A stretch of 64,000 bases of DNA from the NCBI GenBank assembly GCA_038727705.1, contig JAVYVJ010000001.1, positions 543,924 through 607,923 on the forward strand, read 5' to 3'. Shown here one piece after another: positions 1 through 64,000 of this stretch. Each line of letters opens with the position of its first letter. Within the stretch, counting starts at the first letter, position 1. A model generated the notes under the pieces. The model was not told the DNA's origin and searched no databases. It was given only the letters and a program-made list of their open reading frames with translations. Source of the stretch: Zestosphaera sp. Lineage in GTDB: Archaea > Thermoproteota > Thermoprotei_A > Sulfolobales > NBVN01. The position numbers were made by a program, and so were the translations under genes.

Positions 1-152
1 AGGAGGGTGGTCTTTCCAGCGCCGTTGGGACCTATCAGGCCGAAAACCGATCCCTCCTTCACGTCAAGACTAACGTTATCGAGGGCTCTGACCTTACCAA
101 AGCTCTTCACTACCCCGTTAATAGATATGGCCACTCCATTGACGCCTCTCAT
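1..152 (-). CDS. ABC transporter ATP-binding protein, N-terminal fragment (gene runs off the left edge)
   Basis: Manual minus-strand translation from ATG at 152-150 gives [50 protein letters not shown], an ABC ATPase N-terminus with Walker A (GPNGAGKT). It is absent from the ORF track because it is truncated by the window edge. Confidence 0.75.
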
Positions 153-239
153 CGATCCCCACCAACAAAAGTATAGAGGATCTGAGTTAAAGTAAATATA
201 GCTTCGTGAAGATTATCCTCACAGGACGGTGTCTTAGGG

Positions 240-1184
240 GTGGGCCTTGAGGAAGTTCTCATCGTTGGCGGCGGGGCCGTAGGGACGTTAATAGCTCATG
301 CATTGATTGAGTCCGGCGTGCGTCCCTACGTACTGTTTAAAGACCGTCAACAACTCCTCTTAGTTGAGAAGAGCGGTTTGAAACTCCACTTAACCGACGG
401 CTCTGTAGCAGTGGTTAACGATGCCCACTTCATAACGTATGAGGAATTGAAAAGGCTTAGAGCTTTCGAGCTAATTGTGATAGCCACCAAGGCCTACGAT
501 TTTTCAGAGGCGCTGAAGTCCGTGAGCACACATTTAAGCCCGGAGGGCGTCCTGCTGACATGTCAGAATGGGTTGAGATCGTATGAGGAGGCGCTTGAAA
601 CTCTAGGTCCCAGCAAGGCCGCAGCGCTAGTGCTGAACCACGGCGTGTATAGAGTCCGCTCTCATGAATTTGAATGGATTGGCGGATCCACCAGTTATTT
701 GGGATCGAGAGGGGTTTCTGCGGAGTTACTTAAGCGGATTTCATCGCTTCTGAAAATCCTCTCGGTTAACGCGGTCAACGACATAGAACCCTATAGATGG
801 ATTAAGCTCTCCGTCAATGCGGCCGTAAACCCCCTGACAGCACTACATGGCGTTAAGAACAAGTATATAGTGATGGATGAGAACCTCTTCAAAGCGGCGG
901 TTAAGGTTGTTGAGGAAGTGCGTGACGTCGCAGAGAAGTTTAACGTGAGATTCTATGAAGACCCCCTAGAGGAGATGGTGAGGGTCGTTAAAGCCACGGG
1001 AGAGAACTACTCCTCTATGTGTCAGGACTTGATGAACGGGAGAAGAACCGAAGTCGATTACATAAACGGTGAGGTGGTAGTCAGGGGTAAGAGAGTTGGT
1101 GTGGAGACCCCCTTCAACGAGCTGCTGTGGTTAATGATTAAGTTCAAGGAGTCTCGCGGAATGAAATCTGGTGGTGTAAATTAA
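240..1184 (+). CDS. panE: 2-dehydropantoate 2-reductase (ketopantoate reductase, ApbA/PanE family)
   Basis: 314 aa with an N-terminal Rossmann motif (IVGGGAVG) and overall ApbA/PanE-like layout. It sits directly upstream of panB in a CoA gene cluster. Confidence 0.8.
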   Translation: MGLEEVLIVGGGAVGTLIAHALIESGVRPYVLFKDRQQLLLVEKSGLKLHLTDGSVAVVNDAHFITYEELKRLRAFELIVIATKAYDFSEALKSVSTHLSPEGVLLTCQNGLRSYEEALETLGPSKAAALVLNHGVYRVRSHEFEWIGGSTSYLGSRGVSAELLKRISSLLKILSVNAVNDIEPYRWIKLSVNAAVNPLTALHGVKNKYIVMDENLFKAAVKVVEEVRDVAEKFNVRFYEDPLEEMVRVVKATGENYSSMCQDLMNGRRTEVDYINGEVVVRGKRVGVETPFNELLWLMIKFKESRGMKSGGVN

Positions 1185-1230
1185 TCCCAACGCTATTTTA
1201 ATTGCTGAGCACTATAATTGTGGGGCTCAT

Positions 1231-2082
1231 ATGAATGACAAGGTATATCCACACGACTTTATAAAGAAGAAGAAGTCAGGCGAGAAGATAGTCATGACCA
1301 CTGCATACTCCTACTACGACGCCGCTTTAGCCGATAAAGCGGGTGTTGATGGGTTACTCGTAGGCGATTCCTTAGGCATGGTCATAATGGGTTATGCGTC
1401 AACGCTTCCGGTCACACTCGAGGAGGTGAAACATCACCTCAGAGCAGTAGTTAACGCGAGGCCTAAGGCTCTAGTAGTAGCTGACATGCCCTTCCTTAGC
1501 TATGAGGTAAGCATACCTGAAGCTATCAGGAATGCCGGTGAGCTGATCAAGTTGGGGGCTGACGCCATCAAGATTGAGGGGGGTCTCGAGGTATGCGACA
1601 CCGTTAAAGCCTTAACTAGAGCGGGGATACCCGTAATGGGACATATAGGGCTTAACCCTCAAAGGTACCTGATGATCGGTGGATACAAACTCAGAGGTAA
1701 GAACGTTGAGGACGCGCTCGAGATAGTTGAGGCCGCGAAGGCTCTTCAGGAAGCTGGGGCATTCTCAATAGTTATAGAGTTCACGACATGGCAGGTAGCG
1801 GCTGAGGTAACTAATAGGTTACGCGTACCGACCATCTGCATTGGGGCAGGTGGTCAGTGCGACGGTCAAATACTGGTTATACATGATCTACTAGGCATAA
1901 ACCCCGCACCACCCCCGTTCGTCAGAAAATACGCTAACCTATACGAACAAGCGATAGAGGCGCTAATTAAGTATGCCGAAGACGTTAGAAAGGGCACTTT
2001 TCCGGGTTCCGGCGAGTTCTGGAGCATGAGCGAAGAGGAATTCAGGAAATTTAGGGAGAGGCTTGGTGGAACGACTTTTTAA
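1231..2082 (+). CDS. panB: 3-methyl-2-oxobutanoate hydroxymethyltransferase
   Basis: 283 aa with typical PanB segments (MTTAYSYYDA, LLVGDSLGMV, ADMPF, IKIEGG, GHIGL). Confidence 0.9.
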   Translation: MNDKVYPHDFIKKKKSGEKIVMTTAYSYYDAALADKAGVDGLLVGDSLGMVIMGYASTLPVTLEEVKHHLRAVVNARPKALVVADMPFLSYEVSIPEAIRNAGELIKLGADAIKIEGGLEVCDTVKALTRAGIPVMGHIGLNPQRYLMIGGYKLRGKNVEDALEIVEAAKALQEAGAFSIVIEFTTWQVAAEVTNRLRVPTICIGAGGQCDGQILVIHDLLGINPAPPPFVRKYANLYEQAIEALIKYAEDVRKGTFPGSGEFWSMSEEEFRKFRERLGGTTF

Positions 2083-2091
2083 CGTTCCCAC

Positions 2092-2874
2092 CTACCTTAG
2101 AGATAGTCCGAGGCTCGTTTGTGATAGATTCCCTAGTCTATCAATAATGTGTCTTAACGTTTGGGAGAGGACCTCGTTGTTATCGTAGTTACTCAATATG
2201 TTGGTTAACACCTCCTTCGGTGCCGTGCTCAGTTTCTCTGCATATTCTATCATCTTAGGCACCGCCCTCACGACGTTATCAACTATTGTTATCGTAGCTG
2301 CTCTAGAGGTTCTTGAAAGTGGGTTCAAATCAATGGCTATTACTGTTTTACCCAGCCTCCTCAGGGCTTCAGTTCTGTCTCCATCCTCAAGAGGTACTAG
2401 AACAACATCGGAGGTTAGTATCCCCCTGGGGCTGACCTTCCTCCTCTCACTCAGCAATTCGGGGATCTCCGCCACTGCATCATCGACTCCCAACACCTCT
2501 CGAGCCCCGTAAGCCTTAAGGATCTCGGCTATCTTCCTCACACGTTCCTCACTCCTGTAGAATAGATTCACCTCCAACTTAGCGTTAACAACCTCCGCCA
2601 ACCTCACCACACCTTCAGGAACTAGGACAGCCACGTTTCCGTTCACCGATATTACCGGATTCTCAGCCAATAGCAACGCGGCCGCAGCGGCTTCAATGGC
2701 CTTCAGAGCCGGCTCTATTGTTCTCTCACCTATGATGTAGTCAAAGCATTCCCCCCTGCCGTGAGCTATCAAGCCCGCCCTAGCGACGTAGCCCTCCTCA
2801 AACCCTTTAATTAACTTCTCCCTAATGATCAAGGACTCGTATCTAGGGTGGGTACGCGGTATGTTGATCTCCAC
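2092..2874 (-). CDS. archaeal phosphopantothenate synthetase (4-phosphopantoate--beta-alanine ligase, COG1701-like)
   Basis: 260 aa with an N-terminal HPRYESL...AHGRGECFDY segment recalled from the archaeal PPS family. It neighbours pantoate kinase and coaBC. Confidence 0.75.
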   Translation of the reverse strand: MEINIPRTHPRYESLIIREKLIKGFEEGYVARAGLIAHGRGECFDYIIGERTIEPALKAIEAAAAALLLAENPVISVNGNVAVLVPEGVVRLAEVVNAKLEVNLFYRSEERVRKIAEILKAYGAREVLGVDDAVAEIPELLSERRKVSPRGILTSDVVLVPLEDGDRTEALRRLGKTVIAIDLNPLSRTSRAATITIVDNVVRAVPKMIEYAEKLSTAPKEVLTNILSNYDNNEVLSQTLRHIIDRLGNLSQTSLGLSLR

Positions 2875-2997
2875 CTTTCAGCACCATGGCATAACTACTT
2901 TTGCAGGACTAATATTCCTTGCCTAACTGAATCGTTGTCGGGCACCTCAGTGACGATGGTTTAGATGAACTCTGCCGGCATCAAAACAGCTAGTGAG

Positions 2998-3870
2998 TTA
3001 GATAAGCATTGCAGTGCCTTCAAGCGAGGGCTCAAACACCCCTACAAGTCTGATGCCGAGCCCCTTGATCGACTCCAGCAGTTCCTCGCTAGGTCTGCGT
3101 GAAGTGATCACAGCTAAAGTCCCCTTCTTAACGAAGTACGTTAAGACCTCCCCAGATCTTAGGTACTTACCTAGTCGATCCATGAGCGTGGAGTCCAACT
3201 CACTGGGTAAGAAAATGGACTTGCTGAATTCCCGTGTTAACTCGAGGAACCTGTCGAACGAGGGCTCCTTCAAAAACCTTCTGAAAACGTTACCGCCCAC
3301 CTCCCTTATCTTGCTGCCGTAGGTCTTAAGCATGAGGGGCGTGGTAAGGTCACGTCTAATCAGGCAAGCTACCAAGTTGATTGAGTCCCTGATTGGGCAC
3401 ACATCGACTTCGCCAACCCCTGGAGCGCCGGGCTTCACCCTGACAACTAGCCCGCCACCCCGCAGCTCGGCAACGACGTCGCCTAACCCCGTCATCATCG
3501 TCACCTCCGCCTCATGCGCTATGACACCTGCCCTGGCTAAAGTCAAGTCCCTCCCGGATCCGAGCAACGCCGATGAAGCTAAACTTATTGAGAGGGCGGC
3601 GCTGAAGCCTAAACCCTCCCCTAGGTACGCCGGGGTGGTGATCTTGGCGTTAATTAAGTTAACGCCAGTGAGGTTCTTAACGCATTCGATCAGGCCGTGA
3701 TGCAGCATGTTGGAGCCGACGAGCACCTCGTCTTTCCCATTCCCCGCCACGTGTGCCTCTACCCACGGTCTTAAAGTTATTCCAGCCCCCAGTGAGCCTG
3801 TAGTCAGCGGGTCGTCGGTTATGTGGGGGACCCAGAAGCCGGAGATGTGGAGCGGCACCCTAATGAGCAC
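2998..3870 (-). CDS. pantoate kinase (GHMP-kinase family, COG1829-like)
   Basis: 290 aa with a GHMP motif (GEGLGFSAALSISLA). It overlaps the coaBC stop by 11 nt. The PoK/PPS pairing is typical of the archaeal CoA route. Confidence 0.72.
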   Translation of the reverse strand: MLIRVPLHISGFWVPHITDDPLTTGSLGAGITLRPWVEAHVAGNGKDEVLVGSNMLHHGLIECVKNLTGVNLINAKITTPAYLGEGLGFSAALSISLASSALLGSGRDLTLARAGVIAHEAEVTMMTGLGDVVAELRGGGLVVRVKPGAPGVGEVDVCPIRDSINLVACLIRRDLTTPLMLKTYGSKIREVGGNVFRRFLKEPSFDRFLELTREFSKSIFLPSELDSTLMDRLGKYLRSGEVLTYFVKKGTLAVITSRRPSEELLESIKGLGIRLVGVFEPSLEGTAMLI

Positions 3871-5140
3871 TACCTAACTCCTCTCTAACCATATCTACTA
3901 TTCTTCTTGCCACCACTTCCTTTAGAGACTTCTTAACTACCTCTCTACGACCCTTTCTAGTCACTATGATTACCTCGTTATAGTCGACTGCGAACCCGGT
4001 GTCAGTCCGGCCCACGTCGTTAGCTACAATCATGTCGAAACCCCTACTCTCCATCTTATCCTCCGCATACTTAACCAGCTTGTCGAGATCCCCTCTGGCG
4101 ACTTCGGCGGCGAAGCCTACTACAAGGCCTGAGTACTCCCTCCTTAAGCTAAGCGATATCTTAGGCGTGGCTTCCAACTCCACGCTTAGCCCGCCCACAT
4201 CCGACTTGATCTTCCCTTCACTGGTCACCTTAAACCTGAAGTCCACAGGCGCCGCAGCTAGGATGACTGCGTCGTATTTCCTACTCCTGACCTCCGCTGT
4301 CACAGCATTAAGCATCTCTTCCGTGGTCTCCACTTCAACGCTCTTAATGTAATGCGGCCTGCTCGTTGACAGAGGCCCGTGAACCAGCGTGACCTCCGCC
4401 CCCCTGAAGTACGCCTCCCTAGCTATTGCCACACCCATCTTACCGGAGCTCAAGTTGGTCAGAAATCTCACGTCGTCCAGGCGTTCCCTAGTAGGGCCGG
4501 CCGTAACCAGCAGTCTTAACCCGTGTAAATCCCTCCCTCGTAGTGTGGAGGCCTCCACAGCCGCTAGAATATCTTCGTCCTCTGGGAACTTAGCCTTGCC
4601 CTCGGAGACTTCCGGGTGAACTACGGTTGCACCTAGCTCCTCAAGACGGTTCAATGAAGCCGTTACCGGGGGTGAATGCCACAAGCCTGAATGCATGGCT
4701 GGAACTATTATCAAAGACTTCCTGAGCCCCATCATGTTGACAGCGACGAGCGAGACAGGGTTATCACACACGCCATGAGCGACCTTACTTATTATATCTG
4801 CGGTGGCCGGCGCTAAGACGAAGGAGCTAGCCTCCCTCCCTAGAGAGACGTGACCAACCTCACCCTCGAACTTCGTGAGCACCTTACTCCCGACGGCCCA
4901 CTCGACCAGTGTGGGATTCAGCAACTCGGTTGCCGCCTGACTCATGACCACGTGGATCTCTGCCCCCCTCCTGATTAGCTCACGCATAATATCGATAACT
5001 TTATAGATGGCGACGGATCCCGTGAGTCCAAAGCCTATCTTAATGCCTTCTAAGTGCCTAGAGCGAGAACCCCTTATCTCATCAACTGGGTGGAACTCCA
5101 GCTCCCTCAGCATTATACGTTCATCCAACAACAATTCCAC
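3860..5140 (-). CDS. coaBC: bifunctional phosphopantothenoylcysteine decarboxylase / phosphopantothenate-cysteine ligase
   Basis: 426 aa. The N-terminal flavoprotein domain carries GLTGSVAIYK and PAMH. The C-terminal DFP domain carries VTAGPTRERLDDVRFLTNLSSGKMG. Confidence 0.9.
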   Translation of the reverse strand: MELLLDERIMLRELEFHPVDEIRGSRSRHLEGIKIGFGLTGSVAIYKVIDIMRELIRRGAEIHVVMSQAATELLNPTLVEWAVGSKVLTKFEGEVGHVSLGREASSFVLAPATADIISKVAHGVCDNPVSLVAVNMMGLRKSLIIVPAMHSGLWHSPPVTASLNRLEELGATVVHPEVSEGKAKFPEDEDILAAVEASTLRGRDLHGLRLLVTAGPTRERLDDVRFLTNLSSGKMGVAIAREAYFRGAEVTLVHGPLSTSRPHYIKSVEVETTEEMLNAVTAEVRSRKYDAVILAAAPVDFRFKVTSEGKIKSDVGGLSVELEATPKISLSLRREYSGLVVGFAAEVARGDLDKLVKYAEDKMESRGFDMIVANDVGRTDTGFAVDYNEVIIVTRKGRREVVKKSLKEVVARRIVDMVREELGSAH

Positions 5141-5193
5141 TATAGAGTATTAAATATAATTGCAGGCCCCTCGTTAATTACTTGGGTACCTAA

Positions 5194-5670
5194 ATGACTG
5201 GAGCGCACATAAGGAAGGCGAGGCCGGAGGATCTGCCTGCCGTCATAAACATAAACATGATCTCACTTAAGGAGCATTACCCTGAAGACTTCTGGAGGCA
5301 GCATCTTGAGACGTGGGGTGAGGCCTTCCTGGTCGCTGACGCGGGTTCGACGGTAGTTGGCTACATCATGTGCAGGGTTGAGAGGGGGTTAGGCTTCATA
5401 AACAAGTCCCTCTTTAAGAAGGTGGGGCACATTATCAGCATCGCCGTTCACCCGGACTACAGGGGGAGGGGGATAGGGTACTCATTGATGGTTGAGGCGT
5501 TGAGGAAGTTAAAAGACTTCTACAGGGCGAGCGAGGTGTATCTCGAGGTCAGGGTCAGTAATGAGCCGGCTATTAGGCTCTACGAGAAGTTGGGCTTTAA
5601 GAAGGTTCAGAGAGTCAGGTTCTACTACCTAGACGGTGAAGACGCCTGGGTTATGGCTAGGGAGATCTAA
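5194..5670 (+). CDS. GNAT N-acetyltransferase (RimI/Ard1-like)
   Basis: 158 aa with the acetyl-CoA binding motif (IAVHPDYRGRGIGYSL) and a GNAT fold pattern. Confidence 0.8.
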   Translation: MTGAHIRKARPEDLPAVININMISLKEHYPEDFWRQHLETWGEAFLVADAGSTVVGYIMCRVERGLGFINKSLFKKVGHIISIAVHPDYRGRGIGYSLMVEALRKLKDFYRASEVYLEVRVSNEPAIRLYEKLGFKKVQRVRFYYLDGEDAWVMAREI

Positions 5671-6213
5671 GGGATTGAGGTCCACGTCGAGGTGTTTGGT
5701 GTGCTTGCTCATCACGGCTAACTGCGTGCTCCCGTAGAACTCAACGCAATCCCTACTACCTAAACTCACAAAGAGTCTTGGCTTTACATTACTGATGAAT
5801 TCAGTAAGCTCCGGCAATCCTACCCTAATGTTCAGTCTATCCACAGTATCGCAGTAACCAAGAGCTGGCATGCATGAGAAAATCAACACATTACTCGAGC
5901 TCATGCTATGAAGTAATTCCGCAACTCTCGATATGCAGTAGTGCGGGTCCACGCCGTTAATTCCGGCTAGGGTGTACTGATCCAGAGTAATCACGTGTGC
6001 GTCAAGCGACCTGCCAGTAGCTCTAGTGGACTTAGCTACGTATATGTCGTCGTACTTCCCAGTAACTATGTAGAAGGGTTTCTTAAGAACCTCTTCTACA
6101 TCCCTCAAGGGAATTCTAGGCCCTCCCAAGAATATGTATAGGTCTGCGTTGGCTCTGGTTAACGCGGACAACTCCTTCCTGAGTTTCACCACCCTACCGT
6201 TGAGGATCCTCAA
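5629..6213 (-). CDS. hypothetical protein, weakly metallophosphoesterase-like
   Basis: 194-aa ORF that overlaps the CitG-like gene stop by 20 nt, so it is translationally coupled as the last gene of a 3-gene operon. It shows only a vague calcineurin-like strand/loop pattern and no clear metal-ligand motifs. Confidence 0.4.
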   Translation of the reverse strand: MRILNGRVVKLRKELSALTRANADLYIFLGGPRIPLRDVEEVLKKPFYIVTGKYDDIYVAKSTRATGRSLDAHVITLDQYTLAGINGVDPHYCISRVAELLHSMSSSNVLIFSCMPALGYCDTVDRLNIRVGLPELTEFISNVKPRLFVSLGSRDCVEFYGSTQLAVMSKHTKHLDVDLNPLDLPSHNPGVFTV

Positions 6214-7159
6214 TAATATAGGCGGTCACCTGATAGAGTGCTAGACCTGCTGCAACTATGTCGGATGTAGTCCCTGGGTTTATCCCGTACCTCCTGACGT
6301 GCGCGTCCAGCGTCTCCCACACCCCATCATTGAGGTAAGGCCTTGCGAGTGATAAGTACTTAACTAGGAGGGCTGTGTTTAAGCACCTGCTCTTCAATAC
6401 CAACGTGTCTACGTGTTCCTTAAGCATCTCTGCATGGACGGAGCTCACTCTTTGCAGGAGATCGCCTTCGGGAACCTCGTCCCTCAGGTACCTGCACACC
6501 TTCAGAACCCTCTTAAACCCTGTCACTATCTCATGGCTTACTAGATCCATGTGCATTGAGTCTCTCAGAACTTTCCACAAGCTGGTCTTTCTGAGTGCCC
6601 CCCGGTCCGCGCTCGTTGCTGAGGGGATGGTGCCGAAGTACTCACCCATATGGCTCATCGATGCCTTTCTCAGAGCTGTATAAAAATCCGTACACGGCTC
6701 TTTCTTCAGACCCTCTACCACGGAGGGCATGTACCTCTCAATCAGGCTTTCAACCAACCCCAACCTGCTGTCCGTCTGGCACGCTTTGACGAGAATGTAA
6801 ACCAGCGGTGCGGCGAGCATTACATATCCGAAGGCTGTGTTAGTCCGGACGAGCGGGTGATTGATCGCGTTGAGGATGTACTTCCTCAAACTAGGGCCTA
6901 GTCTGAACCCCCTGTTGCCTAGTGCATCTTTAACCACTCCCTCAAGAGGTTCCTTTATTAAGTGCGGGGTGTATGCGAAACTGACTAAGCTCAACTCCTT
7001 AACGCTCTTATACCCGCTGACGGTGCTTAGTTTCGACGGGGCTAGAGCCTCTATCAGTATCGAGGTCGAGAAGATATCTACAAGCTGTTTAAGGATGTTG
7101 TAACGCCGCCGCATAGTGAACCCTTGACGTCCTTCCGGCCCCCCACTCCCGAAGATCAT
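6194..7159 (-). CDS. CitG-like triphosphoribosyl-dephospho-CoA synthase family protein (COG1767-like)
   Basis: 321 aa. The C-terminal GINPGTTSDIVAAGLAL resembles the CitG motif NLSPGGSADLL, and the internal RTNTAFGYVMLAAPL resembles the CitG NTHKG..LGLL segment. Confidence 0.6.
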   Translation of the reverse strand: MIFGSGGPEGRQGFTMRRRYNILKQLVDIFSTSILIEALAPSKLSTVSGYKSVKELSLVSFAYTPHLIKEPLEGVVKDALGNRGFRLGPSLRKYILNAINHPLVRTNTAFGYVMLAAPLVYILVKACQTDSRLGLVESLIERYMPSVVEGLKKEPCTDFYTALRKASMSHMGEYFGTIPSATSADRGALRKTSLWKVLRDSMHMDLVSHEIVTGFKRVLKVCRYLRDEVPEGDLLQRVSSVHAEMLKEHVDTLVLKSRCLNTALLVKYLSLARPYLNDGVWETLDAHVRRYGINPGTTSDIVAAGLALYQVTAYIIEDPQR

Positions 7160-7860
7160 CTGCTGACCTTCAGGACTATGTAGATCTTATCTATCTCGTT
7201 CTCTATCTGCTCACGCCATCTCTCCCCGATCGCCACGATCGAGAACAACCCCACCGGTGTGGCACCGCTCATGCGTATCAGCTTCACTAGGGCGGATGAG
7301 GTCCTTCCGCTGTTCAGCAGATCATCAACTATTAAAACCCTATCACCGGCTTTGAGCGCGTCCGAAGGCATGAACAGGGAAACCACTGCCGGTGGGTCCC
7401 TCGCTATGTAGCTCACCTGACGGTACTCCTTAACGCCAATTTCAGGCCTCCTCCTGACTATCACCAGCTTTGAGTCAAGCACGTCCGCCGCCATAACCCC
7501 GAGAGGTATCCCGTCGACCTCGACGGTCACCACCGCATCTATGTCATAACGGTGGAACTCTTTGAAGATGACGTAGGATAAGATCTTCAAGATAGGGATC
7601 TCATCTATTATCATCGACAGGCTTATTATGTTGTCGACCTCCACAAGCCTATCCTTAAGGATCTCCTCAATCACTCGTTGATTCGTGAGCACTTCAAACA
7701 ATTCAAGAGATCTTTCCTTAGTCGGGCGTATGCGTTTATTTATATACCTCCATAAGCCGGGGGCTGTTAAGCCTGTGAGGTTTTCAAGGTCTCTGTACTT
7801 AAGAATTTTCTTGTAAGCACTTAATAACTCGACCGCCATTAACCTCATATCAGTGTCCAA
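7156..7860 (-). CDS. wHTH-domain phosphoribosyltransferase (type I PRTase fused to an N-terminal DNA-binding-like domain)
   Basis: 234 aa with a PRPP-binding loop (VLIVDDLLNSGRT) in the C-terminal half and a helix-turn-helix-like N-terminal ~70 aa. It has a 4-nt overlap with the downstream CitG-like gene. Confidence 0.7.
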   Translation of the reverse strand: MDTDMRLMAVELLSAYKKILKYRDLENLTGLTAPGLWRYINKRIRPTKERSLELFEVLTNQRVIEEILKDRLVEVDNIISLSMIIDEIPILKILSYVIFKEFHRYDIDAVVTVEVDGIPLGVMAADVLDSKLVIVRRRPEIGVKEYRQVSYIARDPPAVVSLFMPSDALKAGDRVLIVDDLLNSGRTSSALVKLIRMSGATPVGLFSIVAIGERWREQIENEIDKIYIVLKVSR

Positions 7861-8289
7861 TCAATCTCACCCTTCCATAGGACATATTTAAGAAAACCTA
7901 ATATATGCAGAAACACTTTAAACAGGCAAATCCAGAGGAACAGATGGAATTACGGCTGTCTAGATCCCAGATCCCGCAGGGTTCTTTTTATAGCCCCACC
8001 TCCGCAACCAGAGCTAGATGCGCGTAGCTTCATAAAGAAGTTTGATGCCTTAATGGCGTGTTTGATTTCGAAGGAGCTTGGGAGGCTCATTTACAGATCT
8101 TTGAGTCTTTGAGTGAGAAGCATGTAAGTAGCATCCTTTTCAACTCCCGTTGAGCGCCCTCCGACTGAAGTTGGGATTGTCGGATATGGTGTTGCCAAGA
8201 CACTGGAGGGTAACTACGTGCCTTCGAGAGAGGTCGTGCGCAGTGGTAGCTACTAGAGAGTGACGTAAGTTCACAGTCTAATGAGAGTT

Positions 8290-8339
8290 GGGGGTTAGAG
8301 GAAACCACGCTAAAACAACCTAGAACGGAGAGCGATGTG
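8290..8339. repeat. solo diverged copy of the IS right-end region (direct repeat of 9941-10010)
   Basis: Block 8290-8309 matches 9941-9960 at about 13/20. Block 8310-8339 matches 9981-10010 at 23/30. It includes a third copy of the core CTA(A/C)AA(C/A)AACCTAGA. Confidence 0.6.
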
Positions 8340-8353
8340 TTAAGATCTCTTGC

Positions 8354-8641
8354 CTACTCTGACTCAACACCCCCTACCGCCTTCTCCAGGAAGTTGGGGT
8401 CGCCTAAGTCGTTGGCTAGTCCCTGCGTTATTACCTTAAGTATTTTCGATAAGCTCTCGTTCAGGCTGATCACTTCATCAAAGACTATTAGTCTTGGTTG
8501 ATCGTTTGTCGACATGACTACGAGTGATACATTGACCCCTATTTCCTCGGTGATGTAGTTCTTTATCTTCAGTAACTTCCTCATATAGGCTTTATTCATT
8601 TGAGGGGGTATCTCGGCGACTAAAGTCAGGACTTTCATCAA
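8354..8641 (-). CDS. hypothetical small protein (95 aa)
   Basis: ORF with an alternating hydrophobic pattern and no recognisable motif. It lies between the solo IS-end copy and the TnpB-like element. Confidence 0.4.
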   Translation of the reverse strand: MMKVLTLVAEIPPQMNKAYMRKLLKIKNYITEEIGVNVSLVVMSTNDQPRLIVFDEVISLNESLSKILKVITQGLANDLGDPNFLEKAVGGVESE

Positions 8642-8719
8642 GCACCACGTGATATACTTGTGATTGCTTTTCCTTTTAAGGGGTGAGGAAAGTCGAGGGT
8701 GTGCAACTGTTTTAGTGTG

Positions 8720-9925
8720 CTAGGTTTTTGTAGGTCTCTCTAGGATGTTTAGAGCTCTTGATGCGATTAGGTATGCACTAGCAGTATGTTTATTGAGTCT
8801 ATGCTTCTTCATGGTTTCTGCGTGTTCTCGTGAACTAGTTGTTCCCTTGGGGTCTACATATACTATTTTCAAACCGTAGAGTGGTGCTTTCCACAATATT
8901 CTCTCAATGATCGAGCTTCTGAACACGGCTACTTTGTAGTTGTAGTTTCTACCTCCTCTTTCACCGTTTCTAACCCAGTAGTACCTCAAGTAGCCGATTA
9001 CACCTGGGTTTTCGAGAGCAACAGCTGAGGCACCGTGGTGGTAAGCATGCTTGAGAACCTCGTGTATCTTCTCTCCAATAATGCTCCAGGCTCTTTTCCT
9101 CGGGAAACCTCTGGCTAAGATCTGGGGAAACCTGACTGTGTGCATCCACACAACTTCACCATCTTTGTTCACCACCACCAGGTTCAATCTATCGGTGTTC
9201 ACATCTATCCCCGCTACATTGCTTCCCAACGGTTTATCGAACCTCTTCATAATCTCTAGGTAGAGGCTGTGCTTAACATTGATCTGCAACTCGCCGTAGA
9301 GGTGCTCTAGGTCTCCGCTATAGCTCCTAATGTACACTCTAGCTGGATAGCCAATCTCTTTTCTCATAGCTCTATCAACAAGCTCCTTGAGTAGCCTGTT
9401 GTACCTCTTAGAAACTACTGGCTTAACGACTACTCTCTCGCTTCCACCGCTTGCTTTGAAAACCAGCACCTTGACCGTCTCGTAATCTGTGAACTGTATG
9501 TTCAGGTTCCCCTTAGCCCAAGGTTCTCCCTCGCTCTGGAATAAGAGCCAAGGTTTGAGCTCTACTCTTGATACATCAACCTTCAGCTTCCTAACGCTCT
9601 GAAGACTCGAGTACACTAGTGTCGCTACTCCATCAACATACCTCCTGTTAGGTAGTAAGCTGTAGCACAACTCTCTCGTGAACTTGATGAAGTCATACTC
9701 ACTCAGCTTAGCTAACACAAGGTTCGCTTTAACATGCTCAAACACTCTGTGAGCACACGCTTTGCTCAACCACGCAGTCCAGTAGATGCTTTTCGCCACA
9801 TCTCCAGTAGCGTGAAAAGGTAGACTAATCGTTACATAATCCAAATCCATAGGGATATACCCCTTCAAATTTATAAACTCTGAGCGCTTAAAAATCCTTG
9901 GTGACCCTGGGTTTCCGAGACCCAT
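8720..9925 (-). CDS. IS200/IS605 OrfB (TnpB)-like protein with an apparently degenerate C-terminus
   Basis: 401 aa. It has a RuvC-I-like GIDVNTDRLN, a RuvC-II-like VALENP and the conserved VDPKGTTSS segment. The usual CxxC...CxxC zinc finger and the D-x-N-A-A RuvC-III motif are not seen; the C-terminus is REHAETMKKHRLNKHTASAYLIASRALN. Confidence 0.65.
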   Translation of the reverse strand: MGLGNPGSPRIFKRSEFINLKGYIPMDLDYVTISLPFHATGDVAKSIYWTAWLSKACAHRVFEHVKANLVLAKLSEYDFIKFTRELCYSLLPNRRYVDGVATLVYSSLQSVRKLKVDVSRVELKPWLLFQSEGEPWAKGNLNIQFTDYETVKVLVFKASGGSERVVVKPVVSKRYNRLLKELVDRAMRKEIGYPARVYIRSYSGDLEHLYGELQINVKHSLYLEIMKRFDKPLGSNVAGIDVNTDRLNLVVVNKDGEVVWMHTVRFPQILARGFPRKRAWSIIGEKIHEVLKHAYHHGASAVALENPGVIGYLRYYWVRNGERGGRNYNYKVAVFRSSIIERILWKAPLYGLKIVYVDPKGTTSSREHAETMKKHRLNKHTASAYLIASRALNILERPTKT

Positions 9926-9994
9926 GGCAGACCGTGGGGAGGGGGCTCAGGGAAACCGTGATGCCCCGCCCTAGGAAAACCTACAAAAACCTAG
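8720..9994 (-). mobile_element. IS element encoding a TnpB/OrfB-like protein, bounded by 25-bp imperfect terminal inverted repeats
   Basis: 8720-8744 (CTAGGTTTTTGTAGGTCTCTCTAGG) is the reverse complement of 9970-9994 (CCTAGGAAAACCTACAAAAACCTAG) at 22/25, with a perfect 16-nt core. The single ORF fills the element. Confidence 0.6.
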
Positions 9995-10177
9995 AGCGGG
10001 AAACGGTGTGGGGTGAATTCATTTAGTGAATTCAGTGCCTAAGAATACCCAGGAGTATTGCTTCACTCAGCTCGGTCCCCACGTTGCGCAGGCTCTTATG
10101 CCGTAATACCTCCCTTCTTTAACGGTGTTAAAGCTGTTTAGGGAGTTGGTTTATATGCAACAATCTACTCATATATC

Positions 10178-10639
10178 TTGGGTGAGAGGATGGTAGGAGC
10201 TAGCACTGTTAAGAATGCGGGCAGAAAGCCTAAGATTATTTACGAGGACGAGGAGATACTGGTTATGAGAGCGCCGAGCGACGAGGAGCTTGAAGAAATG
10301 ATAGTTGCGATCATAGGCAGTAAGGGGAGACCGTTAGCCTGGAAGGAATTAAGGAAGGAATTAAGCGGTTTAGTGGGCGAGGACAGGCTAAGGAAGGCGT
10401 TGCTCAAGCTGATAGACCGCGACATAGTCGTTGAGATGATCGACGGCACCTTCGGACTCAAAGATATGGAGACCACCTACATACCTAAGAAGATAAAGAA
10501 GAGGGTGAGGCCGCTGGCACCTAGGAAATTCAGAGTCAGATGGGGACCGCTGATAGAGGCTAGGGGAAGCATATCAGCCGCAATACAGTACCTTAAGGAA
10601 GCAAGGAGTAAGAAGATCTCAAGCACTGCAACCAACTAA
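10178..10639 (+). CDS. hypothetical protein with a probable winged-helix domain
   Basis: 153 aa. The central segment (RPLAWKELRKELSGLVGEDRLRKALLKLIDRDIVVE) looks wHTH-like and the C-terminus is basic. Confidence 0.45.
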   Translation: MGERMVGASTVKNAGRKPKIIYEDEEILVMRAPSDEELEEMIVAIIGSKGRPLAWKELRKELSGLVGEDRLRKALLKLIDRDIVVEMIDGTFGLKDMETTYIPKKIKKRVRPLAPRKFRVRWGPLIEARGSISAAIQYLKEARSKKISSTATN

Positions 10640-10747
10640 CCTCACGTTTTTCTTAAGGTCGGTATATTCCGCATATGAAACTATAATAAAATACGCTGCT
10701 AAGCCGAAGCGCAGAATTAATTTTATTATTGAAGCCATAAATATCTA

Positions 10748-10825
10748 GGGCCCGTGGCCCAGCCAGGATAAGGCGCCGGCCTCCGGAGCCGGAGACCCCG
10801 GGTTCAAATCCCGGCGGGCCCGCCA
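10748..10825 (+). tRNA. tRNA-Arg (anticodon CCG), CCA encoded
   Basis: GGGCCCGTGGCCCAGCCAGGATAAGGCGCCGGCCTCCGGAGCCGGAGACCCCGGGTTCAAATCCCGGCGGGCCCGCCA. It folds as acceptor GGGCCCG/CGGGCCC, anticodon stem CCGGC/GCCGG with loop CTCCGGA, and T arm CCGGG-TTCAAAT-CCCGG. Confidence 0.92.
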
Positions 10826-10944
10826 CACCCATGCAGTGAACTCCATGGGTAAGGGGAGCTGGGCGACTTCTTGCTAAGAACCTTCAAAATCTTAGCCCTC
10901 ACTGAGTGTGAGATGATTGTAGAGGGTAAGACCTGTGATAGTCT

Positions 10945-12084
10945 CTAGATGTTCGCTGATGCCGCTCGGTATATTGGATCTATTATCACGTAGTTCTCAC
11001 CTACCTTCTCAATTAACCCGAACGCGCTTAGTCTCCTTAAAACCTCGTTGAACGCTTTATCCTCGATAGTTCTTCCCTCAACCCTCTCCAGGGTTTTCTT
11101 TAGTTCGCTCCAGGACATCCCGCCGGTGCTCAACGTCTTGAGGACGTTCCTGTACCTACTGCTCTTCAACTCGCTCAGCAGGTTCGTTAGCTCGGTTCCC
11201 GCTAGACTTACTGCCTTGTTGAATACCTCTTCTAGGTCTCCAGCAGTTCCCGTGATGTATGAGTAGCCGAAGAAGGTCAGCCACCCTATAATACCGTCTA
11301 ACCTACTCACTGCCTCCCTTATTAATTCCTCGTTATAATGTGCTCTAGCCTCCTCAAATCCTAGCCTGAGGAACTCCGCGCCCTCCGACTCACTGAGTCT
11401 CCTTGTCTTGACCTCGAGGTACGGCCTCCCATAGAGTGGTGCCTCGGGGTCCTCCAGCCCTAGGAAGTCCTTCAGAATCCCGAACTGCGATCCAGTCAAC
11501 GTTAAGTTGACGTACTTTAAGTTATCGTAAACGTAAGCGAGGAATCTGTCGAATCTAGCCCAAGTAGCTTTCCTCAAGTCCTGTGCCTCGTCAAAGACCA
11601 GGATCACTGGGGAGCCGATGTCCTCACCGAACTCATTGAGCCTTAGGAAGAGGTCTTGAAGGTCAAGTTTCCCGTTACCTCTGAAAACCACTGAAACCGA
11701 GTAATCCTTAAGACCTATAGTAACCCCCTTAACCATCTTCAAGTAACTTGCTAGAGCCTCCCTCAAATTAGTGTGCCTCCTCAAAGAATCCTCAAGCGAC
11801 TTCCCGATAACCCTGGCTATATCCTCAAATCCCGGATATATAGTGAATCGCGTGTCCAGGTAGATATACGGCGCGTTAACCAAGCTCAACCCAACCTTAA
11901 CCAAGGAGGTCTTTCCAGTCCTCCGAAGACCTGAAACCACGGTCAACCTAGACCTCACCACGTGATCAACAAATAACCTCAACTCATCACGGAAATCATA
12001 GAAGTCGTCAATCCTATCCTTAGGTATCGGATCGAATAACAGGGGTATCACCCAGTAACTATCGCTACCCCCAGTAATAAACAT
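10945..12084 (-). CDS. archaeal AAA+ ATPase (Arch_ATPase/DUF234-type, C-terminal wHTH)
   Basis: 379 aa with Walker A (GLRRTGKTSL), Walker B (LVFDEAQ) and a C-terminal helical/wHTH region. It abuts the trailer end of CRISPR array 1. Confidence 0.78.
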   Translation of the reverse strand: MFITGGSDSYWVIPLLFDPIPKDRIDDFYDFRDELRLFVDHVVRSRLTVVSGLRRTGKTSLVKVGLSLVNAPYIYLDTRFTIYPGFEDIARVIGKSLEDSLRRHTNLREALASYLKMVKGVTIGLKDYSVSVVFRGNGKLDLQDLFLRLNEFGEDIGSPVILVFDEAQDLRKATWARFDRFLAYVYDNLKYVNLTLTGSQFGILKDFLGLEDPEAPLYGRPYLEVKTRRLSESEGAEFLRLGFEEARAHYNEELIREAVSRLDGIIGWLTFFGYSYITGTAGDLEEVFNKAVSLAGTELTNLLSELKSSRYRNVLKTLSTGGMSWSELKKTLERVEGRTIEDKAFNEVLRRLSAFGLIEKVGENYVIIDPIYRAASANI

Positions 12085-12132
12085 TAACGCACAACAACCA
12101 ACGTAACGACTAAGTCTACGGACTTCTGGAAG

Positions 12133-15100
12133 CTTTCAGTCTTTTCTTATTGCTTCCGATGCGAACCGACACGAATATCTGAACCGCGTAGCTCTCTGCA
12201 ATCAATCTTTCAGTCTTTTCTTATTGCTTCAGACCCGTATGATAAATGGGTTGAGTGAGTTGAGAAGGATGTCTTTCAGTCTTTTCTTATTGCTTCTATA
12301 TAAGCATGACTGGTCGTTAGTAGAGAAAAACACATTTTTTGACCCTTTCAGTCTTTTCTTATTGCTTCTCATCTATTAACTGATCCCAGGAGATTATTCC
12401 GGCTTTGTATTGTTCTGTTAAGAGATTCCTTTCAGTCTTTTCTTATTGCTTCACCGAATTTCGCTCAGAACAAACCTGCTTCACCAGCTTTCAGTCTTTT
12501 CTTATTGCTTCGAACAAGATATTCGTACACCGGTGTAAACCTGGTGCCGCCGCGACACTCGCGGCTGAGCTCGCCGCGAGCCGCCAGCGCAAAGTGTAAA
12601 CCTGGTGCCGCCGCGACCGACGCTTTCAGTCTTTTCTTATTGCTTCATGAACGTGATAGATGATTCAGTCAAGCACGCGCTGGTTCAGGGAGCAACATAT
12701 GACTTTCAGTCTTTTCTTATTGCTTCTCATCATCGACTTTGATCATTGCCGAAACGTAATAGCTGCACTCGCCAACACTAATTGCTTTCAGTCTTTTCTT
12801 ATTGCTTCCCTGCCACTATCCGAACATGCGGCCTGCTCAGCGCCGCAATCACTAAATTCTTTCAGTCTTTTCTTATTGCTTCTTAAGTAATTACGTGAAG
12901 CTAGTCCCGGGAGTCAGGAAGACTTTCAGTCTTTTCTTATTGCTTCTATTTCAACCTCTTCATAGTCCGTGTAACTAGGTAAGTCCTTCATGAATGTGTC
13001 CACCTTTCAGTCTTTTCTTATTGCTTCATATATCCACTAAGAACTGAGGGCACTCAACCTCATACTTTCAGTCTTTTCTTATTGCTTCATTTCGTGTCGT
13101 TTTAGCGATCCTGATGTGAACATACATGTTTATATCGACTTTCAGTCTTTTCTTATTGCTTCAAAGCAAAATCACAGCTCTCATAACTACGAGACCTCTT
13201 TCAGTCTTTTCTTATTGCTTCCTCACCTCGCAACGATTGCGTTTCTGAACTTTTTGCCCGTCGAAACCAAGATGACGTCTTTCAGTCTTTTCTTATTGCT
13301 TCACGCCTTGCGGATATCGCGCGACGCGTCCAGACGAACGCTGACTGACCTCTTTCAGTCTTTTCTTATTGCTTCGTATATGATCATGCTCGACAGACGT
13401 TGGGCGTACATCATTCTTTCAGTCTTTTCTTATTGCTTCAGTGCCGATCGTCACAACACATCACGCGACGCTCAATCCTGCGAATCCGTATCAGACGTTA
13501 GCGGACATGCGTGGCGGCGTTGCAGTGTATCATTACCTTTCAGTCTTTTCTTATTGCTTCATTGACGGTGTTCATTGACGGTGGCAGTGTTCGTGTGCTT
13601 TCAGTCTTTTCTTATTGCTTCTCAACACCAGCAGCGTAGTCACCTGAAGCTGCGCTCTTTCAGTCTTTTCTTATTGCTTCACAGACTCGTCGTCCGGCGA
13701 GCCGCGAATCGCGTAGACTTTCAGTCTTTTCTTATTGCTTCGCCACTGACAGCTGAACGACTAAACAAGTCGAACAGCCTGCCCGCCTGACTCTTTCAGT
13801 CTTTTCTTATTGCTTCCCTACACACTAATATACGACGTGCTAGTAAGCTCAGGATGTAGGGGGACTGACTTTCAGTCTTTTCTTATTGCTTCTAAGTTAA
13901 GAACGATAAGCGCTTTCAGCCTTTTAGTCAGGACTTTGAGGAATTTGCTTTCAGTCTTTTCTTATTGCTTCTCAATGCGCCAATGCTCTGAGCCTTGATG
14001 TCCACAGCCAGGGACGCTATTGTCTGCTTTCAGTCTTTTCTTATTGCTTCACTGGAGTAAATGATTCCCCCCTTAACAACCCCCCTACTAATTTAGAAAA
14101 AGCTTTCAGTCTTTTCTTATTGCTTCAGTCTTTTAAGTGTTATCTCCGTCTCCTCCAGCAGTTCCCTTAAGTACTTGATATCTTTCAGTCTTTTCTTATT
14201 GCTTCTTACGTCCTCGTTCATGCTCCCAGTAGAGCTTGCCGCATATTTTGCTTTCAGTCTTTTCTTATTGCTTCAAGGACATGTCCTCACATATGTCGGC
14301 AGGTCGGACGTGGCCGAGAGCAGTAGATTCCTTTCAGTCTTTTCTTATTGCTTCAGAAAAAGAGGAATTTAAGATTTGCGCAACGCGCCAGCAACCTTGA
14401 ATATCACCGTGCCCAGCAACAGAATTGAGAGCATCTCTTTCAGTCTTTTCTTATTGCTTCACTCTCAGATCTTCAAGAGTTCCTGTCAGGTAGTTCAGCT
14501 TTCAGTCTTTTCTTATTGCTTCTGACCCGAGCAAGCCAGTCAAGATCATCGAGAGGAAAGGTCAAGGTATTTTTCTGCAGTTCTACGACGTAGAGGGGAG
14601 ACTGCATGCTTTCAGTCTTTTCTTATTGCTTCGAATACCGCATTGTCCCCAGAGCTGACCGTCAGAGCGATGCCGCCCGGCAAATCTTTCAGTCTTTTCT
14701 TATTGCTTCAGTTAAGCTTTTACGCATCAATAACCGATGCTACGAGTGCCAGAAACGTGGTTCTTTCAGTCTTTTCTTATTGCTTCACCACAACCGAGGA
14801 GGAAATAGACGTAGTACCTGACGACGTATTAACGCGCACCTTTCAGTCTTTTCTTATTGCTTCGCATTTAGCGTTAGAAGATGCAGACGATGTGTTAAAG
14901 CTTGAGATAGACTTTCAGTCTTTTCTTATTGCTTCACTCGTAACTGAGTTCGAGAAAAGAAATAAGTTTGTGGGGGGCTGGGCAGTCACTTTCAGTCTTT
15001 TCTTATTGCTTCCGTTATTGTTGGTGTTCACACTCACATTGCTGACCACGTTAGAAGCGATGTTATCCTTTCAGTCTTTTCTTATTGCTTCGGATTAGAC

Positions 15101-15659
15101 AAGACCCTCATTGTAATAAGCTACGTAAAACACGGCACAAGACTTAGCCTACTTTCAGTCTTTTCTTATTGCTTCCTACAGCCTACTACGTGCTTGGATT
15201 GCCCGAGGTTGGATTACTACCCACTTTCAGTCTTTTCTTATTGCTTCTATAGTGTCCAGTTTCGGTATGGTAGTCTTTTTCTGTACCCCGCTCTTTCCTC
15301 TTCTTTCAGTCTTTTCTTATTGCTTCGCAAACAACTTCGCCGAGAAGCGGCGATACGTCGACACAGACTTTCAGTCTTTTCTTATTGCTTCTCCTGAGTC
15401 AGTTGAAAGGCGATTGGCGCGGTCTAGCGGTGGCGTTAGTGCCGAAGAGCGTGAACTTAAAGATCTTTCAGTCTTTTCTTATTGCTTCTCACTTACTCGC
15501 GCGGTGCTCAGTCGAAAGTCGTTGAATCATTGAGTGCGGTCGGCGACTCGGCGTTCACTTTCAGTCTTTTCTTATTGCTTCTCCTAACATACTCCTCCAG
15601 GGATAGGTACGCGCAATACTCACACGACCTTCCAGCTTTCAGTCTTTTCTTATTGCTTC
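12133..15659 (-). CRISPR. CRISPR array 1: 46 identical 24-nt repeats and 45 inter-repeat segments, transcribed on the minus strand (leader at 15660-15728)
   Basis: The plus-strand repeat is CTTTCAGTCTTTTCTTATTGCTTC, which is GAAGCAATAAGAAAAGACTGAAAG in crRNA sense. The hand-counted inter-repeat lengths from 12157 rightwards follow. 50,42,48,60,35,111,56,58,50,40,57,37,50,35,57,49,40,97,37,35,37,51,52,55,55,52,55,45,56,82,38,86,53,53,53,48,53,55,60,48,55,41,73,69,54. Confidence 0.97.
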
Positions 15660-15728
15660 CTGTCATTGTTTTGTGCTGGTTGTTTATAAATTTTTGTTGA
15701 TCGATTCCGGAAAATCCATCAAGCCTCC
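15660..15728 (-). promoter_or_regulatory. CRISPR leader 1 with TATA box (TTTATAAA, 15683-15690) and palindromes ATCGAT / TTCCGGAA (15700-15712)
   Basis: A 69-nt AT-rich segment lies between the cas1 stop and the first repeat. The TATA box is about 24 nt from the first repeat. The sequence is the exact inverted copy of leader 2. Confidence 0.75.
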
Positions 15729-16718
15729 TTAGGAACCGGATGTTGGGTCATAGATATAGGGCTCGTATTTAAGTTTCTTTAAGATGGAGTCTTTAAATTT
15801 TCCTATATCTCTTAGCGGTAATATCCATATCGACTTTCTGTTGTAGAATCTTTCTGCTTCCCGTGAGAGTCGGTTGTAAAGGTGTCCAACTAAGATCTCG
15901 ATCGTTTTAGGGCTTAGCATCCTGGAGCCTCTTAGCGTCTTTAACTTTGTTTTTCTGCTTGCTTGTATAACGCTATGCACGGCTAGTGGCTTGAAAATTT
16001 CCGATAAGTCATACGTTAGTGACACTCGCCCACTTCTTAGTGCGTGTATTAGCCCGTAGAAGGGATCTAGTCCTACGGTAACTATCGACTTGGTTATAAT
16101 TCCGTAGAGTATGGCGTAGAGGAAGTCTATCGAGGAGTTTATAACATCACCTCTTCGTGGCTCTCTGCCCGTGAACCCATATTCTGGCAGTATGAGGTTA
16201 GTGGCGACATTCCAGAAGTATTTAGAGCCAACTGCCTCCAGTTTCCGGAGCTCATCAATGTTGTTGGTCTTTTCTACGAACTCTAAAACCTCTAATATCT
16301 TTATTTTTACGTCCTCGTAATCCTTCATCAAGTCTTTATAGTACTTGTACTCGTATCTCAGAACGTTATATAGACCCCTAATCTTTGAGTATATGATTGA
16401 CCTGGCATACATCGCCCTGCAGGCCTCGTCTGAGAAGCACCTGTACTGCACTTCTCTAATGTTGATGGTTCCAACCTGAACGACATCATAGAGAACTCCA
16501 TAGGTGTCCAGCTTTCCCGAGATGAACACTATCGGTATGCCGTTCGAGAGAAGAGTTATCACCGCTGAAGACGTTACCAGAACTCTCTCACCAACGACAA
16601 TTACTAGCTCTAGGTCCGGTACGGATGCCTCCACGCTGTTACCTTCTTTGTCTGATACAAGGATATTGCCTTCCTTCCTATATATCTTCGATGTTCCCTC
16701 AACGACCAGTATCGTCAT
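15729..16718 (-). CDS. cas1: CRISPR-associated endonuclease Cas1
   Basis: 329 aa with a Cas1 pattern (N-terminal beta domain, EAVGSKYFW, GLIHALRSGRVSLTYDLSEIFKP). It is adjacent to the leader. Confidence 0.92.
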   Translation of the reverse strand: MTILVVEGTSKIYRKEGNILVSDKEGNSVEASVPDLELVIVVGERVLVTSSAVITLLSNGIPIVFISGKLDTYGVLYDVVQVGTINIREVQYRCFSDEACRAMYARSIIYSKIRGLYNVLRYEYKYYKDLMKDYEDVKIKILEVLEFVEKTNNIDELRKLEAVGSKYFWNVATNLILPEYGFTGREPRRGDVINSSIDFLYAILYGIITKSIVTVGLDPFYGLIHALRSGRVSLTYDLSEIFKPLAVHSVIQASRKTKLKTLRGSRMLSPKTIEILVGHLYNRLSREAERFYNRKSIWILPLRDIGKFKDSILKKLKYEPYIYDPTSGS

Positions 16719-16728
16719 TAGGGATCAC

Positions 16729-17352
16729 CTAGTGCGTGTATGGGCACACCCTCCTTATCGGGGGGTCGCAGAACGCGCATATCTCTCCGCTAGGCGGTTC
16801 AGGCTCTTTCTCATCGGACAGTGTCTTCATCAGCCTGGAGATGACCTTCATCAGGTCACGCCCGGACACACTAGCATCACTACTCATTACCAACACGTCC
16901 TCGACTGTGTCATGATCCCTCACTATTACCAGAACCGGCACGATTGGGAAACCGATCTCCCCGTATAGAGCGGAGGCATATGACTGTAACCGGTGTCGCA
17001 CAACTCTTGAGGCTTCCTTATATTCCGTGACCTCGAACAGCACGGTGAACAGAGACCCTCTGAAGTAGACTAAGGTGGCTAGGTCTATCCTTCCCCTGAG
17101 CAAGATACCCCACGTGCGTGTGCCATTCTTGAGGACTGCTGAGAGGGCAACGTCTTTTTCATTGTAGGTGCTCAAGACTTTTCCTCCAGCGTGGTGAATG
17201 CTATTCTCGACCATGGTTTCAAACAGTTTCCGTAGTACAGTCCATGCCTTCTTTCCGTGGACTTCAGCCGGGGTGGGACTCGCTTGGAGGGTTGTCTGAG
17301 CTCTCAGCCTCACTCTCATTCTGCATATTGCTAGGTCGTCCAGCACCTTCAT
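16729..17352 (-). CDS. cas4: CRISPR-associated exonuclease Cas4 (RecB-like, Fe-S cysteines)
   Basis: The preferred start is ATG at 17352 (MKVLDDLAICRMRV..., N-terminal Cys). The C-terminal cluster is C-x2-C-x8-C (EICAFCDPPIRRVCPY). The 304-aa track ORF (to 17643) extends upstream in an alternative frame across cas2 and looks like non-protein sequence there. Confidence 0.8.
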   Translation of the reverse strand: MKVLDDLAICRMRVRLRAQTTLQASPTPAEVHGKKAWTVLRKLFETMVENSIHHAGGKVLSTYNEKDVALSAVLKNGTRTWGILLRGRIDLATLVYFRGSLFTVLFEVTEYKEASRVVRHRLQSYASALYGEIGFPIVPVLVIVRDHDTVEDVLVMSSDASVSGRDLMKVISRLMKTLSDEKEPEPPSGEICAFCDPPIRRVCPYTH

Positions 17353-17662
17353 CGGTAACTCTAGCTCTGTGCACACCGTAGAAGGCGATGACTGGCATCC
17401 TCTCACCACGTATGGATACAGACCTCTTGGCAACCTCCACGAGAAGCTCATACTGAAAGTCGTTGAGGAGGATAACAGTCGCTCTATCTCCTTCGTCAAG
17501 CAATCTAGATAGATGCGAAGAGATTCTCTCGGCGAGTGTTCTCGACCCTCTTCCAACGTAGACCGAGTAGGTGAGCATCGTGAACGAATACTTTCTAAGT
17601 AAACGCCTAACTTTCCCCCTCGTCCTCTCGTCTCTGCAGTCATACGTCACCACCAGGAACAA
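17264..17662 (-). CDS. cas2: CRISPR-associated endoribonuclease Cas2 (with about 40-aa Ser/Glu-rich tail overlapping the cas4 start)
   Basis: The N-terminus MFLVVTYDCRDERTRGKVRRLLRKYSFTMLTYSVYVG is a typical Cas2 ferredoxin-fold start. The ORF runs 89 nt past the cas4 ATG. Confidence 0.8.
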   Translation of the reverse strand: MFLVVTYDCRDERTRGKVRRLLRKYSFTMLTYSVYVGRGSRTLAERISSHLSRLLDEGDRATVILLNDFQYELLVEVAKRSVSIRGERMPVIAFYGVHRARVTDEGAGRPSNMQNESEAESSDNPPSESHPG

Positions 17663-17673
17663 CGTGCATCGAC

Positions 17674-19929
17674 CTAGAGCAATAATAGATACGCGTATAC
17701 CTCACCCGAGCACTCCAACGCTATTGCCTCCCCGTATGCACGCAAAACCTCGAATACCGGCTCTTCCCCTCTAGTGTACTTCACATAAAGCGGCACTTTC
17801 ATCCTCTTAAGGATTTCAACTAGTTGACTATTAACGACGCCGGTCAATTCTATTGCTAGCCTGCTTGGAAGGATACTCTCACTAATACTACTCAGCACCT
17901 CTCTATTGGGGGCGCGCATTCCTACCGTGACTACGTCTTTTATTTTACTGCGCTTAACGTCCTTAATGACTAGCCTGAACCCGCTTGAGGTATCGACCTC
18001 GACCTCGTAGTTTGAGAGCAGGGTAATGGGACTAGACTCTCCGTCAATTTGGTTTCTACTACCAGCCCGCACATATGGAACGCTTGGAGAGAGCCTGAAG
18101 GAAGCTAACTCTACAAGCACGTCTGGGTTCTTTGAAACCCTTTTTCTAAGCCATAAGAAAAACTTCCTGTCTATTTCTATTGTCTGCAGGGTCTTCATGA
18201 ACTCTGAAAGCACAGGTTTTAAGTCGCGGGGTTTGTCTCTATGCCTCATAACTGATAGTAGTATATAGTTAGAGAGAGGTAAGTACAGTCTTAGCTTGCC
18301 AACTCTACTTCTCAGTATCACTCCGTCCCCAAGCTTCTTGATGACCGACTCCTCTGCCATGACCCATGAGAGGGCATTGACGAACTCACTGTATTGTATC
18401 GTGGATTTACCTTTAAGTCTATGAGTAATTAGAGTATTAGCGTAACTCTGGGGTATGAGTATTATGACCTTTGAGTCTATGCCTCCTCTACCACTTCTAC
18501 CCATCCTCTGAACAAGTTCCCCGAGACTTGTAGCACTAATTATGCTATAGAATATATTCTGGAGGTCTACACCCAGCTCAACAGCGTAGTTCCCGAATAC
18601 ATACAGGTCTCCACTTGCTCTCTTCGCCACCAGCTCTTCCTTGCCGTGGAATCCAGACGGAGATGTAAGCCCCATGACCACCGTCGGGGCAACACCTGTG
18701 TTCTCATTAAACATCTTAGCCGACTTTTCTACAGAGTAGACTCTCCTGCCGAACACGAGCGCCCTCTTATGTTTCAGGATTTCCTGCGACTTCGAGCCAA
18801 CAATGGTTGGCAGCCACTCGTCGAGCTCGATCCAAGCCGGGTAACCTGCTCGCTTCGTCTTTATAGAGACGAGTTCAACAATGGTCTTGCCCCTTATCTT
18901 GACGACTGATCCTTCATCACAGATTACGGCGTCGGCTCTTACCTGTCTAACAGCCGTGTTTCCAGCAGTCTTATCTACGATATCTAGAACGTATCGGCTT
19001 GGTGTCGCAGACGAGAAGACCACCTTATACATTTCGCTCCTAGTGGAGGTTAGCGAAGAGAGCCTGTGTAGTAGGACTAGTGATATGGCTGTTGGTAGCT
19101 CGTAGAAGCCCCAGGTGTGGAACTCGTCAAAAAAGAGCACAGGTGATAGGAGAGCTGATGAGAGCTCAGCCAGCTCCCTCTCCGCGACCCTGCCCTCTAC
19201 CAGCAATCTAACCCTCTTAACAATTTTCTCAACGTACTGTCTAAGCTCATCCTCATTGCTCATCGATGACAGCATTTTCTCGACAACCCTCTTAACGAAT
19301 TCCCCTGAAGACGTCAGATCTAGTAGCTTGGCTAGGTCGTGATGGCTTCTATACATATGGGAGAACATGAGGTAAGGGTACTCAGGAACAGCGAGGGTTA
19401 TTAGGTAGTCCACGCTCTCAGTTAACATGGTTCTGCGCATAATATCTAGAACGTGCCGTCCAGAACCCACACTCAGGGCATTCTTTAGCTTCTCGATAGT
19501 ATCCCTAGTAAGCAATACCATCCCTACCTTGTTCTTGTAGTATTTCACCTTCCCATCATTCCTCAAGACCTCGAACTCTAAATCATGGACTGCTACTCCC
19601 TGCCCAAGTTCTCTAGCCTCACTAGCAGATAGTTTTCCGAGGGTTGCTTTAAGAGACTCGAACTGGTCTACGGTCAGGGGCTTGGTTGGGTATATACCTA
19701 GGGCACCGTCATAGCTTGTTCCGTATAAAATGTTAGAGAGAAGAGGTGTGAGAAGTGTGAAGGTCTTACCCGACCCGGTTGGAGCTGTAAGGAAAAGGTA
19801 TTGATGAGGAGAATTAAAAAAATCTATCGTTTCTTCCTGAAATCTCCTTAAAGTGAGCTCTGCTTTGCCTCTCATCCTGATATTACCTAGCTCTACACAT
19901 ACCGGCTCTAATTCAATGGCGTAAGTCAA
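17674..19929 (-). CDS. cas3: Cas3' superfamily-2 helicase without an HD domain
   Basis: 751 aa with motif I (APTGSGKT), motif II (FFDEFH) and motif VI (QRMGRSGRGG). No H...HD motif occurs at either terminus. There is a long C-terminal extension. Confidence 0.85.
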   Translation of the reverse strand: MTYAIELEPVCVELGNIRMRGKAELTLRRFQEETIDFFNSPHQYLFLTAPTGSGKTFTLLTPLLSNILYGTSYDGALGIYPTKPLTVDQFESLKATLGKLSASEARELGQGVAVHDLEFEVLRNDGKVKYYKNKVGMVLLTRDTIEKLKNALSVGSGRHVLDIMRRTMLTESVDYLITLAVPEYPYLMFSHMYRSHHDLAKLLDLTSSGEFVKRVVEKMLSSMSNEDELRQYVEKIVKRVRLLVEGRVAERELAELSSALLSPVLFFDEFHTWGFYELPTAISLVLLHRLSSLTSTRSEMYKVVFSSATPSRYVLDIVDKTAGNTAVRQVRADAVICDEGSVVKIRGKTIVELVSIKTKRAGYPAWIELDEWLPTIVGSKSQEILKHKRALVFGRRVYSVEKSAKMFNENTGVAPTVVMGLTSPSGFHGKEELVAKRASGDLYVFGNYAVELGVDLQNIFYSIISATSLGELVQRMGRSGRGGIDSKVIILIPQSYANTLITHRLKGKSTIQYSEFVNALSWVMAEESVIKKLGDGVILRSRVGKLRLYLPLSNYILLSVMRHRDKPRDLKPVLSEFMKTLQTIEIDRKFFLWLRKRVSKNPDVLVELASFRLSPSVPYVRAGSRNQIDGESSPITLLSNYEVEVDTSSGFRLVIKDVKRSKIKDVVTVGMRAPNREVLSSISESILPSRLAIELTGVVNSQLVEILKRMKVPLYVKYTRGEEPVFEVLRAYGEAIALECSGEVYAYLLLL

Positions 19930-20638
19930 TGAGCGGCACCCTGAATCTTATCCCGCTACGAGACTCTAGCGTGGCTACGACTGGCTCGTTGAAGTATGCC
20001 TTTGCAATTACGTTAGAATTTGGAACGCCTCTTCTCACGGTCTTAGTGTCCAGCAACGCAACGTAGGAGGCTGGCTCTACACCATCTCTTAGGAGATCCC
20101 CAAGATTGACTGGGTCGGTTGGTCCACTGGTACGACTCTTGATTTCGGCTTCTTCACACTTAACACTGAAGATTCCCTGCCTCTTGACGCCAACTCTAAC
20201 TGCATTAGGTATCTTCACATTGGCTGATCTAGCCACAAGTACTGTCTCGAATTCCGAACCCGGAGCGAAGTATAGGTGTACCACATGCCACGGGTACATG
20301 GACTTAGGTTTGGGTTGCACTATCTCTACCGCTCCTTCGCCCTTAATATTCAGTAACATCCTCTTGAGGTTAACCCTGCGGGGTCTAGCGGGATAGACGT
20401 AGAGCCTCTTCTCTACCTCGTCAAGCCAATAGTAGTCTATTTCTCCTACCTCTATGGCTGAGGACGCTAGCGAGGCGTGTAGTAGCCCGCTGAAGCCGTA
20501 CATCAGCGAGTAGTTGTGAAGGTACGGCTGGGGCTTGTAGACGGCGTAGGATACGCCCATCACGTTGGCGTAGCCGACTGACGACGAGTATGTTAGGTAG
20601 TCGCAGAGTCTCAGGGTGCAGATGTATGTTTTCATCAT
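19913..20638 (-). CDS. cas5: Cas5-family protein (Csc1/Cas5-like), by position and size
   Basis: 241 aa between cas7 and cas3', with a 17-nt overlap with cas3'. It has an RRM-like N-terminal pattern. There is no diagnostic motif that I can verify by eye. Confidence 0.55.
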   Translation of the reverse strand: MMKTYICTLRLCDYLTYSSSVGYANVMGVSYAVYKPQPYLHNYSLMYGFSGLLHASLASSAIEVGEIDYYWLDEVEKRLYVYPARPRRVNLKRMLLNIKGEGAVEIVQPKPKSMYPWHVVHLYFAPGSEFETVLVARSANVKIPNAVRVGVKRQGIFSVKCEEAEIKSRTSGPTDPVNLGDLLRDGVEPASYVALLDTKTVRRGVPNSNVIAKAYFNEPVVATLESRSGIRFRVPLIDLRH

Positions 20639-20665
20639 TTCGCTGATGCCCCTTCTTATCCTAGG

Positions 20666-21763
20666 TTACTTGGCGGTGATGTAGCTCTTTACGGCGTCTA
20701 TATAGTTCCTGGAGTTTGTCCAGAGCTCTTTTACTAGGTTAGCGTCAAGTATGTTTACGTTCTTCAGCTTAGCTAGGATATCCTCGGTTACCTCAACGAC
20801 TCCTGCTCCGGTGGCGTACGATACACTTCTTACGTATTCTAGGAGCTTCCTCCGAGCCTCTGCCTCGTTTGCTTCGCCTGCCAACCTCTCGGTGGCTTCG
20901 TAGGCTGAGCCGACTTCAAATAGGTCGGCTACGGTGGCTACGGGTACGACCTTGAGTGTCCCCCATAAAGATGTCCTCGCTCCTACTCTAATAGTTCTCG
21001 TCAGGAGCCAAAGGACGTACAGTAATTCTACTGGTGATGACATGAACAACACTACTTTACCTACGAAGAGTGTGCCGGGCTCTACGAAGGTCTCGGCGAA
21101 CAGGGCGCCTGTTCTCGCCTCCTCTCCCTCTGCTTTCTGACCTTCTTTAATCATTATCGTTGTGTAGGTAATCTCGTCTACGGCGTTCCCCGTCCTTCTC
21201 TCGTAGCTGGGAGTTAATGCATATGCCGAATCTCCGACAAACCTGCTGGCTAGGTTGTAGTTGGCGGCAGCACTCGTAGCACCCATCAATACGTCAGTTG
21301 GACACTTCATGCACCTGCCGTGCATTACGCCTTTTCCTTCGCCGGCTAGGCCTGGTGATATAGAGCAGGATGCTAGGAAGTCGTAGTTTTGATCGCCTAT
21401 AGCCGCCTTGATGACGCTATTATGTAACTCCCACTGTCTTCTCAGTAGCTGCATGAACTCCCTTAGGTACACAGCCTTCAGCTTCCTGAAAATGAGTGTT
21501 GGAACAGCCTCGCCGGCTGCTTCGCTCAGGATTATGTCGTCTTCTCCTTCCGTCCTCAGTATCATCCTGTCCTCTACTCTCCCGATCCAGTATATCGTTA
21601 TATGCTTTGCAACGGGCTTTACTGATTCTGTTCCCCCCGTGTATGTGTGTAGGTATGGTTCTATTTTCTTGAAGTTGTCGTCCCCTAACACTTCCCTAAG
21701 TTTTTTGATAGAGTTCTCGTATGGGGATTTGACTTGGGGTTGGGTCTGGGACATTGATTTCAC
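20666..21763 (-). CDS. cas7: Cas7-family backbone protein, Csc2-like (type I-D-like) with a Cys/His cluster
   Basis: 365 aa carrying C-x14-H-x2-C-x2-C (SCSISPGLAGEGKGVMHGRCMKCPTDVLMGA) followed by RTGNAVDE. It lacks the Csa2 (I-A Cas7) signature segments that I remember (LNG..S.GN, ISGEALAH). Confidence 0.6.
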   Translation of the reverse strand: MKSMSQTQPQVKSPYENSIKKLREVLGDDNFKKIEPYLHTYTGGTESVKPVAKHITIYWIGRVEDRMILRTEGEDDIILSEAAGEAVPTLIFRKLKAVYLREFMQLLRRQWELHNSVIKAAIGDQNYDFLASCSISPGLAGEGKGVMHGRCMKCPTDVLMGATSAAANYNLASRFVGDSAYALTPSYERRTGNAVDEITYTTIMIKEGQKAEGEEARTGALFAETFVEPGTLFVGKVVLFMSSPVELLYVLWLLTRTIRVGARTSLWGTLKVVPVATVADLFEVGSAYEATERLAGEANEAEARRKLLEYVRSVSYATGAGVVEVTEDILAKLKNVNILDANLVKELWTNSRNYIDAVKSYITAK

Positions 21764-21768
21764 CTCTT

Positions 21769-22203
21769 TTAGGATTTCTTCTCAAGCGGTTCAATGGAGA
21801 CGCTTGAAAGTAGCCCAGTCGCAAGTCCTATCAGTAGAATCCGCATGTTTTTCAGCATTTTGAAGGCTCCGACCGGGTTTATCGACTTCTGCATTGCTAC
21901 GTAGTCAACCAAGTTTATGGCCGCTTCCTTTACCGTATTTCTCTCCTGCTCGTCGGCGAACCCGTAGTGCCTCGCGAACAAGTCCATTATCTTGGCAACA
22001 GTATCTGCCTTACCGCCGGAGCCCGCTAGGAACTCCTCTAGGGGGTTGAATATCCTTGCTATGTGGTGTCTTGACACTCTCTCCCCCCTGGTCTTACTCC
22101 TGATGTAGTTAGCTATAGTCTCCAGCGGCTTTACGTACCTCATCTCGCTTGGGTAGATCTGTAGTCTTATCCTGGACTGGGTTTGGGGTTGGGGCACGGA
22201 CAT
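21769..22203 (-). CDS. putative Cascade small subunit (Cas11/Csa5-like), by position
   Basis: 144-aa, mostly helical ORF between the large subunit and cas7. There is an SD-like GGGGTGGGA upstream of its ATG. The call is positional only. Confidence 0.45.
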   Translation of the reverse strand: MSVPQPQTQSRIRLQIYPSEMRYVKPLETIANYIRSKTRGERVSRHHIARIFNPLEEFLAGSGGKADTVAKIMDLFARHYGFADEQERNTVKEAAINLVDYVAMQKSINPVGAFKMLKNMRILLIGLATGLLSSVSIEPLEKKS

Positions 22204-22215
22204 ACCATCCCACCC

Positions 22216-22231
22216 CTTTTCTTATTGCTTC
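22216..22231 (-). repeat. 16-nt partial CRISPR repeat (GAAGCAATAAGAAAAG, the 5' two-thirds of the repeat) at the large-subunit/small-subunit gene junction
   Basis: Plus strand CTTTTCTTATTGCTTC at 22216-22231 is identical to positions 1-16 of the repeat in crRNA sense on the cas coding strand. It overlaps the large-subunit TGA stop (22230-22232). Confidence 0.85.
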
Positions 22232-24275
22232 ACATGAGCTTCCTAAGCATGTACGAATAAACGTCCAGAGCCGGGGCACCAGTGGTTATGAGCCCACTCT
22301 TCGTGAACCTGGTCTTACCTATCTTTACCTCTGCCTCATCTAGGTTCATGACGTACGTCCTCAGTTGCTCATATAGTATTCTCCTCAACCTCCTTGTCCT
22401 GCTCCACTCGTTTCTCTCCCTAGCTATCTTCAGCTCTCGTACGAAGTGGAGTACGGACTCCTCCATAACGACGTCGCTAACCTCCATCTCTATGGGTAGA
22501 CCGCTCCAGGGTGGTGGCATGCTCAGAGCATTGGTCGTCAGTACGAGACTCCCGCCAATGTAGTACCAGAGGTCTAGTGCTGTTAGCAGGTCGCCTTTTC
22601 CAAGGCGTCCACGCTCATCCGATGTCTTAACTATTATTCTGCTGGAGACGTAGTCTGGTATAACCAAAGGTTTTGTCTCTTCCTTTTTCTTTCTCTTCAG
22701 TCCAAGAACCACGTATTCTCTGGCGACCTCTCTGACTATCTGCAGCAGGTCCGTGCTCATAGCCGGGTAGTAGATTATGTTTGATGCCCACATGCCGTCA
22801 AAGAAGGATGTTGTAGCTGGAAAGATTATTGATTCGTACTCGCACACTGGACAGATGGGCACGCTGTCCGAGAAACCCTCTAAGGCTCTGTAGTCATCTG
22901 GTCTACCCTGTCTGTCTGGGTGGAATAGCTCGGAGACGTTTATATCCAGAATACGCTTGAATCTATCAAGGTATGCTCGCAGGGTTCTTGTTTTCGAAAC
23001 CCTCTCTCGACAGATAACACATACCGCTCCCTCTTTAGGTCTCTTCTGGGCACTTCCTGTTATACCGAAGTACCTGATGCTAATTGTTTTCTCAACCACT
23101 TCTTTCACATCGCTAACGTCAACTTCTGCTGACAGCATCCTCTTAACCAGCTTATCCTTAGTCCTCTCTACCAAGTTGCTTAAGTCTTGAGAACCGAACT
23201 CATTGAGGTGGTTGGAGAGGTTTTTGATTACTTCTTGAACGTCTTTACCTCTGATGAACCCCAGCTCAAGTTCGCTGAGAGCTTCTCGAAGGTTCTCTTT
23301 TACGCTACCGAGTGTTTTCGCATAGGTGAGCACCGACCATATAACTAACAGTACCTTGTCTGCTGGTGTGGTATAGGTTCTGAAGGTCTCTTCTATATCG
23401 CTGATGCTGAGCTGACGTAGGTTTGGTAATGAACTTATAACCCGGCCGGTGTTCAGCTTCTTATCACCAGCGTGAACGATGCCATCAACAGACCTTAGGC
23501 TTGCAACCTTAGGCTTACTGGTGGTGGTCGGTGCTAGCGCTTTTGTAACTTCGTTAGAAATGTAGTTAGCTAGACCGTCGTATAGTTTCTTAATATCGTC
23601 GCCTCCGATGCAACTTCTAGATAAGTACAGAGAACCTGTCGGAGTAGAGACCAGCGGTGTGAGCTCGGCCTCCATAAGTATTTCATTAAGTTTTTCAGCA
23701 ACTATCGCGATAATAGGTCTCTGCTTACCTATAACCACAGGGACTAGGTGGTGCTTCACGCCAAGCTTACTCAGCGTCTCTCCGACTTTATCCATAACAT
23801 ACGCTATGTTCCAGCTCTCTTCCCCACCGGTTAGGTAGTCCCCGAGCCTAACGAACTCGGCAATAACTTGAAGTCTTCTCGGGAGCCCACCGCTCTCCAG
23901 CTTCGAAGCTACCTCCAGAGCATCGTCAAAGCGCCCACCGAGATACCCGTCTAAAACATCGTATAGTCTCTCATTAGCAAAGACCTCGTCTGCTTTTTCC
24001 TTAAGAATCTGAAGACTTAGCCTCATCTTTTCGTAATCGTGTAGGAGACCAGCTAGAAAAGCTGTTGCCTGTTCGTACTCGCTCATCTCGGAGAACTCTG
24101 CTAGTCTAGCCGCTATGAAGGCTGCGCCGAAGAAGTGCTGAAGACCTGAAATAAGATATGATTTAGGATTGCAAGGAAGTGCATAACCGTATACACCAGT
24201 TTCTATCTTATTTGGGATGAGCTTCGTGATGTCACTCGCAATGGCTTCTCTCAGCTCTAAAATGAAACTCTCCAA
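22230..24275 (-). CDS. Cascade large subunit (Cas8/Cas10d-like) with an N-terminal HD-nuclease-like motif and a zinc finger
   Basis: 681 aa with a TTG start. The N-terminal QHFFGAAFIAARLA...AGLLHDYEK resembles Cas3 HD motifs I and II. The central CVIC...x~60...CPVC forms a zinc-ribbon pair. It is the first gene of the interference operon. Confidence 0.6.
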   Translation of the reverse strand: MESFILELREAIASDITKLIPNKIETGVYGYALPCNPKSYLISGLQHFFGAAFIAARLAEFSEMSEYEQATAFLAGLLHDYEKMRLSLQILKEKADEVFANERLYDVLDGYLGGRFDDALEVASKLESGGLPRRLQVIAEFVRLGDYLTGGEESWNIAYVMDKVGETLSKLGVKHHLVPVVIGKQRPIIAIVAEKLNEILMEAELTPLVSTPTGSLYLSRSCIGGDDIKKLYDGLANYISNEVTKALAPTTTSKPKVASLRSVDGIVHAGDKKLNTGRVISSLPNLRQLSISDIEETFRTYTTPADKVLLVIWSVLTYAKTLGSVKENLREALSELELGFIRGKDVQEVIKNLSNHLNEFGSQDLSNLVERTKDKLVKRMLSAEVDVSDVKEVVEKTISIRYFGITGSAQKRPKEGAVCVICRERVSKTRTLRAYLDRFKRILDINVSELFHPDRQGRPDDYRALEGFSDSVPICPVCEYESIIFPATTSFFDGMWASNIIYYPAMSTDLLQIVREVAREYVVLGLKRKKKEETKPLVIPDYVSSRIIVKTSDERGRLGKGDLLTALDLWYYIGGSLVLTTNALSMPPPWSGLPIEMEVSDVVMEESVLHFVRELKIARERNEWSRTRRLRRILYEQLRTYVMNLDEAEVKIGKTRFTKSGLITTGAPALDVYSYMLRKLM

Positions 24276-24367
24276 TCTTTACACCAAAATAAGATTTGGA
24301 ATGAAAGTTTATAAATCTTGTTTAAAGATATACATTAGAATGAGGGAGAGAATTAGGGCGTAAAACT
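24276..24367. promoter_or_regulatory. bidirectional promoter region between the interference operon and csa3 (TATA boxes TTTATAAA at 24308-24315 and TTTAAAGATA at 24321-24330)
   Basis: AT-rich 92-nt divergent intergenic region. The palindromic TTTATAAA could serve the minus-strand operon (TTG start 24275). The second TATA is about 40 nt upstream of the csa3 ATG. Confidence 0.55.
24283..24307 (+). repeat. degenerate CRISPR-repeat-like element in the cas promoter (AATAAGA-tttg-GAATGAAAG)
   Basis: 24288-24294 (AATAAGA) equals repeat positions 6-12. 24299-24307 (GAATGAAAG) matches repeat positions 16-24 at 8/9. Block spacing is 4 nt instead of 3, and the first 5 repeat positions do not match. 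Confidence 0.45.
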
Positions 24368-25042
24368 ATGAGGCTCTTCGCCATCACTGTCGGCTTTGAT
24401 GAGAAACTCTCGATCAGGGGGTTGCTGAAGATCGGCGTAAACGTAGATGACGTTATTATGTTAGTTTATTCTAAGAGCGGTGGTGAGTTCGAGGTTAGAA
24501 AGGTTGAGAAAGCTGTTGAGACTGTTAAAGACTTGGTTGTTAAGACGGGAGTTAAGGTAGTAGACGTTGCAGTTTCAGGGATGAATTTCTACGAAGACGC
24601 TACTATAGTGCTTAGGGCTTTAAGAGAGCACCCAGCAGGAGAGGTTATAGCATTACTCGCCGGGGGAATGAGGCTAATTATATTTGAGGTGCTGACCGCC
24701 GTATTACTGTACAGCAGTCTCTCGGGCATCAGAGCCAGGATTCACTTGATGCGTGAGGACGGACTGTACGATGTTGCTCTACCCACTGAGGTTTTCCGAA
24801 TATCTATTACTTCTAAGGATGCCGCCGTATTAAGGGTTCTCTACGAAAAAAGAACTATGAAGAGAAGTCATCTCGTTGAGAGCGTTTCACGCGAGACTGG
24901 GATCTCTGAATCAATGGTGTACAAGGTAATTAAAAACCTAACTGGGAAGGGACTCATAATAGTTGATGGTGATACTCTCACGCTTACTGATCTCGGACGC
25001 CTTGTTTGCGAAGCTCTTGAAATAGAGAAGAAGGGAGAGTGA
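24368..25042 (+). CDS. csa3: Csa3-type CRISPR locus transcriptional regulator (CARF domain + wHTH)
   Basis: 224 aa with an N-terminal Rossmann-like CARF pattern (MRLFAITVGFDEK...LLAGGMRL) and a C-terminal wHTH (RSHLVESVSRETGISESMVYKVIKNLTGKGLI). Confidence 0.8.
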   Translation: MRLFAITVGFDEKLSIRGLLKIGVNVDDVIMLVYSKSGGEFEVRKVEKAVETVKDLVVKTGVKVVDVAVSGMNFYEDATIVLRALREHPAGEVIALLAGGMRLIIFEVLTAVLLYSSLSGIRARIHLMREDGLYDVALPTEVFRISITSKDAAVLRVLYEKRTMKRSHLVESVSRETGISESMVYKVIKNLTGKGLIIVDGDTLTLTDLGRLVCEALEIEKKGE

Positions 25043-25049
25043 TGAGAGA

Positions 25050-25970
25050 ATGGAGAGACGTCTGTTCAAGGCTACTGTTACAATTGGAAGGAGTGCTGAA
25101 AAGCATTCAAAGAAACTAAGAGATTTAGAGGAAGTATTTACGGGTAAGCTCGTGAAGTCTTTAATCATAGACGGTAATCCCCTGTTAAGGCAGTTCTTTG
25201 AGAAGATGTCTGGAAGCGCTCCTAAATTGGTCCACGTTTCCCCCCTCTACGTTGAGAGAGTAATCGATGGAAGAAAGCAGGTAAAGTGCATCTACGTATA
25301 CAGAGATGACAGCAATAATGAAATGGCGAGATATAGCTTCTATATAGGGCTAGTCGAATCTAATGCCATATACAGTCCAACCTCGGATGACGTGTATCAA
25401 GCTCTACTTAATCTATCCGGACACCATCGCTTTAAGGCTCAAGTTCTTGATATAGAGCTCATCTCCGTAGAAGAGATAGATGTGGTGAGAGATATCAAGA
25501 AAGTAGTCTCGGATCTTAGTAGACTAAAAAAGATGAAGATAGTGTTCTCTTCCCCCACACTTCTAAGAGACCCGCTCAGGAGAGGCAAGCATAAATCACT
25601 AACCCCAACACCCATAAACATCTTCTCCACACCAGTTTACATAAACCTGTACCTCACCGGTGCTCTTAGGTGGAAATCATTCATCAGAACACTCATCATC
25701 CTACATAGACTACTCAATGAGCCGTACTCTACTCACAAGACAACAAAGATTACGTGGGTAAGATACAGCAAAGACAAGAACCCCATACCCACACTTACAG
25801 GTTATGTAAACCTCTTCCTTAATGAATACTACTACAACCAACACGCAAAACATATAAACATAGGGTCACTTCTGGAAGAAACCCTTTCAACAATCCTCAC
25901 ACTAGGAACGGGAACATCAAGAGCAACAGGCTTTGGACACATCACGCTTGCAACACCATCCGGTTCCTAA
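25050..25970 (+). CDS. cas6: Cas6 crRNA-processing endoribonuclease
   Basis: 306 aa with a C-terminal glycine-rich loop (GTGTSRATGFGH) typical of Cas6. It is immediately upstream of leader 2. Confidence 0.85.
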   Translation: MERRLFKATVTIGRSAEKHSKKLRDLEEVFTGKLVKSLIIDGNPLLRQFFEKMSGSAPKLVHVSPLYVERVIDGRKQVKCIYVYRDDSNNEMARYSFYIGLVESNAIYSPTSDDVYQALLNLSGHHRFKAQVLDIELISVEEIDVVRDIKKVVSDLSRLKKMKIVFSSPTLLRDPLRRGKHKSLTPTPINIFSTPVYINLYLTGALRWKSFIRTLIILHRLLNEPYSTHKTTKITWVRYSKDKNPIPTLTGYVNLFLNEYYYNQHAKHINIGSLLEETLSTILTLGTGTSRATGFGHITLATPSGS

Positions 25971-26039
25971 GGAGGCTTGATGGATTTTCCGGAATCGATC
26001 AACAAAAATTTATAAACAACCAGCACAAAACAATGACAG
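25971..26039 (+). promoter_or_regulatory. CRISPR leader 2 with TATA box (TTTATAAA, 26009-26016) and palindromes TTCCGGAA / ATCGAT (25987-25999)
   Basis: A 69-nt segment between the cas6 stop and the first repeat, with the TATA box about 24 nt upstream of the first repeat. It is the exact reverse complement of 15660-15728. Confidence 0.75.
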
Positions 26040-28043
26040 GAAGCAATAAGAAAAGACTGAAAGACACAATACAATACATTACTATCCCGAAAAATATTGG
26101 ACAACATAAGAATAGAAGCAATAAGAAAAGACTGAAAGCATTTCTTGAGGTGAGTGCATGAGTTCAGGAGTCGTGAAGGACGTGATAGTGAAGCAATAAG
26201 AAAAGACTGAAAGTATAAAGCTCGGACTCATTGATTATCCCTCGCCTGAAGGCATATATTGCGAAGCAATAAGAAAAGACTGAAAGCGATCCACGGATAA
26301 TAGATGCATTCCGACTGAGTGTTGAACGGACAGGCGCCGAGCGAAGCAATAAGAAAAGACTGAAAGACTGGACACTATACATATTCAAGAATAAAAACAA
26401 CTTCACAATAAGAATAACGAAGCAATAAGAAAAGACTGAAAGGATTTTCTGTAGTGGCTCCAGACGCTCACCAGTGTTTGCGTCTATTACTATAGAGAAG
26501 CAATAAGAAAAGACTGAAAGAAAGAGGCCAACGCGGCGTATAAAAAGAGACTAGCGTACAAGAATTGGACGCGAAGCAATAAGAAAAGACTGAAAGGTGG
26601 ACTGGTCCTCTGGCTACACTGGGACTCGATAGACACCGCTAACAACGTGTGAAGCAATAAGAAAAGACTGAAAGTACTTCGACGGGGCTGTCGGAGGTAT
26701 ATTCGACGTGATAAGAAATGCCTGAAGCAATAAGAAAAGACTGAAAGACGACCCCAGGTCGTGCACGTGTCCGCCCATGTAGAGACAAACACGAGGGTCC
26801 CACCAGAAGCAATAAGAAAAGACTGAAAGAAAGTTGTTTGTATGTAGCTCTCTGTTTGTATGGGCTGGTTTACTGTAAGTTTACAGAAGCAATAAGAAAA
26901 GACTGAAAGAGTCCGTTCATTCCGACGGGCTTCGGCAGGACGAGCAAACATATGACGATGAAGCAATAAGAAAAGACTGAAAGAAGTACTTATCCACAAT
27001 CGTCAAGAGTCCGTCAAAGGAAGCAATAAGAAAAGACTGAAAGCTCTTACCAACACCGCGTAGCTGTGCTTCAAGCTCTGTCCTCGGAACAGAGAAGCAA
27101 TAAGAAAAGACTGAAAGGTACATCACCATCATTCACATTCAGCGTATCAATGGAGGGTAAGAGCTGATGAGCGAAGCAATAAGAAAAGACTGAAAGAGAA
27201 CTGGGATTACTGGGACCACTGAATTCAAACTTATTACCCCCATAGGGAAGCAATAAGAAAAGACTGAAAGGCTACGACGCGGGCCTCGAATCAATGTGCA
27301 AAGCAAATGGGATAGGGTATGAGGGAAGCAATAAGAAAAGACTGAAAGTGCTCTACTCCTCCACTTCTCAATTATCTTATCCAACGGAGAAGCAATAAGA
27401 AAAGACTGAAAGATCATTCATTCCGGACGGCGTCGCGGACGAGGTGTTGATGAACGACTGCCTCGAGCACGAAGCAATAAGAAAAGACTGAAAGTTCTGC
27501 GTCAGCGGGCACTAATTCGCTCTTTTTTCGAAGCAATAAGAAAAGACTGAAAGCGAGCCTGCTGCAAACAGGAACAACATGCCGGAGCTGAAGCAATAAG
27601 AAAAGACTGAAAGCTCTACACAGCGCTCAGCTCAGGAGCATCGGTCTACATTCCGACGGACGCGTGAAGCAATAAGAAAAGACTGAAAGATGATCAACGA
27701 TATGATGCCCGAGCCGCCTATAATGAAATAAAGTTTGCCGTCCGTCCTGAAGCCCGACACCACCGCCCCCGTCGGCAGACTGAGCATCGTGTCTAGGAAC
27801 GCCATGATGCGCTGAAGCAATAAGAAAAGACTGAAAGACGGACTGACTTCGCCGTAGCGGTTCTCGGGAAGAACAACGTTTCTGAAGCAATAAGAAAAGA
27901 CTGAAAGATGTATGAGAAGCAGTTCGGCAGGCGCGTCTCGTTCGGCGTCATTCTTTAGAAGCAATAAGAAAAGACTGAAAGATGGCGTGCGGCGTTCCGG
28001 TCGTTGCTGGATACTATACGAAGCAATAAGAAAAGACTGAAAG
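26040..28043 (+). CRISPR. CRISPR array 2: 27 identical 24-nt repeats and 26 inter-repeat segments, transcribed on the plus strand
   Basis: The repeat is GAAGCAATAAGAAAAGACTGAAAG. Hand-counted inter-repeat lengths from the leader are 51,51,49,56,52,54,52,54,49,58,56,50,36,50,55,50,54,40,58,35,36,52,124,46,50,38. Confidence 0.97.
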
Positions 28044-28235
28044 ATCTATGTTGAATCACCTAGGAAAAGAGGATATATGAAAGGAATTTAAAAACTTCAT
28101 GGACTTTCCATAGAAAAATGTCGAGCTCCAATCAATGAAGTAGTAGTATATGATATGTTAAGGTAATATCACAATATAAAGTATGTTCATATATTAAGCA
28201 TATTTCCATGGAACTTCAGGACGTACGTGTTCGAG

Positions 28236-28279
28236 CCTGCGGAGCCGGAGATCCCGGGGTTCAAATCCCGGTGGGTTCG
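28236..28279 (+). other. degenerate 44-nt copy of a tRNA-Arg 3' half (anticodon loop to acceptor 3' strand); att-like direct repeat of 10780-10822
   Basis: CCTGCGGAGCCGGAGATCCCGGGGTTCAAATCCCGGTGGGTTCG aligns with tRNA-Arg CCTCCGGAGCCGGAGA-CCCCGGGTTCAAATCCCGGCGGGCCCG at about 38/44 (5 substitutions, 1 indel) in the same orientation. The 5' half is missing and the T loop is distorted, so it is not a functional tRNA. Confidence 0.7.
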
Positions 28280-28393
28280 TCTTTGAGTTGCTGTGATTGA
28301 CCCCGGTTATCTCGCGAGACTCATATTGAAAGTAAAGCTTATATTCCAGCACTGTTGCTATCGCATTTCGGGTGATGGAAGGTACTAGAGTCT

Positions 28394-29291
28394 TTGATGA
28401 TTATGTTACTGATAATAGCAGGTTATGTTTTGGCATTGGGTGGAGTTAGTAGAGTGCTTTCACTCGTCAATAACTTCCTGTTCTACATAACGTTGCCTGG
28501 GATTATATTTCTCTCCATAGTGAGGATCAGCAGCGTTGAAGACTTTCTCATAATGCTTTGCGTTTCACTTATTCACATGAGCATCACATTTGTCGTGTCA
28601 TACTGTGGAACTAGGTTCGTCATTAAGGATATGGTAACACGTCTTACGATGACTACTTCGTTGGTTCTCGCGAACTCCGTGTTTTTAGCTATACCGTTGG
28701 CGACGCTGATGTACGGGGAGCCCCACGACCGTATTGCCTTACTTCATAGCTTTCAACATATACTTGGCCCCCTTCATTTTCTTCGTCACCATTAAGACAG
28801 GAAGAATGAGGGGCGGTGGTGGAAACTTAAGTAACTACCTCAAGTCGTTGCCGCATCTAATGGCCTTTATAATTGCCTTAGCCCTCAGATTGACAGAACC
28901 CGGTCTCGGCCTGAAGCTGGACACAGCGTTCACGTTGCTTAGCTACACGAACTATAGTTCATTCCTAATAATAGGCGGCCAGCTAGCCAGGCTCAGGTTA
29001 GATTACCTTAAGAGATCGCTAGGAAGGCTGCTTCTCCCATTCACCATAAAGTACGTCATATCACCCATTGCAGCATTAACGTTATACGTGTTCGCGGCAT
29101 CGTTTAAGCAGTCACTCTCAGCGTTTTTCCCGGGGTTAATGATTCAGAGCGTCATGTCCCCGGCCGTCAGCACGGTGGTAATAGCGAAAGTGCACAAGCT
29201 GGAATCAGATTTTGCAACACTGCTGATCGCTCTAATGACCCCTATCTCAATAGCGTTGGCGGTGATCGCAGGTTTGACTCTAGCAAGCTAG
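28394..29291 (+). pseudogene. auxin-efflux-carrier (AEC) family permease, split by a frameshift into 133-aa and 185-aa ORFs
   Basis: ORFs 28394-28795 and 28734-29291 are both polytopic-membrane-like and together match the ~300-aa AEC layout. The second frame is open from 28710. The frame change falls near the G4/C4 runs at 28715-28724. Confidence 0.6.
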
Positions 29292-29326
29292 TCCAATCTC
29301 CTATCTCGCTCCCTTCAAGTTTTGGT

Positions 29327-29494
29327 TCAGCCGCACTTTAACTTCGAGTCCTTGGGGTAACATATCCTGAACTTGTCTAACGCAACGCAGATCTGGTCGA
29401 TAGGTATGAAAGCAGTGGCTCCCGACTTGGTTTTAATGAAGACTGACTTACCAAGCACTTTCACCTCGGCCTCCTCACACTCAACTATCCCCAC
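29327..29494 (-). CDS. possible small protein (55 aa, GTG start), not in the ORF track
   Basis: Manual translation gives VGIVECEEAEVKVLGKSVFIKTKSGATAFIPIDQICVALDKFRICYPKDSKLKCG. A TATA-like TTTATTAAA lies about 30 nt upstream of the GTG on the minus strand. It is directly downstream of nfo. Confidence 0.3.
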   Translation of the reverse strand: MGIVECEEAEVKVLGKSVFIKTKSGATAFIPIDQICVALDKFRICYPKDSKLKCG

Positions 29495-29566
29495 TCACCA
29501 AAACATTAACTAAGTTACAGAAAATTTAATAAATTCAGAGTACGGCCCGAGGCCTTCACACCCTCA

Positions 29567-30412
29567 TCACCGCCCCTGCAATTCCCGTAGCTTCCCCTGA
29601 AGCAGTTGCGCATCTATTTCCAGACTTGGTGACTCACATATAATGACTCCCTCAGCGCCGTAGTCCCGTAAAGCGTGCAGGACTCCAGCCCAGTTGAAGG
29701 CTGAATCCTTGAAGTCCACGTGCTTCCTCTCCCCCCTTTCACCATACTCGATGCCTGAGAGATGTATGTGCATGCTTCTTAACGCGTCACTACCCAGCCT
29801 CGATTCCACGAACTCCAAAGCCCTGGCGAAATCATCCACCCTGTTGAACATGCCTCTACTTCTGGCGTAGAGGTGCGCGAAATCCAAGGCTACGTTAGCC
29901 ATGTCAACACCCTCCACAACAGCCACTACCTCCTCAAGAGATCCAAACTCGGCCAAACCACCCATAGTTTCAGGTCTAACCCATATTCTAATGCCCTCAT
30001 CAACCAGCTCAGCAGCAATTTCCCTGAGCCTCTTCCTCACAACTTCAACGGCCTTCTCCGAACTCAACTTACCGTAGTAGCCCGGATGGAACACGACGGA
30101 CCAAGCCCCAGCCAAGTGCCCTACCCTAGCCGAGTTAAGGATTCTCTCTGTAGAAGCTTTCACAGTACCCTCCTCTTTAGATAGAAGGTTGATGTAGTAA
30201 GGCGCGTGAACCGTTAGCACAACACCCACCCCTCGCGCTACATCCTTGAGTGTGGAGGCGTCCCCGCCTTTAAGCCAGACACCCCTCACGAACTCTATCT
30301 CCATCGCACTTAAACCCAACTCCCTGACCTTCCTAACACCCTCAACAACCCCTGAACCCTTAGCAGCCAAAGGAATTCCAGCCGGACCTATAAACAAGCC
30401 TCCAAGACCCAA
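29567..30412 (-). CDS. nfo: endonuclease IV (AP endonuclease family 2, TIM barrel)
   Basis: 281 aa with metal-ligand segments (HAPYYINL, VFHPG, DFAHL, HIHLSG, ICESP) as in Nfo. Confidence 0.85.
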   Translation of the reverse strand: MGLGGLFIGPAGIPLAAKGSGVVEGVRKVRELGLSAMEIEFVRGVWLKGGDASTLKDVARGVGVVLTVHAPYYINLLSKEEGTVKASTERILNSARVGHLAGAWSVVFHPGYYGKLSSEKAVEVVRKRLREIAAELVDEGIRIWVRPETMGGLAEFGSLEEVVAVVEGVDMANVALDFAHLYARSRGMFNRVDDFARALEFVESRLGSDALRSMHIHLSGIEYGERGERKHVDFKDSAFNWAGVLHALRDYGAEGVIICESPSLEIDAQLLQGKLRELQGR

Positions 30413-30486
30413 AGCAATACCCCAAAGACATCTAGCTTAACTGAAATATTAACTTACAAGGTCATCATGCTTAACCGGAGGAGAAG

Positions 30487-30806
30487 TGGTAGCGGGGGGT
30501 GGATTTGAACCACCGACCTCGGGGTCTCCCATTACCCCGGTAGACCCAATATACTACTATACCCCTCGCCCCTTATAAACATTATCGTTTCTTGGTAGGT
30601 AAAGATCCATCGGCCCCCCACAGAGTGCCTTACCGCAATAATGGTCAGAGGACATTGCTGGAAATATTAGCTTAATAGCTCGTAAACTCCCTCAGGCAAT
30701 CAAATAAGGTTGGTAGTGATCGCAGAAATACTCCTGGTGGGGGGACTTGAGTGGTCCACCGGGGCTTTATGAGCCCCGCGGGCTAACCTGGCTACCCCAC
30801 CCCGCT
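30487..30806 (-). tRNA. initiator tRNA-Met (CAT) interrupted by a ~242-nt intron at the canonical 37/38 position
   Basis: The 5' exon (30806-30768) is AGCGGGGTGGGGTAGCCAGGTTAGCCCGCGGGGCTCATA. The 3' exon (30525-30487) is ACCCCGAGGTCGGTGGTTCAAATCCACCCCCCGCTACCA. It has an A1:U72 pair and a GGG/CCC anticodon stem, which are initiator hallmarks. The intron ends form a 13-bp helix (GCCCCGGTGGACC / GGTCTACCGGGGT). Confidence 0.82.
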
Positions 30807-31830
30807 ACTCTGTCCCCCCATTCTTCATACTGTCTAAAGAGGTTTTTAAGCGTTGGGCTCTCACAGCCGCCCTGAGAGCGTTCCACTCGGGTGTGGTTCC
30901 TGGCCCCACCCCATATTTCTTGGTTACCATGACCTCGAGGTCTAGCTCGGTGGGTATTCCTAGCCTCCTTGCCTCAGCCCATGTCTCGGCAAGCGATCTC
31001 GTGTACCTAATCCCCTGAGCCAGCTTGTTTAGTTTGATTACCTCTTCACTCCTCAGCAAGAACGTCATTAGGGTGGCTACGTTAACGTTCATCACCCTAC
31101 TACCGCCTCTTATCGGCTTAGCCCCTACGTCGCCCTTAAGCGCTAGGAAAGGCGCCTTACTTGCCTCGGTCTTTACACGATCTATTATAGCTTCGTAGAG
31201 GCTTCTGTGATGATCCCACAGACCCAGCGCCCCGACGTAGCCACCAGCCCGCAGTACTTCACCTATCCTTTGAAGCACTACCTCCTGAGGCAACTCGCCG
31301 TCAGCGCCTGGTGCCGCAATACCTACCAAGCCCCCTGTTCTTTCAGTAGCTGCTAACGTGATCGCGTCTGCGAGCGGTGACCATAGATCCTCCTCCCACC
31401 CCTCAGCAAGTATGTCACCGCCTACGTCCAGGTCTATCAGCAGAGCCCCATCACTTAACTCGCTGAAGCATCTGTAGACCCCCTCAACACCGTGCTCTAA
31501 AGTGACTGCAGGGATCTCTGTTCCAAGCACCTCAGCGACGTACGCTGTGTGAGGTCTGAACGCATACTCACCACGCACGACGTAAGTGTCCTTGCCAACC
31601 CACACACATTTATCCAGCCTGGCGTTCCTGAGGCTGGCTCTAGGCACGGGCCCGGGGTATGGGTCAACTACCCATCTCTCCCACAGGACTCCCGCAGGGA
31701 GGCACTCACGCGTACCCACAACGTCCTCAAGCACCTTACAGAAGACGTAGGCTGAAACGACGTCCCCACCACCCCCAGCGCCTACCACAACAACTCTGGA
31801 GCTACGTAAAGTCGTAGTCCAACGACCCAA
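30805..31830 (-). CDS. conserved hypothetical protein (DUF1152-like)
   Basis: 341 aa with motifs VVGAGGGGDVVSA, DVGGDIL and SPLADA, which I associate with the archaeal DUF1152 family. Its TAG stop overlaps the first 2 nt of the tRNA. Confidence 0.5.
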   Translation of the reverse strand: MGRWTTTLRSSRVVVVGAGGGGDVVSAYVFCKVLEDVVGTRECLPAGVLWERWVVDPYPGPVPRASLRNARLDKCVWVGKDTYVVRGEYAFRPHTAYVAEVLGTEIPAVTLEHGVEGVYRCFSELSDGALLIDLDVGGDILAEGWEEDLWSPLADAITLAATERTGGLVGIAAPGADGELPQEVVLQRIGEVLRAGGYVGALGLWDHHRSLYEAIIDRVKTEASKAPFLALKGDVGAKPIRGGSRVMNVNVATLMTFLLRSEEVIKLNKLAQGIRYTRSLAETWAEARRLGIPTELDLEVMVTKKYGVGPGTTPEWNALRAAVRAQRLKTSLDSMKNGGTE

Positions 31831-31906
31831 CCCTCGTTACCTCCATATCAAAAACCGGCGTTAGACTTAAGTTTATATTCTTTCGCGTGCTTAATCATTT
31901 AAGGGG

Positions 31907-32647
31907 TTGAGGAGAATGGCTTTCGGTCCGCCGGCACTCGGGTATGATAGGGCGATAACGGTATTTTCTCCCGATGGCAAGCTCTATCAAGTGGAGTATG
32001 CTGCGGAGAACGTCAGAAAGGGCTGGACTACAGTAGCTCTCAGGACTGATAGTGTAGGCGTTCTAGTAGCTGAGAAGAGGAAGATCTCAACACTAATAGA
32101 CATGAACTCAATAGCTAAGATCTTCTTAGTGGATTCTCATATGGGGGCCTCTTTCGCAGGTCTCGCCGCTGACGGCAGGATTCTAATAGACTACGCAAGG
32201 AAGGAGGCTCTCAACTACAGATTCATATACGATGAACCAGCTGACGTCGAGTACGTTGTTAAATCAGTATGCGATGTGAAACAATTGTACACACAACACG
32301 CAGGCGTGAGACCCTTCGGAGTCTCACTGATATTCGTCGGTAAGGATAAGAAGGGGATCCACGTCTACAAAACCGAGATAAACGGCTATTATTTCGCATA
32401 CCTAGCCCTGGCAGTAGGTTCCGGGGAGCAGCCAGCTATGGAATACCTTGAGAAGAACTACAGGAAGGATCTAAAGAGGGAGGACTCTGTAGAGCTGGCG
32501 CTTAAAGCGCTTAGATCCGCTTCAGAGGAGGGCTTGACACCCGAACTGATTGAGATAGGGATTGTGACGTTGGAGGACGGTGTCTTCAGGAAGCTTACCT
32601 ACGACGAGACTTCTGACTTCATCTCGAAGACAGGTGTGAATAAGTGA
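31907..32647 (+). CDS. psmA: proteasome subunit alpha
   Basis: It carries YDRAITVFSPDGKLYQVEYA and an overall 20S alpha pattern. The real start is probably ATG at 31916 (MAFGPP...); the track start at 31907 is TTG. There is a TATA at 31872-31879. Confidence 0.92.
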   Translation: MRRMAFGPPALGYDRAITVFSPDGKLYQVEYAAENVRKGWTTVALRTDSVGVLVAEKRKISTLIDMNSIAKIFLVDSHMGASFAGLAADGRILIDYARKEALNYRFIYDEPADVEYVVKSVCDVKQLYTQHAGVRPFGVSLIFVGKDKKGIHVYKTEINGYYFAYLALAVGSGEQPAMEYLEKNYRKDLKREDSVELALKALRSASEEGLTPELIEIGIVTLEDGVFRKLTYDETSDFISKTGVNK

Positions 32648-33336
32648 GTAAGGAGTACGTGATAGCCCGACTGGAGAAGAGCGGCTCGAGATTTGAGATT
32701 CTGGTCAACCCGGAGAAGGCCCTCAAATATAAGGAGGGGGAACTAGGGGACGTCGCGGAGGTTCTGGTAGGTGACATAGTCTACAAGAATGTTAAGAAGG
32801 GCGATAAGGCATCGCCGCAGGACCTGATCAGGGCGTTCGGAACGACTGACGTGAGGGTAGTTGCTGACACTATACTTAAGAAGGGGGAACTCCAGCTGAC
32901 CACAGATCAGAGGAGAAGGCTCATAGAGCAGAAAAAGAGGCTGATAGTCAGCTACATAGCTAAGTCGGTAGTAGATCCGAAGACAAAGACCCCTATCCCG
33001 CCCCAACGTATTGAGAAGGCCATGGATGAGGCAAGGATCTCCGTGGACCTCTACAAGACTGTGGAGGAGCAGGCCTCAAAAATAGTTAAAGAGCTTGTTA
33101 GGGTGCTCCCAATTAAGGTCGCTAAAGCTCTGATAACCATCAAGGTACCGCCCGCGATCGCCGGAAGAGCCTACAGCGAGCTGAAGAAGCTGGGTGAGGT
33201 TAAAAATGAGAGGTGGCTAAGCGACGGCGCACTCTACATGGAGGTGGAGATACCTGCCGGGATGCAGAACGAGGTTATAGACTCTATTAACAGAGTAACT
33301 AAGGGTGATGTGGAGTTAAGCGTGAAGGTGATGTGA
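32644..33336 (+). CDS. ribosome maturation protein SDO1/SBDS homologue
   Basis: 230 aa with the N-terminal FYSH-domain pattern (ARLEKSGSRFEILVNPEKALKYKEG). It sits at the conserved position in the archaeal exosome superoperon. Confidence 0.85.
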   Translation: MSKEYVIARLEKSGSRFEILVNPEKALKYKEGELGDVAEVLVGDIVYKNVKKGDKASPQDLIRAFGTTDVRVVADTILKKGELQLTTDQRRRLIEQKKRLIVSYIAKSVVDPKTKTPIPPQRIEKAMDEARISVDLYKTVEEQASKIVKELVRVLPIKVAKALITIKVPPAIAGRAYSELKKLGEVKNERWLSDGALYMEVEIPAGMQNEVIDSINRVTKGDVELSVKVM

Positions 33337-33337
33337 G

Positions 33338-34081
33338 GTGAGCAGTCCACCGGAGCAGAAGGTTGAGAGGGTCCTCGTAACGCCTGGCGACAAGCTGGCG
33401 GAAGGGGACTTCAAGGTATTGACGCCGACAACAGTGTATAAGGTCGGCACTGCCTACTACTCATCCGTAGTAGGTTTCCTCGAGCTCAACGCTCAGGAGA
33501 AGAGTGTCAGGGTCATACCGCTTGAGGGCTTCTACTACCCTAAGGTCGGGGACGTAGTCATAGGCATAGTTAGCGACATCGGACTCACAGGCTGGGAGCT
33601 TGACATAAAGGCACCGTTCCCAGGAGTTCTTCATGCAGTTGATTTTCTCGGCAGGCCGATCAACCCTGCCAAGGATAACCTGAAGGACATACTTGACGTG
33701 GGAGACGTGGTAGTGGGTAAGGTCGAGGTGTTTGATAGAGCACGGGATCCAGTTATATCCACTAAAGGCAAGGAATTCGGGAAGGCCACTGGAGGGGCTC
33801 TCGTAGATATAAATCCAGTCAAAGTCCCGAGACTCATCGGCAAGAAGGGCTCCATGCAATCCCTGATAGAGTCGGAGACCGGTTGTAAGCTAATCATAGG
33901 CAATAACGGTAGGGTGCTGGTCAAGTGTGAGAACAAACAACATGAAGACATAGCGGTGAGAGCCATCAGGAAGGTTGAGAATGAAGCCCACATATCCGGC
34001 CTGACGGACCGCATAAAAGAATTTATTATGGTGGAGAAAGTTAGGAGGGGTTTGACAGGTGCTGAAGAGCGAAAGACCTAA
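33338..34081 (+). CDS. rrp4: exosome complex RNA-binding subunit Rrp4 (S1 + KH)
   Basis: 247 aa with an S1 domain ([20 protein letters not shown]) and a KH domain ([28 protein letters not shown]). Confidence 0.88.
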
Positions 34082-34787
34082 GCTCATCGACGAGAATGGC
34101 TTGCGTCATGATGGAAGAAGGCCTGACGAGCTCAGGCCGGCCAAAATGGAGGTTGGGGTCCTCAGCAACGCAAGCGGTTCTGCCTACGTGGAATTCGGCA
34201 AGACCAGAGCGATAGCCGCGGTCTACGGGCCTCGGGAACCACCGCAGAGGTATATGGTCTTGCCCCACAGAGCAGTACTCAGGTGCAGGTATCACATGGC
34301 CTCGTTCTCCACAGACGAGAGAAAGAATCCAGCACCTTCAAGGAGGGAAATAGAACTGTCCAAGGTCATAAGGGAAGCCCTTGAGCCCGTGGTCATGAGC
34401 GAGTTATTTCCGAGAACGTCAATAGATATATTTATAGAGATCATCAGTGCGGACGGTGGGACTAGGACAGCCGCACTCAACGCAGCGTCCCTAGCCCTCG
34501 CCGACGCAGGAATACCGATGAAGGATTTAGTGGCGGCAGTAGCGGTTGGCAAGGTTGACGGGCACCTAATTTTAGACGTGGATCAGGTCGAGGACAACTA
34601 CGGTGAGGCTGACATGCCGGTGGCGATGGCGCCATCCATCAACGCGATAACATTGCTCCAGTTGAACGGCGTGCTGTCGCCCTCCGAGTTTAGCGAAGCG
34701 CTTAACCTAGCGTTTAAAGGCATAAACGAGGTGTATAGGCTCCAGAAGGAGACACTACGTAATAAGTATTTAGTTAGGGTGGAGTAG
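34059..34787 (+). CDS. rrp41: exosome complex exonuclease Rrp41 (RNase PH fold)
   Basis: 242 aa carrying [12 protein letters not shown]...[21 protein letters not shown] and [24 protein letters not shown]. Confidence 0.9.
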
Positions 34788-34789
34788 AA

Positions 34790-35713
34790 ATGTCTGTATC
34801 GCCGACTTCACCGGATGTAATAATATCTAAACTTAAAGCAGAGACCCTCGCAGCGCTTGCCAAGAAGGGGGTTAGATCTGATGAAAGGGCTCTGGAGGAC
34901 TTCAGGAGGCTGGAAATAGTCACTAACTACCTGCCTAAGGCTGAGGGCTCCGCCCTGGTAAGGCTCGGTGATACGCAGGTTCTGGTCGGAGTCAAGCTGG
35001 AGTTAGGATCCCCATACCCAGACACCCCGGATGAGGGGGTGTTGGTGGTTTCCGCAGAGTTCGTGCCTACGGCATCGCCTGCCTTTGAGCCTGGGCCGCC
35101 GGATGAGAACGCAATCGAACTGGCTAGAGTGATAGATAGGGTTCTTAGAGAGTATGGAGTAATAGATACTAGTAAACTGGCCGTGATACCTGGAAGGAAG
35201 GTCTGGGTTGTGTGGATAGACATCTACGTCCTAGATCATGGAGGGAACCTCGTTGACGCCTCGTCGATAGCCGTCTTAGCCGCCCTTTTGACGGCTAAGA
35301 TACCTCAACATGTGTTGGGCGAGGGCGAGTCCATCCACGTTGATAAGACCGTAGCTTCGGGGCCTCTGCCCATATTGAGGAAAGCGGTCACAGTCACCAT
35401 AGGCAAGTTAGGTGATTCACTAATAGTGGATCCAACCCTTGAGGAGGAGAGCGTAATATCGTCTAAAATAATAATCGGTGTGGGGGAGGATGGGCTAATA
35501 GCCGGGCTTCAGAAGACTGGCGACGGGTATTTGACTAAGCAGGAGATTGAGGGGGCAGTATCCCTGGCCTTAAGGAAGGGTAGCGAGTTAATAGCTAAGA
35601 TCAATGAGTGTCTAAAACCTCGTGAGGGGACTCATGTGGAGACTGCAGAACCCGCCACCACGATTCAAGAGGGTTTAAAACCGTTGGAAGGCATGCCTGA
35701 CAACAACGCTTAA
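34790..35713 (+). CDS. rrp42: exosome complex subunit Rrp42 (RNase PH-like, inactive)
   Basis: 307 aa carrying RSDERALEDFR...EGSALVRLGDTQVLVGVK and VLDHGGNLVDASSIAVLAAL. Confidence 0.88.
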   Translation: MSVSPTSPDVIISKLKAETLAALAKKGVRSDERALEDFRRLEIVTNYLPKAEGSALVRLGDTQVLVGVKLELGSPYPDTPDEGVLVVSAEFVPTASPAFEPGPPDENAIELARVIDRVLREYGVIDTSKLAVIPGRKVWVVWIDIYVLDHGGNLVDASSIAVLAALLTAKIPQHVLGEGESIHVDKTVASGPLPILRKAVTVTIGKLGDSLIVDPTLEEESVISSKIIIGVGEDGLIAGLQKTGDGYLTKQEIEGAVSLALRKGSELIAKINECLKPREGTHVETAEPATTIQEGLKPLEGMPDNNA

Positions 35714-35731
35714 AACCTTCGGCAGTATTTT

Positions 35732-35995
35732 GTGAGGGGATGCACAGTGGGTCGGTTGAAGGTTTCAGGGATCTCGGGCAGGTTCGGTGCCAGATACGGG
35801 TCCTCGCTAAGGAAGAGATGGAGAGAAATCATGAGTAGAAGGTACGGTGAGGTCCCATGCCCTTTCTGCAGGGCCAGAGTGGTTATGAAGAGAGTTTCCG
35901 TCGGGATCTGGCAGTGCCCTAAGTGCGGCACCGTTTTCGCTGGAGGTGCCTACGTACCCCAGACTGAGGTAGGGACTTCTAAGACCGCCCAGTAA
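35732..35995 (+). CDS. rpl37ae: 50S ribosomal protein L37Ae (eL43)
   Basis: 87 aa carrying GRFGARYGSSLRKR and a C4 zinc ribbon (CPFC...CPKC). Confidence 0.9.
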   Translation: MRGCTVGRLKVSGISGRFGARYGSSLRKRWREIMSRRYGEVPCPFCRARVVMKRVSVGIWQCPKCGTVFAGGAYVPQTEVGTSKTAQ

Positions 35996-36589
35996 GTGAG
36001 ATGTGTGGCGACCCTCATAATAACCACCTCACGGGAGCCCTCGAGAAGGACTAGGTCTTTCGTTAATGATCTGGTAAGAGTTGTACCCAACTCCCTTAGA
36101 TTCAACAGGGGTAAGGCTACCTATAAGGATCTTGCTCTGCTGGTTAAGCGTCAAAACTCTCGAGGCGTTTTAATGGTTATGGAGAGGAAGGGCAATCCCT
36201 CAGCGTTGAAATACCTAATCCCAGGTAGTGGTCAAGCGTCCCTGAAGACGCGGTACGTGGTCTTGATACGCTCCCTCAAACTGTTGAGGGAGGTGCATGA
36301 AGCGCAAACGCCGTTTAACGTTGACAAGCTCTTGCTAAATGCAAGTAGGACGACGCTTCAAGGACTCCTGCACGAAGTATATGAAGTGTTCACGGAGATC
36401 TTCAACCCCGAACTGACTTCAGAGAGGGTCGCATCAACTGAAGCGATAGAGTTGATTATCGCAGGCAACGGTGATGACGTTAACGTGTCCTTCTACTGCA
36501 CGTCCACCGGAAGACCCTGCGGGCCTATGTTCAGGGTTTTGAAGGTAATTAAAGCGGATGAAAGTGCAGCACCGATTCCCAATTATTAA
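35996..36589 (+). CDS. Brix/Imp4-domain ribosome biogenesis protein
   Basis: 197 aa starting ...IITTSREPSRRTRSFVNDL, typical of archaeal Brix proteins. It is at the conserved superoperon position after L37Ae. Confidence 0.7.
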   Translation: MRCVATLIITTSREPSRRTRSFVNDLVRVVPNSLRFNRGKATYKDLALLVKRQNSRGVLMVMERKGNPSALKYLIPGSGQASLKTRYVVLIRSLKLLREVHEAQTPFNVDKLLLNASRTTLQGLLHEVYEVFTEIFNPELTSERVASTEAIELIIAGNGDDVNVSFYCTSTGRPCGPMFRVLKVIKADESAAPIPNY

Positions 36590-36657
36590 TTCGTTAGTGA
36601 GGTAGGACGTGGAGTCAATGAGAGGCTCTCGGAGGATGATCGGTGTGAGGTGTCTAA

Positions 36658-36939
36658 ATGTTGAGTAGCCCGGCTCACGAGGTAGTGGTGGAGATGGTTT
36701 TTGAGCCGGACGAGTGTCTGATCAGCAATGCTGTCTGTAAGTCGCTTGCTCCTGAGGCAAAGCTAACGCTGAAGGGGGTTACGTTGCAGATAAAATGCGA
36801 TGAATGCGGATTTAAACTCATAGCCAGAAGCCAGGATGCGAGCGCTCTAATACCTCCAGTCGTCAACTCCCTTAAGTTAACCAGCTCGCTCATAGAAACG
36901 CTTAAGGCCCTGGAGATTGCACTACCCTCCCAAGCTTAA
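36658..36939 (+). CDS. KEOPS subunit Pcc1-like protein
   Basis: 93 aa with a small beta-beta-beta-alpha pattern and a C-terminal helix (VVNSLKLTSSLIETLKAL) resembling Pcc1. It is at the superoperon position next to prefoldin beta. Confidence 0.5.
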   Translation: MLSSPAHEVVVEMVFEPDECLISNAVCKSLAPEAKLTLKGVTLQIKCDECGFKLIARSQDASALIPPVVNSLKLTSSLIETLKALEIALPSQA

Positions 36940-37087
36940 GACGCTGGGAGTACATGAAGTGGCGCAGTTCGTCCGGCGCATTTCGGGTTTTAAACCACGC
37001 TGGGCGGGCCCTGCCGACATCCCGTGTAGGGCGGGCTCAGGGTAAGTTTTATAAGGTGCGTGTTGCTAAGTATGTGAGGGTGATGGT

Positions 37088-37453
37088 ATGGCTCAGAGAA
37101 TACCGCCGGAGCTCGAGCAGGCTGTCGTTAAGTACCAGCAAATAGAGTCGCAGCTCGCGTCAATAATAACTCAGAAATCAGTGATTTCCTCGGAGCTGAA
37201 GGACATTGAAAGGGCGTTAAGTATTCTGCAGAACGTCACGCCTGAAACCACTGTCTACAAGAATACAGGCTTTGTTTTCGTTAAGGTAGATAAGGACGCT
37301 ACTATTAAAGAGCTTCAGGAAAAGAAGGAAGAGCTTGAGGTAAGACTCCAGAGTTTTGAGAAGATTGAGGAGTCGCTACGCAAGCAATTCGAGGCTGTGA
37401 AGAAGGAGCTTGAGAGATATAGGGTGATCCCAGGCGAGGAGAAAGGCGGATAG
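37088..37453 (+). CDS. pfdB: prefoldin subunit beta
   Basis: 121 aa with a coiled-coil/beta-hairpin/coiled-coil layout (QQIESQLASIITQK...VYKNTGFVFVKVDKD...ELEVRLQSFEK). Confidence 0.85.
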   Translation: MAQRIPPELEQAVVKYQQIESQLASIITQKSVISSELKDIERALSILQNVTPETTVYKNTGFVFVKVDKDATIKELQEKKEELEVRLQSFEKIEESLRKQFEAVKKELERYRVIPGEEKGG

Positions 37454-37553
37454 TAGGAATTACGTTAAGTCGCTGGGTCTTAACATAAGCCGAATAGACG
37501 GTCTAGAGTTAAAAAATATCGCAACGCTATTTGAGGAGAAAATCAGAAGCTCC

Positions 37554-37784
37554 TTGGAGGGCCTCTCGGGGCGTAGGGAGGAGTATAATGTCCTGATATC
37601 GGCTGAGGTAAAATCGGACTGTATTAGCGTGACCTTAGACTTGGAAATCACTTCCCCCGAGCCCTTAACCTTGGAGCTTGAGTCCTTATTAGATCAGGTA
37701 GTTGATAATGCTTTGGAGACGCTTGAGCATGAGTTACTTAGCAGGTATGGAAAAACTCAAGGAACTGGCCCACGAACTGGTTAA
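37554..37784 (+). CDS. hypothetical small protein (start uncertain)
   Basis: 76-aa TTG-started ORF. The same frame is open from 37428 with protein-like sequence (SLGLNISRIDGLELKNIATLFEEKIRSS) but no ATG/GTG/TTG. Its end overlaps the DHH gene start. Confidence 0.3.
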   Translation: MEGLSGRREEYNVLISAEVKSDCISVTLDLEITSPEPLTLELESLLDQVVDNALETLEHELLSRYGKTQGTGPRTG

Positions 37785-38793
37785 AGCGGTGAGAGCCTGC
37801 ACATCCATATGTATTTCCACGCATAAGGACGCAGATCCGGACGCAGTTGCTTCAGCCATAGCCCTCAAGCATGTGATTCAATCAACACATCACAACCCCT
37901 CAACATACGTGATCCTTCCCGAGGGACTCAATAAGGTGGCCAGCAGGTTAGTCATGAGCCTAAACATGGAGCGTGAGTTAAGCTCCGCATTAACAGGGCA
38001 GTGCGACCTCCACGTGTTTGTCGACGCATCAAGCAGATACCAGGTCATGAGCCCTGGAGGGGAGGGGCTCGCCAGGTACATAGTTATAGACCATCACGAG
38101 TCTAACGAACTGACGAGTGACGCGTTACTATCAATTCATTTTAGAGATGCGGCCTCAACCAGTGAGCTCCTCGCCTTAATGATGGAGTGCTTGAATATAA
38201 CACCGTACAACAACCTAGTAACCCTTCTCATATCCGGGATTCTTTACGATACAAAGAACTTGAGGCTAGCTAAGCCGACGAGCTTCAAAGCCCTTTACCA
38301 CCTCACTAGCATGTGTCCCGAGTGCTTTAACCAAGCGTACTCACTGCTCACCGGTACTGAGGTAGTGAGGAGTGAGGTGGTGGCAGTACTTAAGGGTATT
38401 TCAAGAATCGGTATTTATGAACTAAACAAGGATCTGTTGTTAGCAATAACCTGTGTAGGAGCGTATGAGGCTTCAGTACTCAAAACAGTCATTAATGCTG
38501 GAGCGGATGTAGCGATAGCAATATCCCAACGGTCTGGAGAGACCAGAATATACGTAAGAGCTTCGCAGAGAGCGATAAACACGCTCAAGACCCCAATAGC
38601 CTCAGATATCGCCACGCAAATAGCGAAGAGCTTAGGGGGCTCTGGTGGGGGGCATGAGGGCGCTGCCGGAGTGGTAGTCTCTTCTTCAGTATGCGCTGAG
38701 GGGATACTGGAGAATGTTAGACAGTACTTCACGAGGGCCGGCATGAGGTTTGAGGTTTTGGAGGAGGGCAGGTGGATTGAGAAGTGCTCTTAA
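37702..38793 (+). CDS. DHH-family phosphoesterase (NrnA/RecJ-like, DHH + DHHA1)
   Basis: It carries motifs HKDADPDAVAS, DAS, VIDHHES and GGGHEGAAG. The likely true start is ATG at 37747 (MEKLKELAHEL...). Confidence 0.8.
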   Translation: MIMLWRRLSMSYLAGMEKLKELAHELVKAVRACTSICISTHKDADPDAVASAIALKHVIQSTHHNPSTYVILPEGLNKVASRLVMSLNMERELSSALTGQCDLHVFVDASSRYQVMSPGGEGLARYIVIDHHESNELTSDALLSIHFRDAASTSELLALMMECLNITPYNNLVTLLISGILYDTKNLRLAKPTSFKALYHLTSMCPECFNQAYSLLTGTEVVRSEVVAVLKGISRIGIYELNKDLLLAITCVGAYEASVLKTVINAGADVAIAISQRSGETRIYVRASQRAINTLKTPIASDIATQIAKSLGGSGGGHEGAAGVVVSSSVCAEGILENVRQYFTRAGMRFEVLEEGRWIEKCS

Positions 38794-38924
38794 GCCCTGC
38801 ATGCTCGACCGCACCACATATTTTTACTGTATACAATACCGGAGTTTAGGTGTCGGGTATGCGGGCTCATTGTAAGGGTGAGGTTTATTTAAGGACACTG
38901 GTGAGGTGTTAAGTCACGGTTAAA

Positions 38925-39647
38925 GTGTACGTTGACGAACGTGAAAGATCGTCTGACGTGCCCGTTCACTTGTCAGGCATGGGGGTTACTGTAGTCTTTA
39001 AGGTTCTCGAGGTAGGTGACTACGCTATTGACGAGGAAATAATCATTGAAAGGAAAAGGGTGAACGACCTCGTCAAATCCGTCTACGAAGGAAGGTTCTT
39101 TAATCAGTTAAAGAGGTTGAAGAGTGTTGAGGGGTGTAAACCCCTACTAGTTATAGAGGGCAACATACTGGATATCGGGAGGTACGTCGAGAACCCTAAG
39201 TCCGTTGAGGCAGCGCTCATCGCAGCGATCCTGTCCTTCAATGTCCCGATCCTCTATACTAAGGATTCACACCATACTGCTGAACTAATAAAGTATGTGG
39301 CTGAGAGAACTCAAAAGAGTAAGGCGAAGGCCTCAGGAGGCAAGGTAGTTACTCTACTACCAACCTATAGAAAAGTCAGGAAACCAAAGACCGAGGACAT
39401 TAAGTCATGGCAGATCTACATACTTTCATCCTTCCCTAAAATAGGGCCTACGTTGGCTGAGAGACTCCTACGTAAGTTTGGCAGTTTGAAGGCAGTCATA
39501 AACGCTCAGGCCGTAGAACTCCTTAGGGTTGAGGGGATGACTGAGGAGAGGGTTAAACTACTTAAGAAGATCGTTGAGGAGAGTTCCTCAGACTCGACGA
39601 GTCCATCGCTTGAGAAATTCCTCGATAAATCTAGGCAGGGTCAGTAA
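38925..39647 (+). CDS. xpf: XPF/ERCC4-type structure-specific endonuclease (short crenarchaeal form, nuclease + HhH2)
   Basis: 240 aa with the ERCC4 motif (GDYAI...ERKRVNDL) and a C-terminal HhH2 (FPKIGPTLAERLLRKFGSLKAVINA). Confidence 0.85.
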   Translation: MYVDERERSSDVPVHLSGMGVTVVFKVLEVGDYAIDEEIIIERKRVNDLVKSVYEGRFFNQLKRLKSVEGCKPLLVIEGNILDIGRYVENPKSVEAALIAAILSFNVPILYTKDSHHTAELIKYVAERTQKSKAKASGGKVVTLLPTYRKVRKPKTEDIKSWQIYILSSFPKIGPTLAERLLRKFGSLKAVINAQAVELLRVEGMTEERVKLLKKIVEESSSDSTSPSLEKFLDKSRQGQ

Positions 39648-39714
39648 CGCATCTCCAGCTGTAGAAATGGTTAAGCTTATAACTTCCTTAAAGTTAGTTT
39701 TGTAGGTAATAGGC

Positions 39715-41931
39715 ATGCCTAGGTACAAGACTGTAGAGCAAGTGCAGAGAATAATGAGTGACTTGGAACATGTAAGGAACATAGGTATAATAGCGCACGT
39801 CGACCACGGCAAGACCACCACCTCAGACGTGCTGCTGGCGGCCGCAGGCATAATATCAGCTAAGGTAGCTGGCGAGGCCCTGGCCCTCGACTACCTTGAC
39901 GTGGAGCAGAAGAGGGGAGTTACAGTTAAAGCCGCCAACATCAGCTTGTATCACGAGCTGGGAGGAAGGGGCTACGTAATAAACCTGATTGACACGCCGG
40001 GGCACGTCGACTTCTCAGGCAGGGTTACAAGGTCTTTACGTGTGCTTGATGGCGCCATAGTGGTAGTTGATGCTGTCGAGGGTGTAATGACGCAGACTGA
40101 GACGGTGCTTAGGCAGTCGCTCGAAGAGAGGGTGAGGCCTCTTCTCTTTATCAATAAGATAGACAGGCTAATAAAGGAACTTAAGCTTTCCCCTCAAGAA
40201 ATACAGAAGAGATTCGTAGATATAATAAAGGAAGTCAACAGACTCATAGTCGAGAACGCTGACCCTGAATTCAGGGATAAATGGACTCTAGACGTTGCCA
40301 AAGGCCAAGTGATTTTCGGCTCGGCCAAGGATAAAATCGGGTTGACAGTACCCCACGCTCAGAGGAAAGGAGTTAACGTGATGGATCTGATTAAAGCCTA
40401 TGAGAAAGGTAGAGAGGCTGTAGAGGAATTCCAGAAGATAGCGCCGTTGCATGAGACGCTCCTTGAGGCGGTCATTACCCATGTTCCTAACCCGAGGGAT
40501 GCACAGAGATACCGAATCCCGAAGATATGGAAGGGCGATATAAACACAGAGTTAGGCAGGGCCATGATGGAGGCAGATCCGAAAGGACCGATAGTTTACA
40601 TGATCAACGACATGAGGCTCGATCCTCACGCAGGTTTTGTAGCGACCGGGAGAGTGATGTCGGGCACTCTGAAATCCGGTGAGGAAGTCTGGCTAGTTAA
40701 TTCGAGGACATCGCAGAAAGTCCTTCAGGTATCGCTCTACATGGGACCCTTTAGGGAGCAAGTGGAGTCCGTGTTTGCAGGTAACATAGGTGCAGTGCTA
40801 GGTCTGGACAGAGCCAGGGCTGGCGAGACAGCGGTTAATATGATGTTCAAAGACGTAGCAGCTCCTTTCGAGAGGCTAAGGTACGTGACTGAGCCTGTCG
40901 TAACCATGGCCGTGGAGCCTAAGAAGACCCAAGACCTGACGAAACTCATAGACGCTTTAAGAAAGATGGCGATAGAGGACCCGAACCTGATAGTTAAGAT
41001 AAATGAGGAGACGGGAGAGTATCTCCTGGCAGGTATGGGACCCCTACACCTCGAGATCACACTTACACTCCTTAAGGAGAATTACGGTATAGAGGTCGAC
41101 ACGACGCCACCTATAATAGTCTATAGGGAAGCCATAAGAACCTCCTCTCAGATTCTTGAGGGTAAGTCCCCTAACAAACATAATAAGTTCTACGTGAGTG
41201 TTGAACCCCTCAACGAGGAGACCATCACGCTCATCCAACAAGGAGCGATAACAGAGAATATGGATCCAAGGGAGATGGCCAGGATTTTAAGGGATCAGGC
41301 CGGTTGGGATTATGATGAGGGAAAGAAGATATGGGCGATCGATGAGGGAATCAACGTCTTCGTGGACAAGACCTCTGGCATCCAATACCTGAGGGAGATT
41401 AAAGACACCTTGATACAAGGGTTCAGGCTAGCTATGAATGAAGGACCTCTAGCAATGGAGAGAGTTAGAGGAGTGAAGGTAATACTCCACGACGCCGTCG
41501 TTCATGAAGATCCAGCCCACAGGGGGCCTGCACAGATATACCCAGCCATTAGGAATCCGATCTACGCAGGAATGTTGCTCTCCAGACCAACTTTACTAGA
41601 GCCTATACAGAAGATAGACCTTAGGGTCCCTGTGGACTTAATGAGCTCCGCAATCTCCGTCATCACAAAGAAGAGAGGTAAGGTTCTGGACGTGATAACC
41701 CTTAGCAGCGATGTCTCAAGAGTTATAGCAGAGATACCTGTGGCTGAATCCCTAGACTTAGCTAATGACTTAAGATCAGCGACGGCAGGTCGGGCGTTCT
41801 GGGGCACTGAATTCAGTAAATGGGCTTCCGTTCCTGAATCTCTGCTATTCGATATAGTGGCTCAAATAAGACAGAGAAAGGGCCTGAAGCCGGAACCACC
41901 GAAGCCCGATGACTTCATAGCGCCCTTTTAG
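39715..41931 (+). CDS. fusA: translation elongation factor 2 (aEF-2)
   Basis: 738 aa with GTPase motifs ([21 protein letters not shown]) and an EF-2 domain organisation including the diphthamide-loop region (HEDPAHRG). Confidence 0.95.
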
Positions 41932-41967
41932 TGACCCCCGCTCTTCAGGATGGAGTTTCCAGTATCC

Positions 41968-42065
41968 TAAAACCATAAAACCAGCACACGATTTAGGTGT
42001 GAAGCCTACACCGATTTCACTGGTTAAGTCCAGCGATATCGGCTCCTTAAAACCATAAAACCAGC
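41968..42065. repeat. 18-nt direct repeat pair (TAAAACCATAAAACCAGC) flanking a short hairpin-rich spacer
   Basis: Copies lie at 41968-41985 and 42048-42065. The 62-nt interval contains CACAC-GATTTAG-GTGTG and GGTGT-GAAGCCT-ACACC stem-loops. It lies between convergent fusA and the epimerase gene. Confidence 0.7.
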
Positions 42066-42066
42066 T

Positions 42067-43023
42067 TCAGTCCTTCCCCAGCATCCACCTTACAGTCTCT
42101 CTCAGGGCTTCCCTAGAGGTCAGGGTAGGATACCAACCCAAGTTCATCAACTTTTTTGCATCAAGTAGCATGAACTTGACATCGCCTACCCAACCTCTCC
42201 CGTCAGGGGTGGCTGGTTTGTAGGTATACTTGACCTCAGTTAACCCCATCTCCTCGACTACTAAATCGGCTATCTCTCTGACAGATATCCAGTCGACGTT
42301 ACCTATGTTGTAGACCTCCTGGCTTCTTCCCGACGACCTGAGGTGTTTTAATGCTTTATTCATGCCTGAAATTAGGTCTTTAACATGCAGGTAGGACTTC
42401 TTTTGAGTTCCGTCACCCAGTATCTCCAATGTCTTAGGGTTGCTTCTTAACTTCTTGATAAAGTCCACTATAACTCCGTGTGTTTGCCTAGGACCGACTA
42501 TGTTGGCAAATCTGAGAATAAGCGCCTTCAGACCATATACCTCACTATATGTCATTATCAAGTTCTCGGACATGAGCTTCGAGGCGCCGTAGACAGATAT
42601 AGGTCTCGTTGGGTAACTCTCCGGCGTGGGGAACACGTCGGCGTCGCCGTATACTGTGGAGGAGCTGGCGAAGACCAGCTCCTCAACATCCTCGAGTCTA
42701 CAGCACTCGAGGACATTAAAAGTGACCACGACGTTCTCCTCGAAATGAACGCGCGGTTCCGTCGTCGAGATCCTGACCTCCGGGTTCGCGGCAAAGTGAT
42801 AGACCGTATTGACGTCTCTGAACGCTGCCTTCAGTTCTTCGTCAAGGACCTTTAGGTCCTTGGTTAAGAACCCGACCTTGTTACCCTTTAGCAAATGTTC
42901 TATGTTCCTTGTAGTGCCTGAACTCAGGTTATCTACTATGAATGTCTCGTAACCCTCCCTAACCAGGTAATCAACTACGTGGGAACCTATGAAGCCCGCC
43001 CCACCGGTAACTAGAGCCCTCAT
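42067..43023 (-). CDS. NAD-dependent nucleotide-sugar epimerase/dehydratase (GalE-like SDR)
   Basis: 318 aa with an N-terminal VTGGAGFIGSH and a catalytic YGASK. Confidence 0.85.
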   Translation of the reverse strand: MRALVTGGAGFIGSHVVDYLVREGYETFIVDNLSSGTTRNIEHLLKGNKVGFLTKDLKVLDEELKAAFRDVNTVYHFAANPEVRISTTEPRVHFEENVVVTFNVLECCRLEDVEELVFASSSTVYGDADVFPTPESYPTRPISVYGASKLMSENLIMTYSEVYGLKALILRFANIVGPRQTHGVIVDFIKKLRSNPKTLEILGDGTQKKSYLHVKDLISGMNKALKHLRSSGRSQEVYNIGNVDWISVREIADLVVEEMGLTEVKYTYKPATPDGRGWVGDVKFMLLDAKKLMNLGWYPTLTSREALRETVRWMLGKD

Positions 43024-43042
43024 TAAAATGACCTGCCAGACC

Positions 43043-44035
43043 TTACTGCTTGGTTAACAAAGATACTATGTTAGAGGCAATTATATCAACCACGTTCAAC
43101 ATAGTGTCTAACGAGCTCTTCGACGGGTCCTTAAACTTTATCATAACGTGACTTCCTCTTAAGGATACGCTGAGTTCGCTGGAGAGTTCCTTAGGCAGTG
43201 ACGATATTATGTTGACGAAGCTGACGCTTCTGACGCCCAAACACACCTTTAAAGTGTGTCCCAGCTCTGTCTCTAGAACCACCATGCCTACTCCATCCTC
43301 CCTACACAATTTTGACAACATGTCGTGCGTTAGCGGCTTTAACAGCCAGTAGTTATCCTTTATAATCTGCTTATCGAAATCGCGTGAGACCACTGCAACC
43401 CTCAACGGTCCATAACGGATCACGTTCTCACTATTGAGAATTTCGTCAATGAGTTTTAGAGCTTCATCATACTTAGTAGCTTCCTTCTCCACTTCGGGAT
43501 TCAATTTATAGGATCTTGAACGTATCACGTTGAGGAAGTATGTGTAGAGCACGTTAGGGAAGTCGGTCGAGTTGTAATTCACTTTTACTGCTTTAGCCAG
43601 TGCCTTACCTATCTTACTCATGTCATTTACTCGTCCGGAGGTGTATGACGTCACATCTTTAAGCAGTTGCTCCGGAAGCTCTACTGCCGCGTTCAATGTT
43701 TGAATATATTCTAGGATTGTCTGGGTTAATGTGGTTGTTTCAGAAAGGCTCATGAGGATCTCCCCCTTCCCTGAGTCATCATACTTAGTTACGATGCCAA
43801 GTTTCTTCTCTGAAAGGATGTGGAAACCTGTTGAGCTATATATGCTGATAAATTGGGACGGTGTGAGACCCACTGCATAGCTTCTAACTATCTTAAGAGG
43901 AGTCTTGATCGTCTGTGGCACGAACTCAACATAGACCCGCACCCCCTTGCTGGTCAAGGTGTTTGAGAGTATGGCTGTAGCCAAGACCTCGTCCAGTCCT
44001 ACCTTAGAGTAGATTGACGTGTTCTGGATAGTCAA
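43043..44035 (-). CDS. hypothetical protein
   Basis: 330-aa ORF with a coding-like composition and no motif that I recognise. Confidence 0.45.
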   Translation of the reverse strand: MTIQNTSIYSKVGLDEVLATAILSNTLTSKGVRVYVEFVPQTIKTPLKIVRSYAVGLTPSQFISIYSSTGFHILSEKKLGIVTKYDDSGKGEILMSLSETTTLTQTILEYIQTLNAAVELPEQLLKDVTSYTSGRVNDMSKIGKALAKAVKVNYNSTDFPNVLYTYFLNVIRSRSYKLNPEVEKEATKYDEALKLIDEILNSENVIRYGPLRVAVVSRDFDKQIIKDNYWLLKPLTHDMLSKLCREDGVGMVVLETELGHTLKVCLGVRSVSFVNIISSLPKELSSELSVSLRGSHVMIKFKDPSKSSLDTMLNVVDIIASNIVSLLTKQ

Positions 44036-44137
44036 ATCCTCAACACCACCTCAGCAGCATCACGTTCACTACCCTAGTGTTTACAGAACCTCTACCCAAA
44101 TAAAGCTTTTAAGCGTTAACCCTTATGTAGAGTTCAG

Positions 44138-46234
44138 GTGCAGATCATGTATGTGGAATCCGCTATCCTGATAATCGCGTTAGTTGCGATCGTGTACGCG
44201 TTATTAATGTCCTACAGGATAGTTAGAGAGCCCAGCGGATCCGGCAAGATGATTGAGATACATGAATACATAAAGGAGGGCGCTAGAGCTTACCTTAAAA
44301 AGCAATACACAGTCATATTCGTAATAGCCGTGGTGCTGGCGGTTCTCTTGGCACTGTTCAGCTCTCTGAGAATGGCTTTCAGTTACGTCCTAGGGGCGCT
44401 CTCCTCAGTCATCGCCGGCTATGTCGGCATGAGGGTAGCTGTAGACTCTAACGTGCGCACCACCCACGCTGCTAAAGAGAATGGAATTAACAAAGCGCTC
44501 AGACTAGCGTTCAACGGCGGTCTAGTAATGGGTTTGATGACTGTAGGAATTGGACTACTACTGATAGTTATTCAGTACGTGATTTACGGCGAGGGTGTTG
44601 AAGCAATAAATGACATAATAGGTTACAGCTTCGGTGCTTCGTCAGTCGCTCTCTTCGCAAGAGTGGGCGGCGGGATCTACACTAAGGCTGCTGACATAGG
44701 GTCCGACCTAGTCGGTAAAGTTGAGGTTGGTATACCGGAGGACGACCCCAGGAACCCCGGGGTCATAGCCGATAATGTGGGCGATAATGTGGGCGATGTG
44801 GCAGGGATGGGCGCTGATTTATTTGAGTCGTACGTAGGTGCTATAATCTCAACGATGATCATAGCATCCACCCAACTGAGGGGTTTCGCGACTTACTCAT
44901 GGGGTAGCTTCGCTCTAATCCCCTTGCTCGTTGCTGCTGCAGGAATTGTGGCCTCTATATTGTCGTCCTTCGTTGTACGTACTAAGGAGGGAGGCGATCC
45001 TTCGAAGTCACTAACTTCGGCCACCGTAGTTGCCTCCATCCTGATAGCTATTACATCGGGCTTCGCGGTGACGCAGTTGATAGGAGGTGAGCTAGGGCTC
45101 AGAATCTGGGTCGTCATAGTCGCCGGGTTAGTGGCAGGGGTTACGATAGGGTTGACGAGCGATTACTTTACTAATGCTAGATACTCCCCCGTCAGGAAAG
45201 TCGCTAGGATGTCTGAAGCCGGCCCGGCCTTAACCATCCTAACAGGTTTTGCTTACGGTCTACTAAGTGCATTCATACCAGCACTTATGATCTCCGTCGC
45301 CTCACTGATATCGTTTTTGATTCTATGGCTGTACACGCAAGAGTTCTGGCTTGGCATCTACGGGGTTGCCCTATCCGCTGTGGGCATGCTGTCCTTGACG
45401 GGGGTTGTCGTAAGTGCTGACGCGTACGGCCCTATAACTGACAATGCCGCGGGGATAGCCGAGCAAGCGGGACTGGGCGAGGAGGTGCGTTCTATAACAG
45501 ACAAACTCGACGCCGCTGGAAACACCATGAAGTCAGTGAGTAAGGGATTTGCCATAGGCTCAGCCGCCCTAACTGCCTTAGCCTTCATAGGCGCATACGC
45601 CTCTGTACTCCAACACCACACAGGCGTGAAGTTAACTGAGCTCTTCCAGCGGCTGACAATCCTAGACGCCGGCCTAATTTCAGGCATGTTCATAGGGGTG
45701 GTGATGCCTGCTGTATTCACTTCGATAGTAATTCTCGCGGTCAGTGACTCAGCCTTCGTCCTTATAGAAGAGATTAGGAGACAATTTAGAGAAAAGCCGG
45801 GGATACTTGAGTTTAAGGACAGGCCCGATTATGGGAGGGCTGTAGCTATAGTGACGACCTACGCTATAAAGAGGTTAGTTCTGCCGGGCATAATAGCTAT
45901 CGTAACCCCGCTCGCCGTCGGCTTAATTCTAGGACCTTATGGCCTGGCCGGCATGTTGCTCGCCGCTACGATCTCAGGCCTGTTACTGGGGCTATTCCAA
46001 GGCAACGTTGGAAACACGTGGGATAACGCCAAGAAATTCATAGAAGCCGGGTCTCACGGCGGTAAAGGAAGCGAGGCCCATAAAGCGGCGGTCATAGGAG
46101 ATACTGTAGGTGATCCCATGAAGGACGCGGCAGGCCCTTCCATAAACATCCTGATAAAGTTAATGAGCATAGTCTCCCTAGTCTTCGCCTACTATATAGC
46201 CACCTACAACTTATACGTATTCCTCGTCCGCTAA
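44138..46234 (+). CDS. hppA: membrane-bound H+-translocating pyrophosphatase
   Basis: 698 aa, polytopic, with signature segments [37 protein letters not shown] and DTVGDPMKD. Confidence 0.93.
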
Positions 46235-46236
46235 AC

Positions 46237-46779
46237 TCAGATATCTAAACCCTTGATGTTTGCAAAGCCTTTTTTGAAGTAATGCCTGACCTCTCTAACC
46301 TCCGTCACTAGATCGGCGATCTCCCTTAACGTTTTCGGCACATATCGCCCGGTAACTATGGCGTGCCTTTCGGTGTTACTCACAAAGTTTCTCAATATTC
46401 TGATAGCTAAGCTCTCGTCAATCAAACCCATGTGCACAGCCAGACCTAGTTCATCAAAAACTACCAGCTTGGGCTTTAACCTGCGTGTAAGGGACGGATA
46501 TACATGCACTAGGAATCCGTAACTCAGCGCCATATTAAGTGATGCAGCATAGCTACTGAGATCCTCCGGATTAACGAATCCCTCGCAACCTAGCCTCATC
46601 ACGTAGATCTGCTTCCTAAGCATGCGAGACAACTTATTTATGAACACGTACTCGCCACTGACTTCACCCTTCATGAACTGCAGTACGAGGACCTTCCAAC
46701 CCCAACCTAACGCACGTAATGCAGTGCCAATTGCAGCCGTAGTTTTGCCCTTACCTTTGCCGTAATACACTAATAACAT
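46237..46779 (-). CDS. cobA: CobA/BtuR-type ATP:cob(I)alamin adenosyltransferase
   Basis: 180 aa with a P-loop (YYGKGKGKTTAAIG), VLVLQFMKG and VVFDELG. Confidence 0.78.
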   Translation of the reverse strand: MLLVYYGKGKGKTTAAIGTALRALGWGWKVLVLQFMKGEVSGEYVFINKLSRMLRKQIYVMRLGCEGFVNPEDLSSYAASLNMALSYGFLVHVYPSLTRRLKPKLVVFDELGLAVHMGLIDESLAIRILRNFVSNTERHAIVTGRYVPKTLREIADLVTEVREVRHYFKKGFANIKGLDI

Positions 46780-46789
46780 ATAGCATACC

Positions 46790-48481
46790 TCACGAACCGG
46801 TTCTTAAGCTCTGCAACGCCTCAAGTATTAGATTAAAGTCGCTTTCCTTGATGCTGATGCCGAGCTCTGCAGACATGAACTTTCTTAAGTCGTTGTCGCT
46901 GATCCCGCACGACGAGTACAGAGCCCCTACAGCTAAGGCCGTGGGGGTCCAAGGCTCTCTGCTGAATAACTTCCTCAGTTCTTCGCGGAGTCTAGGTTCC
47001 TTAGACACCCTGAGTATGTGTTGCGTGGAAGGAAATCCCGAGTTCTCAGCTACCTCCATGCACTTCACACGCTTCCTTACGCTGGTGTAGATCCTCTGAC
47101 GCAGCATGGCCAGCGAGCCACGGGCTCTGAAATACTCAAGCTCCGACACATAACTTATGTAGTGCTTCATCGCTGACTTATTTCGCGGTTCATACGTCAG
47201 CACAGTCTTAAGGGCCGTGAGGGCGATGAGCAATGCGTTACTTGCGCTGAACTTGTCTATCATGTCAAGACTTGTGTGATAGAACCTGTCAGGCCAGTTA
47301 GTCAGGGAGACTGCGGGAATCCCGAATACGATGTACGAGTCATGATCGCTACCCGCCACATAGCATCTACTGTCAAACCTTAATGATGGTTTAATTTCGT
47401 TAAGGGCTGGTAATCCCCAACCTCTGTTTACTTCTACGTAGAAATTCCTGAAAGCATGGGCCTCAAACCCGCTCGCCAGTAATGCAGGCGAACGTATGAA
47501 ATTCAAAACAGAGCCTGTAAGCGATTGCTTCTCACCCACCATATCCAAGTTTAACGCGCCCTCTATTTTAACTCCCTCCTTAAGCAGCTTCCTAACTAAA
47601 GCAAGCGACCCGTAATGCTCAGGTATCCATACAAACCTGACCCTCATCCCTCCCAACTCACATCCCGTTCTCTTAATAGACCTACCGAGGGCTCTGGCTA
47701 TACATAAGAGTGCGGCAGCACCGCTCACATTATCGTTGATAGTCCCCTTTGGGTGACAGTAGTGCGCTGTTAGATGAACCTCCTTTTCACCATCGCCAAA
47801 CTCAGCGGATATTACTTTAATATCCCTTGGGTCGGTGTAGCTTGCCTTGACGAAGCCTTCGACTTGAACCCTCTCCCCTTTGAGGATGCTCCACCTCATC
47901 ATCTCCGCATCTCTTCGTGATATGCACAGCACTGGAGACTTCATCTTAGGCAACTCCGAAGGCGTCGGAAAGAGACTCACGTAGGGTACGCCGTCGAGTA
48001 CCGCATCCCTCCTGTAAATGAGGACAGCCTTAACCCCTTTTTCAACCAGTCTCAGGTACATGCTTAGACTTCTGTTGCTCGTCAAAACCACCTCAGCGTC
48101 GCTTGGTATAGACTCCTCGTTCTCGACGTAACTCACACGCCCAGCGAACTCACCGCCCGGTGAATGTGCTGCAACGGCGGTCCATGCCCTCCTCACTGAA
48201 GAGACGGTTTTCTGATACGGGTATGTAACACGGACTTCACCATCACGGAGATCCCAACCGACGAGAGGACTTATCCATTTCTGAGGACTTGCATAGCTAA
48301 ATGTGTGTACGGAAACTCCAACACCCCTGTCCTCCAGAGATGCTCTTATGAAGTCAGCACTCCGCAATATCTCCCTTGAGCCCTGTATCCTATGGTACGA
48401 TGAGAGATCTAAAGCCAATCTGGTTAACTCTAGGTGATCTGAAATGCTTTTGACCTCATTAAATAGTTGAGTCAAGCTCAT
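46790..48481 (-). CDS. M28-family peptidase-like protein (aminopeptidase-like domain)
   Basis: 563 aa. The central HYCHPKGTINDNVSGAAALL resembles the M28 metal-binding D-N-x-S-G region. Confidence 0.5.
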   Translation of the reverse strand: MSLTQLFNEVKSISDHLELTRLALDLSSYHRIQGSREILRSADFIRASLEDRGVGVSVHTFSYASPQKWISPLVGWDLRDGEVRVTYPYQKTVSSVRRAWTAVAAHSPGGEFAGRVSYVENEESIPSDAEVVLTSNRSLSMYLRLVEKGVKAVLIYRRDAVLDGVPYVSLFPTPSELPKMKSPVLCISRRDAEMMRWSILKGERVQVEGFVKASYTDPRDIKVISAEFGDGEKEVHLTAHYCHPKGTINDNVSGAAALLCIARALGRSIKRTGCELGGMRVRFVWIPEHYGSLALVRKLLKEGVKIEGALNLDMVGEKQSLTGSVLNFIRSPALLASGFEAHAFRNFYVEVNRGWGLPALNEIKPSLRFDSRCYVAGSDHDSYIVFGIPAVSLTNWPDRFYHTSLDMIDKFSASNALLIALTALKTVLTYEPRNKSAMKHYISYVSELEYFRARGSLAMLRQRIYTSVRKRVKCMEVAENSGFPSTQHILRVSKEPRLREELRKLFSREPWTPTALAVGALYSSCGISDNDLRKFMSAELGISIKESDFNLILEALQSLRTGS

Positions 48482-48708
48482 GTTCCAATACCCAATCTCT
48501 TCATAAAGTCGAAGACAGTCAGTGAGACCACTTTACCCCCTTTAATCCTCGCCACGACGTTGCTTTCCGTTAACACTGCCTCATCAGCGTCTTCTATATC
48601 GTAGCCAAAGTTTATGTAGAGAATATCAGTTTGCCTATCGTACTCAAACCACACGTTATTGATATCTCCGATTAGTAGCTCATTTCCTTCAAATTTCGCG
48701 TCACTCAT
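48478..48708 (-). CDS. DUF2283-family small protein
   Basis: The preferred start is ATG at 48708 (MSDAKFEGNELLIGDINNVWFEYDRQTDILYINFG...). The upstream 60 codons of the track ORF (to 48888) are low-complexity Ser-rich and probably untranslated. Confidence 0.55.
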   Translation of the reverse strand: MSDAKFEGNELLIGDINNVWFEYDRQTDILYINFGYDIEDADEAVLTESNVVARIKGGKVVSLTVFDFMKRLGIGT

Positions 48709-48948
48709 GATAACACCATATAATCTAAGTAGGAGCGAAATTATAAAAAGTCTTCCATGACTATATCTCCCTAGTGATGTAGATATGGATGGATTAAGCT
48801 CTTCAATAATGAAGTGTGAGGAGCTCTGTACCGACTTCTGTAACATGAAGAAGGATGAAGAGCTAGAGCTCTGCATGAATTCATGCATGAAGTACTGTCT
48901 TTCCTCTAAGACCGATTAAGTATCAAAGCCGCAAGCCCTAAGCCATCT

Positions 48949-50199
48949 TCACGTGCCGTATTTCCAAGCAGAAATGTAGCGGATCTGCTCCTCCGTCAAC
49001 TTGTCTATCTCTACATTCATCGAACGCAGCTTATATTGGGCTATCTCCTCATCTATCTCCCTCGGAAGGACGTAAACACGCTTCTCTAAGGCAGATCTGT
49101 TCCTGACTATATACTTCGTAGCCAACGCTTGGTTTGCGAAGCTCATGTCCATCACCTCGCTCGGATGTCCCTCGGCCGACACTAGATTCACTAATCTCCC
49201 CTCACCTATTAGATACAGCTTCCTCCCGTCAGGTAACGTATATTCCTCCAGATTAGGTCTCACGGACCTCTTACGGAGTGAAATCCTCTCCAGATCCTCA
49301 ACGCACACCTCCACGTTGAAATGCCCTGCGTTAGCCAGCACTGCACCGTCCTTCATCAACCTGAAGTGTTCCTCCCTTATAACTCCCTTATTTCCTGTAG
49401 CAGTCACGAACACGTCCCCTACTGCAGACGCCTTACCCATGCTCATTACTTCAAAGCCATCCATCACCGCCTCCAGGGCCCTCACAGGATCCACCTCAGT
49501 CACAACTACTCTAGCGCCCATGCCGCGCGCCCTCATAGCTATGCCTCTACCAACCCACCCATATCCAGCCACCACGAATACCTTGCCGGCCAGAAGCAGG
49601 TTCGTGGCTCTCAAGACGCCGTCTATAACGGATTGGCCAGTACCATATCTATTGTCAAACATGAATTTAGTTAGCGAGTCGTTAACCGCTATCACGGGAT
49701 ATAGGAGCCCTCCCTCCCTCTCAAGGGATCTCAACCTATTGACACCTGTGGTGGTTTCCTCGGTTCCACCCCAAACTCTTGAACCTGCGTCTCTGAGAAC
49801 TCCATGCAAGTACGCGTGAAGATCAGCACCATCATCTATTACTACGTCAGGGTTAGACGACGCCGCCTGAGCGATACACTCATAGTACTCGTGTTGGGTC
49901 TGACCTCTCCATGCAAACACATGAATGCCCTCGCTGGCTAGCGCGGCAGCCACCGAGTCTTGCGTGGAGAGGGGATTGCTCCCTGCCAACCAGACCTCAG
50001 CACCCCCCTCCGTTAGAGTCCTGACCAACACAGCAGTTTCCTTAGTTACGTGGAGGACTGCTGCAACTCTGACTCCTGCCAATGGCTTCTCTTTATAGAA
50101 TTCATCTCTAATCCTCATCAGGACGGGCATATGTCTCTCCGCCCATTCAATCTCTTTGAAACCAGCATCTCTCAAATCAATGTCGGCTACCCTGTACAT
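48949..50199 (-). CDS. ahcY: S-adenosyl-L-homocysteine hydrolase
   Basis: 416 aa carrying [22 protein letters not shown], an NAD-binding motif ([10 protein letters not shown]) and GHFNVE. Confidence 0.93.
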
Positions 50200-50412
50200 T
50201 CACCAACTCACCTCCTGCTATAGGAGGTTTTACGATCAAAAATACTTTGCTGAGGGGCTTCATAACGCTTCAGACCATTTGTTAGTTTCTTGTAAGATCG
50301 ATTTGTAATTTTGCATAGCGGGCCGTGAGTTACTGACGTAGGTTGGACGCATTAAAACTGTTTTTAACGTATGTCTTAAATTTTAAGTTGATGAAGGTGG
50401 TGTTCAATAGTT

Positions 50413-51912
50413 GTGGACGTACTCAAAAGGCAGAAAGTCGGGAAATCCGCACACAGACTTTTAAGCGCCCTGGTCGTGATTGCTTTCCTGCTTGCTTACG
50501 GCTATCTAACGTACACTTACGCCTCAGGCATAGAGGACTACATATCCGATGAGTGCTGGTATGTAAGTGCGGCAAGAAATACGATAATTAAGTACTTAGG
50601 GGTGAGCCCAGACAGAGCTCAGCGCGGCATGACAATCGTGACTGTGGAACTGTATAATCCATTGAGTGAGTACGAGTATTTGAAAATAGTTAGTAGGGTT
50701 AAGGGATTTATAGAAAATGATTTAGGTGGTAGGATAATTAAGGGTGAGGAGTACTACAAGTTCAGCTCGGACGGGAAGTTCCTGCCAGCCTTGTGTGTGG
50801 AGGTTAATCAATCCCTCATAGCAAGTCTGCTCAGTTATTCTGGTGTTAAGCAGGTAATCAGGGGGTATTGCTATCCCAATGCTGAGGGAGTGTTTAGCTA
50901 TATGAACTTAGAGCACCCGCCCCTAGTTAAGTACTTTATAGGACTTTCCATGGTTCTTCTAGGCGACTACCCTGCCTTCTGGAGAGTGCCTTCGATCATC
51001 GCAGGCACGTTGATCCTAGTCTTCATATTCCTGTTGTTTCGAGAGGTAGTGAAAAAAGATACCTGGCTAGTGTTAGGGCTGGCCACGGCTTTAATCACGG
51101 CCTTTGACAAGACGTTCAGGTCGATGTCTATGGTGGCGATGCTCGATATATTTGTGGCTCTATTCACCACGCTGACCCTCTACTCCGTGCTAACTAATAG
51201 ACTTGGACTAACGTCGATCTTCGTGGGTCTTGGCTTCGCCAGCAAGTTCAGCGGGGCATTCCCGGCGGTTCCCGCAGTGCTCTACTGGATTAAGAGGGAG
51301 AAACCTGCTAAGGTGTTCTTACTGATTGTATACACTCCAATACTCCTCCTACTGCTTCTGGGGATTCCGTACATAGTTAGAGATGGTTTCCTCCAGTGGT
51401 GGAATGCATCAGTTGAAGGCGCCTTCAGATGGCACTTAAGCGTCAAGACGACGGAAGGTCCGCCGCAGGCTATGCCATGGGACTGGTTATTAGGCAGAAA
51501 CCCGTTCCCACTGCACTATGTGTGGGATGCAGGTAGTGGTCAGTTCATCGCCGACTTGATTGCGTCAGGTAACCCAGTCCTGTACACTCTTACAGCCGCC
51601 CTCTCCCTGATTATCCTACCCTCACTCCGCGATCTCCCTGATAAGGGGGTGACTCACGTGTTCACTTGGCTTACCTATTTAATGTATGTGGCAATGTGGT
51701 TTCTAGGAGGGAGGACTCAGTACAGCTTCTACGCTGTTCAAGTAGTTCCCCTCTTCTACACAACGCTGGTAATGATAGTTTACTACCTTACAGCATCTCC
51801 TGCCAACATTCGTGAATTAGTTAAGAGATGGCGCCGCATCCTGAACGTAATCAGCATGTGGTTAGCCGGGGAAGTCTCGGTCAGCATGAGGCTCGTTATT
51901 TCAGACGAGTAA
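50413..51912 (+). CDS. GT-C fold glycosyltransferase (family 39 / PMT-ArnT-like membrane protein)
   Basis: 499 aa, polytopic, with a LEHPPLVKYFIG loop as in dolichyl-phosphate-mannose protein mannosyltransferase-like enzymes. Confidence 0.6.
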   Translation: MDVLKRQKVGKSAHRLLSALVVIAFLLAYGYLTYTYASGIEDYISDECWYVSAARNTIIKYLGVSPDRAQRGMTIVTVELYNPLSEYEYLKIVSRVKGFIENDLGGRIIKGEEYYKFSSDGKFLPALCVEVNQSLIASLLSYSGVKQVIRGYCYPNAEGVFSYMNLEHPPLVKYFIGLSMVLLGDYPAFWRVPSIIAGTLILVFIFLLFREVVKKDTWLVLGLATALITAFDKTFRSMSMVAMLDIFVALFTTLTLYSVLTNRLGLTSIFVGLGFASKFSGAFPAVPAVLYWIKREKPAKVFLLIVYTPILLLLLLGIPYIVRDGFLQWWNASVEGAFRWHLSVKTTEGPPQAMPWDWLLGRNPFPLHYVWDAGSGQFIADLIASGNPVLYTLTAALSLIILPSLRDLPDKGVTHVFTWLTYLMYVAMWFLGGRTQYSFYAVQVVPLFYTTLVMIVYYLTASPANIRELVKRWRRILNVISMWLAGEVSVSMRLVISDE

Positions 51913-51972
51913 TTGAAGAGTGATAACGTCATTTAAAAACTCCGCTTAAGGTAATTAAGCGAGGGTTGAGGT

Positions 51973-54894
51973 GTGAGGTACGTATTCAGTTTTGAAGAGG
52001 CCGATTGGAAGGATAAAAGGACGCTGGGAGGTAAGGGCGCTTCATTAGCACAAATGACTCAATTAGGGTTGCCTGTACCTCCAGGATTCATAATAACTAC
52101 CCAAGCATGCAGAGAGTTTTTCACATGTCGCCGCGATGAGATAGAGAGCATAGTTAAGGAGCTTGAGAGGAATCCACCGCCTCACGTGAGGGATCAGTTG
52201 ATCAGGAAAATCTGGGACATCATAAGAAGCATGGAGATGCCAGAGGGCTTGATGGATCAGGTCAAGGAGTATATGAAGCAACTTGAGGAGAAGACCGGCA
52301 AGATCTTCGGCTCGCCGGAGAACCCGTTGCTGGTCTCTGTGAGATCCGGAGCCGCGGTCTCCATGCCCGGCATGATGGACACAGTTCTGAATCTAGGTAT
52401 TAACGATGACGTGGTGAAGGGTCTAGCAAGACTCACTAATAACGAATGGTTTGCCTACGACGCCTACAGAAGGTTCCTAGCCATGTTCGGTAGAATAGTC
52501 CTCGAGATTAACGAGGAACTGTTTAATCAGGTCTTCGACAAGTATGAAGAGGAATTTAAGCAGCAGACTGAGAGGCTGTACGCTAACGAGTTAGAAGCGA
52601 TTAAGGTCAAGTACCCCAAGTATACCATAAGGCTTGACGCGCAACCACCAGCAGACACGGCCCCTAATCTGTGGAGGTTCTCAGTGGAGTACCTGAAGAA
52701 GATAGTTGATGAGTATAAGAAACTAATCAAGGAGAACTGGGGTGAGTTCCCGCAGGATCCGTGGAAGCAACTAGAACTGGCCGTCAAAGCGGTCTTCAGA
52801 TCTTGGATGAATCCGCGTGCGATATTCTACAGGATGGCCAACAACATAACGCCTGAGATAGCTGATTGCACAGCTGTCAACATAGTAACTATGGTATTCG
52901 GTAATATGGGCTGGGACTCAGGCACAGGCGTCTACTTCACTCGTGACGTCGCTACAGGCGATAACAGACCCTATGGGGAGTTCCTGCCCAACGCTCAGGG
53001 CGAGGACGTGGTAGCAGGCATTAGGACGCCGCTAAGTCTTGATGAGTTGAAGGAGAGGATGCCTGCAATCTATGAGGATTTGATAAGGGCTGGCAAGACT
53101 CTTGAGAAGTTAAACAGAGACGTGATGGACATAGAGTTCACTATAGAGAAGGGCAGGCTCTACTTCCTGCAGAACAGGGTAGCTAAGATGACCCCGGTGG
53201 CCAGAGTGAAGACTGCTGTGGAGATGGCTGAGGAGGGGATAATACTGAGGGAGGAAGCGATTATGAAGGTCTCGCCGGACACTGTTCTTAGACTCCTCTA
53301 TCCGAGGGTCGACCCTAAAGCCAAAGCGGAGCCCGTGGCTAAGGGTCTACCTGCTTCGCCGGGAGCGGTCAGCGGTGAAGCGGTCTTCGACCCTGACACC
53401 GCAGTCATTAGGGCGAGGGAAGGTAAGAAAGTAATATTGGTTAGAGTCGAGACTAAGCCCGACGATGTACATGGTTTCTATGCAGCGGTAGGCATATTGA
53501 CGTCTAAGGGTGGGATGACGTCACATGCAGCGGTAGTGGCTAGAGGTATAGGGAAGCCCGCGGTCGTGGGGGCTGAGGCCATTAAAGTGGATTACGAGAG
53601 GAAGGTCTTCGAGGTTAACGGGAAGCAGGTGAGGGAGGGCGACTGGATAACTATAGATGGTAACACCGGCAACGTCTATGTGGGTAGAGTACCGACTGTA
53701 GAACCTGAGATGATATCCGAGCTAGATAGGTTGCTTAGGTGGGCTGACGAGTTTAGGAGGCTTGGCGTCAGAGCCAACGCGGACGTGCCCGAGGATGCCT
53801 TCATTGCAAGGAAGTTCGGCGCTGAAGGAATAGGCCTACTCAGGATAGAGAGGATGTTCAGAAAACCCGAAAGATTAGAAGCCTTGAGGAATGTAATACT
53901 TTCAGACACGAGGGAAGGTAGGGAGGAACACCTGAGGAAGCTTGTGGAGATGATAAAACCTGACTTCAAGGAGATGCTTAAGATAATGGACGGATTGCCT
54001 GTGGTTATAAGGCTGATAGACCCGCCGCTGCACGAGTTCCTGCCGGCTCCGGAGGAGATACTTAAGGACCTCTACGAGGTCAGAACGGCGTATCTCGAGC
54101 TCAGCACCTCTCAAGCCGCTAGAGAGCTAATGCCTACCCTGATTAAAGAACTTGAAGACAGGCTTAAGAAGCTTGAGACCCTCTACAAGAGGGTCTCAAC
54201 CCTTAAGGAGCACAACCCCATGATGGGTCACAGGGGTGTGAGGGTCGGGGTTACTTTCACTGAGATATACTACTACTTAAGCAGGGCGATGTTAGAAGCT
54301 GCAGCTGAACTGAAGAAGGAGGGCTACAAACCTGTACTAGAGATAATGATACCACAGGTAGCGCACGTCAACGAGGTTAAATTCGTCAAACAGAGAGCAG
54401 TAATACCTGCTATAAAGGATGTCGAGAGGGAGTATGGCATTGACTTAAGCGACGTTAAGATAGGTACAATGATAGAGACTGTGAGAGCGTGCTTAACAGC
54501 AGGTGAGATAGCCAAGGAGGTCGACTTCTTCAGCTTTGGAACCAATGACTTGACTCAAGGTACATTCAGTTTTAGCAGAGATGACGTCGAGAACAAGTTC
54601 ATGCCTCAATACTTGGAGTACGAGATACTACCCGAGAACCCATTCCAGACTATAGATGTTGACGGCGTCGGGAAATTAGTTGAGCTGGGCACCAAAGAAG
54701 GCAAGAAAGCCAATCCGAATCTAGAGGTAGGTATATGCGGGGAGCACGGAGGAGATCCAGCGTCCATTATGTTCCTACACAAGGCAGGCCTGGACTATGT
54801 AAGCGCTTCCCCATTCAGAATAGTTGTAGCCAGGCTTGCTGCTGCTCAAGCAACCATCTCCGAGAAGTTGGGTAGAAAGGAATCTGGAGAGTAA
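51973..54894 (+). CDS. ppdK: pyruvate, phosphate dikinase
   Basis: 973 aa with an N-terminal ATP-grasp (LGGKGASLAQM), a phosphohistidine motif (GGMTSHAAVVARG) and a C-terminal PEP-utilising TIM barrel (FFSFGTNDLTQ). Confidence 0.93.
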   Translation: MRYVFSFEEADWKDKRTLGGKGASLAQMTQLGLPVPPGFIITTQACREFFTCRRDEIESIVKELERNPPPHVRDQLIRKIWDIIRSMEMPEGLMDQVKEYMKQLEEKTGKIFGSPENPLLVSVRSGAAVSMPGMMDTVLNLGINDDVVKGLARLTNNEWFAYDAYRRFLAMFGRIVLEINEELFNQVFDKYEEEFKQQTERLYANELEAIKVKYPKYTIRLDAQPPADTAPNLWRFSVEYLKKIVDEYKKLIKENWGEFPQDPWKQLELAVKAVFRSWMNPRAIFYRMANNITPEIADCTAVNIVTMVFGNMGWDSGTGVYFTRDVATGDNRPYGEFLPNAQGEDVVAGIRTPLSLDELKERMPAIYEDLIRAGKTLEKLNRDVMDIEFTIEKGRLYFLQNRVAKMTPVARVKTAVEMAEEGIILREEAIMKVSPDTVLRLLYPRVDPKAKAEPVAKGLPASPGAVSGEAVFDPDTAVIRAREGKKVILVRVETKPDDVHGFYAAVGILTSKGGMTSHAAVVARGIGKPAVVGAEAIKVDYERKVFEVNGKQVREGDWITIDGNTGNVYVGRVPTVEPEMISELDRLLRWADEFRRLGVRANADVPEDAFIARKFGAEGIGLLRIERMFRKPERLEALRNVILSDTREGREEHLRKLVEMIKPDFKEMLKIMDGLPVVIRLIDPPLHEFLPAPEEILKDLYEVRTAYLELSTSQAARELMPTLIKELEDRLKKLETLYKRVSTLKEHNPMMGHRGVRVGVTFTEIYYYLSRAMLEAAAELKKEGYKPVLEIMIPQVAHVNEVKFVKQRAVIPAIKDVEREYGIDLSDVKIGTMIETVRACLTAGEIAKEVDFFSFGTNDLTQGTFSFSRDDVENKFMPQYLEYEILPENPFQTIDVDGVGKLVELGTKEGKKANPNLEVGICGEHGGDPASIMFLHKAGLDYVSASPFRIVVARLAAAQATISEKLGRKESGE

Positions 54895-54948
54895 CACCCG
54901 CAGAACTTATTGTGTAACATTTCAGGTAAAACTAAAACTTAAACCTCC

Positions 54949-55293
54949 TTAGCACACTTTAGTACCCGGTTTAACGGGTTTCTCAACCGTTAGTATAACT
55001 GGAATCTCCCCTTCACCGCAGCCTGCCGCCAGCAACATGCCGTGGGACTCGAAACCCATCATTTTTCTCGGCTTGAGGTTGGTAACAACCACTACGTTCT
55101 TACCAACCAAATCTTCAGGTCTATACCATTCAGCGAGGCCTGCTACGAGTTGCCTCCTTCCCTTCTCGCCTAAGTCAACAACTAACCGGATCAGTCTCTT
55201 GGAGCCCGCGATCCTCTCCGCACTCTCCACTAGACCTATTCTTAGGTCTAGCTTCTGAAAATCCGAGATATCCACATATTCTGAGGAGCTCAT
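54949..55293 (-). CDS. tRNA-binding domain protein (CsaA/Trbp111-like)
   Basis: 114 aa with an OB-fold pattern (DLRIGLVESAERI...VVVTNLKPRKMMGFESHGMLLAA). Confidence 0.8.
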   Translation of the reverse strand: MSSSEYVDISDFQKLDLRIGLVESAERIAGSKRLIRLVVDLGEKGRRQLVAGLAEWYRPEDLVGKNVVVVTNLKPRKMMGFESHGMLLAAGCGEGEIPVILTVEKPVKPGTKVC

Positions 55294-55419
55294 TATTTCA
55301 CCACATCTTAAATCACGTTGCTGAGTTTATAACCAGGAACCTTAGCAATTTTGAGTTTCATGGAACTTTAAAGAGTCTTGCAGGACGATGTTGCCTGTTG
55401 TGAAGCCCCTAACCCCGAA

Positions 55420-55827
55420 CTACCTCCCAACGTCTTCCTCTTCGATAGGTCTGAATTTAACAACGTATGGAATCCCGCCGTCAATAGTCTTGGCAGTCCT
55501 TCTTACCGTAGCCACCACCTTCATGCCGATCCTCACTTCCTCAGGCCTGACCTCCACGATCTCGGAAAGCACTTTAGCGTCTCCTAACTTGATTAAAGCT
55601 ATTATAAGGGGTGCGAATTCCTCGAACCCCTTAGCCGGCACCTGAATGATTGTGTAGGTCAGCACCTCACCCTCGCGTGGCAGGTTCTCACGTACCACTC
55701 TCTCTGAGCCGCACTTAGGGCACCTTGCCTTAGGAGGATAGACAACGTAGCCGCATTCTAAACATTTAGTGGCTATTATGTTGAGTAGCACATCCTTTAT
55801 CCTCCAAACCCTCTGAATCGTTGTCAC
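55420..55827 (-). CDS. DUF35 OB-fold/zinc-ribbon protein (thiolase-associated scaffold)
   Basis: 135 aa with a C4 ribbon (CLECGY...CPKCG) followed by an OB fold. It is downstream of the thiolase in the same operon. Confidence 0.8.
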   Translation of the reverse strand: MTTIQRVWRIKDVLLNIIATKCLECGYVVYPPKARCPKCGSERVVRENLPREGEVLTYTIIQVPAKGFEEFAPLIIALIKLGDAKVLSEIVEVRPEEVRIGMKVVATVRRTAKTIDGGIPYVVKFRPIEEEDVGR

Positions 55828-55834
55828 CGAGTAC

Positions 55835-56986
55835 TCACCTCCTCAAAATGACGGTCGTTATGTTCGACCCCACCCCACCTATGTTCTGGGTCAGGCCTAC
55901 TTCAGCCGCCACTCTGACTCCTGGGAAATCGCCTCTGAGTTGCATCACTACCTCGGCCAACTGATATAACCCAGTAGCTCCTACAGGATGCCCTCTTGCT
56001 TTCAAGCCGCCTGACGGATTTATCGTTGGTCTGTCGCCAGGAGCAAATTTACCTTCACACCACATCTTAGGTGCTTCACCCCTGTTTGCAAATCCTATTG
56101 ACTCTATGCTTAACGCGGCTGTGATCGTATATGCGTCGTGAATTTCAGCTACATCTACATCCCTAACTTCAATGTTAGCCATCTTCATAGCATTCCCTAA
56201 AGAAATCCTTGAAGCAAGCATGTCATCAAGTTCTATTCTTGAGGATAGGTCAGTACTATCTATAGCGTTGCCTACACCCGCAATCACTACTGGCGAGTCG
56301 TTGATCTTCCTGAAGTCCTCACTGACCAGGTATGCTGCAGCCGCCCCATCACTGAGAGGGCATGCATCGTAGAGTCTTATTGGCTCGGCTATGATGGGGG
56401 AGTTCATGACGTCCTCTAATGTAATTCTATTTCTTAATTGGGCGAAGGGGTTTTGGGATGCATTCTCATGCATGAGCACAGACCACTGTGCGATCTCCTC
56501 ATACTTAACACCATGCCTCTCCATGTAGTATCTCATAATCAATGCGTTAAGTCCTGAGAAGGTAACTCCATATATCAGTTCATAATCAGCGTCAGCTGCA
56601 TAGGCCAGACCCCTGATCACATCGCTTGAAGGTCTCTCAAAGAGTTTCTCAACACCGACTACAAGCACTTTCCTGAAGAGGCCTGAAGCCACTAGGGAGT
56701 ACCCTGCCATTATGGCGGCGCCCCCAGATCCACACGCCCCCTCCACCTTAAAGCCGCTGACCCCCCTCAAACCTACGTGATCCCCTATAAGGGATGCGAG
56801 GCTCTCCTGCTCCACAAGACTACTTAGCATGTTGCCGACCACTATTGCCTCAGGCTTTTCGTTGCCTGCATCCTCTATAGCTTCGAGGGCCGCTAACCCG
56901 CCCAAGTCCCTCAATGCCACATTCATGTGCCTTCCTACTCTAGTCATCCCTACTCCAGCCACGTAGACTCTCCTCAAGTTAGCCAC
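55835..56986 (-). CDS. thiolase (acetyl-CoA acetyltransferase / SCP-x-type)
   Basis: 383 aa with an active-site region (VEGACGSGGAAI) and C-terminal GHPVGATG and NIGG motifs. Confidence 0.85.
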   Translation of the reverse strand: MANLRRVYVAGVGMTRVGRHMNVALRDLGGLAALEAIEDAGNEKPEAIVVGNMLSSLVEQESLASLIGDHVGLRGVSGFKVEGACGSGGAAIMAGYSLVASGLFRKVLVVGVEKLFERPSSDVIRGLAYAADADYELIYGVTFSGLNALIMRYYMERHGVKYEEIAQWSVLMHENASQNPFAQLRNRITLEDVMNSPIIAEPIRLYDACPLSDGAAAAYLVSEDFRKINDSPVVIAGVGNAIDSTDLSSRIELDDMLASRISLGNAMKMANIEVRDVDVAEIHDAYTITAALSIESIGFANRGEAPKMWCEGKFAPGDRPTINPSGGLKARGHPVGATGLYQLAEVVMQLRGDFPGVRVAAEVGLTQNIGGVGSNITTVILRR

Positions 56987-57782
56987 CGGAGCATTTCATA
57001 TACAGTATGATAATGCCCTCAGATATGGATCCACCGACGAAAACGAGCTTCTCACCATCGTTGCACCTCTCAGCCACCTTAACCAGGGCAAGGGCCGTGC
57101 CGAGACTCCCTTTATAACCCGACTTCCTAATTTCCTCAGCCACTGAGGAGTCAGCACTCTTAAGCTTGAGCGAAGCTAGTACTCTATCAAGTAGTCTTGG
57201 ATTATTTACAAACCCACTAACCACCCTGACTTGACCGTTCCTAACCCTCCTAGACTTAGAGAGTTTCGTGAGTATCCGGGACGTGGTGGATGTTGAGGCT
57301 TCAACTATCAACTCACTTAACGCTCTCTCGTCAGTGATCTCGGTCTTTAAGAAGCCCAGGAACTCCTTCTTCAACTCATACCTAGATATGAGGGTCTTCC
57401 CTTTGCTGTTCAGAGTTAAAGTCACTGACCCCGCAGGGGGGTCGGCGCTGACGGCCGTGAGGACGGAGGGCGTGTTTCTGATGCTATATGCTAATCCCTC
57501 ACTGAATGACTTAAAGGTCACTATAGGAGCGTCGCTTCTTCCTATCAGATCAAGGACCACGTGAAAATCCACATCCTTCTTGCCATCGTAGACGAAAACA
57601 AAGGAGCTACCGTCATTAATGCTCAGTCTGTTGAGCGTCTCATACGCCATTGTTATCTCATCCTCATCCCTATAGGGTGAGGGCAGTCTCGCACCGTTAA
57701 CGCTAACGGAGAATCGAGGGATATAGAGCCTCCATTCCTTAAGGGCTGGCATCCTTACCACCCTGAATAATATGGGGGTCAC
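56979..57782 (-). CDS. HMG-CoA-synthase-like (thiolase-fold) protein, short and apparently lacking the catalytic Cys
   Basis: 267 aa at the HMGCS position of the HMGCS-thiolase-DUF35 operon. The N-terminal YIPR...DEDEITMAYE resembles HMGCS. No Cys occurs in the expected active-site region (FKSFSEGLAYS). Confidence 0.4.
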   Translation of the reverse strand: MTPILFRVVRMPALKEWRLYIPRFSVSVNGARLPSPYRDEDEITMAYETLNRLSINDGSSFVFVYDGKKDVDFHVVLDLIGRSDAPIVTFKSFSEGLAYSIRNTPSVLTAVSADPPAGSVTLTLNSKGKTLISRYELKKEFLGFLKTEITDERALSELIVEASTSTTSRILTKLSKSRRVRNGQVRVVSGFVNNPRLLDRVLASLKLKSADSSVAEEIRKSGYKGSLGTALALVKVAERCNDGEKLVFVGGSISEGIIILYMKCSGG

Positions 57783-57916
57783 TTCTTTTATTGTTTAAGT
57801 CTTGATTAATCAATTGTCTAATATACTGCATCCTCGGGCTTAAGGTAGGGCGGATTGTGTGTTCGCATGCTTATATTTTCTTAATGGGCTAATCTACTCT
57901 TAGTAAGGGTTAACGT

Positions 57917-58936
57917 ATGGTCGCGATGCGTAAAGCACTACTGCTGGCGTTAGCGGTCGCTCTCATATCATATACAATACTGTTTCTAGTCATGTACCTC
58001 AGTGATATAAGCTTCGTCTATGATATCCTGTTGCGAAGGAAGAGTCTAGGATACGCCTTACTAGCTCTGACCTCTAGGATGGCATCGGTCACCCTACATG
58101 CGCTGACCTTCTATGTTCTAGTGAAAATGTTTGGAGGGATTGCCCTGAGCGACGTTTTGAAGATAACCTACATATCTATCTTCACCGAGCTGATAGTCCC
58201 TATAGGAGGGATCACGGAAGTAACTAAGTTCGCACTCCTGAACAGGTACACTTCACTTGCGTCAAGCAGGACAATACTGGGCATAGCCTCCCACAGAGTT
58301 GTGACCACTCTAACGATGACTTTCTTCATGGTCGTCGCGTTAGTAGGTCTCCACGTCTCGTTACCCCGTGCCATGATTCTTGTGATGCCTGCCGTTGCAC
58401 TACTAATAATTAACGTAGCCCTCTTGGCACTTCCCAGAAGCAGGAAACTTGAATCGCTAGTAAACAGGGTTCTCAGAACTTCAGGGAAGAGAGGTGAGCT
58501 AAGGTTTCACGAGGAGTACAACAACGAGTTCCTCAAGCTTGCGACACGTCATGACCTGATTCTGTTAGCTACCTCGCTCTCAATACTGGAGAGACTTGCT
58601 AATGTACTTCATGGATACTCCCTCTCTCTGCTTATCGGGGTCTCCCTCAATGTGTGGCAACTGGTGCTAGGATTCGACTCTATATACATGATCATGTGGC
58701 TTCTTCCAGTAGTCACGCCTGGAAATGTCGGGATTTACGAGCTAACGCAAACAGGTGTTTTGACGTTAGTAGGCACTGACAGGGGTGTGGCGGCGCTCCT
58801 TAGCGTCCTCACTAGAGTGTTTATAGTGCTAGGTGAGTACCCGTTGTTTCTGCTGGCCATGTTAAGCTTTGGAATAAGTTTAAAGAGTGTGCTGAGCTAT
58901 GTAGAGGAAGCGAAGAAATCCTATCGACTTAAATAA
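57917..58936 (+). CDS. polytopic membrane protein (UPF0104/flippase-like?)
   Basis: 339 aa with about 8 predicted hydrophobic spans. The family assignment is tentative. Confidence 0.45.
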   Translation: MVAMRKALLLALAVALISYTILFLVMYLSDISFVYDILLRRKSLGYALLALTSRMASVTLHALTFYVLVKMFGGIALSDVLKITYISIFTELIVPIGGITEVTKFALLNRYTSLASSRTILGIASHRVVTTLTMTFFMVVALVGLHVSLPRAMILVMPAVALLIINVALLALPRSRKLESLVNRVLRTSGKRGELRFHEEYNNEFLKLATRHDLILLATSLSILERLANVLHGYSLSLLIGVSLNVWQLVLGFDSIYMIMWLLPVVTPGNVGIYELTQTGVLTLVGTDRGVAALLSVLTRVFIVLGEYPLFLLAMLSFGISLKSVLSYVEEAKKSYRLK

Positions 58937-58948
58937 CACGGAATCGTT

Positions 58949-59326
58949 ATGATACCTAGGTTCACCCTAATGGTGGATGAGGTTAAAGATAGGGTCATTA
59001 AGGCATTGAAGGAGGTAGAGGATCCCGAGGTGGAAATCGACGTATGGAACCTCGGCCTAATATACGATGTCTCAGTGGATGATGCTGGAGTGGTCAGGAT
59101 CAGGATGACCTTTACAGCTCCGGGATGCCCGGTCGGCAAGCACTTACTTTACGAGGTATATAAAAAAGTGCTTTTGATTGAAGGAGTTAAGGATCTCCAC
59201 GTTGACGTGGTCTTCACACCTAGATGGACCCCACTGAACATCACTCCAGAAGGGCGGGAGAGGTTTAGATCTAGACATGGATACGACATAGTGGAGAAAT
59301 ATCTGGAACTCTCTAAGAAGGGCTAA
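58949..59326 (+). CDS. DUF59/MIP18-family Fe-S cluster assembly protein (SufT-like)
   Basis: 125 aa carrying EVEDPEVEIDVWNLGLIYDV...TFTAPGCPV, the DUF59 signature. Confidence 0.8.
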   Translation: MIPRFTLMVDEVKDRVIKALKEVEDPEVEIDVWNLGLIYDVSVDDAGVVRIRMTFTAPGCPVGKHLLYEVYKKVLLIEGVKDLHVDVVFTPRWTPLNITPEGRERFRSRHGYDIVEKYLELSKKG

Positions 59327-59349
59327 CACGCTAGGAGGCCTAGTCAGAT

Positions 59350-59859
59350 ATGCCGGTGGAGGAGCACAGGAGGGAGTCCTCAAGAGTTGAGGTCAAGCTA
59401 TGTTTACTGATCACAAGCAACTCAATACGTATGGGGTTAAAGAAGGACGTGATCTCCCCAACGGTCGAGAGGCTTTGCGTGGAACATGGTGTTCCCCTCG
59501 TAAACAGGTTAGTAGTTCCAAATGACGGGGAGGAGATTAAGAAAGCTTTAACGAGCCTACTTAGTGAGTGCAACGTAATCCTAGTTACTGGAGGTACTGG
59601 AATAAGTCCTAGGGATGTAAGCGTTGAGAGTTTAAGAGGTTACTGCGTGAAAGACATGCCTGGCTTTGGAGAGCTTTTCAGGTACCTGTCATTCCTGAAA
59701 CACGGTTCGGCAGCCATGGCATCAAGGAGTTTCGCCTGCGTAGTCGGCAGTGCATTGATATTCGTCGTTCCGGGCTCCCCTGACGCTGTTGAGACTGCCA
59801 TGAGCCAACTCATCCTACCTGAGGCACGTCACCTACTGTACGAACTGTCAAAAACCTAG
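59350..59859 (+). CDS. moaB: molybdenum cofactor biosynthesis protein B (MoaB/MogA family)
   Basis: 169 aa carrying ILVTGGTGISPRDV and the MoCF_biosynth fold pattern. Confidence 0.8.
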   Translation: MPVEEHRRESSRVEVKLCLLITSNSIRMGLKKDVISPTVERLCVEHGVPLVNRLVVPNDGEEIKKALTSLLSECNVILVTGGTGISPRDVSVESLRGYCVKDMPGFGELFRYLSFLKHGSAAMASRSFACVVGSALIFVVPGSPDAVETAMSQLILPEARHLLYELSKT

Positions 59860-59879
59860 TAGTAAGTGAGGGCATTGCC

Positions 59880-60518
59880 CTACCGCCCTATGGAGTTTCT
59901 TATCTCATCACGCATCATCAGCTTCGAATATATGTTGGACGTCTCCTCCCTATCCCTCTCCACTATACTGACTCGACCGGCGTTGACGTCAAGCCTTAGC
60001 AGGATGTAAGAAGGGGTCCAGGAGGAAGGTTTTATTCGTCTATCCAGGCAAAGATTAGCCAGTATCTCCTTCAGTATTGCTATATTACTTCTTAATAACA
60101 CCTCCTGCGTGTCGATTCTAGGAGGTCTGAATAGTGTAGGAGCCCACCATCTCCTAGACTTGCCTCGCTCTGAGTCCTCCGGTCTTGATATCAAGTCGCT
60201 GAAGAACTTTCTAGCCTCCTCACTGTCACTCAATATTGACTCGACCTTCTCAGCGTCTCTAAGCAATTCATACTCACTGCAACCCTCATGCTTAAGTTTC
60301 ACTACCTCAATAGTAGGGTATGTGAGAACTTTTGTATTCTTGTCAAGTCTCCTTATTGTAAGGAATCTCAGCAATGGGTTCTTGAGAACGTGACTTAGAT
60401 AGCACTCAATCACCAGCCTTTCACCACGAGTTCTGCATTCATTGAACTCGGCTATCGCGACAGGAAACCACATCAGCACTCCTTCACGCTGCTTGGGATA
60501 AGCCTCAATGAACGTCAT
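59880..60518 (-). CDS. hypothetical protein
   Basis: 212-aa ORF with no recognisable motif. Confidence 0.45.
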   Translation of the reverse strand: MTFIEAYPKQREGVLMWFPVAIAEFNECRTRGERLVIECYLSHVLKNPLLRFLTIRRLDKNTKVLTYPTIEVVKLKHEGCSEYELLRDAEKVESILSDSEEARKFFSDLISRPEDSERGKSRRWWAPTLFRPPRIDTQEVLLRSNIAILKEILANLCLDRRIKPSSWTPSYILLRLDVNAGRVSIVERDREETSNIYSKLMMRDEIRNSIGR

Positions 60519-60596
60519 TGCATCCCCGACTATATCCTGATACGCTAAATAATTTAATTATCTTATCCTCCATATACTCAAGTAGCGGTGTAAGCG

Positions 60597-62105
60597 ATGA
60601 CTGAGAACATAGTGCTGCCGCCGAGGCAGTATAGGTTAATCCAATGTCTAGCTACGTCTGAGGAAGCGTTAACCGTTACTAAAGTAGGCAACATGCTCGG
60701 CCTCAGAGAGTCAGACCTTATGCGGGACCTGGCGGAGCTCGAAAGTAAGTCTTTAGTTAGGTTGGAGAGACGTGTAAGCTACTCTATCAAGCTAAGTAAC
60801 CTAGGTCTCAAGTACCTTGAGGAAGGCCTCCCTGAGGAACGGCTTCTAAAGCACCTGCAGATGCGTGGAGGGAGTGCCCCCCTGGAGGATCTGAGGAAGT
60901 TAGGGCTTAACGAGGATGAGGTCAAGGCCGCTTTAGGTCAGTTGCGTAAGCATAGGCTAGTGAAACTCGAGAAAGGATTAATAACGCTGGTTAACGGGGG
61001 TGTTGAAAGCCTTTCCTCAGAATCGCTCCAGATAAAAGAGTTGATGAGGAGGCATGTGAAGCCTGTAATCTATGAGGAGGTGCCTAAGTGGGTAGTGCTC
61101 CTTAAACACAGGAGGATCGTGGAGGTTGATGAAGTTAGAGAGATTAAGGTTCACCCAACACAGAACCTCCTTAGACTATTAAGTGAAGGCAAAATAATTG
61201 AGGGGCACCTCATAACTAATCTTACCTCGGAGATGCTAATGTCAGGCTCTTGGAGGACCGCCATAATAAAAGAGTTCGATCTAGGTGTTGATGTGCCCAA
61301 ACGCACTCCGAGACTAAGGCATCCCTACACACAGTTCATGATGTACATTAAAGAAATCCTTATAGGGATGGGGTTCGAGGAGGTTAAAGGACCCTACCTA
61401 GAGAGCTCGTTATGGAATTTCGACGCCTTATTCGTGCCTCAACATCATCCAGCAAGGAAGGAATCCGATGTGTATTATGTAGAGAACGTGGAGTTGCCGG
61501 TCAGTGAGAAGGACGTACTTGAGAGAACTAAGAAAGTTCATGAGGAGGTCTTGAGATATAACTGGAGGAGTGAAGTGGCGGCAACTCCGGTGCTAAGAAC
61601 TCATACAACCCCGGTCTCAATGAGGACCATATATGAAAGGGGCGCTGGTGAGTATAGAGTCTTCTCGTTCGACAGGGTTTTCAGGCCTGACACCCCAGAT
61701 CCAACACATCTGATGGAGTTTCACCAACTGGAGGGTATAATTGTGGGTAAGGAGGTCACATTTAGAGAGCTACTCGGGTTCTTCAAAGAACTTGCGAGCC
61801 GCCTAGGTATGAAGGAAGTGCGATTTAAGCCCGCATACTTCCCGTTCACGGAACCTAGCGTGGAGGGTTTTGTGAGGCATCCTAAGTTAGGATGGGTGGA
61901 GGTCTTCCCTGGAGGCATGTTCAGACCTGAAGTGCTTGCCAGCGTCGCGTTACCGACAACCTATAAAGTAGCTGCATGGGGTATAGGCATAGACAGGTTA
62001 GCGATGATAGTTCTAGGAGTTGATGACATAAGAGATCTTTACTCAAACGACCTGGACGTGATAGAAGCAACTAAAATACCTGAGGTGATGCTTAGAAATG
62101 CCTAA
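60597..62105 (+). CDS. pheS: phenylalanine--tRNA ligase alpha subunit
   Basis: 502 aa with class II aaRS motifs (FDALFVPQHHPAR, RTHTT, FRPD, GIGIDRL) and N-terminal wHTH repeats. Confidence 0.93.
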   Translation: MTENIVLPPRQYRLIQCLATSEEALTVTKVGNMLGLRESDLMRDLAELESKSLVRLERRVSYSIKLSNLGLKYLEEGLPEERLLKHLQMRGGSAPLEDLRKLGLNEDEVKAALGQLRKHRLVKLEKGLITLVNGGVESLSSESLQIKELMRRHVKPVIYEEVPKWVVLLKHRRIVEVDEVREIKVHPTQNLLRLLSEGKIIEGHLITNLTSEMLMSGSWRTAIIKEFDLGVDVPKRTPRLRHPYTQFMMYIKEILIGMGFEEVKGPYLESSLWNFDALFVPQHHPARKESDVYYVENVELPVSEKDVLERTKKVHEEVLRYNWRSEVAATPVLRTHTTPVSMRTIYERGAGEYRVFSFDRVFRPDTPDPTHLMEFHQLEGIIVGKEVTFRELLGFFKELASRLGMKEVRFKPAYFPFTEPSVEGFVRHPKLGWVEVFPGGMFRPEVLASVALPTTYKVAAWGIGIDRLAMIVLGVDDIRDLYSNDLDVIEATKIPEVMLRNA

Positions 62106-63741
62106 AGTAGAGGTCAAGTTATGGGATGTGGAGAGGGTGGCTAAAACCCCTCTCACGCTAGAGGATCTGGGAAAACACCTTGAACTCCTGAAGGCTGAAG
62201 TGGAGGAGGTCAGGGGGGACACGGTGGTATATGATGCAAGCCACGATAGGCCCGATCTCTTCTCAGCTGAGGGTTTAGGGAGAGCCATAGGTCTTCTTAA
62301 AGGAGCTAGAAAGCCGATTAAATATGTGGTAGAGGACTCAGGCACTTACTTAGATGTCAGAAACGCGCCTTCCTACAGACCTTATGCGTACTTCGCAATA
62401 GTAGAGAACCTAGACCTTGATGAAGAGTCGGTGAGGCAGCTCTTTCAATTACAAGAGAAGCTGCATACCAGCTACTGCGGGGATCGAGAGTTAGCCGCCA
62501 TAGGCCTTTATGATCTTGATAAAATAAAGTTACCAGTTAAGTATGTTGAGGTGGAAACTGCCAGGTACAGACCTTTAGGATATGACAGTATAATGAGTCT
62601 TGAGGAAGTTCTGACTAAGACGGAAAAGGGGGTTAAATACGCTCACTTAGTACGCAGGGGCCGATACCCACTGTTGGTGGATTCAGAAGGACAGGTGATG
62701 GGTTTTCCGCCAATACTTAATCCCGAGGACAACAAGGTGACTGAGAACACTCGAAGAATAGTGATAGATGTCACCGGCACCGAACCACACCTTATGATGA
62801 AGATATTAAATCTCGTCACTACGTCCGTTAGTGAGAGATCTAGAAACCCGGTAATTAAGAAAGTGCTTATCAAGGGAGGCTCAACTTACTCGGTAAGTCC
62901 TTTGCTGGAGAGCGCGCAGATAAGGGTTGAGAAGGATTCAATAAAGTCGCTACTAGGTATCGACCCCCTTGCGAAGGGGGATTCAAAACTTCTAGAGCTG
63001 ATGGGATACAATGTATTGCATTTTGATGCCAAGGAGATCGTAGTTGAGGTTTCCCCGTTCAGGATAGACGTCCTATCATACGTTGACGTCATAGAAGACA
63101 TAGCCATTGCTTATGGGTACAACGAGTTAGGCGGTGGGATCACCCCATCACCGCATTTCGGAAGTGTCAACCCGTTGGAGAGGTTTGCTGACTACGTAAG
63201 GGAGATACTGCTGGGGCTAGGGCTTCAGGAGGTCATGAACTTCATGCTCACAGACCCTGATGTGCTGGGTCTCATCAGCGAGGAGGATTTCGTCAAGCTG
63301 AAGAATCCTAAAATGAAGATATACTCGGCGGTCAGGAATTCCTTGACGCCGACGCTACTTATGTCCATCCGGGTTAATAGCACTAAGAGAAGGTCTTTCG
63401 GAATTTTTGAAGTAGGTGATGTAGTTAAACTGTCTGGCGATGCACGTCCGACGTACGTTAAGATGCTTGCATACGGTTTAGCCGGAGATGAGTACACCCT
63501 AACTGACGGACTCATCGTGCTTAAATCACTTATGACGGTCATCGGAGTTAACTATGAGTTAAGGAGAAGCTCTAGGAAGTCCTTTATAAGGGGTAGGTCG
63601 GCGGAAGTTGTGGTTAAGGACGAGATTGTAGGGGTGGTCGGTGAAGCATGTCCTGAGATCCTAACTAGCCTAAACATCTACGTACCTGCCACTATAGCTG
63701 AGATAAACCTAAGCAAATTATTTACCGTGCTGAGTTCTTGA
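62098..63741 (+). CDS. pheT: phenylalanine--tRNA ligase beta subunit
   Basis: 547 aa with an 8-nt overlap with pheS and the archaeal B3/B4 and B5 domain layout. Confidence 0.9.
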   Translation: MPKVEVKLWDVERVAKTPLTLEDLGKHLELLKAEVEEVRGDTVVYDASHDRPDLFSAEGLGRAIGLLKGARKPIKYVVEDSGTYLDVRNAPSYRPYAYFAIVENLDLDEESVRQLFQLQEKLHTSYCGDRELAAIGLYDLDKIKLPVKYVEVETARYRPLGYDSIMSLEEVLTKTEKGVKYAHLVRRGRYPLLVDSEGQVMGFPPILNPEDNKVTENTRRIVIDVTGTEPHLMMKILNLVTTSVSERSRNPVIKKVLIKGGSTYSVSPLLESAQIRVEKDSIKSLLGIDPLAKGDSKLLELMGYNVLHFDAKEIVVEVSPFRIDVLSYVDVIEDIAIAYGYNELGGGITPSPHFGSVNPLERFADYVREILLGLGLQEVMNFMLTDPDVLGLISEEDFVKLKNPKMKIYSAVRNSLTPTLLMSIRVNSTKRRSFGIFEVGDVVKLSGDARPTYVKMLAYGLAGDEYTLTDGLIVLKSLMTVIGVNYELRRSSRKSFIRGRSAEVVVKDEIVGVVGEACPEILTSLNIYVPATIAEINLSKLFTVLSS

Positions 63742-64000
63742 ACTTAATGAGCTTTCTAGCCTCCTCAACTACTTCACGTGCTACTTTATGGCCAAAGCCT
63801 CTGAGATTAGCTAATCTAGTCGGATCTGCCGAGGCTAGGTCTTCAACAGTCTTGATACCGTTCTCAAAGAGGGATCTAGCTCTAACCCTGCCGACACCTT
63901 TAACCCTAACTAGGTCAGCCAGCTCCTCTTTAACTCCGCTACCTACCCTCACGCTGAGTAGGTCAAGTCTCTTGGAGTGCTCCTTAAGTCCTACCACGTC
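63722..64000 (-). CDS. Hel308/Ski2-like helicase, C-terminal fragment (gene runs off the right edge)
   Basis: The C-terminal helix-hairpin-helix domain (LADLVRVKGVGRVRARSLFENGIKTVEDLASADP) is typical of archaeal Hel308 domain 5. The frame is open to the window end. Confidence 0.7.
   Translation of the reverse strand, partial: DVVGLKEHSKRLDLLSVRVGSGVKEELADLVRVKGVGRVRARSLFENGIKTVEDLASADPTRLANLRGFGHKVAREVVEEARKLIKFKNSAR

Follow-up and report, generated by a model that had tools for sequence, protein, structure and literature searches.

In this hot-spring archaeon, a Zestosphaera, the type I-D CRISPR-Cas locus (two CRISPR arrays and a cas cassette), together with an ATPase gene, is bracketed by an intact tRNA-Arg(CCG) gene and a direct copy of a tRNA-Arg 3' half (Table 1). 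The bracket is confirmed in the window, the 64,000-nt stretch of DNA analysed here. We give an even chance to the reading that an old site-specific integration event left the two ends, tRNA-Arg(CCG) as attL and 28235-28282 as attR, and that the DNA between them has since been fixed and reshuffled. A first-pass annotation had identified the tRNA and placed the whole CRISPR-Cas locus and its neighbouring ATPase gene inside the bracket; ARAGORN and Rfam agree on the former, and gene and array annotation on the latter. To the left of the bracket lies a conserved 149/153-aa gene. To its right are an AEC permease, a TIM-barrel gene, DUF1152, proteasome alpha, SBDS and exosome genes.

Table 1. Features of the bracketed locus and its borders (window coordinates).
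Feature	Positions	Strand	Details
Intact tRNA-Arg(CCG)	10748-10825	+	ARAGORN and Rfam (59 bits); candidate attL
Spacer, tRNA to ATPase stop codon	10826-10944		119 nt; no integrase remnant
AAA ATPase with MCM-type C-terminal winged helix	10945-12084	-	Pfam MCM_C 1.5e-10; AAA_16, AAA_14, AAA_22
CRISPR array 1	12133-15659	-	46 identical 24-nt repeats; leader adjoins cas1
cas1, cas4-like (304 aa), cas3', csc1/cas5d, csc2/cas7d, 144-aa ORF, cas10d with HD motif	15729-24275	-
csa3 regulator and cas6-like gene	24368-25970	+
CRISPR array 2	26040-28043	+	27 identical repeats (GAAGCAATAAGAAAAGACTGAAAG); trailer end towards fragment
AT-rich non-coding stretch, last repeat to fragment	28044-28234		191 nt
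GCG-type tRNA-Arg 3'-half copy, anticodon stem/loop to CCA-equivalent	28235-28282	+	48 nt; candidate attR core
Right flank: 111-nt intergenic region and AEC-family permease	28283-29291	+	Pfam Mem_trans

The cas genes were called with Pfam, NCBIfam and PADLOC, and the cassette is assigned to type I-D on four components: Cas10d with an HD motif; Csc2 (Cas7d); Csc1 (Cas5d); and a Cas3' helicase. Csc2 (1e-25) scores over its NCBIfam cutoff, Csc1 (9.5e-10) and the I-D Cas3' (7.2e-16) fall slightly under their curated cutoffs, and the matches to Cas10_Id (2.4e-4) and HD (4.8e-3) are both weak. The csa3 regulator matches Csa3_N (9.7e-16) and TIGR01884 (2.5e-18), and the cas6 match (8.8e-4) is weak. 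The orientation of array 1 follows from the convention that repeats end in GAAAG. Compared with all fetched loci, the spacers returned self and strain matches only. The ATPase is the first gene inside the bracket, is common to strains with either cas module described below, and is 99.4% identical in L021; an exact look-up, a metagenome scan and a scan of PLSDB plasmids found no relatives of it. A comparison of composition, proposed in the first-pass annotation, separates the cas block from the rest of the window: the tetranucleotide L1 distance is 0.188 versus 0.106 +/- 0.009, a value that none of 300 control chunks reaches.

The right end of the bracket has the anatomy of an att core. Local alignment of tRNA-Arg(CCG) to the whole window on both strands yields a single outlier at 28235-28275 (score 60; next best 26). 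Inclusion of the acceptor strand and CCA-equivalent extends this fragment to 28235-28282, in direct orientation; its first base corresponds to tRNA position 32. Of the 44 positions as far as the discriminator base, 39 are identical to the CCG tRNA, with one inserted G, close to the roughly 38/44 first reported for 28236-28279, coordinates that prove one base off. The 31 nt immediately 5' of the fragment, read by eye, match the tRNA 5' half at 8/31 positions, as random sequence would, and the 5' edge is therefore sharp. The fragment departs from a tRNA in three ways: an extra G in the T arm; TCT in place of CCA; and, in the acceptor strand, C replaced by T at three positions. It goes uncalled by both ARAGORN and Rfam. 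Conservation in L017 and L018 is 100%, and its size agrees with the 40-50 bp published for att sites of archaeal integrases (PMC8371274).

The anticodon position of the fragment is GCG, as reported earlier. The copy had also been taken for a decayed att site of tRNA-Arg(CCG), a claim that gives way to a better fit: the alignment score is 70 against the Zestosphaera tRNA-Arg(GCG) and 60 against the CCG tRNA. Over the full 3' half including CCA, the fragment is identical to the genus tRNA-Arg(GCG) at 42/47 positions and to the CCG tRNA at 40/47, and both diagnostic positions are of the GCG type. Judged by its sequence, the fragment is GCG-type rather than a decayed CCG copy. It may derive from the attP of an element or be left over from a tRNA-Arg(GCG) event of its own. 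The 191-nt stretch that precedes it, identical in L017 and 99.5% identical in L018, is possibly the far arm of an integrated element. This stretch shows no similarity to other att arms, the upstream arms of L048, L057 and L058 being noise, and neither it, the 119-nt spacer nor the post-core flank resembles any fetched locus outside the species.

The left end coincides with a proven strain-level breakpoint. A conspecific Zestosphaera MAG (GCA_038734565.1; L012) is 99.9% identical to the window over 191-10825 and unrelated beyond, the break falling on the last base (CCA end) of tRNA-Arg(CCG). There the tRNA is followed by the N-terminus of an integrase gene whose full-length homologues carry PF16795. 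In this species, tRNA-Arg(CCG) demonstrably serves as an attB.

Loci from relatives indicate how this integrase family uses tRNA-Arg genes. A related integrase follows tRNA-Arg(CCG) in L028, an element 96.8% identical to that of L012 over 601 nt is placed after tRNA-Arg(GCG) in L029, and the integrase of L046 matches PF16795 (E=1.2e-20). In L012, L028 and L029, each target tRNA retains its own anticodon and variable loop, so that either the crossover lies beyond the variable loop, on its 3' side, or the attP of each element matched the tRNA it entered. Partial GCG-type cores are present in three metagenomic loci, L048 and L058 (beside a PF16795-family integrase) and L057; these begin at GCCT, at tRNA position 32, where the window fragment also starts, and run to the 3' end.

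As had been noted from the sequence at first reading, the window itself contains no visible integrase. Window-wide tblastn with five members of the family gave a best E of 1.6, with no match near either border, and Pfam and NCBIfam scans of the window ORFs found no integrase domain. The 119-nt spacer is 98-99% conserved in L021 and L023 and unrelated to the post-tRNA sequence of L012, L028 and L029; the sequence directly after the window tRNA likewise has no relation to the integrase-proximal arm of known elements. In SSV-type ('suicidal') integration, attP sits within the integrase ORF and the gene is split between the two borders. Such a pattern was not seen here: neither border of the window holds an int(N) or int(C) fragment of a split gene, and in L012, L028, L029, L046 and L058 the integrase ORF starts 55-200 nt past the att core and is unsplit by integration.

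Methylases and a primase are the cargo observed on elements of the PF16795 integrase family, and the integrase-bearing loci fetched contain no cas genes or arrays. IMG/VR viral contigs gave no match to the CCG 3' half, the fragment, the L012 integrase or a 16-integrase alignment, and INPHARED phages scanned with the integrase gave none. The congeneric contig L029 carries a cas1 remnant, a leader and two repeats between two tRNA-Arg genes, and this hint is the only pointer to CRISPR-Cas as cargo. A decayed integrase N-terminus after the tRNA-Arg(TCG) of the same contig, seen by eye in translation, was not recovered by tblastn (E <=1) and was discarded.

Taken together, these data are best explained by integration into the tRNA 3' half, carried out by a tyrosine integrase of the PF16795 family, a family that targets tRNA-Arg isoacceptor genes in the genus. 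The process would involve: entry of an element with a GCG-type attP into the CCG tRNA; strand exchange 3' of the variable loop; later loss of the integrase gene; acquisition by the core of C-to-T changes and one inserted G; and fixation in the chromosome of the slot DNA, that is, the ATPase, two arrays and cas genes. Homologous recombination between strains would then have reshuffled the slot DNA, leaving type I-D here and type III in another strain. Given the GCG-type cores of the family, such an entry and crossover would yield exactly the observed arrangement: an intact tRNA of CCG type throughout at the left border, and a core of GCG type at the right border. We infer that both ends stem from a single event, that strand exchange took place beyond the variable loop and that the slot held CRISPR-Cas from the outset. 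With no remnant present and the post-tRNA sequence unrelated, integrase loss under this model would have to end exactly at the tRNA.

The first-pass annotation had further suggested that relatives might show a CRISPR-free site in which the tRNA is directly followed by the AEC permease. In the sister species (L025/L026), the order is: the 149-aa gene, tRNA-Arg(CCG), ~3.4 kb, the TIM barrel, DUF1152 and the proteasome gene. The ~3.4 kb is other DNA, with neither the ATPase nor CRISPR-Cas. The site is thus free of CRISPR-Cas as suggested, and the second half of the suggestion fails in that the AEC permease is absent as well. A clean empty site, which would read tRNA-Arg(CCG), then TTTGAGTT..., then the AEC permease, was not found in the relatives compared. 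On its own, the post-fragment flank of the window does not align significantly with the post-tRNA flank of the sister species (p 0.1-0.4). In the more distant L008, the two flanks are joined without the ATPase or CRISPR-Cas. A genome scan with DUF1152 returned closest relatives that are ~69% identical and mostly non-syntenic, and none of its loci (L001-L011) contains a tRNA. The permease itself is frameshifted in the window (ORFs 28394-28795 and 28734-29291); L016 and L018 encode an intact version of 278 aa.

These neighbourhoods bear on a possible, if somewhat unlikely, account in which the fragment was never paired with the CCG tRNA. It would instead have been left by an unrelated event at the trailer end of array 2, the bracket being a coincidence; the fragment would descend from a former tRNA-Arg(GCG) gene, as in L029, or from the attR of an element in that gene, both later deleted. 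The GCG type of both diagnostic positions fits this account, as does the sister species, where the AEC gene is not the ancestral neighbour of tRNA-Arg(CCG). So does L029, in which an array with the same repeat as those of the window is followed, 31 nt after its trailer, by a full tRNA-Arg(GCG) that carries an integrase element and has the same relative orientation. The account nevertheless needs an essential tRNA gene to have been lost, or else a second copy of it, and by our own estimate a direct half-tRNA would fall less than 20 kb downstream of a compatible tRNA-Arg by chance in ~2% of cases. Among 36 metagenome tRNA-Arg(GCG) loci, none is followed by an AEC permease or lies close to a CRISPR array, and the abrupt 5' end at the att boundary favours an att core over a truncated gene.

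Conspecific alleles indicate that the contents of the slot vary. In strain L016 the slot is occupied by a type III module, without a recognisable fragment and without the 191-nt stretch, such that the cas module between the shared ATPase and AEC flanks differs among conspecific strains. Its allele is alignable to the window from 28282 onward, with only 79-85% identity over 28282-28393 and >=98% further on. From its sequence, the L016 allele is most plausibly an old divergent import. A 28-nt stretch of L016, taken alone as a decayed core, is not significant (p 0.1-0.4). Across the right junction, L016 aligns weakly to the sister-species tRNA 3' end plus downstream flank (p ~0.02, post hoc), and this combined alignment is suggestive. 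L020 was set aside: its breakpoint at 29542 is followed by GC-rich ProRS DNA, and this MAG contig is probably rearranged or chimeric. Neither L066 nor L067 was informative, with a contig end in one case and a rearranged context in the other.

Module exchange of this kind lends support to an improbable alternative in which attL and attR are a true pair and CRISPR-Cas was not the cargo. An ordinary element would have landed and decayed, leaving the ~190-nt arm and core, and the ATPase-CRISPR-Cas block would have come later by recombination. The imported L016 allele and the methylases and primase of the family elements are consistent with such a history. Against it, two events are needed where one suffices, and the array trailer is close to the junction in both divergent alleles (window and L016), which argues that the link between array and junction is old. 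Split tRNA genes exist in some Crenarchaeota, and the three acceptor-strand C-to-T changes are compatible with G-U pairing to a standard 5' half; even so, a functional 3' half of a split tRNA-Arg(GCG) or a chance resemblance is very improbable and both were rejected, given the T-arm insertion, the lost CCA, the lack of a 5' half within the window, the silence of ARAGORN and Rfam, the absence of the fragment from conspecific L016 and, for chance, an alignment score of 60 against a background maximum of 26.

In favour of the attL/attR reading stand the bracket itself, which is far above chance, the L012 breakpoint, the elements behind tRNA-Arg genes in L028 and L029, the shared 5' boundary of the partial cores, the CRISPR-free arrangements of the sister species and L008, the deviating composition of the cas block, the weak junction alignment of L016 and the published att sizes. 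Several observations are counted against it: the missing empty site, the absence of AEC from the sister species, the lack of an integrase remnant together with the unrelated post-tRNA sequence, the non-significant flank similarity to the sister species, the coreless L016 allele, the L029 tRNA-Arg(GCG) after a trailer, and the PF16795-family elements seen without cas genes.

The first-pass proposal of a tRNA-targeting integrative origin is supported by the att-shaped fragment and by the use of the tRNA as an integration target in L012; as for its further step, CRISPR-Cas may have been the cargo or may have occupied the slot later. The fullest form of the cargo reading is tentative and, in our judgement, rather unlikely: the 17-kb type I-D locus with its two arrays would be cargo of a PF16795 element hopping among tRNA-Arg CCG, GCG and TCG genes in Zestosphaera, and the bracketed site would now be a fixed slot that exchanges whole cas modules (I-D or III).

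The locus resembles SSV- and pNOB8-type elements in having an intact tRNA at one border, a direct 40-50-nt 3'-half copy at the other, and a tRNA-Arg target. In contrast to these elements, it keeps no integrase or fragment of one, and its right-hand copy is of another isoacceptor type (GCG) than the intact tRNA (CCG). The integrase of the relatives has the PF16795 (SSV/pTN3/pT26-2-type) catalytic domain, yet its ORF is unsplit, unlike the SSV type. In SSV- and pNOB8-type gene capture (She et al. 2001-2004, reviewed in PMC8371274), genes are trapped once the integrase is gone, and the CRISPR-Cas locus occupies a known type of gene-capture hotspot. Documented archaeal integrated elements with complete CRISPR-Cas likewise hold a full cas set and arrays in a chromosomal island, but are type I-B and keep integrases and recognisable borders. 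The window locus, in a Desulfurococcaceae host, belongs to type I-D, with type III in its sister strain; its integrase is missing, and CRISPR-Cas is a putative cargo. Bacterial genomic islands and mobile elements, for example in Vibrio (PMC6360697), also carry CRISPR-Cas in strain-variable, tRNA-linked islands, and differ in domain of life and integrase families.

As both tRNA-linked gene capture and archaeal integrated elements bearing CRISPR-Cas are on record, current views are unchanged. If the two ends are a true att pair, a crenarchaeal genome would have gained and fixed an entire adaptive-immunity locus via a tRNA-targeting integrase, and near-identical tRNA-Arg isoacceptor genes would serve as interchangeable landing sites. 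The slot would then offer a concrete locus for studying the exchange of cas modules, type I-D versus type III, between the same flanks.

The simplest account of the half-tRNA bracket is a single integration, and we put at about even the chance that it records one old integration into the tRNA-Arg(CCG) gene, after which the integrase was lost and the DNA between the tRNA and the AEC permease (the slot) was fixed and reshuffled. This tRNA is the single one called in the window, with ARAGORN and Rfam in agreement, and its alignment to the entire window on both strands gave one outlier, at 28235-28275 (score 60; second-best place 26). The first-pass annotation had placed the CRISPR-Cas locus between the tRNA and a direct partial copy, which our coordinates bear out to within one base; the window thus has the island feature of an intact tRNA at one end and a direct partial 3' copy at the other. 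The fragment lies in tRNA orientation, and its first base corresponds to position 32 of the tRNA, which lies on the 5' side of the anticodon stem. This 5' edge is sharp, since the preceding 31 nt match the tRNA 5' half at 8/31 positions, the random level.

Features of the bracket and its flanks (window positions)
Feature	Position	Strand	Remarks
Left flank			outside bracket; conserved 149/153-aa gene
tRNA-Arg(CCG)	10748-10825	+	ARAGORN and Rfam
AAA ATPase with MCM-type winged helix	10945-12084	-	
CRISPR array 1	12133-15659		46 identical 24-nt repeats
Type I-D cassette	15729-24275	-	cas1, cas4-like ORF, cas3', csc1, csc2, 144-aa ORF, cas10d
csa3 and cas6-like gene	24368-25970	+	
CRISPR array 2	26040-28043		27 repeats
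AT-rich non-coding DNA			191 nt, between array 2 and fragment
Half-tRNA fragment	28235-28282	+	alignment; includes acceptor strand and CCA-equivalent
Right flank			outside bracket; AEC-family permease, TIM-barrel gene, DUF1152, proteasome alpha, SBDS, exosome genes

The fragment had also been read as a decayed copy of the CCG tRNA, and here the sequence says otherwise. It scores 70 against the Zestosphaera tRNA-Arg(GCG) of locus L029 and 60 against the CCG tRNA, and both positions that separate the two are of GCG type: anticodon base G34 and the variable-loop sequence AGATC. The GCG anticodon is therefore not decay of a CCG copy. From tRNA-Arg(GCG) the fragment still differs by an extra G, three C-to-T changes in the acceptor strand and TCT at the CCA position.

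Within the bracket, the cas block is set apart from the remaining window by a modest but clear shift in tetranucleotide composition (L1 distance 0.188 versus 0.106 +/- 0.009; 0/300 control chunks reach this value), and its GC3 is somewhat lower. Among the fetched loci, neither the 119-nt stretch behind the tRNA nor the 191-nt stretch ahead of the fragment has a match outside the species. A tblastn search of the window with five integrases of the PF16795-bearing family gave no match, confirming the earlier reading that no integrase ORF or fragment is present. All 73 repeats are identical, trailer-end ones included; spacer length is unusually great and varied (35-60 nt for the most part, 69-124 nt in seven), and a 111-nt interval of array 1 (12498-12608) carries an internal 24-nt duplication (12533-12556 and 12594-12617). 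A separate cas2 ORF was not recognised in 15650-26050. The cas4-like ORF (304 aa, 16729-17643) matches Cas4 in its C-terminal ~two-thirds (residues ~100-300; NCBIfam match 181-301), the N-terminal ~100 aa being unassigned. In the window and the near-identical L017, the AEC permease (28394-29291) consists of two overlapping ORFs, of 133 and 185 aa; conspecific L016 and L018 have it intact at 278 aa. The split means either that the gene is a frameshift pseudogene or that the sequence contains an error.

The tRNA-Arg(CCG) gene is an active integration target in this species. L012, from a further conspecific MAG, matches window 191-10825 at 99.9% identity, and the match ends at the last base of the tRNA. 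The sequence behind it encodes the N-terminus of a protein; full-length homologues, about 390-420 aa long, carry PF16795, the catalytic domain of archaeal phage integrases, and the domain was confirmed on the integrase of locus L046 (E=1.2e-20). At L012 11283-11300 the gene is frameshifted relative to an integrase homologue (P0191), with ~9 residues missing, which may reflect a pseudogene or an assembly error. The L012 element recurs in L029, a Zestosphaera MAG, behind tRNA-Arg(GCG), where a stretch of 601 nt that takes in the bases directly after CCA is 96.8% identical, and a related integrase lies behind tRNA-Arg(CCG) in L028. Several tRNA-Arg isoacceptor genes therefore serve as targets of one integrase family. 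The 3' halves of these targets are nearly identical, and every target tRNA has retained its anticodon and variable loop; thus either strand exchange occurs 3' of the variable loop or attP, the element's site, matched each target.

A metagenome scan with the GCG-type tRNA-Arg 3' half returned 36 loci, most of them full tRNA genes. Partial copies in L048/L058 and L057 begin at exactly the same nucleotide as the window fragment (GCCT), and in L048/L058 an integrase of the L012-type family lies directly behind. L046 has the matching full tRNA and integrase; its element also encodes a DNA methylase and a primase-polymerase and looks plasmid-like. Because of the shared start, the fragment has the anatomy of the att core of the PF16795 family. 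It has the extent of a core used by a tRNA-targeting integrase family; no integrase lies inside the bracket. Published archaeal att sites span 40-50 bp (PMC8371274).

In the proposed integration, an element with a GCG-type attP would have entered the 3' half of tRNA-Arg(CCG). Crossover 3' of the variable loop would leave an all-CCG tRNA at the left junction (attL) and a GCG-type core at the right (attR); this predicted pattern is the one in the window. The integrase gene would have been lost afterwards, and the slot content fixed in the chromosome, then reshuffled between strains.

The main rival, resting on L029 and in our estimate rather unlikely, holds that the fragment is unrelated to the CCG tRNA and stems from a tRNA-Arg(GCG)-linked arrangement at the end of array 2, later deleted. 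L029 (8626-10430, GCA_038824165.1) has a vestigial CRISPR between tRNA-Arg(TCG) and tRNA-Arg(GCG) genes: about 630 nt separate the former from what remains of the cas1 C-terminus (residues 228-329), behind which lie a leader and two exact copies of the window repeat; 31 nt on stand the full tRNA-Arg(GCG) and the integrase element. However, a separate event would mean that an essential tRNA gene was lost, a half-tRNA would rarely be expected by chance to lie in direct orientation within 20 kb of a compatible tRNA-Arg gene, and 0/36 metagenome tRNA-Arg(GCG) loci have an AEC gene or array nearby. A 158-nt non-coding stretch of L029 (9095-9252) is about 90% identical to L009 12219-12376, in a different genus; it adjoins a TIM-barrel gene in L009 and matches no Rfam family in either.

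Outside the species, L025/L026 represent a sister species of about 75% amino-acid identity. It has the window's left-flank genes and tRNA-Arg(CCG), followed by 3.4 kb of two small genes and amidohydrolase pseudogene pieces, and then by the right flank from the TIM-barrel gene, DUF1152 and proteasome alpha onward; ATPase, CRISPR-Cas, AEC permease and half-tRNA are absent from the site. In the more distant L008 both flanks join within about 3.8 kb, with neither tRNA nor CRISPR; the tRNA is also absent from the site in L013-L015 and L027. Since these flanks join without CRISPR-Cas, the block is lineage-specific here, and the vertical conservation that the first-pass annotation named as counting against arrival by integration is not seen. 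The clean empty site it predicted, with the tRNA directly followed by the AEC permease, was not found in the relatives compared because the sister species lacks the AEC gene as well. Similarity between the flank after the fragment and the sister species' post-tRNA flank is not significant alone; the L016 junction aligned across the sister tRNA end and flank gives a marginal, post hoc p of about 0.02.

By exact and near-exact protein matches, the window belongs to an uncultured Zestosphaera species (Desulfurococcaceae) known from several MAGs. L017 and L018 are 99.99% and 99.7% identical to the window, with the fragment unchanged. L016 and L021 are segments of a single 97-kb contig of another strain (GCA_038828365.1), which corresponds to the window from the left flank through the tRNA to the ATPase (99.4% identity, up to window 12116) and again in the AEC permease and the genes to its right. 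Between ATPase and AEC, a type III module (Cas6, RAMPs, Cas10, Csx1; L016 6498-14876 / L021 13808-20450) replaces type I-D. This allele has no array after the ATPase, only two degenerate repeats at its right end, and no recognisable half-tRNA. Alignability with the window starts at 28282, the fragment's last base; the next 111 nt, upstream of AEC, are 79-85% identical, rising to at least 98% from the AEC start on. This step in identity indicates an old divergent version of the slot, imported by homologous recombination. The link between array trailer and junction is old.

Other differences among the strains lie nearby. The window and L012 have a 1301-bp segment (8704-10004) that conspecific L021, L022 and L024 lack; this indel holds a 401-aa gene, with an SSO2105_N domain in the L012 gene call, and at its junction the blast segments have a 6-nt overlap. 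In L023 (782-859, equivalent to window 10748-10825; GCA_038880135.1) the tRNA anticodon is TCG, a single C-to-T from CCG, which may reflect a genuine change of isoacceptor, exchange with a TCG-type att, or an artefact of the MAG consensus. In L020 (4134-6032, GCA_038881155.1) identity to the window ends at 29542, just past the TIM-barrel gene, and beyond lies GC-rich DNA that encodes a prolyl-tRNA synthetase; the breakpoint is either a rearrangement or a chimeric contig.

That CRISPR-Cas itself was the element's cargo seems unlikely. Of the proposal that a tRNA-targeting element brought it, the att-like bracket and a tRNA used by an integrase (in L012) stand, while the decay of a CCG copy does not; the clean empty site was not found in these relatives. 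A true att pair with CRISPR-Cas as a later occupant of the slot accommodates the same bracket and is, we judge, improbable. A functional split-tRNA half or a chance resemblance is very unlikely.

Overall, the bracket is confirmed as an observation and its integrative-element interpretation is partly supported. The arrangement works like tRNA-linked gene capture by Sulfolobales integrative elements (reviewed in PMC8371274), but the integrase such elements carry is missing. PF16795 is an SSV/pTN3/pT26-2-type domain linked to 'suicidal' integrases (PMC8371274); unlike those, the relatives' integrase gene begins after the att core and is unsplit in the loci examined. The locus is probably a decayed member of the tRNA-linked captured elements. 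That one element family targets several tRNA-Arg isoacceptor genes, and that the right-hand core differs in isoacceptor type from the intact tRNA, are neat details rather than a new principle.
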